In this document: in pieces, positions 1-64,000 of the stretch
Position numbering within the stretch: the first letter of the stretch is position 1
How the letters are laid out: every line of letters begins with the position of its first letter
Source of the DNA: Nitrospinota bacterium
GTDB taxonomy: Bacteria; UBA8248
Direction: 5' to 3'
NCBI GenBank assembly: GCA_030754595.1
Contig: JASLZZ010000109.1
Coordinates: forward strand, 1-64,000
DNA: 64,000 bases
Position numbers and translations under genes: made by a program
The notes under the pieces: model-generated
Told to the model about the DNA's origin: nothing
What the model saw: the letters and a program-made list of their open reading frames with translations, nothing else
The model's database searches: none

Positions 1-155
1 GCTCGCCTCGATGAGGGCGGGTCTAGCGCCCTGCTCCAGATTTCCGGGCCGGTTAACAGGTATCCCGATTTCGTTCGCTCCATTGTTCAGAGGCTCAAAA
101 CCCTTTGCCCCACCATGGGAACGGTCCGAATCGCCGACACCCTCTGCGGGGCGGG
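1..155 (+). pseudogene. Truncated fragment of a diverged copy of the neighbouring transposase, cut off by the IS left end
   Basis: Frame 1 reads ARLDEGGSSALLQISGPVNRYPDFVRSIVQRLKTLCPTMGTVRIADTLCGAG, matching the segment at ~643-797 of the intact transposase; similarity stops at the inverted repeat at 156. Confidence 0.85.
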
Positions 156-1788
156 TGTCCTGGTCCAGCGAATTTGTGGCGGGGTCGTCTGGCCAGAATC
201 TCTTGAATATCCAGCATTTATGCTAGCCTCCGAAATCCAGTAGTCGGGACTATTTTCGGAGGCCATTATGCCCGTGAAACAAACTCACCCTCGAATTCCC
301 CTCCCCAGGAACTGGCACCATCATGTGAAGTCAGCGGTCCTGCATACGATCTCCCTGGCCCATTTCTCTATCGTCCATGCCCGAGGAATGGCTGCTGGCC
401 ACAAACGCCGCCGCGAGCGGCTGACGGCGCAGAACGAGCGCCTGAGAGAGGAGCGCGCGCTTCTTCAAGAAGAGATCCGCATCAAGGACGCCAGGATGGA
501 TCGCATCACTCCCCATCGCCGGCCCCGTTATGATCCCTGCGAGAGAATGGCCATTCTCGAGTTGCGTGCCGCCCAGGGCTGGTCGCTAAAGCAGGCTGCG
601 GACACCTTCCGGGTCGCGGCGGCTACCATTGCTTCCTGGTCGGCCCGCCTCGATGAGGGCGGACAGGCCGCGCTGCTTCAGCTTTCCGGGCCGGTCAACA
701 GGTATCCCAATTTCGTGCGCTACCTTGTTCAGCGGCTCAAGACCCTGTGCCCCACCATGGGAAAGGTACGAATCGCCGACACCCTTTGCAGGGCGGGGCT
801 GCACCTGGGAGCGACGACCGTTGGGCGAATCCTCAAAGAAGAGAGAATTCCGGATCCAGGAGATGATGAAGATCCTCCCGGCCATGTGGTTACGGCCAGG
901 GTGCCGAATCACATCTGGCATGTGGATCTCACTGTGGTACCAACTTCTTCTGGATTCTGGACGTCATGGTCTCCGTTTTCGCTTCCGCAGCACTGGCCAT
1001 TCTGCTGGTGGGTGGGGGTCGTGCTGGATCACTGCTCCCGGAGCGTCCTGGCTATCGGGGTATTCAAGGAGAACCCCTCCTCCGCTGCAATGCAATCCCT
1101 TTTGAGCCGAACGATCAAAAAAGAGAGTGCCAAACCAAAATACCTGATCTGCGACAAGGGCAAGCAGTTCTGGTGCGAGAGTTTCAAGGACTGGTGCAGG
1201 CAAAAAGAAATTCGGCCTCGCTTTGGCGCCGTGGGGAAAAAGGGAAGCATTGCAGTTATCGAGCGTTTCATCGGAAGCCTGAAAAGCGAGTGCATGGACG
1301 TGATTCTGGTGCCAATCCGGGAGGAGACATTCCGCCGTGAGCTGGCATTCTTCTCGGACTGGTACAACCGGCACAGACCGCACTCCGCCCTTTGTGGCCT
1401 AACCCCCGATGAGATCCATGGCGGAATGAAACCGGCGCGTCAGCACTCCAGATTTGTGCCGAGGGCAAGATGGCCGGCTGGTGCCTCTTCCAAAGCACCC
1501 GCTTCAGGAGAGCGCGGCGCCACCTTTCGACTGAAAGTCAGCCATCACTCGGGAAGACGGCACCTTCCGATTGTCACCCTGAAGCGAGCTGCATAGTAAA
1601 TGAATTAAGAACTGTCGTAATCGGCTCGCTACGGGTGCGTTTGCTCGGTGCTGGGATTGTTTTTCCCCGTGCCAGATCTAGAGCATTCTGTTCAAGTCGA
1701 TCCGTTTTGCCGAAAAAGAAAATGATTCTCGGTTTTTGAGTGAGAATCTTCGAGCAATTTGAAGATTAAAATTCGCTGGACCAGGACA
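156..1788 (+). mobile_element. Insertion sequence (~1.63 kb) with perfect 20-bp terminal inverted repeats and TGT...ACA ends (IS481/IS3-like DDE)
   Basis: TGTCCTGGTCCAGCGAATTT at 156-175 and its exact reverse complement at 1769-1788 enclose a single transposase ORF; no clear target-site duplication. Confidence 0.9.
268..1596 (+). CDS. DDE transposase/integrase (HTH plus rve integrase core)
   Basis: Motifs WHVDLT, VVLDHCSR, LICDKG, IERFIGSLKSE, YNRHRPHSAL. Confidence 0.9.
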   Translation: MPVKQTHPRIPLPRNWHHHVKSAVLHTISLAHFSIVHARGMAAGHKRRRERLTAQNERLREERALLQEEIRIKDARMDRITPHRRPRYDPCERMAILELRAAQGWSLKQAADTFRVAAATIASWSARLDEGGQAALLQLSGPVNRYPNFVRYLVQRLKTLCPTMGKVRIADTLCRAGLHLGATTVGRILKEERIPDPGDDEDPPGHVVTARVPNHIWHVDLTVVPTSSGFWTSWSPFSLPQHWPFCWWVGVVLDHCSRSVLAIGVFKENPSSAAMQSLLSRTIKKESAKPKYLICDKGKQFWCESFKDWCRQKEIRPRFGAVGKKGSIAVIERFIGSLKSECMDVILVPIREETFRRELAFFSDWYNRHRPHSALCGLTPDEIHGGMKPARQHSRFVPRARWPAGASSKAPASGERGATFRLKVSHHSGRRHLPIVTLKRAA

Positions 1789-1923
1789 GGCTTCTGGGAT
1801 CAAATTACCCCTATTCCATGGCCGTAGAGAATTTGGAGTTTACCGGAACAGTGCCCGAAAGACCCCATTTGCCGGGGGAAAAGGGCACAACGTATAGCAG
1901 AGAGAAGGTTCGTGATGACTGTT

Positions 1924-2015
1924 TGGCGGAGAGGGAGGGATTCGAACCCCCGGTACGGTTGCCCGCACAACAGATTTCGAGTCTGCCGCCTTAAACCGGG
2001 CTCGGCCACCTCTCC
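1924..2015 (-). tRNA. tRNA-Ser (anticodon CGA)
   Basis: Reverse complement GGAGAGGTGGCCGAG...GCAGA-CT-CGA-AA-TCTGT, long variable arm, GGTTCGAATCC T-loop, encoded CCA. Confidence 0.95.
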
Positions 2016-2049
2016 GTGGTAAGTGGCCCCCTCGGGGGCCGGATATTGA

Positions 2050-2607
2050 CTAACGTTGCGCTTCCCGGGCCTCGCGGGCGATGCGCCTCCGCTCCCCAAA
2101 GAAACCCCGGAGCAGGGCGGCGCTCTCGTCGGCGAGAATACCTTTTGTGATCGGAATCCTGTGGTTCACCCTGAGGTCGGAGGGAATGTCGAAGAGCGAG
2201 CCGCAGGCCCCGCCCTTGGGGTCGAGCGCCCCGAACACCAGGCGGGCAATCCGGGAATTAACGAGCGCCCCCGCGCACATCGGGCACGGCTCGAGCGTCA
2301 CGTACATAGTCGCGCCGTCCAGGCGCCAGATACCGTCCCGCTCGGCGGCCTCTCGGAGGGCGAGGACCTCGGCATGGGCCGTCGGGTCGCAAGCCGCCTC
2401 GCGCCGATTGTACCCCCGGCCAAGCACCTTCCCCCGGCGGACGATCAACGCGCCCACGGGCACGTCTCCTGCGGCCTCGGCCCGTTCGGCCAGCGCCAGC
2501 GCCTCTGCCATCCAGCGGTGATCCTCGCGCGCCTGATCCAGCGAATGAAGCTCCAAAACTCTCTCCTTATGCCCAAAACAGGCAAAAAACGGCCGGCCAC
2601 GCCGCAC
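2050..2607 (-). CDS. tadA: tRNA adenosine(34) deaminase; true start probably downstream of 2607
   Basis: HAE...TLEPCPMCAGA zinc motif, VPVGALIV, DPKGGACGS. Confidence 0.92.
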   Translation of the reverse strand: MRRGRPFFACFGHKERVLELHSLDQAREDHRWMAEALALAERAEAAGDVPVGALIVRRGKVLGRGYNRREAACDPTAHAEVLALREAAERDGIWRLDGATMYVTLEPCPMCAGALVNSRIARLVFGALDPKGGACGSLFDIPSDLRVNHRIPITKGILADESAALLRGFFGERRRIAREAREAQR

Positions 2608-2781
2608 CGGCGTGCCAATAAACCATGATCGGGCCTCCGGGGCAAGGCGGCCTCCAGCAGGTCACGCCCCGGCCTCCTCCGGTTGACCTCGCGGCGCAAA
2701 ACCTGCGAGGCTGGGGCGTAACCGGACAACTATATTTTCCCCCTCGCGGGCGCAATTTATTTACGCCGAAAGGCTCTGCCA

Positions 2782-3537
2782 ATGCTATGGGAAGAGCTCA
2801 GCTGGCCGAAACATGAAAAAATGGCCGAATCGGGCGCGACGGTGGTCATGCCCTTCGCCGCCATCGAGCAGCACGGACCTCACAACCCGGTCGCGGTCGA
2901 TACCTGCCTGGCCACCTCCGTATGCCAAAAGGCAACCGACGGGCTTGAGAATGTCCTCCTCACCCCGACCATGTGGGCCGGGCTCTCTCCGCATCACATG
3001 GAATTTCCAGGCACCCTGACGTTTTCTCTCGAGACCTACATCTCCGTGATCCAGGATCTTGTACGCTCGGTGGCCCGCCACGGCTATAATAAAGTCCTCC
3101 TCGTCAACGGACACGGCGGCAACGCCGCTTCGCTTCAGGCCGCCGCCCTCTCCCTCAAACACGAACTCGGCATCACCATCTGGATGGTCACCTACTTCCG
3201 CCTCGGCAACAAAATCGCCGGGGAGATTCGCCACGGCGAAATCGGGAGCATGGCCCACAGCGGGGAGTTCGAAACCTCGATGATGCTTCACCTCCGGCCC
3301 GATCTGGTGGAGATGGGCAAAGCCGAAAAACAGGTCTGGAAGCGCCCCCACGCCCTGATGACCCAGGACATGCACAAGGGGGGGCTGCTGAACGCGCCGG
3401 CCGACTTCACCCGGCAGACCAAACCCCTCGGCACCTCGGGCGACCCGACGGTGGCCACCGCCGAAAACGGGGCCAAATTCCACGAAGCGACCGCCGAGCG
3501 GCTCCGCGACATCATCCAGACCCTCGCCGCCCTGTAG
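2782..3537 (+). CDS. Creatininase/creatinine amidohydrolase family protein
   Basis: EQHGPH..D, SPHHMEFPGT, NGHGGN, HSGEFETS motifs. Confidence 0.9.
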   Translation: MLWEELSWPKHEKMAESGATVVMPFAAIEQHGPHNPVAVDTCLATSVCQKATDGLENVLLTPTMWAGLSPHHMEFPGTLTFSLETYISVIQDLVRSVARHGYNKVLLVNGHGGNAASLQAAALSLKHELGITIWMVTYFRLGNKIAGEIRHGEIGSMAHSGEFETSMMLHLRPDLVEMGKAEKQVWKRPHALMTQDMHKGGLLNAPADFTRQTKPLGTSGDPTVATAENGAKFHEATAERLRDIIQTLAAL

Positions 3538-3543
3538 CCCCCA

Positions 3544-4389
3544 ATGGCACGAATCGCCGGAGAGTCGCCCCGAACCGCCCGGCACATCAAGCTCTCGCCC
3601 CCGAGCGTCGCCGACCCCGTCGTCCTTTGCTGCGAGATTTCAGGCGACGGCCCTCCCCTCATCCTCGTTCCGGGGCTGGGGGATACGGTCTGGGTCTGGC
3701 GGCATCTTGTTCCCGTCATTCAGCAGCGCAGCCGCGTCCTCGCCGCCGAACTTCGGGGCCACGGCCGATCCGCCAGCCCCGCCGGCCCCTACACCGCCGG
3801 GGAAATGGCGGGCGATCTGTTCCGCCTCGCGGAGGAGTTGGGCATCTTCCGGCCCACCCTCATCGCCCAGGGCTTCGGAGCCCGGCTCGCTCTGCTCCTC
3901 GCCATCGAGCGGCCTGGGTTCGCGGCGGGCCTTGTCCTCATCGGCGCCGAAACCGGCCCGCCCCAAAGCGCGGCGGCCGCCGAGATGAGAGATCACGCCG
4001 CCCGGGGCGACCTCGGCGCCGCCTACAAGTCGCGAAAAGAGATCATCCCCGCCCCGCGCGGCATGTCGCCCAAGGAGCGCGCCGAGCACCACCGCATTTT
4101 TCTCAGGAACACGCCCACCGGCTACGCCGCCGCCTGCGCCGCGGTGGAGGGCGCTCCCAGCCTGACCGAAAGACTCGGGGAAATCGATTGCCCCGTGCTG
4201 GCGCTGGCGGGGGAGCGCGACAAGGCGCGGCACGCCGACGCCCGGCGGCTGACGGAACTCATCTCCGATTGCTCGGCGGCGATCATCGACGGAGCGGGCC
4301 ATTTCGTTCAGCTCGACGCGCCGGAGTCGTTTCAGGTGGTTCTCGAAGATTTTCTGGGGGAGCACCTCCTGATCGCCCCCAAGAAATAG
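3544..4389 (+). CDS. Alpha/beta-hydrolase fold protein with atypical nucleophile elbow
   Basis: ELRGHGRS, LAGERD, GAGHF; AQGFG in place of GxSxG. Confidence 0.8.
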   Translation: MARIAGESPRTARHIKLSPPSVADPVVLCCEISGDGPPLILVPGLGDTVWVWRHLVPVIQQRSRVLAAELRGHGRSASPAGPYTAGEMAGDLFRLAEELGIFRPTLIAQGFGARLALLLAIERPGFAAGLVLIGAETGPPQSAAAAEMRDHAARGDLGAAYKSRKEIIPAPRGMSPKERAEHHRIFLRNTPTGYAAACAAVEGAPSLTERLGEIDCPVLALAGERDKARHADARRLTELISDCSAAIIDGAGHFVQLDAPESFQVVLEDFLGEHLLIAPKK

Positions 4390-4469
4390 GAGCGGTGGCC
4401 GCCTTCCCTGTTTTTTTTTAGGGGGGGCGCTCCGGCCTCTAGCTCCGACCTCTAAAGGAGACTCGCTTC

Positions 4470-5156
4470 ATGTCACGCCTTATCGATCTAACCGCCCCGC
4501 TGGGGCATCCCGATCTATGCCTCGTGCCGACGTTCCCCGAGGTCGTGTTTTCCAGGTTCCACGAGCACGAAACCCACGGGCGGCAAAACAGCGCCGTCAC
4601 GATGGCGATTCACCAGGGAACCCACCTCGACTCGCCGAACCATTTTTATAAAGACGGCGCGACCATCGACGAGATGCCTCTCGATACGTTTTGCGGGAGG
4701 GCGGTGAAGATCGACACAAGGGCCACCTCGAAGCGCGAGCAGCCGATCACGAAAGCGCACATCGAAGCTTCGCCCGGTTTCGACCCGGAACGGCTCGAGG
4801 GCGCCATCGCCGTTTCGTGGTCGGGCTGGTCTGAAGAAGCGATCTTCACCCCGGACTATTTCGGCCCGAACCCCTACCTCGACGCCGATGCCTGCCACTT
4901 TCTCTGCGACTGCGGCATCAAGGCCCTTTGCATGGATCACGCCATCGATCCCGGCATGCGCCCCGGCGGCACCGCCTCAAAGGGCGACTCCCCCGGCCAC
5001 CGGGCCGTCCTCGGCCGGGGCGTCCCGCTGATCGAGCACGTCATCAACCTCGAAACGTTCGAAGAAACCGAATTCGAGATGTTCGCGTTTCCGATGAAGC
5101 TCTATAAAATCGAGGGCGCACCCGCGCGGGTGGTGGCTAGGGTAGGCTCCGAGTGA
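4470..5156 (+). CDS. Cyclase / kynurenine formamidase-like metal hydrolase
   Basis: HQGTHLDSPNHF (HxGTHxDxPxH) motif; C-terminal GAPARVVA. Confidence 0.9.
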   Translation: MSRLIDLTAPLGHPDLCLVPTFPEVVFSRFHEHETHGRQNSAVTMAIHQGTHLDSPNHFYKDGATIDEMPLDTFCGRAVKIDTRATSKREQPITKAHIEASPGFDPERLEGAIAVSWSGWSEEAIFTPDYFGPNPYLDADACHFLCDCGIKALCMDHAIDPGMRPGGTASKGDSPGHRAVLGRGVPLIEHVINLETFEETEFEMFAFPMKLYKIEGAPARVVARVGSE

Positions 5157-5240
5157 AGAGCGAGTGGCTTTGAGTGAAAAGCGAAAAGCCCTGTACGAAG
5201 AGTGAAGAGCGAGTGGCTTCCCCCGGCCAAGGCGGGTGGC
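5152..5240 (+). repeat. 7-nt-periodic repeat block, left copy
   Basis: AGTGAAG AGCGAGT GGCTTTG AGTGAAA AGCGAAA AGCCCTG TACGAAG AGTGAAG AGCGAGT; 25-mer at 5166-5190 repeated exactly at 6231-6255. Confidence 0.75.
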
Positions 5241-5322
5241 TTCAAGTGATCAGCGTGAAGCCCCGTTCAGAGAGCAACTTTTATACTCAGCAAGAAAAAT
5301 TCATTGTTCATGGAGAATATTC

Positions 5323-6231
5323 ATGCCGGTTACAAAGGTGGACGGATTTTATTTTAATTCAAGCGAAGGAAGTAAAAAGCGGAGGCTCTCCCAGCGGCAC
5401 GCCGATCCCGCCAAGACACCCTGGGCGCCGATGGCCAAACCGCTTGCCGAGTGCAAAGTGACGCTGGTATCGACCGTCGGAATATTCATGAAAGGAGACG
5501 AGTCGTTCGACTATGAACGCGAGCGGCGCGAGTACATCTGGGGAGACCCCACCCACCGCGAGATTCCCCGGGGGGCGGGGCAGAACGACGTCGAATACAG
5601 CCATCTGCACATCGACGCCTCGTTTTTGAAGAAGGACCGAAACGTCGCCTGGCCCGTGGATATTTTCCTCGGCTACGAGAAAGAAGGGAAAATCGGCGCT
5701 TTGGCCGAAACCCTCTACTCCATCATGGGGTACATCCCGAACTTCAATCCGTTGGTGAAGCAGACCGCACCCAAGATGACCGCCAAGATGAAGGATGAAG
5801 GCGTCGAGGCGGCGTTCCTGTTCCCCGTCTGACCGCTCTGCGTGCGGTCCGGGGGACTGCTCCAGCGGGAGATCGAAAAGGCGGGGATTCCCACCGTATC
5901 CATCAGTAATATCCCGGAGACGACCGAGCGGGTCTGCGTCCCTCGAACGGCGTTCATCCAGTATCCCTTTGGACGGCAACTGGGCGAGGTGGATGATCGC
6001 GCGGGCCAGCGCCGGGTCTGCGATGACATGTACGATCTTCTCGAAGGAGCTAAAGCGGCGCCCAGCTACCGCCACCTACCCTACGAATGGCCCGAGCCGA
6101 CCGAGAAGACAAAATGGCAACCGGACACGCCGCCTCCGATTCACTCGTACCGGGCTAAAAACCCTGAAGGCGAGGCGCGCCTCATGAAAGAATACCGGGA
6201 CGATAAGCGAATCGAATATTCTGGGGGATAG
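5323..6231 (+). CDS. Putative selenoprotein, PrdB/GrdB (proline/glycine reductase selenoprotein B)-like, UxxC, 302 aa
   Basis: ORFs 5236-5832 and 5842-6231 are in one frame, joined by TGA 5830-5832: AAFLFPV-U-PLCVRSGGLLQREIEKAGIPTVSI; hairpin GCGGTCC-GGG-GGACTGC 11 nt downstream. Confidence 0.88.
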
Positions 6232-6307
6232 GCTTTGAGTGAAAAGCGAAAAGCCTTTCTCCGCCAAGGAAGGAAGCCTGCACGAAGAGTGAGGAGCGAG
6301 AAGCCTG
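6231..6307 (+). repeat. 7-nt-periodic repeat block, right copy
   Basis: GGCTTTGAGTGAAAAGCGAAAAGCC (6231-6255) and CTGCACGAAGAGTGAGGAGCGAG resemble the 5166-5217 block. Confidence 0.75.
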
Positions 6308-6443
6308 GACAAAAAAATGATGTCGAACATAAGTAATTGTTTTATAATAGGATAATATCGATTCCACGGGATGTTTCGAATATGACAAGCATGATCTGTG
6401 TTATTAACTTGATTAGCAAGATCAGCAAGATATACATTTACAA

Positions 6444-6708
6444 CTGGCAGGCTGAGAGGCTTGGGGTTTATCCCTTATCTGCCAGCCACGCGATCCCGAA
6501 GGGATCATGCTCTGAAAGGGGCTAAAGGGCGCAAAGGAGGTTGATGCGGGTTAAGGGCTTAATGCCCGCTTTTCCTCGCCCGTCGCTCTTTACCCCCGCT
6601 AAGCCGGGGAATGGAATTCGGGCAGTAGGTGAGACTTCCCAGAATTTCGTGGCATAAAGTCTCTCACCCGGAGAAGCGATCCCTCACCCTCTCGCTTCCT
6701 CTTTTTTT
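6444..6708 (+). ncRNA. Candidate structured non-coding RNA, family unknown
   Basis: Several complementary stems found by eye, upstream sigma70-like boxes and a downstream intrinsic terminator; no convincing CDS. Confidence 0.45.
6673..6708 (+). terminator. Rho-independent terminator
   Basis: GAAGCGA (6673-6679) / TCGCTTC (6692-6698) stem followed by T7 at 6702-6708. Confidence 0.65.
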
Positions 6709-6710
6709 GC

Positions 6711-7172
6711 CTAAACCCGGAAATTTCTTTCCTTCCAGGTCCGTACCCTTTCCAAGACCTTGTTTTCAACCACGCAAAAGGCGGTGGTCAGTTTCAACTC
6801 TCCACCTTTCGATCTCATACAGACTACAATAAATCTTTTCCCTGGCACGGGTTTCCAGGGGCTAACGTACATGTATTCATCCTGCCTGGAATATATGGCC
6901 AGAGGATACTCTATGCAGGGCCTGATTAAATTCAATTGCCGGGCTCTTTGTTGGCTGAACTTTCTCTTCCCTTTTTTCGCTTCAGAGGTTGTCAGATGTC
7001 CGAATTTTTATGCGTCAATCTTAATTTTTCATCCTGAAACGTCTGTGATTTCAGACGGAATGTTTTTCTTGAACCATTTCCTGACCTCTTTTGCTTTCCT
7101 TAGGGACAACAGTTCCGGACATTTCTTCTCGGGAAGATGGTTTGGACGAACGGATTTATGATATCTATCCAT
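6711..7172 (-). pseudogene. Disrupted gene resembling PBECR2 (Barnase/EndoU/colicin/RelE-like) nuclease domains
   Basis: One frame from ATG 7172 to TAG 6711 with internal TGA (7029-7031) and TAA (7008-7010); ...FGHLTT..KRKFSQQRARQLNLIRPCIEYP...FIVVC...LTTAF; family recognised by eye only. Confidence 0.55.
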
Positions 7173-7333
7173 TCGATTATTTTATCAGACTTGCAATTTT
7201 CCGCGCATGAAATAAAATTTTCCTCTCCATCGGGTAGATATATCTTTTGATGTCCGGTGGATCAGAACGAAAAAAGTCAGGGATTCGCCCCGGCCTTTTT
7301 GTTGAAATAAATCTCGCCTGAAATCTTACGCGG

Positions 7334-7732
7334 CTACCCCTTTCTATCCAGCGCGATCGAAACCGAGTTGATGCAGTACCTGAGCCCGGTGGGTGTGGGG
7401 CCGTCCGGGAAGACGTGACCGAGGTGCGCGGCGCAGGCGGCGCAGGTGACCTCGACGCGGGTCATGCCGTGGCTCCGATCCTCGATCTCGGTGATGCACT
7501 CCTCCGAGGCCGGCTCCCAGAAGCTGGGCCAGCCGGAACCCGAATCGAACTTGGCGTCCGACCGGTACAACGCTTCCCCGCAGCAGACGCAGATGTAGAC
7601 GCCCTCGTCCTTGCAGTCGTTGTACTTTCCCGAGTGGGGGAGCTCGGTCCCGCCCATACGCGCGACGGCGTATTGCTCGGGGGTGAGCTGGGCCCGCCAC
7701 TCCTCTTCGATCTTGGTTATTTTCGGAGGCAT
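7334..7732 (-). CDS. msrB: Peptide methionine-R-sulfoxide reductase (Cys form)
   Basis: [29 protein letters not shown], two CxxC zinc pairs. Confidence 0.95.
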
Positions 7733-7754
7733 GGAGAAGCTCCCTGATAAATGA

Positions 7755-8210
7755 TCACCCATCCTTCAACCGCCGGGTCAGCTCCCGGTCGAGGGCGGAG
7801 GCGAAGCGGTGGGTGTCGAGGGTATCCATCTCCCGGGGGCCGCCCTGGATGAGGCCGCCCGAACGAAGATCGGCCATGAGGTTGCGGGCCGAGAGGCGCT
7901 CGCCGACGTTCTCCTCGTCGAAGACTTCTCCCCTGGGGTCGATGCCCACCGCGCCGGCGCCCACGACGCGGGACGCCAGGGGGACATCGGCGGTGATCAC
8001 CACGTCCCCGGCCGAGACCGCCCCGGCGATATGGTTGTCGGCCGCATCGGAGTTATTGGGCACGACCACGGAGGAAATCCACGGCGAGTCGGGATGGCGC
8101 ATGACCTGGTTCGCGACCACAACGGCCTGGACCTCGAGGCGCTCGGCCGCCCGGAAGACGATATCCTTCACCGCCCTCGGGCAGGCGTCCGCGTCGATCC
8201 AGATTTTCAC
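7755..8210 (-). CDS. YaiI/YqxD (UPF0178) family protein
   Basis: [27 protein letters not shown]. Confidence 0.9.
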
Positions 8211-8231
8211 TTTGCCTCCGGCGGCCCGGCG

Positions 8232-8750
8232 CTACTTGTTCGCCGCCGCCATTTTCTTCCGGTGCTTGACGGCCTGGATGACATCCTGCCAGACGAGGCG
8301 GCCAAGCGGGCCCGAGCTATAGACGGAAATATTCACTTTCCCCTCGGGGCCGAGGAGGAAATTCGTCGTATGCAGATAGGGCCTTGGCTTCCCGCTCGCA
8401 TCGGGCTGATAAAGGGCGCCAGTCAGCTCCGAGATCCGGGCCTCGTTCACGCTGTAGCCCACCGGGAAGTTGACCTGGCTCGCTTCGATGCTCTTGAGGG
8501 CTTCGTCTTCGGGGTCGGTGGAAACCGCGATCACCTTGATGCCTTCCGCTTCGAGTTTTTCTCCCGCCCGGGAGAATGCCGCAAGCTGCGCGAGTCAGTA
8601 GGGTCACCAATGGCTGCGGTAAAAAAGGACGACACCCCAAGAACCCCTCAGGTCGTCGGGCAGGACGATTTTCCCACCGCCGACCTTGTCGATCTCGATT
8701 CGGGGAAACGGATCGCCCGTATCGAGTATCAGGTCGTTCACCTTCGGCAT
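8232..8750 (-). CDS. Putative double-selenocysteine peroxiredoxin-like (AhpC/TSA fold) protein, UxxU, 172 aa
   Basis: ATG 8750 with GGAGG RBS; VVLFYRSHW-TGA(8604-8606)-PY-TGA(8595-8597)-LAQLAAF continues in frame into ORF 8232-8534; paralog of the adjacent gene. Confidence 0.85.
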
Positions 8751-8858
8751 GATTGATTCCTCCAAGAAAACGGATAACCGCCAGAGCCCTTATTTTACAC
8801 GCAAAAGGGTCGGGAGCGTGAAGCCCCCGGCCCCTGTTACAAGCAGCGTGCGCGGCTG

Positions 8859-9353
8859 TTACTTGGCGGCCATATTCTTCAGGTACTGGACGACGGCGTG
8901 AACGTCCTGCCAGACGAGGCGGCCGATGGGCCCCGAACTGTAGACGCCCACGGCGACCGTTCCGTCGGGCTTTACGAGGTAGCCCGTGCTGTGGAGGATC
9001 TGACGCTTTTCCTCGTAGAAACAGCCCGTTAACTCCGAAATCGCCTTGTTGTCGATACCGTAGCCCACCGGGAAATTGAGCCCGCACTCATCGACGGTTC
9101 CTTTGGCCTGCTCCTCCGTGTCCACGGAGGCCGCGACAACCTTGATGCCTTCCTCGGCCAGTTTCGAGGTCCGGGCGAAGGCAGTCAGCTGCTGCTTGCA
9201 GTAGGGTCACCAGTGACCCCGGTAGAAAAGAACCACTCCCCAGCTGCCCGCCAGATCGCCGGGCAGGGAAATCTTCCCGCCGCCGACCTGGTCCATCTCG
9301 ATGCCCGGGAAGGGTTCCCCCGAATCGAGCATCTTTTCCGTCATACGTGGCAT
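8859..9353 (-). CDS. Putative selenoprotein, peroxiredoxin-like (AhpC/TSA fold), UxxC, 164 aa
   Basis: ATG 9353 with GGAGG RBS; VVLFYRGHW-TGA(9207-9209)-PYCKQQL continues in frame into ORF 8859-9125; matches the FYRGxWCPYC family motif. Confidence 0.9.
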
Positions 9354-9637
9354 GAATCGCCCTCCGCTGGAATAGGGGCAAGACAAGCGTACAGGACCCT
9401 CCCGTCAGCGTTTACGCCCTATTCGATTATTCCCGGAATCCCCCCGAGCGCCTTTTATACCGATATGGAAGGGCAAATTCAACGGCGGGCTCCGCGCCGC
9501 CCGGTCATCTTCCATATCCTTGAAGCCACGAATAACCGGACCGCCGAAGCGGGCTCTGCTCCCGGCGGAGGCTTGACACCGCCTCCTCCGGGCCTCTAGC
9601 ATTCGTGGACGTTTTCAGCGAATCCAGGAGAAGGCCG

Positions 9638-9910
9638 ATGGGCGAGAAAATTCCCTGCGAGTACAGCAAAATCTTCCCTTGCGAAGAATGCAAGGCCGCC
9701 GGCGGCAACTCGCGCGAAGTGGAGCTCACCGAGGACGATGCCGAGCGCTACCTACCCCGCGAGGGCCAGACGAACATGATCGTCCCCAAGGATTGTCCCG
9801 TCGCACCGAAGAGCAGCGTTATCCGCTACGGACCCGATTATTTCGTGCTCAAGGCGGGCCGGGTGCTGCGGAAGGATTTCGTTCGCTCTTTGCCGAACTA
9901 CAAACCATAA
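9638..9910 (+). CDS. Small Cys-containing hypothetical protein
   Basis: AGGAG RBS, ATG 9638, CEY...CEEC...C pattern. Confidence 0.6.
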   Translation: MGEKIPCEYSKIFPCEECKAAGGNSREVELTEDDAERYLPREGQTNMIVPKDCPVAPKSSVIRYGPDYFVLKAGRVLRKDFVRSLPNYKP

Positions 9911-10058
9911 ATTTTCCGAGTTTCATCGCCCCTCCCATCCGCCGCACCGCCGTTTTGATCGGCGCTCTCCCCCGGCAGTGAACCTCCCTTTACGCTACAA
10001 TCGTTCACGCCATAAAATATCGAGACGACAAAAATCGCTCAGGCGAGAGGAGGGGAAA

Positions 10059-10418
10059 ATGCCGGCCAGGAAATTCAACTGGGACGAAATACCCGCTGAA
10101 CAGGTCACAGATAAATTCAGCCGTAAAATGATCGTCGGGGTGAACGAGATGCTCTGTTGGCTTGAACTCAAGCCGGGCTGCTTGGTCCCTCTCCACGCCC
10201 ACGAAAACGAACAAATCTCCCACGTCCTCAAGGGCCGCCTTCGGTTCGTCGTGGACGGAGAGATGATCGAGGTGGGACCCGGCGAGACTCTTCTCATCCC
10301 GCCGAATGCGCCGCACTCGGCCGAGGTCCTGGGAGATGAAACCGTCTACGACTACGATATTTTCAGCCCCATCCGAAGCGATTGGCTCGACGGGACAGAC
10401 GACTACCTGAAAAAGTAA
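10059..10418 (+). CDS. Cupin domain protein
   Basis: PLHAHENEQ and IPPNAPHSA cupin motifs; DIFSPIR. Confidence 0.9.
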   Translation: MPARKFNWDEIPAEQVTDKFSRKMIVGVNEMLCWLELKPGCLVPLHAHENEQISHVLKGRLRFVVDGEMIEVGPGETLLIPPNAPHSAEVLGDETVYDYDIFSPIRSDWLDGTDDYLKK

Positions 10419-10466
10419 CCCCTGCCGTCCGGGACGATAAAGCCCATATTGATAAGGGGGATTTCG

Positions 10467-11135
10467 ATGCGAACCGACAATAAACTTCTTCGGGGAGCGG
10501 CCGCTTTTCTAATCATGGCGGTCCTGTGGGGGTGCGCGGCCTCCCGGGTTCAGCGCCGGATCAGCCTCCGGTACGAGGGTCCGAAGCCCGCGGCCTTGCT
10601 TGATCCCTCCGTTCAGGCGTTTCCGGAGATCATCGTCGCGCCCTTTGCGGACCTTCGAAGAGAGAAAGGATCGTTCGGAACCTACGATTGGGGAAACCTG
10701 TCGGTGAACTATATCCCCGGCCCGGAATCGGTGTCCCAGGGGTTTACGCGATTAGTGAGAGAGTTTCTATCGAGCGCGGGAATGCGCCCCGTCCCCGGGG
10801 AGTGGAACGGCCAGCTCGACACCCTTCCGAACATAAACGCGGAACACGCCATATTCGGCGAGATCGAGCGGCTCGATTTTTCCGGCCGGGGTCGATTTTA
10901 CGAGGCCAAAAACCGGGGGACCATCCGGGTGATCATTAAATGGGGAAACCGGGGCGCCCGGAGAATCATCACCCGGACGGTTGAAGTCGCGCCGGACAGG
11001 CGGGAGTTTCACCTCTTCACCACCAACTACAACCATGTCTCGGGAATGGCGTCTCTCATCCGGAAAACGGTGAGCCGGGCGGTTCGCGAAAGCATGACGA
11101 GGCTGTTCCGCTCGTCCCCCAGCAGAGGAAAATAG
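10467..11135 (+). CDS. Putative lipoprotein
   Basis: Hydrophobic signal ending in lipobox LWGC. Confidence 0.65.
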   Translation: MRTDNKLLRGAAAFLIMAVLWGCAASRVQRRISLRYEGPKPAALLDPSVQAFPEIIVAPFADLRREKGSFGTYDWGNLSVNYIPGPESVSQGFTRLVREFLSSAGMRPVPGEWNGQLDTLPNINAEHAIFGEIERLDFSGRGRFYEAKNRGTIRVIIKWGNRGARRIITRTVEVAPDRREFHLFTTNYNHVSGMASLIRKTVSRAVRESMTRLFRSSPSRGK

Positions 11136-11221
11136 CGCGGGAAAATAAAATACTCCGCCCGGCCGGAGCGGGAAACGGCCCGGCCAAGGAACGGTGCGCC
11201 GAGGCGTCCGCTCCCGGCTGT

Positions 11222-12130
11222 CTACTTCTTCATCGTTTCGCCTTCGGGCGCCTTCCCACTCGAACCCTGCAAGAATCTCAGGAACTCGCTGTCCGAAGGG
11301 AGGAGGAGCGTCGTCTTGTCCTTCAGCGAGGCCCTGTACACTTCCAGGCTCTTGAGGAACGCGTAAAACTCGGTATCCTGACCGAACGCCTGCGCCGTGA
11401 GCTCGATGTTTTTCGCGTCGCCCACACCTTTAATATTTTGTTCTTTCTCGTAGGCCTCGGCCAGCAGGATATCGCGCTCGCGGTTCGTCTCGGCCCGGAT
11501 CTTCTGGGCCTCCTCTTTTCCCTCGGAGCGGTACTGGCGCGCGATCCGGTTACGCTCGGCCTGCATGCGGCCGAATATCGCTTTCAGGTTTTCCTGGGGA
11601 AGGTCGGCGCGCTTGAGGCGAACGTCCACAATCTCGATCCCGTACTTGTTCGCTTTGACGTTGCTTGTCTTCGTCACCCGCTCCATCAGCGCGGCCCGAT
11701 CGTGGGCGACGATTTGCACCAGCTCTTTCCGGCCGAGTTCTTCCCGCAATTCACTGTAAATGATGTCGTCCAGGCGCGCCTGAGCCCCCACTTCATTCCG
11801 AACCGTCCGGAGGAATTTGAGGGGATCGATGATTCGCCAACGGGAGAAGTTATCGATAACCAACGACTTTTTGTCCTGGGTGATGATCTCGGTGGGATTC
11901 GAATCGTACTCGAGGAGCCGCTTGTCGAAAAAAGTAAGCTGCTCCAAAAACGGCGTCCGGAAAGCAAGTCCGGCCTCCCTGAGAACCCGGACCGGTTTTC
12001 CCAGGCGGGTCACGACGACCTGTTGGTCTTCGCGAACCGTGAAAAAGATCGAATTTGTCAGGATCACGGCCAACACCGCGACGACCAGGAGCCCGATGAA
12101 TTTTTTGGGAACCGCAGGCGCTTTCGTCAT
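11222..12130 (-). CDS. hflC: Protease modulator HflC
   Basis: SPFH domain, DKKSLVID, RMQAERNRIA, EFYAFLKSLEVY; overlaps the hflK stop (ATGA). Confidence 0.95.
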   Translation of the reverse strand: MTKAPAVPKKFIGLLVVAVLAVILTNSIFFTVREDQQVVVTRLGKPVRVLREAGLAFRTPFLEQLTFFDKRLLEYDSNPTEIITQDKKSLVIDNFSRWRIIDPLKFLRTVRNEVGAQARLDDIIYSELREELGRKELVQIVAHDRAALMERVTKTSNVKANKYGIEIVDVRLKRADLPQENLKAIFGRMQAERNRIARQYRSEGKEEAQKIRAETNRERDILLAEAYEKEQNIKGVGDAKNIELTAQAFGQDTEFYAFLKSLEVYRASLKDKTTLLLPSDSEFLRFLQGSSGKAPEGETMKK

Positions 12131-13167
12131 CGTTTCAGGTCCTTCAATGCATCTCCCCTGAGCGAGAGAATCGGTAAAATTCCGGAATTGTTTTTCTTGT
12201 CCATTATGATCTTGTCCACGGTCGGCATAACCTCTTTCATCATTTCAAGGTAAAGACGCTTTCTGGTGATGTAGGGCGCCTTTTTATATTCCCGAAGCGT
12301 CGCCAAAAAACGGTCGGCGTCACCCCGGGCCTGCCTGATTTTCGTTTCCCGGTAGGCCTCGGCCTGACGAAGGACCTGGGCCGCCTTACCCCTCGCCTCG
12401 GGAATCACTTGATTTCGGTAGCCTTGCGATTCGTTGATCAGGCGGTTTTTATCCTCGCGCGCGCTGGCGACATCCTTGAAGGACTGAATCACCTCCTTGG
12501 GCGGGGTGACGTCCTGAAGCTGGACCGCCACCACGCTGAGCCCGCTTTCGTATTTATTCAGAACCTTCTGAATCTCGGCCATCGTCTCGACCTGGATAAC
12601 GCCCTTCCCGGTCGTCAGCGCCTCGTTGATCGGCTTGCTGCCCACCACCTGGCGTATGGCCGCTTCGGCCGCGTGACCCACGGTCATCTGCGCATTGCGC
12701 ACATTAAAGAGATATTTCACGGCGTCGGAAATCCGGTACTGGACGATGACGTCCAAATCCACCATGTTTTCGTCGCCGGTCAACATCAGCGACTCGTGCG
12801 GCTTGTCCAAATACCTTGCCGGAGGTCCAGGATCGATGGTTCTGAAGCCGATCTCAATCCGCTTGACTTCCGTGACCTTGGGGGTGAATACCGTTTCGAA
12901 CGGATAGGGGATGTGATAGTTCAGGCCGGATAAAGCCACCCGGGCGACGGCTCCGTACCTGAGAACAATACCCTGCTCGTCGGGCCCCACGATATAAATG
13001 CCCGACAACAGCCACAAGGCGAGAGCGACAACGACAAAAAACACCCCGGGAAGCTTCATGTTCGGCATCCGGAATTCCGGTATCCGGATTTGCGGTGGTC
13101 CGGTCCCGCCCCCGCCTCCGCCACCACCTTGTTTTCTAGCTTTAAAATCATCCCAATCCATCGGCAT
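12127..13167 (-). CDS. hflK: Protease modulator HflK
   Basis: MLTGDEN, SFKDVASARED, ITRKRLYLE; Gly-rich N-terminus. Confidence 0.95.
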   Translation of the reverse strand: MPMDWDDFKARKQGGGGGGGGTGPPQIRIPEFRMPNMKLPGVFFVVVALALWLLSGIYIVGPDEQGIVLRYGAVARVALSGLNYHIPYPFETVFTPKVTEVKRIEIGFRTIDPGPPARYLDKPHESLMLTGDENMVDLDVIVQYRISDAVKYLFNVRNAQMTVGHAAEAAIRQVVGSKPINEALTTGKGVIQVETMAEIQKVLNKYESGLSVVAVQLQDVTPPKEVIQSFKDVASAREDKNRLINESQGYRNQVIPEARGKAAQVLRQAEAYRETKIRQARGDADRFLATLREYKKAPYITRKRLYLEMMKEVMPTVDKIIMDKKNNSGILPILSLRGDALKDLKR

Positions 13168-13266
13168 GAACACTTCTCCTCGCGGCCTTTTTTAATATGC
13201 GGAAATCCCGCAATTTTCTTTCGCCTCAATTCAGGGTATGAACCGTAAGGGGGTTGAATATTGAAG

Positions 13267-14247
13267 TCAACCGCGCATTACAGGCTCCCATAAGGTCCTC
13301 CTCAGAGCTTCCCGTATCACCCTCCTGCCGGGAATTCCCTCCTGAGCGCCTTTTTTTCGGACCGAAAGGGCGCTAGCCGCAACCGCGAATCGGACGGCGT
13401 TTTTTAAGGTGGCCCCCTCCGCCAAAGAGGCGGCCAACGCACCCGAAAAAACATCGCCCGCCCCGGTGGTATCTGCCACCCGGATGCCGCCGGGAGGCCT
13501 CACCCAGGCGATCTCCCCCTTTCCGTGGAGCAAAGCGCCCCTCGCCCCCGCGGTGAGCACCACGGAACCGGCGCCCTTCTTTAATAGCGCCCGGCATATA
13601 CGCAACAGGCCCGCCTCGCTCCGCGGAACGCCTCCCCCCGCGAGAGCGGCGGCCTCGATTTCATTCGGAACAATGACATCCGCCAGTTGAATCAGTTTCG
13701 GAGGAAGCGGCCCCGGAGCCGGCGCGGGATTGAGGATGGTGACGGCCCCCCGCCGTTTGGCCGACCGGAAGGCCGCTATCACGGACGCGGCGGGAATCTC
13801 GAGTTGGGCCAGTACGGCATCGCCATATTCGAGTATTCCATTGCTTTTGGCTTTATCTTGGCCCATGAGGCGCGGCGTCAGCCGGGCGTTGGCGCCGGGC
13901 GAGACCGCAATCTGGTTCCGGCCCGCCCCGTCCACGATGATCAGTGCGGTTCCGGTCGCGCCGGGAACGGTGAGGAGCCCCCGGCGTTGGAGTCCCTCCG
14001 AGAGGAGCCGCCGCCGGTAGGCGGCGCCGGCGGGATCATCGCCCGTCGCCGATACGAACCGGACCCGGGCGCCCGCCCTGAGGGCGGCAAGGGCCTGGTT
14101 GGCTCCCTTTCCCCCCCAGCGCTCCAGGCTATCTCCGCCCAACACCGTTTCGCCCGGAGCCGGGAGCCGGTCCACGGAGACGGAGATATCGATGTTGGCG
14201 CTTCCGATGACGAGCACCCTTGGCGCGTCCTTGTCAGGACCAGCCAC
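13267..14247 (-). CDS. rbsK: Ribokinase (PfkB family)
   Basis: GSANID, GGKGANQA, NPAPA, PNEIEA, DTTGAGD. Confidence 0.9.
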   Translation of the reverse strand: MAGPDKDAPRVLVIGSANIDISVSVDRLPAPGETVLGGDSLERWGGKGANQALAALRAGARVRFVSATGDDPAGAAYRRRLLSEGLQRRGLLTVPGATGTALIIVDGAGRNQIAVSPGANARLTPRLMGQDKAKSNGILEYGDAVLAQLEIPAASVIAAFRSAKRRGAVTILNPAPAPGPLPPKLIQLADVIVPNEIEAAALAGGGVPRSEAGLLRICRALLKKGAGSVVLTAGARGALLHGKGEIAWVRPPGGIRVADTTGAGDVFSGALAASLAEGATLKNAVRFAVAASALSVRKKGAQEGIPGRRVIREALRRTLWEPVMRG

Positions 14248-15244
14248 GGTAGGCTCTCAGCCTGCTTAGAAAAAGACGCAGAAACCGTTTTTCATCCACC
14301 TCCATCGCCACCTCCGCGCTCCGGGCGCGGGAAGCCGGCGCGTCCGCCCCCGGCCGGAGGTCCACCACGGTCATCCCCCTCGCCGGGCCGCTTCCGCACT
14401 CGACCGAGACCTTTCGGTGCAGGCAGCCAACCAGGCCGGGCTCCAGCGCCGCGGCTACCGCCAAGGGGTCGTGAAGGGTGACGCCATCCACCCCCCGGCG
14501 GCGCTTTGAGAACCCGATATACGGACGCGCCAAATCACGAAGCGCCCCGCGGAACTCCCCTCCCCCCCCAAGCGACCGGGAGGGCAGGACGGCGCGCCGG
14601 GTCACATTGAGCCCGATCATGGTGATCGGCGCTCCGCAATTCATGACGACCTCGGCGGCCTCGGGGTCGCAGTGCACATTAAACTCCGCGGCCCGGGTGG
14701 CATTTCCCGGCACTTGTGCCGCCCCGCCCATGATGACGATGCGGCCGACCCCGGCCAGGGCCTTCCGGTCCCGCCTAACCGCGAGCGCCAGGTTCGTCAG
14801 GGGGCCGATAGCAATGATCGAGAGTGAGCCGCCGAGCCCGCGGGAAAGGGAGGCAATGACCTGACTGGCCACCCGGGATTCCCGCCGAAGCCCGGGGGCG
14901 GGGGGCTTTCTTTTTCGAAAGAGATCGCCGAGCCCGTCCTCGCCGTGAATCGAAATCGAAATTTTTCGGTCAATACGTCCTCCCCGGAGGGGAAGTCCCG
15001 CGCCCGGATAGACCGCCGGCAGGGGCTTGGGTGACCTTAAATTCACACCGAGAAAGGAGACCACCCGGCGGGCGTTCCGGTAGGCCATCCGGGCCGGCAC
15101 ATTCCCGTGCACAGTGGTGATGGCCCTTAAGTCGATCTCCGGAGAGGCCAGCGCCAGCGCAATGGCAAAGGCATCATCAACCCCCGGATCGCAATCGATA
15201 AGAGTTGGCGTCTGTATTTTTTTCGCCATCTTAATTTTTTTCAA
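14234..15244 (-). CDS. Inosine/uridine-preferring nucleoside hydrolase
   Basis: DCDPGVDD, HGEDGLG, GPLTNLA, AEFNVHCDPEAA, LHDPLA. Confidence 0.92.
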   Translation of the reverse strand: MKKIKMAKKIQTPTLIDCDPGVDDAFAIALALASPEIDLRAITTVHGNVPARMAYRNARRVVSFLGVNLRSPKPLPAVYPGAGLPLRGGRIDRKISISIHGEDGLGDLFRKRKPPAPGLRRESRVASQVIASLSRGLGGSLSIIAIGPLTNLALAVRRDRKALAGVGRIVIMGGAAQVPGNATRAAEFNVHCDPEAAEVVMNCGAPITMIGLNVTRRAVLPSRSLGGGGEFRGALRDLARPYIGFSKRRRGVDGVTLHDPLAVAAALEPGLVGCLHRKVSVECGSGPARGMTVVDLRPGADAPASRARSAEVAMEVDEKRFLRLFLSRLRAYRGWS

Positions 15245-15671
15245 CTCTCTCTTGAAACCAAGACACCCTATATCAAACTCTGTATTGTTGGTTTTATATT
15301 GATACTTATATACTTACGCCGACTATCGTTCATTTATGCCTATTTTATGTCCCAAAGATAAAATAATACGGACACTACCAGCCCACAAAAACATCGTACC
15401 TAAATAATTTAAAATCAAACAAATAAAAAAAACTTTGGGCTTATTGTATTATTTATATTACTTTGCAAGCAAGTGTCTCTTTCTGTATCTATTTGATATG
15501 CTATCGGTTAACAATCCGCCCGCCTTGAACTGTTGACAACCATCGGTTTTTATTGTAGTTATAGAGCTTTTGGAGCCGTATCTTTCCCAAGTGCTCAGGA
15601 TCAAACAAAGAGCATGTGAACCGAGGTGGTACCCAAAACCCACCCGATAGACCTTGAGCGATTAACTCTTT

Positions 15672-17774
15672 ATGACAAATCAACCACGTCCAAAATCATC
15701 GTCCCGGCGGCGATTGGTCACCGCTATTGATATCGGGGGCACGTTTACCGATATCGTCATATATGACATGGGAAGTGGCAAATCTCTCGTCGGGAAATAT
15801 CTGACCACCCCCCACGATCCGTCCATCGGCGCCCTGGCGGGCCTTCGTGCGCTCCTCGATGAGTTCGGATTTCGCTTTAAGGAACTCAGCCAGGCCATTC
15901 ACGCAACAACGCTGGCAACCAATGCCATCATCGAGCGCAAGGGGGCGACCACCGGCCTGATCACGACCAAAGGGTTCCAGGATATTCTCCTCATCGGCCG
16001 GGAATCGAGATACGACATTTACGATCTCGTTCCAGAGTTCCCCGAGCCACTGGTGCCGGCGCCGATGCGCCGCGAACTCACCGAGAGAATTTCCGGAACC
16101 GGAGAGATCCTCCAACCGCTCAGCCCCCAAGAAGTAAAAGTCACCATCCAGGAACTCGTCGATAAAGGAGCGAACTCGATAGCGGTTTGCTTGCTTCACT
16201 CCTATATCAACCCCGAGCACGAAGAAGCCATTGCGGAGTCCATAATCGAATCGTTCCCCGACATGAGCTTCAGCCTCTCTTCCAAGGTCTGTCCCGAAAT
16301 TCGCGAATACGAACGGACTTCCACCACAGTCGCCAACGCTTATATCCAACCGATCGTCTCCCGCTATCTCGAGGACCTCGAATCGAATCTCGACGATGTA
16401 CCACTCTATCTCATGCTTTCAAATGGCGGAATCGCGACGGCCCGGTCCGCCGCGAGAACTCCGATTCGGATGATCGAGTCGGGCCCGGCCGGCGGGGCGC
16501 TGTCCGCCGCCTATTTCGGCGCCCAGAGTGGTTTTGAGGATCTCATTGCCTTTGACATGGGCGGCACCACCGCGAAATCCTGCATCATCGAACAATCCAT
16601 ACCTCACTTTACGTTCAACTTCGAGATTGCGCGTGTAAAGCGATTCAAGAAACACAGCGGCCTTCCCATACAGGTTCCGTGCATCGATTTGATCGAGGCT
16701 GGCGCCGGCGGCGGAAGCATCGCCTTTATCGACGAGATGGGACTTCTAAAAGTCGGGCCCGAAAGCCAAGGGGCCTCCCCCGGTCCCGCTTGCTACGGCC
16801 TCGGAGGGGACAAGCCCACCGTCACCGACGCGGATCTTATTCTAGGCTACATCAACCCAGAATATTTTCTCGGCGGAATGATGGAAATATTCCCCGAGGC
16901 CGCCTCCCAGGCCATCCGGAAAAACATTGCCGAACCTCTAAAAACCCAAGAGGTACAGGCCGCCTGGGGAATACACGAGGTCGTCAACGAGACGATGGCC
17001 GCCGCCACCCGCATCCAGCTCTCCGAGCGCGGAAACGACCCCCGCAATTTCACCCTCGTCGCAACAGGAGGGGCGGGCCCTGTTCATGCCTTCCATCTCG
17101 CGCGGAAGGTCGGTCTTCACCGGATTATCTGTCCACCCGCCGCGGGCCTGGCATCGAGTCTTGGGCTGCTTACTGTTCCCTTCAAGGTCGATACGGTGGA
17201 CAGCTACGTTTCCTCGCTCGAAGAGGTGGATGTCGAGAGACTCAACACCCTCTTCGCGGAACGGGAGAAACAGTGTTACGCCCTCCTTAAGTCCGCCGGT
17301 GTAAAAGAGCGGGATATCCAGATAGAGCGCATGGCGGATATCAGCTTCGAGGGCCAGGGATACCCGTTAACGGTTCCAATTCCTACGGGAAAACTCAAAA
17401 CGAACCAAATGGAAGTCATCGAAAAATCCTTCCGGGATAAATACGTCGAGGCACACGGGCGCGCGATCAACGACGTGCCCCTTCGTGTGTTTAACTGGCG
17501 GATCTTCGGAATCGGACCGTCTCCAGCGGTGAGTTTTAAATTCGCCAACTTCCCCACAAAGGGGAGCGGAAATCCGCAAAAAGGCACCCAACTGATTTTC
17601 CTGCCGGAATCGAAGGGTTTCCGGAAGGTGAATGTCTACAACCGCTACCTTCTCCGGCCCAATCAGAAATTCAAGGGCCCGGCCCTGGTCGAAGAGCGGG
17701 AGACCACAACGGTTATCGGATCACGGTCGAACTTTTCGGTCGATAAGCACCTGAATCTAGTAATCGAACTTTAG
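15672..17774 (+). CDS. Hydantoinase/5-oxoprolinase family, A subunit
   Basis: DIGGTFTD, HATTLATNA, EYERTSTT, ESGPAGG, DMGGTT, GAGGGS. Confidence 0.93.
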   Translation: MTNQPRPKSSSRRRLVTAIDIGGTFTDIVIYDMGSGKSLVGKYLTTPHDPSIGALAGLRALLDEFGFRFKELSQAIHATTLATNAIIERKGATTGLITTKGFQDILLIGRESRYDIYDLVPEFPEPLVPAPMRRELTERISGTGEILQPLSPQEVKVTIQELVDKGANSIAVCLLHSYINPEHEEAIAESIIESFPDMSFSLSSKVCPEIREYERTSTTVANAYIQPIVSRYLEDLESNLDDVPLYLMLSNGGIATARSAARTPIRMIESGPAGGALSAAYFGAQSGFEDLIAFDMGGTTAKSCIIEQSIPHFTFNFEIARVKRFKKHSGLPIQVPCIDLIEAGAGGGSIAFIDEMGLLKVGPESQGASPGPACYGLGGDKPTVTDADLILGYINPEYFLGGMMEIFPEAASQAIRKNIAEPLKTQEVQAAWGIHEVVNETMAAATRIQLSERGNDPRNFTLVATGGAGPVHAFHLARKVGLHRIICPPAAGLASSLGLLTVPFKVDTVDSYVSSLEEVDVERLNTLFAEREKQCYALLKSAGVKERDIQIERMADISFEGQGYPLTVPIPTGKLKTNQMEVIEKSFRDKYVEAHGRAINDVPLRVFNWRIFGIGPSPAVSFKFANFPTKGSGNPQKGTQLIFLPESKGFRKVNVYNRYLLRPNQKFKGPALVEERETTTVIGSRSNFSVDKHLNLVIEL

Positions 17775-17787
17775 GAGGCAATTAACG

Positions 17788-19452
17788 ATGGCCCGAAAGG
17801 GAATCGACCCAATCACTTTAGAAGTGCTTTGGAGCCGACTTATCGCCATCGCCGAAGAGTCGGCAATGGAAATTATCCGGACGGCGTTTTCCACCACGGT
17901 GCGAGAGACGCACATGTTTGCAGTGGTCCTTCTCGATACGAAGGGCTACGCCATCTCGCACGCCGGGTCGGCAATGCCCAGTTTCGTGGGCTCGATGCCT
18001 TTGACCATCCGTCAGCTTTTGAAAACCTTCCCGGCCGAATCCTTTCAGCCTGACGATCTGGTCCTGACCAACGACCCATGGTTGGGCACGGGACATCTAC
18101 AGGACGTGACCTCGCTCGCACCAATTTTCTACAAAAAAAACATCGTCGGCTTCATCGGCATTACATCGCACGCCACCGACATGGGCGGAAAGCTCCGCTC
18201 ACCCGAGGTCAGGGACATTTACGAGGAAGGTATTCAGCTTCCGCCGTGTAAATACATGGCCGAGGGACAGGTGAATCCCGATATTCTCCGAATCATCCGC
18301 GCCAACGTGCGGGTTCCCGAGCAGGTCGAGGGAGATTTAATCTCCCACATGGCCGGCGGCAAACTCGCGGCCCAGCGCGTCCAGGCCATGCTCGAAGAAT
18401 ACAAACTCCGCGATCTCGACTCTGTCGCCACGACGATATTCCAGCGATCGGAAAACGCCATGCGCGAGGCGATCAAAAAAGTGCCCGATGGCGAGTATCG
18501 CTTTCACGTCAACACGGACGGCTATGACGAACCGCTGATTATCCGTGTCGAAGTCAGGGTAAGGGGCAGCAGCATCGTGGTCGACTATACGGGCACATCG
18601 CCCCAGGTGGACCGCGGCCTCAACGCAGTTTTGAATTACGTCTTCGCCTACTCGGCCTATTCGCTGAAATGCCTTTTCTGCCCGAGCGTTCCCAACAACG
18701 AGGGGAATTTCCGGCCCGTCACGGTGACCGCGCCCGAGGGGAGCATCCTTAACCCGCGTTATCCCGCGCCGGTGAACGGGCGCTCCATGGTGGGCCAGTT
18801 CATCCCCTCTGTCATTTTCGGTGCGCTTTGCAAGGCAGTCCCCGAAATGGTCCAGGCGGCCAGCGGAAGCCCCGTCTGGGCCATCAACGCCGCCGGAGTG
18901 GACAAGCAGGCCCACCGTTTCGCCGGAAACTTCTTCCTCAACGGCGGGCAGGGTGCCTCCAAGAACCACGACGGGATTAGCTGCTTGAGCTTTCCTTCAA
19001 ACACTTCGAACACGCCCATTGAAATTCTCGAGCACATCGTCCCCCTCCTGGTGGAGCGAAAAGCCATCATCCGCGACAGCGGCGGGTCGGGCGAGTTCGT
19101 GGGCGGTAACGGCCAGCAGGTAATAGTCAAATCCCTTTCGAACGAGCAAATTCTCCTCAGCTTCCTCAGCGAGAGAACGCGCCACCCCTCCTATGGCCTT
19201 TTCGGTGGAAAAAACGGCCGGGTCGGGAAGGTGACGCTGAACGGGCGGCCGATCAACCCGAAACGCCAATGGGTGATGAGCCCGGGAGACCGCCTGGTTC
19301 TCGAGGTGCCGAGCGGCGGCGGCTACGGAGATCCGAAGGATCGAAATCGAGACGCCATCGAACGCGACTTGCGCGAGGGCCTGCTGTCCATTCAAAAAGC
19401 GCGCGCCGAATATTCCTTTGACGGAGACTACTCCGGCTCCGAAACCAACTGA
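17788..19452 (+). CDS. Hydantoinase B/oxoprolinase family subunit
   Basis: NDPWLGTGHLQD, HATDMGG, RDSGGSG, GGGYGDP. Confidence 0.93.
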   Translation: MARKGIDPITLEVLWSRLIAIAEESAMEIIRTAFSTTVRETHMFAVVLLDTKGYAISHAGSAMPSFVGSMPLTIRQLLKTFPAESFQPDDLVLTNDPWLGTGHLQDVTSLAPIFYKKNIVGFIGITSHATDMGGKLRSPEVRDIYEEGIQLPPCKYMAEGQVNPDILRIIRANVRVPEQVEGDLISHMAGGKLAAQRVQAMLEEYKLRDLDSVATTIFQRSENAMREAIKKVPDGEYRFHVNTDGYDEPLIIRVEVRVRGSSIVVDYTGTSPQVDRGLNAVLNYVFAYSAYSLKCLFCPSVPNNEGNFRPVTVTAPEGSILNPRYPAPVNGRSMVGQFIPSVIFGALCKAVPEMVQAASGSPVWAINAAGVDKQAHRFAGNFFLNGGQGASKNHDGISCLSFPSNTSNTPIEILEHIVPLLVERKAIIRDSGGSGEFVGGNGQQVIVKSLSNEQILLSFLSERTRHPSYGLFGGKNGRVGKVTLNGRPINPKRQWVMSPGDRLVLEVPSGGGYGDPKDRNRDAIERDLREGLLSIQKARAEYSFDGDYSGSETN

Positions 19453-19457
19453 TCTGC

Positions 19458-33987: not shown

Positions 33988-34292
33988 CGTGGTCTCCTTT
34001 AAATCTGGTGCGGTTTATCGAACGATGTGCGATTTCCCTCAATCCACCGGGTTTCATTCTTCAGGCTCCGCTCTTCGGTCAGAATGAGCGGCGGCGCTAT
34101 CCCTGGCTTCCGCTCCCGAGCTTGCGGATGAGGGCGAGGAGCGTCTCCTTCTCCTCCGTGGTGAGATTCTCCATCATTTCGGCGTTGATCTCCAAAACGT
34201 CCGCGTAGCTGCTCACCAAACCCGCCTCGCATGCAAACCACCCCCCGGAGGGAGGGAGGTGCGATCAGCGGAAATCAGCGGGGCAGGGGGGA

Positions 34293-35663
34293 TTATCCCT
34301 CGGCCTGGAACTTTTTAAGCCCGGTGTCGATGGCGGAGACGATTGTCGCGCCCTGCTCTTCGGTCAATATGAGCGGCGGGGAAATGGTGAGCGTGTTCGA
34401 GGGCCCGTCGGCGATGCCGGCGTTCTTTCCGATGAGGACCCCCTCCTCCTTGACGTAGGACAGGACCTTCGCCGTCCCCTCGGTCGGAAGCGGGTCGCCG
34501 TTCTCCTCGATGAGTTCGACGCCCCAGATGAGCCCCACCCCCCGGACATCCCCCACACAGGGAATGTCTTTCAGATGGGCCAGCGCCTCGCCCAGGCCTT
34601 TTCCGACATCCCGCGCGTTTTGCGTCAGATTCTCCTCCAGCAGAATTTCGAGATTTTTGTTCGCAGCGGCGCACGATGCCGGGTGGCCTCCGTAGGTGTT
34701 GATTTGCTGGAAGCCCGCCTCGCCCTCGGCGTTGAGCACCTGGAACACTTCGTCCGTCACCGCCGTCGCGCCGATGGGCAGGTATCCGCTACTGAGCCCC
34801 TTGGCCATCGTCATCACGTCGGGCTTCACGCCGTAAAGGTCCGAGGCGAAGAGCTCGCCCGTGCGGCCAAAGCCGGTGATCACTTCGTCGATGATCATGA
34901 GCACCCCGTAGCGGGTGCAGACTTCCCGCATTTTCTTCAGATAGTCCGCCGGGGGGGGGATCACACCCCCGCCGCCGATAATCGGCTCGGCGATGAAGGC
35001 GGCGACGGTATCGGCGCCCTGGTAGCGGATCACGGCGTCGAGATCTTCGGCCAGCCGCTCGGCGAGGTCGAACTCGCTCGAACATCCGCTGCGGTAGAAA
35101 TAGGGCGCCTGGAGGTGGACTACGCCCGGAAGGAGGGGCTCGAAGGGCGCGCGGCGGGCGGTCTGGCCGGTCAGGCTGGCGCCGCCGATGGTGCCGCCGT
35201 GATAGCCCTGATACCGGGCGATGATCTTGTAGCGCCCGCCCTGTGTCCGGCCCCAGGCCCGGGCGATTTTGATGGCGGTGTCCACGGCCTCGGAGCCCGA
35301 GTTCACGAACCAGATGCGATCGAGGTCGCCGGGCAGAATGTCTCCGAGCTGGTCGGCGAGCCGAGCCGCCGGGAGGTTGATCTGGCTTAGCGGGTAGTAG
35401 GGAAGTTCGAGTAGCTGACGATAGACCGCCTCGGCGACTTCCTTGCGCCCGTAGCCGATGTTGACGCACCAAAGGCCCGCCATCGCGTCGAGGTATTCCC
35501 GGCCCTCGCCGTCGGTGACGGTGCAGCCGTCGGCCTTGACGATGACGCCGAGCGGGTTCTCGTCGAGCGTGTTGTGATTGAGAAACGGGTGCCAGACGTG
35601 GTCCTTGTCGAGGTCGCGGATTTTCTGAATGTCCTCGCCCACTGCCGCGATTTCCGAATTCAT
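34293..35663 (-). CDS. Class III PLP-dependent aminotransferase
   Basis: DAMAGLWCVNIGYG, SGSEAVD, DEVITGFGRTG, MAKGLSSGY. Confidence 0.93.
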   Translation of the reverse strand: MNSEIAAVGEDIQKIRDLDKDHVWHPFLNHNTLDENPLGVIVKADGCTVTDGEGREYLDAMAGLWCVNIGYGRKEVAEAVYRQLLELPYYPLSQINLPAARLADQLGDILPGDLDRIWFVNSGSEAVDTAIKIARAWGRTQGGRYKIIARYQGYHGGTIGGASLTGQTARRAPFEPLLPGVVHLQAPYFYRSGCSSEFDLAERLAEDLDAVIRYQGADTVAAFIAEPIIGGGGVIPPPADYLKKMREVCTRYGVLMIIDEVITGFGRTGELFASDLYGVKPDVMTMAKGLSSGYLPIGATAVTDEVFQVLNAEGEAGFQQINTYGGHPASCAAANKNLEILLEENLTQNARDVGKGLGEALAHLKDIPCVGDVRGVGLIWGVELIEENGDPLPTEGTAKVLSYVKEEGVLIGKNAGIADGPSNTLTISPPLILTEEQGATIVSAIDTGLKKFQAEG

Positions 35664-35712
35664 GGTTTTCTCTCCTTGAAGCACCGGGGCTGTTCCCTCG
35701 AAACCGCTTCGC

Positions 35713-36708
35713 TTACAAAATAGTATATTTCAGCCTTTCCGCCTTAATCTCGTATCTCTGGCGACCGATCTTCGAAATCTCGCCCTCTATGATATCACCC
35801 GGCTTCAGGAATTTCCCCCACGAGGCGGCGTTGCCGGCGGGCGAGCCCGTCGCGATGATGTCTCCGGGGCGAAGCGTCGCGATGGTCGAGAGGTAGGCGA
35901 CCTGCTCGTCCACCTTCCAGATCATATCACCCGTCGAGGCATTCTGGCGAAGCTCGCCGTTCACCCACAACCGGAGCCGGAGCTTGTGGGGGTCCGTTTT
36001 TTCATCGTTCAAAAGAATATAGGGCCCTGTCGGGGCGAAACCATCGGGCCCCTTCATCGCGTACCAGTCGATGAAGCGTTTATTGTCGCCCACACTCAGA
36101 TTTCCGCGATCGCTCATATCGTTGATGAGCGTGTATCCGCCGACGTGATCCATCGCCTTCCCGGCCGGGATGTTCCGCCCGCCGCGACCGATGACGATAC
36201 CGAGCTCGAGCTCGTAGTCGAGTCTTTTCACCGAGCGGGAAACGACCACCGGATCGTAGGGGCCGTTGATGCAGGTGGCGGGCTTGATGAAACAATAAAG
36301 GGGGAGCTCCTCCTTGAAATCGTTGATCTTCGTCCTGGCCATCTCGGCGGCATGGGCGACATAGTTCCGCGCCATGCAAAAAAGCGTCACCTCCGACACC
36401 GGCGGGAGAATCTCGACGCTCTCCGGGTCGTGAACAACGGGAAGGCCGTCGAAGGCGAGCGGTTGTTTTTTTCGCTTGAGCGCGCGGAGGGCCTTGATGG
36501 CGCTATCGGCGATCAGGCGGGTGGTCTCGGAATCCTCGAGGAGTTCCTCGCAGGTGGGCGCGACGATCTCCTCGGCGGCCTCGGTGGCCTCGGCCGGATC
36601 GGCGTCCCTGAGCGAGAGAGCGAAAGCAAGGGTCAGGTCGGCGATCCGTTCGCCGAACAGGATCCCGACGCGGGGGTCGCCCCCCAGGCTGAAAGTGCAA
36701 ATGCGCAT
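35713..36708 (-). CDS. Fumarylacetoacetate hydrolase family protein
   Basis: NYVAHAAE, DYELELG, NDMSDR, PGDIIATGSP. Confidence 0.92.
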   Translation of the reverse strand: MRICTFSLGGDPRVGILFGERIADLTLAFALSLRDADPAEATEAAEEIVAPTCEELLEDSETTRLIADSAIKALRALKRKKQPLAFDGLPVVHDPESVEILPPVSEVTLFCMARNYVAHAAEMARTKINDFKEELPLYCFIKPATCINGPYDPVVVSRSVKRLDYELELGIVIGRGGRNIPAGKAMDHVGGYTLINDMSDRGNLSVGDNKRFIDWYAMKGPDGFAPTGPYILLNDEKTDPHKLRLRLWVNGELRQNASTGDMIWKVDEQVAYLSTIATLRPGDIIATGSPAGNAASWGKFLKPGDIIEGEISKIGRQRYEIKAERLKYTIL

Positions 36709-36910
36709 GAACCGAATCTCCCAGGTAACTGTCCTATCGGAAACTTCCTTTGCCGGTGGAACGGGGCATCATACCACCACAGGCGCGGCCCTCGTCGTCG
36801 CCGGGCTGATCGTGCTCGCCCTCTCGAAATAACCCTCTCGAATTAACCCCCTTAAATGAAATCAGTCCCCATTTGGCATCATAAGATCCTAAATCAGGAT
36901 TAGAAAAAAT

Positions 36911-38143
36911 CTAAATTACACCTTTCTTGTTCAGCCTATCGATCTCTTCCGACCCCAGCCCGAGCACGTTGCCGTAGATTTCATCGTTGTGCTCGCCGAT
37001 GAGCGGGGCGGGATGCTCGTAGCCGCCGGGTGATTTTTCCAGCTTGAACGGGAAGCCCTGGGCATGAACACCCGGAACCGCGCCGAGGCGGGGATGCGGA
37101 AGCTCGCCGATCATCCCCCGCTCGCGGAGGTGGGGCCAGGCGAGAATGTCCCGAATGTTGCGGACCGGCCCGCAAATCACCCCGCCCTCCCGCAGACGGC
37201 GGACGGCCTCCCCGGTATCGCGCTCCTTTGTCCAGGCCACGATGATTTCATCGATCTCCTCGTTGTTCTCGAGGCGTCCGGTCATGTCGGCGTAGCGCTC
37301 ATCGTCGATCAGATCATCGCGTCCGATGGCCCTGAGAAGATCGCGCCAGTGGATGTCGGTGCCCGTACAGATGACGAGCCAACCGTCATTCGCCGGGTAG
37401 GAGTTGAACGGGGAGAGCCGCATGATGCGGTTGCCCATCCGCTCGGGGAGGCCGAGTTCTTCGTAGCAGTCCATCGGCTCATCGAAAATCAGGGAGAACA
37501 TACAGTCCGCCATCGAAATATCGACGAACTGGCCCTCTCCCGTGCGCTCGCGGTGAAAGAGCGCCGTCATGATGCCGCCGAAGGCGAAAGTGCCACTTAG
37601 GCTGTCGGCCAGCGCCGAGCCCGCCTTGGTAGGCGGTCCGTCCGGAAATCCGGTCAGGTCCATCAGTCCGGACGCTGCCTGGATTACCGCATCGTAGCCC
37701 TTGAGGCCCGCGTCCGGTCCGGTGGCGCCGTATCCCGAGATAGTGCAGTAGATGAGCCTGGGCCGGCGCTCTTTCAGGGAGGGATAGTCGATGCCGAGGC
37801 GTTTCGTCACACCCGGCCCGAAGTTTTCGACGAGGATGTCGGACTCGTCCACAAGGCGGAGGAAAATCTCGCGCCCGCGCGGTTCCTTGATGTTCAGGGT
37901 GACGGACTTTTTGTTTCGTGCGCGCTTGAGGTAGGCGATACTGATGTCGTCTTCAGTCTGCTTTTGAAACGAGATTCCCTTGGAGCCGACGAAGGGCGGG
38001 CTGTCGGCGACCGGGTCCTTCGCTCCCGGATTGTTGATGCGGATCACCTCGGCCCCCAGGCCGGCGAGAAACAGCGTCGCCTGCGGGCCGGCGAGATATT
38101 GCGTCAGGTCGAGAACCCGGATGCCTTCAAGTGGTTTTGACAT
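36911..38143 (-). CDS. CaiB/BaiF family III CoA-transferase
   Basis: LEGIRVLDLT, RNKKSVTLN, ENFGPG, GYDAVIQAASG. Confidence 0.93.
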   Translation of the reverse strand: MSKPLEGIRVLDLTQYLAGPQATLFLAGLGAEVIRINNPGAKDPVADSPPFVGSKGISFQKQTEDDISIAYLKRARNKKSVTLNIKEPRGREIFLRLVDESDILVENFGPGVTKRLGIDYPSLKERRPRLIYCTISGYGATGPDAGLKGYDAVIQAASGLMDLTGFPDGPPTKAGSALADSLSGTFAFGGIMTALFHRERTGEGQFVDISMADCMFSLIFDEPMDCYEELGLPERMGNRIMRLSPFNSYPANDGWLVICTGTDIHWRDLLRAIGRDDLIDDERYADMTGRLENNEEIDEIIVAWTKERDTGEAVRRLREGGVICGPVRNIRDILAWPHLRERGMIGELPHPRLGAVPGVHAQGFPFKLEKSPGGYEHPAPLIGEHNDEIYGNVLGLGSEEIDRLNKKGVI

Positions 38144-38366
38144 GAGGCCATTCTACCGGCCGGCGGGATATTTTTCACCTGGCGGCGCCATCCAAACCTC
38201 GGCTCCACTACCGGCTCCGCTATCGCCCTTCGAACCATTCCCGCAGGGTCCGCCCATCGGCCAGCCTTTCCCGCCCGATTGGCGCTCCGGCCAGTTTTTC
38301 CATCTGAGACCGCCCATCGACCACCCTTTTCTTTTTCCGGCCCGGCGCTTTGGCCATTTTTTTCAT

Positions 38367-38873
38367 TCAGGCCGGCGGTCCGGCCAATCTTTTCCGCCGG
38401 CTTGGGGCTTTGGCCAGTCTTTTCCGCATGGCGGCGGCTCTTGCCAGGACGGAGGAGGCGTTCTTTCCGTTCGCTCCATGAACATAAGCCAATCGGCTCA
38501 GGGTTTTTGCGATATGGGAATGATCCGGCCCTAGATTTTTTTCATATATGGCCAACGCCGTCTTCAATACACGCTCCGCCTTATGGAATTTATTCTTGCG
38601 AAAATACACAGGGGCCATCTCAAAGAGCGCATGGCCGACTTCCGTATGCCCGGCTCCAAGGACTGTCGTGCGGATTTTCAGGCTCCGCTTATATAGCGCT
38701 TCGGCTTTATCGAACTTACGCTGATGCCGCAAGGAAGTTACCCGGGCGCTGAGTTTTTTCGCCTCCGCGAGCGTTTCTCCGGCCTGGGCAGGTGCAACCG
38801 TCCCGGAGATAGAAAAACCCGAAATAACGGCGGCAAGAACAAAAAGGGCGAAAATCTTCGATGCTGTCCGCAT
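38367..38873 (-). CDS. Secreted tetratricopeptide-repeat protein
   Basis: Signal peptide; AEALYKRSLKI, YEKNLGPDH repeats. Confidence 0.82.
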   Translation of the reverse strand: MRTASKIFALFVLAAVISGFSISGTVAPAQAGETLAEAKKLSARVTSLRHQRKFDKAEALYKRSLKIRTTVLGAGHTEVGHALFEMAPVYFRKNKFHKAERVLKTALAIYEKNLGPDHSHIAKTLSRLAYVHGANGKNASSVLARAAAMRKRLAKAPSRRKRLAGPPA

Positions 38874-39109
38874 AGTTACTCCTCTGTGAGCTCAAAATTG
38901 AATCGCAAACGCGCTTTCCCGGCCGCGCAACAAGTTACAGCCGGAAGAATGTGATTACCGACAAACGAAACGCCCCCACTGTGAACCGAATCGCAGTTCA
39001 AGATCAACAATAATTTAATCTACGGAATTACCGCAGGAATTATCATTCTCCGTTGCGTCTCTATAAATGAAAAATCCACCAAAAAATTTCATTTCCGGCG
39101 GTCCGGAAA

Positions 39110-39742
39110 CTACCCCTTCTTGGCCGCTTTATTTTTCTTGGAGCGCTTGGCCAGCCTGGTCCGCATCGCCCGGGCCTCCTTGAGGAGCGGGGCGGCCTCC
39201 TCCCACAAACCGATCAACTCATAGACGCTGGCCTGGCGTTTCAGGGTGTCGGCGATGAAGGCATGGTCCAGGCCCAGATTCTTCTCGTAGATAGCGCGCG
39301 CCCGTTTAAGAAGCTTGGTCGCTTTGGCGAACTGCCCCAGGTTCCAGAAGGAGGGCGCCATTTTGTATAGTGTGTGGGCGACTTCGATATGGCCGGGGCC
39401 GGCTGTCCTCTCGAGGGTCGACAGCCTCTTCCAGAAAAGGGCGCCGGCCTTCTCGAATCGGCGCGTCGCCTGGTAGATGGTGGCCAGAGCGTCCTGGCTT
39501 TCGAGCACCTGAGCATGATCGGGCTTGAGGGATTTTTCGCGGTAGGCCAGGGCCTTCCTCGCCAGCGGGAGCGCTTTTGTGTACCTCCTCGAACGAATGA
39601 GTTCTTTCACCTGCTTATTGAGTTTGTTTGCCTTTGAGAGGGGGCCGTTGATGACAAGCTTCTCGCCCTCCCCGCAGGAGGAAAGAACCGGCAAGGCCGC
39701 GGACAATAAAAAAATCGCGAGTTTCCTTGATGTAAACCGCAT
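39110..39742 (-). CDS. Tetratricopeptide-repeat lipoprotein, paralog of the neighbour
   Basis: Lipobox LSSC; ALPLARKAL, YEKNLGLDH repeats. Confidence 0.85.
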   Translation of the reverse strand: MRFTSRKLAIFLLSAALPVLSSCGEGEKLVINGPLSKANKLNKQVKELIRSRRYTKALPLARKALAYREKSLKPDHAQVLESQDALATIYQATRRFEKAGALFWKRLSTLERTAGPGHIEVAHTLYKMAPSFWNLGQFAKATKLLKRARAIYEKNLGLDHAFIADTLKRQASVYELIGLWEEAAPLLKEARAMRTRLAKRSKKNKAAKKG

Positions 39743-40000
39743 CGCTCAAGCCCCTGAAATTGGCAGAAAGCTTCCGGTGTGGGCGGCAACCGATGCCCAC
39801 CCCTCCCAAATTTATTCAAATCCAGGGGCGCATGCGTTATGGATTTGTAAGGGACTTGTAAAATATCAATTAAATTGAAGCCGGACGGGCCGTTGAGGCG
39901 AAATTTATCTTTTATAATCTTCAAGGATTTTAGAATTTTAAGTACGCCGAATAACGGGTGACGGCCTCTGACACGGCCCGGCTCGGAGCCCAACTCGGGG

Positions 40001-40552
40001 CTACGGTTTTCCCGTCAGGTTTCGCTTCACCTGGGGCGCAGCGGCGGCGGCGCGGACCGCGATCTCATCGTCCGAGATGGTGCTCAAAGGGTGCTCGATT
40101 ACAACCGGATCGATGTCCTCCATCCCGAGCGCGGCGCGCTGGACATGGGCCTCGTGCAGAAAGGTCTCGGTGACGATCACCGCTGTAGGGACGCCGAGTT
40201 GTTCGAGGTATACGCCGTCGTGCATACAGCACGATGTGCACGAGCCTCAATCGCCGATGGCGGTGACGACGACATCGCTCTCGGCGGCGATTCGGCCGAT
40301 TAACTCGGGCGCGGCGTTTTTCGAAAAACTCTCCTTTTTATAGAACGTCACCTCGCCCATCTCCTCCTCGGCCGCGAGAAGAGAGAGCGTCTTTTCTAGA
40401 AACCGCCTGCCGTTCCACTTTGTGTTGTCGAGGACGCCTACCCTGAGCCCTTCGAGAGAACCCGCCCTGGCAGCGATGGGACGCGCCTCGGCCTCGACCG
40501 CGCCGCGCGGGTCGTAGACTCTTTGTCCCGGGGTGTTCATCAAAGTGTTCAT
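40001..40552 (-). CDS. UGSC family selenoprotein, 183 aa
   Basis: AIGD-TGA(40247-40249)-GSCTSCCMHD joins ORFs 40247-40552 and 40001-40225 in frame; AAGGAGG RBS; hairpin TCGTGC-TGTAT-GCACGA 12 nt downstream. Confidence 0.92.
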
Positions 40553-40577
40553 CGGAATTCCTCCTTATTAACAACGC

Positions 40578-41678
40578 CTAAAGCATGCAGGTGCCGTCCA
40601 CGCAGACCGGCCCCGAGGCCGGCTCGCTGTCGTCGATCGCCCGCAGCACCGGGTTCGTCATGTGCCCCCATCCGGGGATGAAAGCCGAGAACCGGCCCGC
40701 CTCCCCGCCCAGGACGAAAAGATGAATATTCTCGGGACCCGGCACGATGGGAATCCGCGCCTCCGGCTCGCGCCCGTACCAGCGCGGCAGGTTGCGGTTG
40801 TAAATTTTTCCGTAGCGATGAGAGAAGCTGACGTCGGCGAAAGTGTTCTTGGTGTTCATCCACAGGAAACTCCGCACGTCGTGGCGCGTCCATCCCTTCG
40901 AGGCGATGGTGGCCGCGTGCTCGGGGCCGATCACCACGGCGCACGAGCCGCTGCTGACGGCGTTGTTGTGGGCGATGGTGCTCATCGCCGAGCAGACGCT
41001 CTCCAGTATCCCCTCGGGATCGTCCGAAATGTGGTTGGTGACGCTGTGAGGCGCCTCGGCGGCGATGGCGAACACCGTGCTGACCTCGGGGGCGAAGCCC
41101 TTTTCGACGTGGTAGGGCGCCCAGGGACTTATCTCCTCGTTCTCGGCGACGCAGTAGGTGTACTTCCCCGGATGGCCGAGCGTGCTTTTATCGAGTTCGC
41201 CGGGCCAGGCGCCGCCGGCGTTCAGGAGAACCAGCCGCACCGCCCGGCCAATCGTCGCGTTGGCCCGGTTTCCCGATCCGAAGGCGTTGCACCCGGCGTT
41301 CATCCCGATCTCGTTTCGAACCGGGCCGTTCATAATGATCAGCGGCGAGGCCATGTGGGTGGTCGCCTGTACGCCGTTCAGGTTGAAATGGGGATCGCAC
41401 AACGCCCGTATCGCCGCGCGGACGACAGGGGCGTACTCGGGCAGACAGCCCGCCATCACCGCGTTGACGGCCAGTGTCTCCCGCGTCAGGCTCCCCCACC
41501 GGGGCGGCACCCGGCACTCGAGCGTGTCCGCCCCCCCGCCCAGCGCCTCCAGCATCGCCGCCACTTTTTCGGGCGTCGGCGGCGCGACGGGCAGCCCGTC
41601 CGAAAATCCCCGTTCGTAGTAGTGCTCGATCAGATCTACATCGGGGCCGACGGTTTCGCCGGCAGCCGTTTCGGGCAT
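40578..41678 (-). CDS. Conserved hypothetical protein of the type found next to UGSC proteins
   Basis: SDGLPVAPPT, AVNAVMAGC, NRANATIGRA, AENEE; C-terminal CVDGTC. Confidence 0.75.
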   Translation of the reverse strand: MPETAAGETVGPDVDLIEHYYERGFSDGLPVAPPTPEKVAAMLEALGGGADTLECRVPPRWGSLTRETLAVNAVMAGCLPEYAPVVRAAIRALCDPHFNLNGVQATTHMASPLIIMNGPVRNEIGMNAGCNAFGSGNRANATIGRAVRLVLLNAGGAWPGELDKSTLGHPGKYTYCVAENEEISPWAPYHVEKGFAPEVSTVFAIAAEAPHSVTNHISDDPEGILESVCSAMSTIAHNNAVSSGSCAVVIGPEHAATIASKGWTRHDVRSFLWMNTKNTFADVSFSHRYGKIYNRNLPRWYGREPEARIPIVPGPENIHLFVLGGEAGRFSAFIPGWGHMTNPVLRAIDDSEPASGPVCVDGTCML

Positions 41679-41741
41679 GAGTCTCTCCTTAAATCAGTTT
41701 TCGAATTTTCAGACGTCCATAAAAAGATAACTCTCCGGCTT

Positions 41742-42191
41742 TCAGCCACCCTGGCGCCCCAGCTTTCGGCAGAGGCGGCGAAGCTCGTCCTGCTCGGCGG
41801 CTGTCAGCGCGGCCATTTCGTCGCGGATAGCGGCGACGCGCCGGGGAAGCAACTCCCGGATCGTATTCTTTCCCTTGGCGGTGAGGCGGACGGCCACCCG
41901 TCGGCGGTCGCCCGGGTCGCGCTCGCGCCGGACCATACCGCCGCGCTCGAGATTGTCCACCACCATGGTGACGTTCCCGCTCGTCCTGAATATCTTCTCG
42001 CCCAACTCGCGCTGTGAGAGCGGCCCCAGATGAAAAATCGCGTCGAGGACGCTGAATTGGCTCTGAGTGATCGCGAGGCCCGCGAACTGCCCGTTCAGCC
42101 GGCCCATCACCGACTCCCCGGCGCGGACGAGATTGATGATCGCGCTCAGCGCCCGCGCCTCGGACTTTGGACCACGGTAGCGGCTGCCCAT
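41742..42191 (-). CDS. MarR family transcriptional regulator (MhqR-like)
   Basis: SQFSVLDAIFHLGPLSQRELGEKI, GNVTMVVDNLE, DRR...LT. Confidence 0.92.
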   Translation of the reverse strand: MGSRYRGPKSEARALSAIINLVRAGESVMGRLNGQFAGLAITQSQFSVLDAIFHLGPLSQRELGEKIFRTSGNVTMVVDNLERGGMVRRERDPGDRRRVAVRLTAKGKNTIRELLPRRVAAIRDEMAALTAAEQDELRRLCRKLGRQGG

Positions 42192-42268
42192 CCGGCCTCC
42201 TTCAGGTTTTAACTCTAAATTATCAACTTCTTTTCAGGACGAAACCCAAGCCTTGCTATCCATTTTAC

Positions 42269-42321
42269 CTTAACATCAAACTATTTAATGTTAAGTTAAT
42301 AGAGAAAACACCGGGCGTCAA
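42269..42321 (-). promoter_or_regulatory. Sigma70-type promoter with overlapping palindromic operator
   Basis: TTGACG(42321-42316)-17 nt-TAACTT(42298-42293); inverted repeat CTTAACAT-N11-ATGTTAAG at 42269-42295. Confidence 0.65.
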
Positions 42322-42416
42322 GGGGGATTTTCCGGAAATATCCGGGGCCTGTAATCGAATGCCTGGAAAAGGAGTCAGAGGGCCGTAAGAAGACGTCAGA
42401 GGGCTGGGAGTAGGTA

Positions 42417-43557
42417 TCAGGAAACTGGAGGCTTCGGACCCGGGCCTTCCGCATCCGGGCCTTTCACCCCCTCATACGTGGCGCGGGCGAGGTCGGCGCC
42501 GGTCAGGTCGGCGCCGGTGAAGTCCGCGCCGTCGAGATGCGCCCCTTGAAGGTTGCACCGGGTGAGGCGGGCATTGACAAGGCTGGCGCCCTGGAGCTTT
42601 GCGGCGCGGAGCATCGCCCCCTCCAGGTTCGCTCCGTCGAGAATGGCGTTCCGGAGGTCGGCCCCGAGCAGCCACCCCCCGGCGAGGTTCGCGCCGCCGA
42701 GGTCCACCCCGGCCAGCTCGCCTCCCTGAAAGTCTGTTTTTTCAAGGTTCGCCCTCGAGAGATCCGCGCCGGGGAGCGCCGCCCTTCTTAAATAGGCTCC
42801 GGCGAGGTCCGCCCCTTCGAGGTCGTGGCCGCCGAGTTCTGCGCGGCGGCCACGCTTCGTCCCGCTCTCGATCCATTCATGGTGGGCTCGGACGATTTCC
42901 TCAAGTTCACCTGCGGAGAGCCTGGGGGGCCGGGCGGCGGGCGCCGCGACGGCGGCCTGCGCCGGGGTGAGGCGGGACCGATCGATGGTGGCCCCGGCGA
43001 TCTCGGCCTCCTCTAAAGTGACGCCGGTCAGGCCGGCCCCGGTCAGATCGGCCCGCTGAAGCTTGGTTCCGCGCAGGTCCGCGCCCGTCAGGTCCGCGCC
43101 GATCAAACCGGCCCCCTGGAGATCGCTCAGGAAAAAACTCGCGCCCGGCGCGCTGACCGAGCGCAGGTTCGCCCCGCTCAGGTTCGACTGGAACAAATCG
43201 GCATCCCCGAGTTTCGCCCCTTCGAGATTCGCCCCGCTCAGGTTCGCCCACTGGACGTTGGCGTTCCGGAGGTCGGCGCCGGAGAGGTCGGCCCGCTCGA
43301 GCCGAGCCATGAAAAGGTTGGAGAACCGAAGCGCCTCGCCCCTCAAATCCGCGCGCGCGCCGCTTGCCCCGCCCGAGTCGAGCCACCGGGCATGGGCCTC
43401 GATCCGCCTGGCGAGCTCACTCTCGGGAAGCGCGCCCACTCCCGCCGGGACCATGAGCAGTCCGGGCGGATGGGCCGCCTTGGAGGCGGGGCTCGCCTTA
43501 TGAGCGAGACATCCACGAGATATTCTTGAAAACAGCCAGTTCAGGATTCGGCACATG
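42417..43557 (-). CDS. Pentapeptide repeat protein, two modules; start uncertain
   Basis: A(D/N)LxG repeats, each block preceded by an H..W..SG..G.RA.L cap. Confidence 0.85.
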
Positions 43558-43617
43558 TCGAGAGCGCCTCCCCTGGAAGGGTTAAAGACGGAGACCGGCG
43601 CCCGCCCGGCGGATATC

Positions 43618-44424
43618 CTATCCCGTCCGAGCGGCCTCTCGGAGAAAATCGAGGCAGAGGCGGGCAAAGACCTCGGGCGCCTCGATGAGGGCGACGTGGC
43701 CGGTGCCCTCGAGAACGACCTTTCGCGAGCCCTCGATTCGGGAATGAATCTCCTCGGCATGATGGGGCTCGACGATGAGGTCGTGGCTCGAAGCGGTCAC
43801 CAGGGTGGGCACCCGGATCCGGTGCAGGCGATCGAGCGTGTCTCCGTGGAGGGTGGCTTCGAGCTGACCGATCCAGCCCTCCCGGGGGCCGGAGTTTTCG
43901 GCCAGCCACTTTGCCTTCGCTTTCATCTCTCCTGCGTTCGCGTCGTAGTAGCTGTGCGAATAAAGGCCGAGCAGGCTAAACTCGGCGAGCGTTTCCATGT
44001 CGCCGTGCTCGGCGATGCGCTTCCGGGTCGCCTGAAAATCGCCGAGGCGGGCGCAGTTGCGCGCCCAAGTGTGATGAAGCCCGAGGCTGAGGACGCGCCC
44101 GGGGTGGCGGAGGCAGAGCTCCTGGGAAATGTGGCCGCCCATCGAAAAACCCATGACGTGGGCCGCTTCGGTACCCGCCGCGTCCAGGACGGCGGCCGCG
44201 TCGTCGGCCATGTCGGCGAGTCGGTAGCCGGGCGGGGGGACGCTGCTCGCGCCCACTCCCCGGTTGTCGAAAACGATGCAGCGAAATTCACTCTCGAAAA
44301 GAAGAAGCTGCCCGGACCAGAAGGTGTGGTCGTGTCCCGTTCCGCTGACCAGTAGAAGGGGGGGGCCATCTCCCGAGGTTTTATAGCGAAGTTCGACGCC
44401 GCCCAGCGCGGAGGCTACCGGCAT
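43618..44424 (-). CDS. Alpha/beta hydrolase
   Basis: FDNRGVG, GFSMGG, GTGH. Confidence 0.9.
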   Translation of the reverse strand: MPVASALGGVELRYKTSGDGPPLLLVSGTGHDHTFWSGQLLLFESEFRCIVFDNRGVGASSVPPPGYRLADMADDAAAVLDAAGTEAAHVMGFSMGGHISQELCLRHPGRVLSLGLHHTWARNCARLGDFQATRKRIAEHGDMETLAEFSLLGLYSHSYYDANAGEMKAKAKWLAENSGPREGWIGQLEATLHGDTLDRLHRIRVPTLVTASSHDLIVEPHHAEEIHSRIEGSRKVVLEGTGHVALIEAPEVFARLCLDFLREAARTG

Positions 44425-44478
44425 GTCGATTATCCCCCCTGCCAGTAGACGATTGGATCGAAACCGGAAAAAGCGGCG

Positions 44479-44913
44479 CTACTTCTTGCGGTAGACAACT
44501 GCTGTTTTGGACTCTTTTTTGGCGGCGACTTCCTTACCCATGATGTGATTGAGCTTGGCTTCGAAATCGACCGGCGAGCAGGGCAGGACGACGAAATCGT
44601 CGACGCCCACCTGATGGGCCCGGACGACATCCTCCTTGGTGGGCGTGGACATCAGGAGAAGAATTTTCATATGAGGGCCGAACTCTTTGCGGATTCCCTC
44701 GACCGAGTCGAACGCTTCGGGGAAATTCCCGTCGATCAGGAAAATATCCCATTTTTTCGCGTGGGCGCGGATGTCGGCGATGGCTTCCTTAATCACGGTG
44801 TTCGTGCCGACCGTAGTGATGTCGCATCCCCGGAGCATGTCGCGGATGATGCGGATCATGAACTCCTCTTTCGCCGCGAAAATAACTCTCGGGGTTTTAT
44901 TGCCAATCGCCAT
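44479..44913 (-). CDS. Single-domain response regulator receiver (atypical)
   Basis: IFLIDGNFP, AHQVGVDDFVVLP; the conserved Lys is absent. Confidence 0.7.
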   Translation of the reverse strand: MAIGNKTPRVIFAAKEEFMIRIIRDMLRGCDITTVGTNTVIKEAIADIRAHAKKWDIFLIDGNFPEAFDSVEGIRKEFGPHMKILLLMSTPTKEDVVRAHQVGVDDFVVLPCSPVDFEAKLNHIMGKEVAAKKESKTAVVYRKK

Positions 44914-45065
44914 CGCGTCTCCCGAATCGAAAATGCTCCCGAAAACTAATTTTATTGATAAACGCAGCCTCCGATCAACCCGCTCCGGCCAGGATGATGA
45001 TAACCCCGCGGCTGATTACGGTTTCAGGCGAATCGGGGGGGCGCCGGACCATACCTTCCGCCCGG

Positions 45066-46103
45066 CTAGAGCCCCCGCAAGGCGGGCAGGATTTCCTCTC
45101 CGGCCAGTTGAAGCCGGTGCGGTTTTTTATCCACGTCGGGGATCGTCACGAGAATCCGCCTGACGCCCGCTTTTACGTATTCCTCAAGCCGCGCGGCGCA
45201 TTCCTCGGGCGCTCCCGTGATCACCCCCGAGTCGGGAACGACGGCGAAATTTTTCCGCTCGGTCTCGGCGTCGGCCGGGTTCCGCTCGGGGATGAGCATC
45301 AGCATCACCGAGGGGCGGAAGAGGTCCGGGTCCAGGCCCGCCTCCCGGCGGATTTCGGCCAGCTCCGGTATCCGCCGGGCGAACCGCTCGGGGGGCCACC
45401 ACCGGGAGTTGAATCCGTCGGCATGGCGCGCCGCCACCTCGAGGATCTTGTCGCCCTCCCCGCCGATCCAGACCGGCGGCGCGGGTTTCTGGAGCGGAGG
45501 GGGGTCGCAGTAGGCGTTTTCGATCCGGAAATATTCGCCCTGAAAGCTCGGAGCCGGATCGGTCCACATCCGGCGGATGAGCTGGACGGCCTCGGCGAGC
45601 TGGGCGATTCGCTCCGAGGGTTTCGGAAACGAATATCCGTAGGAGGCGTACTCGGGCGCGAGCCAGCCCGCTCCGATGCCGAACTCGAGGCGGCCGCCGC
45701 TGATGACATCGAGCGTCGCCGCCATCCGCCCGAGAAGGGCGGGGGGTCGGTAGCCCACGGCGTTGACCAGATGCCCGAGGCGGATGGTTGTCGTGTCGCG
45801 CGAGAGCGCCGAGACCGCCACCCAGCTGCCGAGGAGAGGGATCGCCACCGGGCCGGAGTCGACGCCCGACTGGTCGGCGCCCGACTGGTCGGCGCCCGAC
45901 TGATCTGCATCAGGGTCTCCCTTGCCCGAAATTTAGGCGTAGGCCTTCGGATTGACCGAGAAGAAGTGATCACACCGCCAGAGGGAGTGGAACCCCATCC
46001 GCTCGGCCTCGAGCGCCGCCTCGCGCATTTTCTCGTAGCTGCCGATGAAAAGCCCCCGGACGGTGAGGGAAAGTATCAGCCCCAGCTCGACCAGCGGCGC
46101 CAT
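45066..46103 (-). pseudogene. LLM-class (luciferase-like) oxidoreductase interrupted by an in-frame TAA
   Basis: ATG 46103 ...AERMGFHSLWRCDHF...AYA-TAA(45933-45935) in frame with ORF 45066-45848 (TLDVISGGRLEFGIGAGW, WIGG). Confidence 0.8.
45861..45908. repeat. 15-bp tandem repeat, about 3 copies, encoding ADQSG
   Basis: GACGCCCGACTGGTC GGCGCCCGACTGGTC GGCGCCCGACTGATC. Confidence 0.85.
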
Positions 46104-46136
46104 GAAATGCTCCTTTCAAAAAAAAAACGCTAAATT

Positions 46137-46820
46137 CTAAAATGGGGGCGCATCGCCCGGCCCCCAAAAAAACGGATCGATCAAATACCCCTCCCGCTCA
46201 ATTTGAACGGCGAGGGCGAGACCTTGGGCCGCCTTGAGGCGCTGGACGGTCCTGAGGTGAGTGAGCCCCTCCCAGTAGAGATGGCGGGCCATCCCGGCCA
46301 GGGAAAATGTAAACGCCGTCTCCTCCTCCGGGTCCTGCTCCAGGCCGTCCATGTGAAATGTCCCGGCATATGCCCAAAAGCGGCAGACCGGCAGATCGGA
46401 CTCGCCCATCATCATATCGGGCCTGAACTTTCTTCCGAGGACGAGGCGATGCTGCTCCTCATCGCTTCTTCCCTCGATCGCGCGGGCGGCCAGGGCGAAT
46501 GCCTCATCGAACTTCGGCACGAGATCCTCGAGCCGCCAAAATTTCTCCTCATCGAGCCTCCGGTCGTAAATGCCGGCCTTTGAGAAATCCACCGGGTCGG
46601 CAGGAGGATCGGCGGGCCACAGGATTTTCCCCCAGGCCTTCGACAGCCAGAAAAAATAGGCGAGCGCGACGTGGCTGATCTGGCGGCGAATGCTCCACAG
46701 GGACCACTCCTCGGAGGCGTCGTCCCAGTCCAGCTGCGCATCGGTGAGGCCTTCGATTTCCTTCAGGAACATTTCCCGGAGATTTTCGAAGTCCTGCCCC
46801 GTTTTGATCAATTTCGCCAT
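46137..46820 (-). CDS. DinB-like superfamily protein
   Basis: EIEGLTDAQLDW, WSIRRQISHV, H..WEG..H. Confidence 0.65.
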   Translation of the reverse strand: MAKLIKTGQDFENLREMFLKEIEGLTDAQLDWDDASEEWSLWSIRRQISHVALAYFFWLSKAWGKILWPADPPADPVDFSKAGIYDRRLDEEKFWRLEDLVPKFDEAFALAARAIEGRSDEEQHRLVLGRKFRPDMMMGESDLPVCRFWAYAGTFHMDGLEQDPEEETAFTFSLAGMARHLYWEGLTHLRTVQRLKAAQGLALAVQIEREGYLIDPFFWGPGDAPPF

Positions 46821-46903
46821 TTAAATCTCCATTCTCATTCTCAATTCCCGGAATTTTCACTCCCGGAGTTTCAACTCCCAAGCTATGGGCGGCGGACCGG
46901 GGG

Positions 46904-48442
46904 TCACGGTTTCCGCAGGTCCCGGCCCGTCATCTCGGGAGGCTGGCCGACGCCCATCAGGCCGAGCAGGGTCGGGGCCACATCGCAAAGCGCCCCGCCG
47001 CCCCGGAGCGGCCCACCATATCCCGGCGCGGCCACGACGCACGGGGTATCGTTCAGGGAGTGCGCGGTGTGGGGGCAGTCGTTTTCCTCATCCCACATCA
47101 CCTCGCAGTTACCGTGGTCGGCCGTGACGACGGCGGCGCCCCCCGCCCGATCGAGCGCCTCGAGGATACGCCCCAGACATGCGTCCACCGTCTCCACCGC
47201 CCGGACGGCTGCCTCCTCCACCCCGGTGTGGCCCACCATGTCGGGGTTGGCGAAGTTGAGGATGATGGCGTCGCCGGCCCCCTCCGCTACCGCGGCGAGC
47301 GCCGCCCGGGTGACGCCCTCGGCGCTCATCTCGGGCTGAAGATCGTAGGTCGCCACCTTCGGGGAGGGCACAAGTTCGCGCCGCTCGCCGGGGGGCGGCT
47401 CCTCGACGCCGCCGTTGAAAAAATAGGTGACGTGGGGATATTTCTCCGTTTCGGCGATCCTCAGCGAGGTTTTACCCGCCGAGGCGAGGGCATGGCAAAA
47501 GAGCCCCGTCATCTCGGCAGGAGGAAAGGCCACCGGCAGGCCGAACGATTCGGCGTATTCGGTCATGCAGGCGTAGTGAATCCGGGGGGGGGAGCCTCTC
47601 TCGAAACCATCGAAGCGCTCCGCCGTCAACGCGAGGGTGATCTGGCGGGCGCGGTCGGACCTGAAATTAAAGCAAATAACAGCGTCGCCGTCCCGAATCG
47701 GGCCGACGGGCGCGCCGCCCTCCCGAATCACACGGGGCTCGACGAATTCGTCGGTGACATCGCCGGCGTACGAATCCCGGAGCGCAGAGGGAGCGTCCCA
47801 GCACGAGATCCCCTCGCCGGAAACCATCGCGGCGTAGGCGCGTTTGGTCCTCTCCCAGCGCCGGTCGCGGTCCATGGCGTAATAGCGCCCAGAAACGGTG
47901 GCGACCCTCGCACCGGCGTCCCGTCCGAGATCGGCGGCGAATTTTTCGATGTATCCCAGACCCGCCCTCGGCGGGGTATCTCGTCCGTCCATATAGGCAT
48001 GGGCGTAAATGCGGTCCATCCCCTCCCGGCGCGCCAGCCGGGCGACGGCGACGCCGTGGTCCTGGCGGCTGTGGACCCCGCCGTCCGATACGAGGCCGAT
48101 GATGTGAAGGGCGCCGCCTTCGGCCCGGGCCGCGCGGACGGCGCCGAGCAGCGCGGCGGTTTCATAAAAAGACTCATCCTCGATCGACCGATCGATCCGG
48201 ACGATATCCTGATTCACGATCCGGCCCGCGCCGAGGTTGAGGTGGCCCACCTCGGAGTTGCCCATCTGGCCATCGGGCAACCCCACCGCGCGCGCGCAGG
48301 TCCTAAGTCGGGTATGAGGCCTCTCCGCGAGGAGGGCGTCCATCGTGGGGGTGCGGGCGATGGCGACGGCGTTGTGGGCGGGCGAATCCCCGAGCCCCCA
48401 ACCATCGAGCACTATCAACATTACGGGGCCAGGCAGGGTCAA
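46904..48442 (-). CDS. gpmI: 2,3-bisphosphoglycerate-independent phosphoglycerate mutase
   Basis: LDGWG, GQMGNSEVGH, DGRDT, GRYYAMDRD, AETEKYPHVT, NPDMVGHTG, TADHGN. Confidence 0.97.
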   Translation of the reverse strand: MTLPGPVMLIVLDGWGLGDSPAHNAVAIARTPTMDALLAERPHTRLRTCARAVGLPDGQMGNSEVGHLNLGAGRIVNQDIVRIDRSIEDESFYETAALLGAVRAARAEGGALHIIGLVSDGGVHSRQDHGVAVARLARREGMDRIYAHAYMDGRDTPPRAGLGYIEKFAADLGRDAGARVATVSGRYYAMDRDRRWERTKRAYAAMVSGEGISCWDAPSALRDSYAGDVTDEFVEPRVIREGGAPVGPIRDGDAVICFNFRSDRARQITLALTAERFDGFERGSPPRIHYACMTEYAESFGLPVAFPPAEMTGLFCHALASAGKTSLRIAETEKYPHVTYFFNGGVEEPPPGERRELVPSPKVATYDLQPEMSAEGVTRAALAAVAEGAGDAIILNFANPDMVGHTGVEEAAVRAVETVDACLGRILEALDRAGGAAVVTADHGNCEVMWDEENDCPHTAHSLNDTPCVVAAPGYGGPLRGGGALCDVAPTLLGLMGVGQPPEMTGRDLRKP

Positions 48443-48533
48443 TTTACCGAATCCATTCGCAATTAACCGGGGAAATTTTCGAGAGGATACGCCTGGCCTC
48501 GGGGCAGCGGGCGTTCCTTCTGAAATTCAGGTG

Positions 48534-49418
48534 TTATTCGAAGTCCGGATCGCGCAAAAAACGAAATAGTTTTTTATCCCAGTGCCAGTGCTCCTCGAAG
48601 GAGACCTTCCGGTCCGACTGGCGAGTTGTCCGGTTTTTGTATCGGATTTCGTTTTCGAACTCACGCTCTCCCTTCAGAATGATCGTCGCGGGATTTCCGT
48701 CTCCGTTGAAGCTCAGACGCATCCTTGCTTTCAGTATTTCGTTCCGGGTGATGGTGCGGTCCTTGGCCTTATCCTTCACCGGCGGCCAAACGAACCGCCC
48801 CCGGAGGCGGCCGACCAAGACCAGATCGAACTGCCGTTTCCCGTTGGGTTTGATAATTCGAACGGAATCGACGAACCGGCCCGCCCGGTCGTCCTTGGCA
48901 TGGATGATAATCTCGCTGCCCCCGTCCGCCGTTAAATCCACGAGTTGGAAAGTGAGCGGTTTCTGGTAGCTGATTTCGCTGTAGGACGAAAGCGGGGTGC
49001 GCCCCCGCTTCTCGTCGTCCACGAGACAGAAGGTGGCGAAATTCACCTTTCCCGAATCCGACTGAACGACGATCAGCGTCTCGACCTCCGGATCGCCATC
49101 CATGTTCACCGGTATAAAGTCCGCCGTGAACGCATATTTTTCAAGATGGCCCGAGGAGAGGTACCAGGGCCATTCCACCTCAGAGTAGGGACAGTTCTCA
49201 AACCCCTCGAGCTGGCGCGCCCGATCGCTCGAGTACAGCTTTCGCACGATCAGCCAATCGGAGGAGCGCTCAAGTCTCTTGATATGTGCGACGAGGCGGC
49301 TCCGCCTGCGCTCGCCCGGGGATTGAAACCGGTCGGCCTGAGCCGCCCAGGTGGACGCCGCCAGGATCGCGGCCAGGAAGAGCGCCCTGAAGCAGGCAGA
49401 CACAAAGCGCCGGGACAT
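48534..49418 (-). CDS. Exported hypothetical protein
   Basis: Signal peptide; NMDGDPEVE and DLTADGGSE (FG-GAP-like) loops. Confidence 0.7.
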   Translation of the reverse strand: MSRRFVSACFRALFLAAILAASTWAAQADRFQSPGERRRSRLVAHIKRLERSSDWLIVRKLYSSDRARQLEGFENCPYSEVEWPWYLSSGHLEKYAFTADFIPVNMDGDPEVETLIVVQSDSGKVNFATFCLVDDEKRGRTPLSSYSEISYQKPLTFQLVDLTADGGSEIIIHAKDDRAGRFVDSVRIIKPNGKRQFDLVLVGRLRGRFVWPPVKDKAKDRTITRNEILKARMRLSFNGDGNPATIILKGEREFENEIRYKNRTTRQSDRKVSFEEHWHWDKKLFRFLRDPDFE

Positions 49419-49744
49419 TCTCGGAATCCTTCTCGATGAAACAGCCCTCGGGCGTGAAGCTGTTTCGGGCTCGCCCCTCGGCTCAATTTTCTGACGTACG
49501 CCTCAGGGCGTGATCAAGGCCTTCAATGTACCCTTTTTTCGGGCACGTTCAAGCGCTTTCACCTCTTCGGCGAGGGGGTGGCGGGCGTCCGCCAGCGGAG
49601 CGATCCAGAGCCCTCCCCGCGCCAGGGTGTCCGGCGCGAGAGGACAAGGCCCCGGCTTATCGAACCAAAGGGCTGGCAACTTTCAACTTTAATTGAATAA
49701 ACGGCCCGGGAGAGAAGGCGGCGGGACCCGCGGGCGGCTGACAC

Positions 49745-50224
49745 CTATCCGCCGTTTTCGGCTTTTTCTTTTTCCTGGGCCAGAAAAAGGGGACAACGCC
49801 TGAAGGTGGCCAGGCAAAACTCACGCTGTCTCTGCGCCGGAACCAGGGAGAAGGGGAGGACAATCGTCCGGAGGAGTTTTTTTTCACGCGATTCCTCCCC
49901 GTAGCAGACATTGCTCACGGCGGGATAGTCGATAACCTTGCTTCGGGTCTTTCGGCCGCCCAGGTAAGGACAATATTTGGTCTTGGCGCTCAGACTCGTC
50001 GGAGTGCTCAGGCTTTTACCACCGCCGGCGGTCCCCTGGAGAACCGACTTTCTGATCTTGGAAACCGGAGAGGCCTGGGCGGGAGACCCGATCGAGGAGG
50101 CAGCCGCGACAAACGAAACCCCGCCCATGTCGCCGTCCTGGTTTTTCGGGGCAGGAGCCGCCGGATTCCCTGATTTCCGCTTCCGGTCATCATTGTCTTT
50201 TACTAAATCGACCATCCGGACCAT
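49745..50224 (-). CDS. Hypothetical protein with C-terminal four-Cys domain
   Basis: YCPYLG...NVCY...EFCLATFRRCPLF. Confidence 0.7.
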   Translation of the reverse strand: MVRMVDLVKDNDDRKRKSGNPAAPAPKNQDGDMGGVSFVAAASSIGSPAQASPVSKIRKSVLQGTAGGGKSLSTPTSLSAKTKYCPYLGGRKTRSKVIDYPAVSNVCYGEESREKKLLRTIVLPFSLVPAQRQREFCLATFRRCPLFLAQEKEKAENGG

Positions 50225-50381
50225 GGGTTCTCCACTTTACTTCATAAAACGACATTTTTCTATGAAATTCCGATAACCTCCTCTAGCCGAAGAATAATAA
50301 ATATTCCTAAAATAATCAAGGTAATTCACCTGAATATATATTTGAGAGGTACAAAGCGGAAATATAGAAGGGTGCCGGCCT

Positions 50382-51977
50382 TCAGGGCCGGAGGCTCTGC
50401 CCGCCCGGCACCTGGGCTTGAGAGATTCCTCTCGCCTGGCGGGCCATCCGGGACTGAACCTGAAGGGCGGTGAGGCGAAGCACTTCGACGACAGCGCTTT
50501 TGGTTTTCTTGAGGGTGCGAAGCGCCACCTGCAGGGCATCATCGTCGTCCCCGAAGGTGGGGTCATCGAGCCTTTTGGGCAGTTTGCGGGGCTGTTTTTT
50601 AGGCTTCTGGATCTTGGCCCGATCCTTTTTCTCCGGGTTCGGGGGCGGCCCCGCCTCGATGTCGGGGCTGATCCCCTTTCCGTGAATCTCGACACCCAGC
50701 GGCGTGTAGTACTTGGCCGTTGTCATGCGGATCCCGGATCCACCGCTGATGGGGATAATGGTCTGCACCGATCCCTTGCCGAAAGTTTTTCGGCCTATTA
50801 ACAGGCCGCGATCCAGATCCTTGACGGCGCCGGCCACGATCTCCGAGGCGCTCGCGCTTCCCCGGTTCACGAGAACCATTAGCGGTTTCCTGGACCAGAC
50901 CCCGGTTCCGTGGGTGCGGAAATACATGGTCTGGCTCCGGTGGCGGCCCCGCGTGAAGACCACCATGCTCCTCTCCGGAAGGAAGCGCTCCGCCACACGG
51001 ACCGACTGGCGAAGGAGGCCGCCCGGGTTGTTCCTCAGATCGAGAATCAGGCTCCGGGCCCCGGCGTTGCGGAGGCGCCGCATCGCCGATCCCATCTCGT
51101 CGGAGGTCCGCTCGTGAAACGCCGATAGCCGGATGTAGCCGACATCGTCTTTCATCACGCGGGATTTCACGCTCCGAATCTGAATGATGGCCCGGACCAC
51201 GACAAACTCTCTCGGGGCCGGCCACCCCTTGCGCGAAATACCCAGCCGCACGGCCGTGCCCGGCGGGCCGCGCATTTTCATCACCGCCTCGGTGAGCGAC
51301 CATTCTTCGGTGGACTCTCCGTTGACCAGCGAAATAACGTCTTCGGGCTTGAGCCCCGCCTCGTAGGCCGGGGTTTCCTCAATCGGGGAGACGATGGTGA
51401 TCTTTTTGTCGCGCGCGGTGATCGTAATCCCCAGCCCGCCGTAGCGCCCAGTGGTCTCCACCTGCATCTCGCGGAAAACCTCGGGCGGCAAAAACGCGCT
51501 GAACGGGTCCAGGGAATTGAGCATCGCCCCCAACGAGAGATACATCGCCTTGAGATCGGCGCCTTCTCCGCGGCCTGCCGCCGCTTTCGACATGGCGAAG
51601 CGGTAGGCCTCCTCCATGGCGGAAAGCACTTCGGGGCCCCGGCCGCCGAAGCGCACCGCCATCTCCTCGTCCCCGCTCCTCAGGGCAAACCGGCCAGCGT
51701 CCTTGCGGATGACTTCCAGGCGCTCTTTCCCGACGGCCCGCTGAAGGCCCTTGAGACCCGCGCCGAAGGCCTTGGCGAGGTTGGGGAGGGAGACGTAGTT
51801 TTCCTCGATCTGCGCGACCGTCTCGCGGAGGAGCCGGACGGCTCGGGTCTGCTCCTCCGTCAGGTCCGGCAGGCGGCTCGGAGTGCTGGCCGGGGCATAG
51901 GAGATCAGGATGAGCGCAAAAACGGCCGCGAAAAGTAGGCCCGCCGGCCAGCGCTGGCGCAAACGCTTCAAATCCAC
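50382..51977 (-). CDS. S41 family carboxy-terminal processing protease (CtpA/Prc-like)
   Basis: GGLGI PDZ domain, DLRNNPGG, SASASEIVAG, TFGKGSVQ. Confidence 0.95.
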   Translation of the reverse strand: MDLKRLRQRWPAGLLFAAVFALILISYAPASTPSRLPDLTEEQTRAVRLLRETVAQIEENYVSLPNLAKAFGAGLKGLQRAVGKERLEVIRKDAGRFALRSGDEEMAVRFGGRGPEVLSAMEEAYRFAMSKAAAGRGEGADLKAMYLSLGAMLNSLDPFSAFLPPEVFREMQVETTGRYGGLGITITARDKKITIVSPIEETPAYEAGLKPEDVISLVNGESTEEWSLTEAVMKMRGPPGTAVRLGISRKGWPAPREFVVVRAIIQIRSVKSRVMKDDVGYIRLSAFHERTSDEMGSAMRRLRNAGARSLILDLRNNPGGLLRQSVRVAERFLPERSMVVFTRGRHRSQTMYFRTHGTGVWSRKPLMVLVNRGSASASEIVAGAVKDLDRGLLIGRKTFGKGSVQTIIPISGGSGIRMTTAKYYTPLGVEIHGKGISPDIEAGPPPNPEKKDRAKIQKPKKQPRKLPKRLDDPTFGDDDDALQVALRTLKKTKSAVVEVLRLTALQVQSRMARQARGISQAQVPGGQSLRP

Positions 51978-52186
51978 CTGGTTTCCCCTCCGGTCAACAA
52001 TTCGCGATTATCCGACACCCCGAAAACCGCCGGGGCGCCCGGACCGCCAGAATCCAAAAAGGCCTTCAAAATCATATAGATTTGGAAGGATGACGATCAT
52101 ACGTAGGATCGGGCGGGGAAATCAAGGGAAAACCGAGCCGGGGGCCGCCCGCCATTCTAAAGCGGCGAATGGCCCCCGGTGGCGGG

Positions 52187-52633
52187 TTAATCGGGGTTTC
52201 GCATCACCAATACAGGGCAATGCGCGTGGCGGATCACGTTCTCGGCGACGCTGCCCATGAAGAAGCGTGTCAGACCGGTTCGCCCGTGCGTCGCCATGAC
52301 GATCAGGTCGAAATCCCCCCTCTCGGCCGTCTCGTTGATGACCGTGGCGGGCTCGCCCCAGACAAGACACTTTCCGGCCTTCTCCGATACGCAGGCCTTC
52401 AGCATCATATCGTCGAGCAACCTTTCGGCGTCCATCTGGATATCGCCCTTGACCTTTTTCCAGTCGATATACACCTCGTAGGGAACCGATGACTGGGGCT
52501 CGACCATGATGTGCACCACGGTAAGCTTCGCGCCCCGAAGCCCGGCTATCTCCGCTGCGGAAATCAGCGCCTCCCGGCTGAACTCGGAAAAATCGACCGG
52601 CACCAGAATTTTTTTCGGCTCAAACTTTCCCAT
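52187..52633 (-). CDS. Universal stress protein
   Basis: ILVPVDFS, MATHGRTG, MGSVAENV. Confidence 0.93.
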   Translation of the reverse strand: MGKFEPKKILVPVDFSEFSREALISAAEIAGLRGAKLTVVHIMVEPQSSVPYEVYIDWKKVKGDIQMDAERLLDDMMLKACVSEKAGKCLVWGEPATVINETAERGDFDLIVMATHGRTGLTRFFMGSVAENVIRHAHCPVLVMRNPD

Positions 52634-52653
52634 GGCTGCCTCCTTTCCTTCGC

Positions 52654-53115
52654 TCACGCGGCCGAAGCCGGCTGCCTCATTTCTCCGGCCCGCTTTCCGG
52701 CGGCCCGGAACAGGAGAACCGGAACGCCGGCTCCCCGGAGAACTTTTTCGGCCACGCTCCCCATCATGAGGCGGGCGGGCCCCGTCCTCCCGTGGGTCGC
52801 CATCGCCAGAAGATCGAAGTCACCGCGCGTCAGGTGGCCCAGTATCTCCTCGGCCGGAAACCCGTACCGCACAGTGGTTAGCGCCTTGACCCCGTCCGCT
52901 TTGAGATCCTTCCTGACTTTCTCGAGGTAGCCTTAGGCCTCTTCGGTCACTTTGATCTGGGCCTCCGTCGGGTCCACGCCCGGAAACACCAGCGCGAAAA
53001 CCACCCGGAGGAGGGTGACCTCTGAGTCGTGGAAAGCGGCGATTTTACGGACTTCCTCGAGCGTCTCTTCGGCGAGCTTCGACCCGTCCAGGGGAACCAG
53101 AATTTTTTCGAACAT
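52654..53115 (-). pseudogene. Universal stress protein interrupted by an in-frame TAA
   Basis: MFEKILVPLDGS...VTEEA-TAA(52933-52935)-GYLEKV...MATHGRTG in one frame. Confidence 0.85.
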
Positions 53116-53146
53116 TTTCTCCTCCTTCGGCGATACGAATCGCCCG

Positions 53147-53605
53147 CTAGATAATCGCCTTGGCAAGCGATGCCTCGCTCAACGTGAGCATGGGCACCGG
53201 GGACACCGCCACGAGCTTCTCCACAACACTGCCCATCAGGGTGTGGGAGATTCCCTGCCGCCCATGCGTCGCTATCACGACGAAATCGATATCGTGGAGA
53301 CGAATCGCGTGGAGTATCTCCTCGTGGGGATCGCCGGCGACGATATGCTCCTCGTGCTCCAGCCCGGCGAGGCCGATTTCCAGGACGGCCTCCTCGACCA
53401 TCGACTGCGCCTTGACGGAGGTTTCGGCCCGCATGGAATCCCAGTCCTTCCCTTCCCTGGCGTATACTTCCACCGTTTCAGGGGGAACGACGTGGAGGGT
53501 GATGAGTTTGGCCCCGAATATATTAGCCATCGTGGTGGCCCACCTGAGTTCCTCGAGGCTGCGCCCCGAAAAGTCGATGGGGGCGAGGATTTTTCTTATC
53601 TCCAT
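53147..53605 (-). CDS. Universal stress protein
   Basis: KILAPIDFS, IATHGRQG, MGSVVEK. Confidence 0.92.
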   Translation of the reverse strand: MEIRKILAPIDFSGRSLEELRWATTMANIFGAKLITLHVVPPETVEVYAREGKDWDSMRAETSVKAQSMVEEAVLEIGLAGLEHEEHIVAGDPHEEILHAIRLHDIDFVVIATHGRQGISHTLMGSVVEKLVAVSPVPMLTLSEASLAKAII

Positions 53606-53657
53606 CGCAATTCCTCCCGGAAACTGAATTAGGCCCACGTCTCTATCTTAATCAGAG

Positions 53658-53672
53658 GCAATTCATGTGCCA
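53658..53672 (-). promoter_or_regulatory. Sigma-54 (-24/-12) promoter
   Basis: TGGCAC-ATGAA-TTGC matches TGGCAC-N5-TTGC, about 50 nt upstream of the first USP start. Confidence 0.8.
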
Positions 53673-53855
53673 GAGCACAGCCAGAGCACAGGGAAAACCT
53701 GACAAGCCTATACTGTTGATATTATTTACCTTATCTGATAGCGGGCGGCAGCTCTGGGCCGGGGCGGGCGCCGTGTGCGGCAATTCGCCCCATAGACGCC
53801 CCGAATTGGGGCGGATGAGTGGCGCGCCGAAAAACCTCCCCGGAGGGGGGAAATC

Positions 53856-54530
53856 ATGTTCTCCATTGTGGTTCCGGTGCTGAACGAGGCCGAAAGGCTG
53901 GGGGTTTTCCTCGATTCGCTCGAATCCCAGCCGGGCGAGCCCGAGGTGATTGTCTCGGACGGCGGAAGCCGGGACGGCACCGCCGAAATCGCCGGGCGAA
54001 GCGCCCGGCTCGTCTCCGCGCCGCCCGGCCGGGCCTCCCAGATGAACGCCGGCGCGGCGGCCGCGAAGGGGGAGATTATTCTTTTCCTCCACTGCGACAC
54101 GCTCCTGCCGCCCGGCGCCCTCGCGCTCATCGAGGAGGCGATGCGGGACACCGCCGCTGTAGGAGGCGGCTTCACGCACCGCTTCGACAGAAGTGACAGG
54201 TTCAGCCGCTTCATCAGTCTGAGCGCCAACGTCAGGTCGCGCGTCTGGAAGCTGTTCTTCGGGGATCAGGCCATCTTCGTGCGGCGGGATGTGTTCGAGA
54301 ATATGGGGGGATACCCCGCGCTTCCCCTGTTCGAGGATTGGGACTTCAGCGCCCGGCTGCGCGGGGCGGGAAACGTCGTCCTGATCGAGTCGCCCATCAC
54401 CACCAGCGGCAGGCGCATCGAGGTCTGGGGAAAGTGGCGGTGTTTTTATCTCTGGTGGGGGCTCAGCATTCTCTACGCCCTGGGCGTCCCGCCCGAAAGG
54501 CTCGCGCGGTTTTACGGGAATGTAAGGTAG
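53856..54530 (+). CDS. Family 2 glycosyltransferase (TIGR04283-like)
   Basis: SIVVPVLNE, DGGSRD, GRASQMNAGA, FLHCD, GDQAIF, TSGRR. Confidence 0.88.
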   Translation: MFSIVVPVLNEAERLGVFLDSLESQPGEPEVIVSDGGSRDGTAEIAGRSARLVSAPPGRASQMNAGAAAAKGEIILFLHCDTLLPPGALALIEEAMRDTAAVGGGFTHRFDRSDRFSRFISLSANVRSRVWKLFFGDQAIFVRRDVFENMGGYPALPLFEDWDFSARLRGAGNVVLIESPITTSGRRIEVWGKWRCFYLWWGLSILYALGVPPERLARFYGNVR

Positions 54531-54572
54531 TGGTCTCCCATGAGGAGACCACTATCCGGGCCGAAAGGACTC

Positions 54573-57080
54573 CTACCTCCCCCGTTGCCTCGGCGGGTGG
54601 GGCGGGGGGTCGGGCGGCGTGGGCAGCCCTTTTTCGGAAGTTTTTTCCTCCTCCTCGTCTTCTTCGTCATCGTCTTTTTTCTTGCCGAGGCGACGCAGGT
54701 CCTCGTACATCCGCTCGAGCTTGGCGGCGACGAGGCCGTGGACCGAGCCCCCGGGAAACGCGCCGGTCACGGGGTCCCTCTCGCCGGCGTCCACCCCGGT
54801 GAGGACCGAGATGCCCTCGTCCACGGTGCGGATAGGATAGATGCCGAATTTCCCCTCCCGGACGGCCTCGATCACCTCATCGCGCAGCATGAGGTTTTTC
54901 ACATTCTGATGCGGGATGAGGACGCCCTGCTCCCCGGTGAGGGCGCCCATCTCCCTGCACACCTCGAAGAAGCCCTCGATCTTCTCGTTCACCCCGCCGA
55001 TCGGCTGTATCTCGCCGCGCTGGTTGACCGAACCGGTGACGGCGAGGCCCTGTTTGATGGGAAGCTCCGAGAGGCTGCTCAGGAGGGCGTAAAGCTCGGT
55101 CGATGAGGCGCTGTCGCCGTCCACCCCGCCGTAGTTTTGCTCGAAGGTGATGCTCGCCGAAAGCGCGAGGGGCCGGGCGCGCGCGTAGGTCGCCCCGAGA
55201 TAGCCCTGGAGGATGAGCACCCCCTTGTCGTGGATGTTGCCCGAAAGCTTGCTCTCGCGCTCGATGTTGATCACCCCCCGATCGCCCATGAAGGTCTGGG
55301 CGGTGATGCGCGAGGGCTTGCCGAAGCTGAACCCGCCCAGGCTGAGTACGGCCAGCCCGTTGATCTGCCCAGCGACGGCCCCCTCGACATCGATCAAGAC
55401 GTTTCCCTCGACGATCTGATCGCGCAGCCGCTCGTCGAGCAGATCGGCCCGAAACCGCTTTTCGTCCTCGGCCCGGGTGACGTGCTTTTCCTCGACTTCT
55501 CCGGCTCCCTCCTCTCTGGCCCAGTGATCGGCTTCGAGCAGGAGCTCTCTAAGCTCGCCAAACTGGGCCGAAAACCTCGCCTGGTCGGCGACAAGACGCG
55601 CGCTCGCCTCGAGCACCCGCGCCACCGCACGCTCGCCGAAGGGGAGAAGGCCGTCCTCCAGCCGGTGAAAATCGGTGAAGGCCCTAAAATCGCGAATGCT
55701 CTCTGGGGTGCGCTTGATAACGGAGCTGAAGTCGGCCTTCACCTTGAAGAGCTTGCCGAAGTCCTCGTCGTGCCGGAGCAGGATGTAGTAGATCATCGGG
55801 CTGCCCATGAGAATCACCTTCACATTCACCGGAACGGGCTCGGGCTTGATGGTGCCCTGGCTCCAGCCGAAGGTTTCGCCCAGATCCTCGATCCGCACGC
55901 AGCGGGTCCGGATGGCCCGCTTGAGGGCGGGCCAGACGCCAGGGTTTGTCAGGATATCGAGGGCGTTGAGGATCATAAAACCGCCGCTGGCCTGAATCAT
56001 CGAGCCGGCGCGAACGAGGGTGAAGTCGGTGGTGTAGGTGCCGAAATGGGCCCGCCGCTCGATCCGCCCGAAGAGATTGTTGAAATTCGGATTCGACTCG
56101 TAGACGACCGGGGCGCACTTGAGGCCCGAGTTATCGACCACGACGCTCACTTCGTAGACGCGGAAAGGATTTTCATCCTTGGGCGGCCGCATCATCATCG
56201 CTGCGGCGGCGGCCTGAGGCTGCTCGTCGGGGTGCTGAAAGTCCGCGAGGTGGCCCAGGATGTGCTCCTCCACCATGTTGAGGTAGGAAAGCGTCTTTTC
56301 ATTTTCTCCGTACTTTTCCCTCAGCTCGTCCACCGGCCCCCTCACGGCGAGGAGGGCGATCTCCTTGTCCAGTTCCCGCATCCGGCTTCGAACCTCTCTT
56401 TCGAGAGTGCGAGTCTCCTTGACGAAATCCGAGATCGGGCCGGCCAGGGAAATCCGGTTTTCTTCGTATTTTTTGCGCTCCGCCTCGGGGAGCTTTTCGA
56501 AGCCTTCGGGGGTCGCGGGCTCACCGTCGATCAGCGGGGTGACGTTCATCCCGGACTGTGTCATCTGGATGCCGAAGCCGGCCTTCCGGGCCGTCTCCTC
56601 GAGTGCGTCGAGTGTTTCTCTTTGGCGCCCGTGGATTTCCTCGACGATTTTCTTGCGCGCCTCCTCGTGAGCCTCGTCCTCGAAGGTTTTGGGGATGACC
56701 TCCCGAAGCTCGGCCAAGAGGGCGTCCATGTCGTCGCGGAACCCGCAGGCGGCCCCGGCCGGGAAGGTGAGCCAGAGGGGCCGGTCGGAGTCGGCGAAAT
56801 TGTGAACGAAAGCGATGGAATCCGGCACGGGGTTTTCGCAGGCCAGCCGCTCGCAATAGGAACGGCACATGGTGTATTTGCCCGTGCCCGGAGGGCCTGA
56901 GACGTAGAGATTGAACTCGTTGGAGCTCATCCGGAGGCCGAAAGCCAGGGCGCGCTCTGCGCGCTCTTGGCCGATGAAGGTTTCCTCCGAGAGCTTCCCG
57001 CCATCGATGGGCAGGGCCCCCGCGGGCTCGAACACCCACCTGAGCGCCTCGGGGGGAAGCGGGCCGGGAATATCGGTCAT
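54573..57080 (-). CDS. Lon-type ATP-dependent protease (AAA plus S16 domain, LonB/LonC-like)
   Basis: IGQERA, GPPGTGK, DGDSAS, GGVNEKIEGF. Confidence 0.92.
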   Translation of the reverse strand: MTDIPGPLPPEALRWVFEPAGALPIDGGKLSEETFIGQERAERALAFGLRMSSNEFNLYVSGPPGTGKYTMCRSYCERLACENPVPDSIAFVHNFADSDRPLWLTFPAGAACGFRDDMDALLAELREVIPKTFEDEAHEEARKKIVEEIHGRQRETLDALEETARKAGFGIQMTQSGMNVTPLIDGEPATPEGFEKLPEAERKKYEENRISLAGPISDFVKETRTLEREVRSRMRELDKEIALLAVRGPVDELREKYGENEKTLSYLNMVEEHILGHLADFQHPDEQPQAAAAAMMMRPPKDENPFRVYEVSVVVDNSGLKCAPVVYESNPNFNNLFGRIERRAHFGTYTTDFTLVRAGSMIQASGGFMILNALDILTNPGVWPALKRAIRTRCVRIEDLGETFGWSQGTIKPEPVPVNVKVILMGSPMIYYILLRHDEDFGKLFKVKADFSSVIKRTPESIRDFRAFTDFHRLEDGLLPFGERAVARVLEASARLVADQARFSAQFGELRELLLEADHWAREEGAGEVEEKHVTRAEDEKRFRADLLDERLRDQIVEGNVLIDVEGAVAGQINGLAVLSLGGFSFGKPSRITAQTFMGDRGVINIERESKLSGNIHDKGVLILQGYLGATYARARPLALSASITFEQNYGGVDGDSASSTELYALLSSLSELPIKQGLAVTGSVNQRGEIQPIGGVNEKIEGFFEVCREMGALTGEQGVLIPHQNVKNLMLRDEVIEAVREGKFGIYPIRTVDEGISVLTGVDAGERDPVTGAFPGGSVHGLVAAKLERMYEDLRRLGKKKDDDEEDEEEEKTSEKGLPTPPDPPPHPPRQRGR

Positions 57081-57156
57081 CTTGGGTCCCCTATATTCAA
57101 CCGGTGCATTCAACCGGGATTCTAGCGGCGCCTTTCATGCGGCGGCGGGGCCGGCC

Positions 57157-58545
57157 TCACTTCAAGGAGCTTTCCCGATCTTCCGAGGCCGGCTTGAGCC
57201 CGTATTTTATCAGTTTCCGGTAGAGGGTGCGGCGGTCGATTCCGAGAACCCCAGAGGCGCGAATCTGGTGGCCCCCGACGCGCCGGAGGACCGACTCGAT
57301 GTACAGGCGCTCGTTCTCATCGAGACTCATGTCGGAACCGATGCGGGGGGCGGACCCGCCGCCGCCGTTGACGGTGGGCGGAATGTCGTCCACGTCGATG
57401 ACCTCGCTCTCCGAGAGCGCCACCGTCCGCTCGATCACGTTTTCGAGCTCGCGCACGTTTCCCGGCCAACGGTATTCCATGAGGCGCTCAAGCGCTTTCT
57501 TGGAGATTTTCTTCATCGGCACGCCGTTTTGGCCGCAAAATTTCTGGACGAAATGATCGGCCAGCAAAATCACGTCCTCGGAGCGCTCCCTGAGCTCGGG
57601 CAAGAGCATGGAGATCACGTTGAGCCGGTAGAAGAGATCCTCCCGGAAGGTCCCCTCCTTGACCATCTTCTCGAGGTTGCGGTTCGTCGCCGCGATGACG
57701 CGCACGTCGATAGAGATATTCTCTCTGCCCCCGATGCGGCGGATCTCGCGCTCCTGGATGGCGCGGAGCATTTTTACCTGAATCGACGTGGGCACCTCGC
57801 CCACCTCGTCGAGGAAGAGCGTGCCGCCGTCGGCCTCCTCGAACAGCCCTTTGTGGTTCGATACGGCGCCGGTGAACGAGCCCTTGGTGTGGCCGAAGAG
57901 CTCGCTCTCCACCAGGGTCTCGGGGATGGCGCTGCAGTTCACGGCGACAAAGGGCATCTCGTTCCGTTTGCTGTGAAAGTGCAGCGCCTTGGCGACAAGC
58001 TCCTTGCCGGTGCCGCTCTTTCCCTCGATGAGGATCGTGCTCTGGGTCTTGGCGATGCGCTTCACCATGTCGAAAAACTGGGTGATCGCCTTGCTCTTGC
58101 CGATGATGTTGTCGAGCCCGTAGCGGGCGTGTACCTCCTCGCGCAGGGACTTGACCTCGCGGCGCAGGTGGTGCGTCTCGAGGGATTGGCGCACGGCGAG
58201 GAGCATCTCGTCGATCTTGAAGGGTTTGGTCAGGTAGTCGAATGCGCCCGCCTGAATGGCCTCGACCGCGGCGGTCACCGAGGCGTAGGCGGTCATCATG
58301 ATCACGGCGGCGGCGCTGCCCTGCTCGCCCAGGGAGCGAAGAAGCGACATGCCGTCCATTCCGGGCATGCGCACGTCGGAGATGACGAGGTTGTAGTCCG
58401 TCTCCCCGAGGATGCGGAGCGCCTCGCCCGCGCTCGAGGCCGTTCGGACCTCGTAGCCCTCGCCGGTGAGGAGCTTGTCCAGGAGCTGTAGCATCCGCTC
58501 CTCGTCATCGACCACCAATATCCGCTCGCTCGGCATCCCGGCCAC
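57157..58545 (-). CDS. Sigma-54-dependent response regulator (NtrC/AtoC family)
   Basis: Receiver domain, [31 protein letters not shown], Fis-type HTH. Confidence 0.95.
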
Positions 58546-58573
58546 AACCTCCCGCGGCCCGCGCCGCGCCGTA

Positions 58574-59404
58574 TCAGTACTTGGTATAGACGATTTCCAG
58601 CAATCTGTCGACCAGGGAAAGATCGCCCTCGACCCGAAGCTGGCCCTCCGCCTCGGCCTTTTCCCGCTTCAGGCGGCCATAGGGAAGAAGCAGGTGCGCC
58701 TCGCCGTCGGCCTCGATGGTGGCTTGATATTCACCCGAAATTTCCGGCGAGGCCGCCGCCTTCTCGCCATCGACCTCGAGGGTCCATTCCAGGTCCGGCC
58801 CGGCCGAGCGGAAATGGAAACGCCCCGTGAAGGGCTGCTTGTCCCGCAGGTTGAAGAGCCGCACGACGAAACCGGGCATAAAAACGATCATCCCCTCGAC
58901 GCCCTGGGGCGTCACCCGCGAGGCGGGGTCCGGGCCGCGGCGGACGTCCCAGTCGTGGACGACGAGTTCGACGAGGCGCATGCCGATCCAGGCCCTGATG
59001 TCGTTCAGCCCTCGGGGATGGTAGCCGAGCTTGTCGAGGTCGCCGTCCGTGATTCGTTCGAGTTCTATTTGGAGCTTCGCCGCGGAGGAATCGAAGATGT
59101 CCATCATCTCCCCGCGCGGAAGGGCCATCAGCTCGTCGCCCTTCACCTTCCGGATGGCCCAGAACTCCTTGGCGTCCTTCCCGTAGGGCGGCTCGGAGGG
59201 GAGACCGTCGATGGCGCGGCGAATGCTGTTGCCGTAAAAATCCCCGCCGGTGGTGACGTGGCTGATGGTGTGCGCCGCCGTCCAGCCGGGGCAAAATGTT
59301 TCCCGATTCCATTCCTCCTCGCCGAACCCTCTCCAGAGAGAGGAGAGACGCTCGGTCTCCGACTTCACGAGGGGAACGCGGGCGAGACTCTCATCGCGCC
59401 ACAC
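58574..59404 (-). CDS. Maleylpyruvate isomerase (MDMPI/DinB-type) family protein with C-terminal SCP2-like domain
   Basis: TFCPGWT..H..SH, RLVELVVHDWD. Confidence 0.82.
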   Translation of the reverse strand: MWRDESLARVPLVKSETERLSSLWRGFGEEEWNRETFCPGWTAAHTISHVTTGGDFYGNSIRRAIDGLPSEPPYGKDAKEFWAIRKVKGDELMALPRGEMMDIFDSSAAKLQIELERITDGDLDKLGYHPRGLNDIRAWIGMRLVELVVHDWDVRRGPDPASRVTPQGVEGMIVFMPGFVVRLFNLRDKQPFTGRFHFRSAGPDLEWTLEVDGEKAAASPEISGEYQATIEADGEAHLLLPYGRLKREKAEAEGQLRVEGDLSLVDRLLEIVYTKY

Positions 59405-59739
59405 ATGAAACTCCTTTTGATTACGGTGAAACCGCCTGTGGTGGAACCGCTCTGAAAGAGCCCGGATTACGGGGACCGGGGGCCGGGCCCGCCAATATTC
59501 AATACTCGGCGGGCCCGCCGATTTTCAGTGCCCGGCGGGCTCGCCGATTTTCAATGAAGTATATTCACGCCGGGACCGAGGTTGTCCACACCAAGAAGGG
59601 GCCAGGAAGCGAGGCCGATTGGATCAACCCCGGCGCATCTGATAGTTTCCCTGGTCAAGGCCGTATCCGCCGGGTTTTCATGAAGATACATGATCGCCGC
59701 CGGACCGCGGACGGACCCGATTCAGATAGAGGAACCTCG

Positions 59740-60240
59740 GTGAACGCTCGCCGCCATTGGATGATTTTGCTCGCGCTCGCCGTCTCGACGGCGGCTTTCG
59801 CGGGTTGCGGAAAATCCGCCGCCAAGAGTATGGACGAAACCTTGAGCCTCCCCTTCCGGGGGGTGCGGGCCGGGGTCCGCGGGATCGGAAAAGGTGCCGG
59901 CGCCATCGGCGAGGCCGGCGGCGGTATTTTCGGCCGCCTGCTCACCGACCGCAACCACACCGCCCTCGTGCGCGAGCACAAGGACACGCTCTCTCACCTG
60001 ACGGCGGTCGAGAAACAGATCGAGCGCCGCCAGATCGGCCCCAATCGCCTGGAGAGAAGACTCCTCCGGGACGCTCACGACCGCCTCGCCGCCATCGGCC
60101 GCCAACTCGAGGCCAAGCGAATCCCCGCGGGCGTGGGGAAGCGGATGTACACCCAACTCGATGGGGTGCGGCAGTCGCTCAACCTGTTCCGGCAGCGCCA
60201 CAACACGCCGCGCTACACCGGCTTCATCGCGGTCCGCTAG
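59740..60240 (+). CDS. Putative lipoprotein
   Basis: GTG 59740 after AGAGGA; lipobox FAGC. Confidence 0.65.
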   Translation: MNARRHWMILLALAVSTAAFAGCGKSAAKSMDETLSLPFRGVRAGVRGIGKGAGAIGEAGGGIFGRLLTDRNHTALVREHKDTLSHLTAVEKQIERRQIGPNRLERRLLRDAHDRLAAIGRQLEAKRIPAGVGKRMYTQLDGVRQSLNLFRQRHNTPRYTGFIAVR

Positions 60241-60272
60241 CCCCACCGAGCAGCGGAGGGCATCTCTCTCTC

Positions 60273-61628
60273 ATGATCCCCCTCATGGTAATGGCCGATT
60301 CCCGGGGCCAGCTCTTCGAGCACCCCGACCTCCAGATGGTCGGCGCCCTCGGCCCCGAAGCCGTCGCCCCCGACCCCGGGGAACTCTCTCCCCTGCCGGA
60401 GGGAAGCCGGTTTTTTACGATGCCGGGCCACCTGCCCGTCGGCGGGGACCCCGAGGCCGACGAGCTCGTCACCATCGATGAAGCCGATTGGGGAGATGGG
60501 CCCGAGACCCCCCAGGCGGCCTGCACTTTTCCGGCCCCTGGGTGGATGCGCACCCTCGTGCCCTTCACCGAGCGGACCGGGGGGGCCGAGACGCTACCCC
60601 TCTGGGCCTACACGGCGATGGGCCTCGACCCTGAGTCCGGCGGGTTCGTCTGCGCGGCGGTCCAGGTGGACGACTGCCAGCGCTGGGCGCCCGAGGAGTA
60701 TGACGACCGGAGCCTTCCCGGCCGACTGGCCGAAATGAAAAGCAGATTTCCCAACAACAGACTGATCGCCCACCTCGAACGGTGCGCCTCGGAGTTTCAC
60801 TGCTTCGCGGCCAAGAATTTTTTTGCCGGGCGCTGGGAGATGGGCCTGCCCATCGCGCCGCTGTGCAACGCCGATTGCCGCGGCTGCATCTCGCTTCAGA
60901 CCGACGAGCTGTTCCCGGCGAGCCACGAGCGGATCGAGTTCGTCCCCTCGCCCGATGAACTCGCCGAGATCGCCTGCGCCCACCTCGAGGGGGCGGAGAA
61001 GGCTGTGGCCAGCTTCGGGCAGGGCTGCGAGGGCGAGCCGCTCCTTCAGGCCGCCGTCATCGAGCGGGCCTGCCGCCTCATCCGCGAGAGGACCGATCGG
61101 GGCACCCTTCACCTCAACACCAACGGCAGCCGCCCGGAGTGGCTTCCCCGGCTCGCCGAAGCGGGGCTCGAGAGCGTCCGCATCAGCGCGAACAGCGTCA
61201 TCCCCGGCAGATACCATGCCTACTACCGGCCAGAAACCTACGGTTTCGGCGAGGTGGAGGACTCGGTCCGGGCGGCGGCCGGGGCCGGGCTCTACACCCA
61301 GCTCAACTATCTCGTCTTCCCCGGCGTCACCGACCGGGAGGCCGAGGTGGAGGCGCTGCTCGATTTTTGCGGCCGCACCGGGGTCCACGTTCTCCAGATG
61401 AAAAACCTGTGCATCGACCCGGAACTCTACCTCGATACGCTGGACGAGGAGGAGGGCGAAACCGGCGGAGCCGTGGGGATGACCCGGCTGCTCGACATCA
61501 TCGGCGAGGAGGCGCCGGAGGCGGCCCTTCGCTACTTCAACCGCCCGAGGGACGAATGGCACCTCAACCCGGGGGCCCCGCCTCTCGCCCCGCCGACCAC
61601 CCCGCCGCCCGCTGGAGAAAAGGAATGA
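60273..61628 (+). CDS. Radical SAM protein of unknown function
   Basis: CNADCRGC (CxxxCxxC), SFGQGCEGEP, NTNGS. Confidence 0.9.
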   Translation: MIPLMVMADSRGQLFEHPDLQMVGALGPEAVAPDPGELSPLPEGSRFFTMPGHLPVGGDPEADELVTIDEADWGDGPETPQAACTFPAPGWMRTLVPFTERTGGAETLPLWAYTAMGLDPESGGFVCAAVQVDDCQRWAPEEYDDRSLPGRLAEMKSRFPNNRLIAHLERCASEFHCFAAKNFFAGRWEMGLPIAPLCNADCRGCISLQTDELFPASHERIEFVPSPDELAEIACAHLEGAEKAVASFGQGCEGEPLLQAAVIERACRLIRERTDRGTLHLNTNGSRPEWLPRLAEAGLESVRISANSVIPGRYHAYYRPETYGFGEVEDSVRAAAGAGLYTQLNYLVFPGVTDREAEVEALLDFCGRTGVHVLQMKNLCIDPELYLDTLDEEEGETGGAVGMTRLLDIIGEEAPEAALRYFNRPRDEWHLNPGAPPLAPPTTPPPAGEKE

Positions 61629-63031
61629 GCGGCGAGATGCTTCAGATCAGGGATATTTCCGAGATGCCGCTCGTCAGCCGCGATGCGCCCGCGCCTGTGC
61701 AAGGCGCCCCCGCCGCCGCCCTCGTTTCGCTGGGCTGCGCGAAAAACACCGTGGACAGCGAGATCATGCTCGCCGCCCTCGTCCGGGCGGGCTACCGGCT
61801 CGTTGCCGACGCCCGGGAGGCCCGGGTCGTCATCGTCAACACCTGCGGCTTCATCGAGGACGCCAAGCGCGAGTCGATCGACGCGATTCTCGATCTCGCC
61901 CGTCTCAAGGAAGAGGGCCCCCTCGAATCGCTCATCGTAGCTGGCTGCCTGGCCGAGCGCTACCGGGGGGAGTTGGCCCGGGACCTCCCCGAGGCGGATC
62001 TTTTTCTCGGCACGCGGGAGTACGACCGCATCGCGGAACTCCTGGCCGAGGCGCCGGGGGGGGCGCCGCCCGCCCGCGAGGCGTTCTCGGACACCCTCAT
62101 GGACTACAGCCGGCGACTTCCGAGGGTGCTCTCCGAGCCCGGCCCGAGCGCCTATCTCAAGGTCGCCGAGGGTTGCTCGAGGCCCTGCACCTTTTGCGTC
62201 ATCCCCCGCTTCAGGGGGCGGTTCCGCTCGCGCCCGGCGGAGCATATTACAGAAGAGGCCGAGGCCCTCGCCGCCGCCGGGGTGAAGGAGATAAATCTCC
62301 TCGCCCAGGAGATCACGAGCTACGGCGCCGATCTCGGCGGGGGATTATCGCTGGCCGGCCTTCTCGAACAACTGAACGAAGTGGAAGGCCTGCGCTGGAT
62401 CCGCATTCTCTACAACTACCCGCGCGGGGTGACGGACGATCTCCTCGCCGCTATCCGCGATCTGCCCAAGGTGGTGGAATACATCGACATGCCCCTTCAA
62501 CACATCGCGACTTTTGTATTGACCGCGATGCGCCGAGGGATCGACGAGGCGGGGACCCGCGCGCTCATCGAGCGAATGCGCCGGTCGGTCCCCGGCTGCG
62601 CGCTCCGGACGACGATGCTCGTCGGGTTTCCGGGCGAGAGCGAGGAAGACTTCGACGCCTTGCTCGACTTCACCGCCGAGACGCGCTTCACCCGGCTCGG
62701 GGCGTTCGCCTTCTCGCCCGAGGAGGGCTCTATCGCGGCCCGGCTACCGGACCCCGTCCCCCGGGAGATCGCCCGCGAGCGTCTCGCCCGGCTGCTTGAG
62801 CTTCAGGAGGGGATTCAGACCGGGGCGAACGAGGCTCTGATCGGGGAGCGGGCCGAGGTTCTCGTCGAGGGCATGACCGCCGAGGGGCTCCTGAGAGGGC
62901 GCACCCGCCACCAGGCCCCCGAGGTGGACGGCGAGGTTTTCCTGCACGAAACCGAGGCCGCCCCCGGCGACATCATCGATTGTGAGATCATGGACACCGA
63001 CGGGGTGGACCTGATCGCCCGGGGGGTTTAG
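61625..63031 (+). CDS. rimO: Ribosomal protein S12 methylthiotransferase
   Basis: SLGCAKNTVDSE, NTCGFI, AYLKVAEGCSRPCTFC, APEVDG TRAM domain. Confidence 0.95.
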   Translation: MSGEMLQIRDISEMPLVSRDAPAPVQGAPAAALVSLGCAKNTVDSEIMLAALVRAGYRLVADAREARVVIVNTCGFIEDAKRESIDAILDLARLKEEGPLESLIVAGCLAERYRGELARDLPEADLFLGTREYDRIAELLAEAPGGAPPAREAFSDTLMDYSRRLPRVLSEPGPSAYLKVAEGCSRPCTFCVIPRFRGRFRSRPAEHITEEAEALAAAGVKEINLLAQEITSYGADLGGGLSLAGLLEQLNEVEGLRWIRILYNYPRGVTDDLLAAIRDLPKVVEYIDMPLQHIATFVLTAMRRGIDEAGTRALIERMRRSVPGCALRTTMLVGFPGESEEDFDALLDFTAETRFTRLGAFAFSPEEGSIAARLPDPVPREIARERLARLLELQEGIQTGANEALIGERAEVLVEGMTAEGLLRGRTRHQAPEVDGEVFLHETEAAPGDIIDCEIMDTDGVDLIARGV

Positions 63032-63127
63032 GCCAAGCCACCCTCCGCAACATTCCTCACCATTTACATTTAGTTATTAATTGCCATAAGGTATCCGAAT
63101 CAAATTATTCAACCATCCGGAGACGTC

Positions 63128-64000
63128 ATGGCGCTCAGCGTCGCCCCGATCCAGGATATTGAAGACCTGCGCGCGGCCGTCAACGACGGCTCGCGCCATG
63201 TCCAAAAAACCTATTTCACCTTTCTGCTGGTCTCCATCTACATCGCCATCATCATCGTCTCGACCACCCACGAGCAGCTACTCCGCGGAAGAGATGTGAC
63301 GCCTCCGTTTCTCAGCGTCGGAATGGCCATTGTCTGGTTTTATTTCATCTTTCCCTGTCTCTTTTTACCCCTCCATCTGAACCTGATTATTCAATACTAT
63401 CTTCTCTCCCAGAAGATACATGAGATGAACAAAATCGACCCGAACACGGACAAACCCGGCTCGGGATTGCTGTTCCATACCTCCCTTTTCACGCAATCCA
63501 TGATAGGAACCTTCCGGGACGGCACGCGGAAAGTCTTTTTCGAGCCCCTGGTCTACTACTCGTCCGCCGTTTTGCCGATCCTCTTGCTTTTCTTCGGTCT
63601 CATCAAATTTCTCCCCTACCACTCGGAACCAATTACCTGGTTGCATCGCGTTTCGATCTCCCTCGACCTCATCATGGTCTGGTTTTTCTGGGTGAAGATC
63701 ATTCAGGAAGAAGGCCAGCTTAAAATCTGGTGGGATGATTTCTGGGGAAGAATTTCTCCCGAAAAAAGCAAAATGGGCAGATCGAACCGCGCTGCGGCAG
63801 CCGTCAATTTCTTTCTCTCCCTTCTCTTGATTCTGTTTTCCGTTCTCGTGACGACCATCCCCGATGAATCTCAATCCATAGAACCGGTCAGTCAATATTT
63901 CGAGGATAACTGGTCATGGTTCACCCGCAATCTCGACCTCCACGAAAAGACCCTCGTCGAAAAAGAGCCGCCCCCGAAATCATCGCGGCGCTCATCCCAG
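63128..64000 (+). CDS. Partial multi-pass membrane protein, N-terminal region of the type preceding pentapeptide repeats; runs off the window
   Basis: ATG 63128: ...DLRAAVNDGS..TYFTFLLVSIYIAIIIVSTTHEQLLRG..FYFIFP..LHLNLIIQ; absent from the ORF track because no stop is reached. Confidence 0.7.
   Translation, partial: MALSVAPIQDIEDLRAAVNDGSRHVQKTYFTFLLVSIYIAIIIVSTTHEQLLRGRDVTPPFLSVGMAIVWFYFIFPCLFLPLHLNLIIQYYLLSQKIHEMNKIDPNTDKPGSGLLFHTSLFTQSMIGTFRDGTRKVFFEPLVYYSSAVLPILLLFFGLIKFLPYHSEPITWLHRVSISLDLIMVWFFWVKIIQEEGQLKIWWDDFWGRISPEKSKMGRSNRAAAAVNFFLSLLLILFSVLVTTIPDESQSIEPVSQYFEDNWSWFTRNLDLHEKTLVEKEPPPKSSRRSSQ

What the first reader, a model, noticed from the sequence alone, without database searches (positions are those of the whole stretch)
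5323..40552. Dense hidden selenoproteome: six genes (seven TGA codons) recoded at redox-Cys positions in ~35 kb
Seen: in-frame TGA at 5830, 8595, 8604, 9207, 31218, 33742 and 40247. Each falls where the family has a catalytic Cys (UxxC, UxxU, CxxU, UGSC), with protein similarity continuing on both sides. Established: bacterial Sec is encoded by UGA plus a downstream SECIS, and PrdB/GrdB, Prx-like, AhpD-like and UGSC selenoprotein families are known. Inference: this organism is unusually selenoprotein-rich and standard annotation will fragment many of its genes.
Basis: partly seen in the sequence, partly recalled or inferred. Interest (0 to 1): 0.85.

Follow-up and report, generated by a model that had tools for sequence, protein, structure and literature searches.

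The report
Six real selenoprotein genes, known families
Seven in-frame TGA codons in six redox genes of a marine Nitrospinota-like bacterium almost certainly encode selenocysteine, as in known selenoprotein families of a lineage already listed as selenium-rich, so ordinary gene callers cut these genes in two.

Summary
They sit in UxxC, UxxU, CxxU and UGSC motifs of one PrdB-like, two AhpC/TSA (Prx-like), two AhpD/CMD and one UGSC-family gene.

The TGA is kept at the same column in 108 of 108 orthologous copies from other genomes. The second PrxA position alternates between TGA (12) and Cys (8) in 20 loci.

The genome has tRNA-Sec, selA, selB and a Sec-containing selD. TGA is otherwise its commonest stop. 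Conserved G-loop hairpins follow five of the six Sec sites. Two independent metagenome assemblies keep the four TGAs that were laid.

Genome-wide I count 47 family-supported selenoprotein genes in 3.55 Mb, plus one conserved CoA-transferase candidate.

Relatives are Nitrospinota-labelled marine MAGs. A 2026 database paper already ranks this lineage in the top ten selenoproteomes, with 48-54 genes. All six families are already listed as selenoproteins.

Verdict: a real finding, correctly read, but a new member of a known kind.

The parts
5323..6231 (+). PrdB-like selenoprotein gene (302 aa), motif V-U-P-L-C
   Evidence: PF07355 34.1 bits; TIGR04483 121 bits, below the 300 cut-off, stretch 32-256 spans U170. 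TGA kept in 20 of 20 loci.
5830..5832 (+). Sec codon (UGA) of the PrdB-like gene
   Evidence: two independent assemblies show no other letter here.
5845..5859 (+). SECIS-like hairpin: 6-bp stem with GGN triloop, 22-24 nt from the UGA
   Evidence: all 6 pairs unchanged in 20 of 20 sequences; near-zero synonymous diversity in these codons. No covariation, so this is conservation only.
8232..8765 (-). Prx-like (AhpC/TSA) thiol:disulfide oxidoreductase with two Sec, motif W-U-P-Y-U (PrxA)
   Evidence: AhpC-TSA 72.8 bits. 20 of 36 family orthologues have 2 TGA and 16 have 1 TGA.
8604..8606 (-). First Sec codon of PrxA (residue 54)
   Evidence: TGA in 20 of 20 loci. Kept in the assemblies of runs X3 and X6.
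8595..8597 (-). Second Sec codon of PrxA (residue 57), aligned with the peroxidatic Cys of 1-Cys Prx 7kuu
   Evidence: TGA in 12 and TGC/TGT (Cys) in 8 of 20 loci.
8559..8576 (-). SECIS-like hairpin: 7-bp stem with GGGC loop, 38-41 nt from UGA1 and 29-32 nt from UGA2
   Evidence: stem identical in 18 of 18 distinct sequences, one loop change; synonymous diversity 0.110 against a gene mean of 0.340, rank 6 of 163 windows.
8859..9353 (-). Tandem paralogue, Prx-like selenoprotein with motif W-U-P-Y-C (PrxB); start codon uncertain (9353 or 9344)
   Evidence: AhpC-TSA 69.2 bits; 56% identical to PrxA. The tandem pair is found across the family.
9207..9209 (-). Sec codon of PrxB
   Evidence: 20 of 20 loci; kept in independent assemblies.
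9189..9201 (-). Weak candidate hairpin after the PrxB UGA: 4 bp with a 5-nt loop, loop 13-17 nt from the UGA
   Evidence: the closing C-G is U-A in 5 sequences and is broken in others. Hairpin score 5.5, below the control median range. The SECIS of this gene is not settled.
30903..31460 (-). AhpD/CMD-family selenoprotein, motif C-P-H-U
   Evidence: CMD 45.7 bits; TIGR00778 37.6 bits, over the 27.8 cut-off. TGA in 14 of 14 loci.
31218..31220 (-). Sec codon, aligned with the second Cys of CxxC in PA0269 (2o4d)
31182..31206 (-). SECIS-like hairpin: 11-bp stem, loop GUC 26-28 nt from the UGA
   Evidence: fold z = -2.24, 3 of 200 shuffles as good; the more distant family f4 has a different 7-bp hairpin (loop AGGU) at the same place.
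33334..33987 (-). Second AhpD/CMD-family selenoprotein, motif C-N-Y-U; the TGA at 33334-33336 is its stop
   Evidence: CMD 35.9 bits. An orthologue with 1 TGA in 43 of 51 genomes of the class.
33742..33744 (-). Sec codon
   Evidence: 20 of 20 loci.
33711..33729 (-). SECIS-like hairpin: 8-bp stem with GGC triloop, 24-26 nt from the UGA
   Evidence: 0 broken cells. One pair covaries (U-A in 13, C-G in 7 of 20).
40001..40552 (-). UGSC-family selenoprotein, motif D-U-G-S-C
   Evidence: PF24696 197.8 bits; NF041046 158 bits, over the 125 cut-off. 20 of 20 loci keep the TGA.
40247..40249 (-). Sec codon
40218..40234 (-). SECIS-like hairpin: 6-bp stem, loop UGUAU 22-26 nt from the UGA
   Evidence: identical in 20 of 20 sequences; synonymous diversity 0.184 against 0.373, rank 3 of 168 windows.
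40581..41678 (-). 366-aa gene of no known family directly upstream of UGSC; a conserved partner
   Evidence: upstream of UGSC in 20 of 20 loci; paralogues lie beside the other UGSC copies on C84 and C116; no family or PDB sequence match; one related Atlas cluster carries the UGSC domain in 16% of members.

Best explanation
The seven TGAs are selenocysteine codons. Shown: the genome encodes the whole bacterial recoding set (tRNA-Sec, SelA, SelB, SelD). Inferred: each UGA is read by SelB-GTP-Sec-tRNA(Sec), which is held over the ribosome by a short G-loop hairpin (bacterial SECIS) about 20-40 nt downstream inside the coding sequence.

Inferred from family knowledge, the products are redox proteins in which Sec replaces a catalytic Cys.
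- PrxA and PrxB are two cytoplasmic thioredoxin-fold Prx-like oxidoreductases. The N-terminal Sec of W-U-P-Y-(U/C) attacks the substrate. The residue three positions on resolves it as a diselenide (PrxA) or a selenenylsulfide (PrxB).
- The two AhpD-like proteins carry CxxU.
- The UGSC protein probably works with the conserved 366-aa protein encoded just upstream.
- The PrdB-like protein carries UxxC and its substrate is unknown.

In PrxA the two UGAs lie 9 nt apart and are followed by one invariant hairpin. That hairpin is equally invariant in orthologues with a single UGA, so one element most likely serves both codons. This last point is not shown.
For: Machinery: tRNA-Sec; selA 552 bits, selB 364 bits, selD 345 bits, all over their cut-offs.

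Coding runs on both sides of each TGA inside one domain.

Conservation: TGA at the same column in 108 of 108 copies from other genomes. All six genes carry a TGA across a class of 51 genomes.

Cys/Sec exchange: the second PrxA position is U in 12 and C in 8 of 20 loci. PDB homologues have Cys at the aligned columns.

Hairpins: conserved in orthologues. A compensatory pair in AhpD2. Suppressed synonymous change in PrxA and UGSC. Genome-wide, 35 of 47 Sec-UGAs score 8 or more against 598 of 3000 random sense codons, Mann-Whitney p = 5e-14.

TGA is otherwise a stop: 404 of 1054 long ORFs end in it.

Independent assemblies from two other studies keep TGA at 5830, 8595, 8604 and 9207.

The families are listed selenoprotein families (passages and tables read).
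Against: There is no protein-level evidence: no 75Se labelling and no mass spectrometry.

Single-sequence folding is no better than shuffles for 4 of 6 sites (z = -0.46, +0.54, -0.30, +0.12).

The PrxB hairpin is weak (score 5.5). Synonymous-site suppression is absent for PrxB, AhpD1 and AhpD2 windows.

Rfam reported no SECIS family.

For the PrdB-like protein I found no clean full-length Cys homologue. The two ~300-aa Acidobacteria homologues place Cys one column off.

The hairpin controls were sense codons in long ORFs, not matched genes.
Confidence: 0.93

Rival explanations
1. The TGAs are ordinary stops. The genes would then be split genes or pseudogenes, and the downstream halves would be unexpressed or separately initiated.
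For: Gene callers treat them this way: 64 of 67 public homologues of the PrdB-like protein are N-terminal pieces. This genome does hold real disrupted genes: a Usp gene with an in-frame TAA/TAG, and four genome-specific in-frame TGAs.
Against: The TGA and both flanks are conserved in 108 of 108 copies from other genomes. Single domains span the codon. The catalytic motif itself would be cut. The Sec machinery and downstream hairpins are present.
Confidence: 0.02
2. The organism reads TGA as a standard amino acid (Trp or Gly, as in NCBI tables 4 or 25), or reads it through by near-cognate tRNA without selenium.
For: Three genome-specific TGAs elsewhere align with Gly codons of orthologues or with a family's consensus Gly.
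Against: TGA ends 404 of 1054 long ORFs, more than TAG or TAA. The only tRNA with anticodon UCA among the 45 found is tRNA-Sec. The seven positions align with Cys, not Trp or Gly. The Gly-aligned TGAs are not conserved in any orthologue.
Confidence: 0.02
3. The TGAs are sequencing or assembly errors of a metagenome-assembled genome, for example TGC or TGT misread.
For: The genome is a 138-contig assembly with 6.4% estimated contamination. It holds several in-frame TGAs that no relative shares.
Against: The same TGAs occur in up to 50 other genomes of the class. They also occur in contigs from two independent studies that differ from the window at only 4 other places in 4.1 kb.
Confidence: 0.01

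Closest known systems
Prx-like thiol:disulfide oxidoreductase selenoproteins (pfam00578, UxxC/UxxU), as listed in the 2022 review PMC9312934 (table passages read)
   Same: AhpC/TSA domain over the cut-off. Sec in the W-U-x-x-(C/U) motif at the Prx active-site position. The UxxU variant is already listed for this family.
   Different: All NCBIfam peroxiredoxin and ResA equivalogs score below their cut-offs. Here the gene is a conserved tandem pair, and the second position switches between Sec and Cys among close species. I did not see that described in the passages read.
SelL / 'Prx-like 2' UxxU proteins (GOS paper PMC2398784, passage read; the name SelL and its diselenide chemistry are recalled, not read)
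   Same: Two Sec residues separated by two residues in a thioredoxin-fold redox motif.
   Different: NCBIfam SelL_rel_redox scores 28.3 bits against a cut-off of 120, so PrxA is not a member. A separate truncated SelL-related gene lies on contig C43.
AhpD-like (COG2128/YciW) and distant AhpD (COG0599) CxxU selenoproteins
   Same: CMD fold with Sec at the second position of CxxC.
   Different: The YciW-related (seleno)protein equivalog NF053654 is not reached: 101.5 and 62.7 bits against 310. This genome holds 14 such genes.
UGSC family (PF24696, NF041046); the 'UGSC-containing protein' of the GOS study
   Same: Member by both curated cut-offs, with the UGSC motif. GOS reports fusion to an unknown domain.
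   Different: Here the likely partner is a separate upstream 366-aa gene, conserved in 20 of 20 loci. Its fold could not be assigned.
D-proline reductase selenoprotein PrdB (TIGR04483) and the abundant marine 'PrdB' group of GOS
   Same: Alignment over nearly the whole PrdB model (positions 18-234 of 238), with Sec in UxxC. Public sources name the fragments PrdB.
   Different: 121 bits against a cut-off of 300. No PrdA was found (but the control was uninformative). There are three stand-alone paralogues in the genome. True GrdA and GrdB genes lie elsewhere.
Selenoprotein-rich bacteria. Syntrophobacter fumaroxidans has 39 genes. BSepDB top ten: Olavius Delta-1 symbiont 63; three Nitrospinota-labelled MAGs of GTDB UBA8248 with 54, 50 and 48 (table passage read)
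   Same: About 47-48 selenoprotein genes, dominated by thioredoxin-fold and AhpD-like redox families. Relatives' records carry the same labels, including the MAG with 54.
   Different: This genome is small (3.55 Mb), so the density is about 13 per Mb. My count is a hand-filtered lower-to-middle estimate, not a bSECISearch or BSepDB pipeline count.

Membership tests
Bacterial Sec-decoding trait | tRNA-Sec (anticodon UCA), SelA, SelB and SelD in the genome | tested here: met
   tRNA-Sec at C102:3896-3992. selA 551.8 bits (cut-off 267.9), selB 364.5 (242.25), selD 345 (125) with 1 in-frame TGA.
Bacterial Sec-decoding trait | Stem-loop with a G-containing apical loop about 16-37 nt downstream of the UGA (bSECIS criteria, recalled from Zhang and Gladyshev 2005) | tested here: met
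   Met for 5 of the 6 genes. For PrxA the loop lies 38-41 nt from UGA1 and 29-32 nt from UGA2. PrxB has only a weak 4-bp hairpin. Genome-wide enrichment is 35 of 47 against 598 of 3000. bSECISearch itself was not run.
UGSC family (PF24696 / NF041046) | Score over the curated cut-offs and the U/C-G-S-C motif | tested here: met
   197.8 bits against 25. 158 bits against 125. Motif D-U-G-S-C.
AhpD / CMD family (PF02627; TIGR00778 core domain) | Domain over the cut-off, with a CxxC-type motif at the AhpD active site | tested here: met
   Gene 30903-31460: CMD 45.7 bits against 23, TIGR00778 37.6 against 27.8, and CPHU aligned to CAYC of 2o4d. Gene 33334-33987: CMD 35.9 against 23, but TIGR00778 only 18.9.
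YciW-related (seleno)protein equivalog NF053654 | Whole-protein score of 310 bits or more | tested here: not met
   101.5 and 62.7 bits.
AhpC/TSA superfamily (PF00578) | Domain over the cut-off, with the redox residue at the peroxidatic-Cys column | tested here: met
   72.8 and 69.2 bits against 26. U57 of PrxA aligns with the Cys of the TPVC motif in 7kuu, and U54 with its Thr.
Named peroxiredoxin / ResA / SelL-related NCBIfam models | Curated cut-off of any equivalog or subfamily model | tested here: not met
   Best scores: 39.7 against 211 (PRK13189), 28.5 against 170 (ResA), 28.3 against 120 (SelL_rel_redox).
D-proline reductase PrdB (TIGR04483) | Equivalog score of 300 bits or more | tested here: not met
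   121.3 bits. The subfamily model TIGR01918 gives 59.9 against 65.45. Pfam GRDB gives 34.1 against 22, but only profile positions 215-344.
D-proline reductase PrdB (TIGR04483) | Partner PrdA (pyruvoyl proprotein) encoded in the genome | tested here: inconclusive
   TIGR04480 gave 0 matches in the genome, but it also rang in none of the 14 control genomes. The neighbours are a cyclase-family gene and an ORF-poor stretch.

The most novel reading that the evidence does not exclude
This lineage may extend Sec use beyond the catalogued families and may show unusual decoding.

(a) A glutaconate-CoA-transferase-subunit-A-like protein (G000:C122:11719-12570) carries a TGA conserved in 35 orthologues. 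Its tandem paralogue has Cys at that column, and a 7-bp GGC-triloop hairpin follows the UGA. No CoA-transferase appears in the 2022 review's text and table (0 hits for five terms) or in the BSepDB main text (0 hits for 'CoA').

(b) The Prx-like UxxU protein would form a diselenide. Its resolving Sec flips to Cys repeatedly within genera: 20 orthologues have two TGAs and 16 have one. Two UGAs 9 nt apart would be decoded from one invariant SECIS.
Probability: 0.3. Interest if true: 0.5.

Novelty: new member of a known kind. Interest (0 to 1): 0.33.

Why it matters
Gene catalogues of marine Nitrospinota-like bacteria cut dozens of redox genes at their active site. In one search, 64 of 67 public homologues of one gene were halves. 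This hides much of the organisms' oxidative-stress and thiol/selenol chemistry and understates their need for selenium.

Near-identical DNA occurs in seawater and marine metagenomes of 11 studies, so the organism is widespread.

About 47-48 selenoprotein genes in 3.55 Mb places it among the richest selenoproteomes tabulated. It sits outside the Deltaproteobacteria, Clostridia and Synergistetes that the 2022 review names as the rich groups.

The natural UxxU/UxxC series in one orthologue is a ready-made comparison of diselenide and selenenylsulfide chemistry.

Tried and rejected
- Folding each downstream 70-79 nt alone did not beat shuffles for 4 of 6 sites.
- Rfam at gathering thresholds found only rRNA and tRNA, with no SECIS family.
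- Synonymous-site suppression was not seen for the PrxB, AhpD1 and AhpD2 windows.
- A wide protein search for full-length Cys forms of the PrdB-like protein gave only two distant ~300-aa Acidobacteria proteins with Cys one column off, plus one garbled 302-aa entry. I did not repeat this for UGSC.
- The PrdA search was uninformative because its control did not ring.
- The UGSC partner has no match in Pfam, NCBIfam or PDB sequences. Its AF2 model has pLDDT 77. Foldseek found nothing at E <= 0.001, with TM about 0.25 to class I fumarate hydratase. VIA-align's best was Z 7.4 over 93 residues, within the chance range. The fold is therefore unassigned.
- RNA-library contigs hold only small shares of the region. 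One covers 8264-8475 inside PrxA. That does not show expression.
- Complex prediction for UGSC with its partner was not run, because the tool takes proteins by code 11 only and UGSC needs TGA=U.
- Genome-wide candidates rejected as two adjacent genes: C50:53414, C114:22005, C41:28468, C79:65875, C13:30514, C104:1434, C35:10722.
- Rejected as genome-specific nonsense changes or errors: cytochrome c C35:1907 (orthologues have Arg or Lys), DLH C98:27910 and DUF1932 C30:24604 (orthologues have Gly).
- Judged unlikely from the residue usual at the aligned place, recalled and not aligned here, and not tested in relatives: two AKRs (C39:73193, C98:34470), an MBL (C111:24777) and a DHH protein (C46:4452).
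- Left open: VOC C131:36064 (orthologues have Cys), C114:3638, C28:366, C64:5545.
- Of the 160 crude candidates, only 59, picked by eye for redox-like context, went to family searches. The other 101 were not examined. Sec sites very close to a protein end were excluded by the filter.

Full report
**Observation**

Reading TGA as U opens six frames that ordinary translation cuts.
- A 302-aa gene at 5323-6231 (+) with TGA at 5830-5832, motif VUPLC.
- A 177-aa gene at 8232-8765 (-) with two TGAs, at 8604-8606 and 8595-8597, motif HWUPYU. The DNA reads cat tgg tga ccc tac tga.
- Its tandem paralogue at 8859-9353 (-) with TGA at 9207-9209, motif HWUPYC.
- A 185-aa gene at 30903-31460 (-) with TGA at 31218-31220, motif CPHU.
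- A 217-aa gene at 33334-33987 (-) with TGA at 33742-33744, motif CNYU. A second TGA is its real stop.
- A 183-aa gene at 40001-40552 (-) with TGA at 40247-40249, motif DUGSC.

Pfam places them in GRDB (34.1 bits, C-terminal part of the profile only), AhpC-TSA (72.8 and 69.2), CMD (45.7 and 35.9) and UGSC (197.8). The matched stretches cross the TGA, except for GRDB, whose profile ends just before the Sec position. NCBIfam adds an alignment to nearly the whole PrdB model (121 bits, below its 300 cut-off, residues 32-256 across U170). It also gives UGSC_fam over its cut-off, at 158 against 125.

**Is it more than chance?**

The genome is 3.55 Mb in 138 contigs, 96.9% complete with 6.4% contamination. 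It belongs to a class with only 51 species genomes in the collection.

Searching that class with each protein found orthologues carrying an in-frame TGA almost everywhere. The hit counts were 47, 45, 43, 29 and 43 of 51 genomes.

I mapped the Sec column onto the best 14-20 loci per gene. TGA stands at the same column in 114 of 114 gene copies, or 108 of 108 without the window's own copies. These loci are the top-scoring ones the tool returned, not all matches.

The second PrxA position is the informative exception. It is TGA in 12 loci and Cys in 8 of 20. Across all 36 family orthologues, 20 have two TGAs and 16 have one. That is a direct Sec/Cys exchange at a redox position.

Solved structures agree. 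U57 of PrxA aligns with the peroxidatic Cys of the 1-Cys peroxiredoxin 7kuu, and U54 aligns with its Thr. U81 of the first AhpD-like protein aligns with the second Cys of CAYC in PA0269, 2o4d.

Negative controls show the test can fail. Four other in-frame TGAs in this genome lie inside a cytochrome c, a dienelactone hydrolase, a DUF1932 protein and a VOC protein. None of their listed orthologues has a stop. The orthologues I aligned have Arg/Lys, Gly, Gly and Cys there.

**Machinery and code**

ARAGORN finds one tRNA-Sec (UCA) among 45 tRNAs. selA (552 bits), selB (364 bits) and selD (345 bits, itself with one in-frame TGA) pass their curated cut-offs. TGA is the commonest stop of long ORFs, at 404 of 1054. 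A TGA-sense code is therefore excluded.

**SECIS-like elements**

Folding single sequences was weak evidence. Only PrxB (z = -2.22) and the first AhpD gene (z = -2.24) beat shuffles, and Rfam reported nothing. Comparison across orthologues is more telling.
- PrxA has a 7-bp hairpin with a GGGC loop whose stem is identical in 18 of 18 distinct sequences. It includes orthologues with a single UGA. Synonymous diversity after the UGAs is 0.110 against a gene mean of 0.340, rank 6 of 163 windows.
- UGSC has an invariant 6-bp hairpin. Diversity is 0.184 against 0.373, rank 3 of 168.
- The second AhpD gene has an 8-bp hairpin with a GGC triloop and one covarying pair (U-A in 13, C-G in 7). None of its 160 cells is broken.
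- The PrdB-like gene has an invariant 6-bp hairpin with a GGN triloop.
- The first AhpD gene has an 11-bp hairpin in its own family. The distant family f4 has a different 7-bp hairpin at the same place.
- PrxB has only a 4-bp candidate, so its element is unresolved.

Across the genome, 35 of 47 Sec-UGAs have a hairpin score of 8 or more, against 598 of 3000 random sense codons (p = 5e-14). The loops (GGC, GGTC, GTC, GTT) resemble the canonical SelD example printed in the BSepDB paper.

**Independent DNA**

Near-identical sequence occurs in seawater and marine metagenome runs of 11 studies. Contigs of two runs from studies other than the possible source cover 5300-9400 completely. They differ from the window only at 6435, 6743, 6846 and 7720. 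The TGAs at 5830, 8595, 8604 and 9207 therefore stand.

**The whole genome**

A codon-usage filter gave 160 in-frame-TGA candidates. I sent 59 of them, picked by eye for redox-like context, to Pfam and NCBIfam.

Together with SelD and the six window genes, 47 genes have a family match that spans or abuts the Sec position.
- 14 AhpD-like.
- 6 Prx/Trx-like, one of them truncated.
- 4 DsbA-like.
- 3 each of PrdB-like, UGSC and OsmC-like.
- 2 each of deiodinase-like, glutaredoxin-like and GrdB.
- 1 each of GrdA, SelW-like, DUF3179, MGMT, rhodanese, PTP-like, C_GCAxxG_C_C and SelD.

A 48th, a CoA-transferase subunit, is supported by conservation (below). The contig that holds the window carries 7 of these genes. 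The seventh is just outside the window, at contig position 65571-66125.

**Who is it, and is this known?**

Records of relatives are titled Nitrospinota, Nitrospinaceae or Nitrospinae MAGs.

The BSepDB paper (PMC13326102; table passage read) lists three such MAGs among the ten largest bacterial selenoproteomes, with 54, 50 and 48 genes. It files them under GTDB UBA8248. One of them appears among my related loci. That this window's class is UBA8248 is my inference.

It is the only paper in the library that joins 'Nitrospin*' with 'selenoprotein'. Five papers join it with 'selenocysteine' (listings only, apart from BSepDB).

The 2022 review (PMC9312934, passages and table) lists Prx-like thiol:disulfide oxidoreductases with UxxC/UxxU, AhpD-like CxxU and UGSC-containing proteins. 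The GOS paper (PMC2398784, passages and Table 2) lists PrdB (UxxC), UGSC and AhpD-like among the most abundant marine selenoproteins. It also notes UxxU in a Prx-like family.

So the families, the motifs and the lineage's richness are all in print. What is new is this locus and genome, plus some details: the tandem pair, the Sec/Cys toggling, and the UGSC partner.

**Annotation**

Of 67 database homologues of the PrdB-like protein, 64 are 166-204 aa and cover at most 56% of it. They are gene calls ended at the TGA. Sources name them PrdB or selenoprotein B family.

**Mechanism**

Shown: the recoding parts and the conserved hairpins.

Inferred: SelB-dependent Sec insertion at each UGA, and redox catalysis with Sec as the attacking residue of UxxC/UxxU or the second residue of CxxU.

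PrxA, PrxB, a DUF188 gene and MsrB (SelR domain, 166 bits) lie together on one strand. This suggests an oxidative-repair cluster, but adjacency is the only support.

UGSC is always preceded by a 366-aa protein of no known family (20 of 20 loci). Paralogues of that protein lie beside the other UGSC copies, and a related cluster carries a UGSC domain in 16% of members. I read them as a functional pair. The fold of the partner could not be assigned.

**Verdict**

It is a correct catch of a known phenomenon in a lineage already tabulated as selenoprotein-rich.

Noticed in passing
G000:C122:11719-12570 (locus L171 / L194), outside the window: A glutaconate-CoA-transferase-subunit-A-like gene has an in-frame TGA conserved in 35 orthologues of the family. 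The tandem paralogue has Cys at that column, and a 7-bp GGC-triloop hairpin follows the UGA. In solved relatives (5mzw, 1poi) the column is Gly or Ser. No CoA-transferase was found in the review's text and table or in the BSepDB main text.
   Followed up: partly
window 40581-41678 (-) and 41745-42191 (-): A 366-aa gene with no family, PDB or clear fold match sits directly upstream of UGSC in 20 of 20 orthologous loci. Paralogues flank the other UGSC copies on C84 and C116. A MarR-family regulator lies upstream of both.
   Followed up: partly
G000:C109:65571-66125 (same contig, just past the window end): A seventh selenoprotein gene on this contig: AhpD/CMD family, motif C-P-F-U, TGA at contig position 65811. 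It is conserved with a TGA in relatives.
   Followed up: partly
window 32739-33329 (-): A paralogue of the CNYU AhpD-like gene lies immediately downstream. It has lost both redox residues (D..F in place of C..U) and has no in-frame stop. The pair is conserved in relatives.
   Followed up: partly
G000 contigs C35:1907, C98:27910, C30:24604, C131:36064, C39:73193: These in-frame TGAs occur only in this genome, inside otherwise conserved genes. For the first four, orthologues have Arg/Lys (cytochrome c), Gly GGA (DLH, DUF1932) and Cys TGC (VOC). For the AKR on C39, whose orthologues I did not search, the usual residue at that place is Gly as I recall it. They may be errors, recent nonsense changes or, for the VOC gene, a very recent Cys-to-Sec change.
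   Followed up: partly
window 52657-53166 (-): A universal stress protein gene, one of three in a row, is interrupted by an in-frame TAA or TAG between its two Usp halves.
   Followed up: partly
window 6232-7333: A 1.1-kb ORF-poor stretch of lower GC (0.39-0.53, against about 0.60) lies between the PrdB-like gene and MsrB. There is no Rfam match at E <= 0.1. Two short contigs from an RNA library lie on 6446-6623 and 6832-6993.
   Followed up: partly
G000:C18:13623-16869 and C66:19782-21086: The genome holds a full glycine-reductase-type set: GrdA (208 bits) and two full-length GrdB-type proteins (TIGR01918 at 399 and 486 bits), each with Sec at the expected place. This is unexpected beside the Nitrospinota/NOB labels of the relatives.
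   Followed up: no
G000:C66:8610-11996 and C33:18276-21665 (L215, L216): Two open frames of about 1,160 aa give weak, multi-segment matches to NarG. This is compatible with a periplasmic nitrite-oxidoreductase-type alpha subunit. It was not tested further.
   Followed up: no
G000:C43:13011-13271: A SelL-related redox gene (62 bits, profile positions 2-54 of 173) with motif G-U-I-F-C ends at a TAA/TAG 17 codons after the Sec codon. It is probably a broken copy.
   Followed up: no
window 268-2015 and 21907-27379: An integrase-core (rve) gene lies next to tRNA-Ser(CGA). A complete rRNA operon (16S, tRNA-Ile, tRNA-Ala, 23S, 5S) lies on the minus strand.
   Followed up: no
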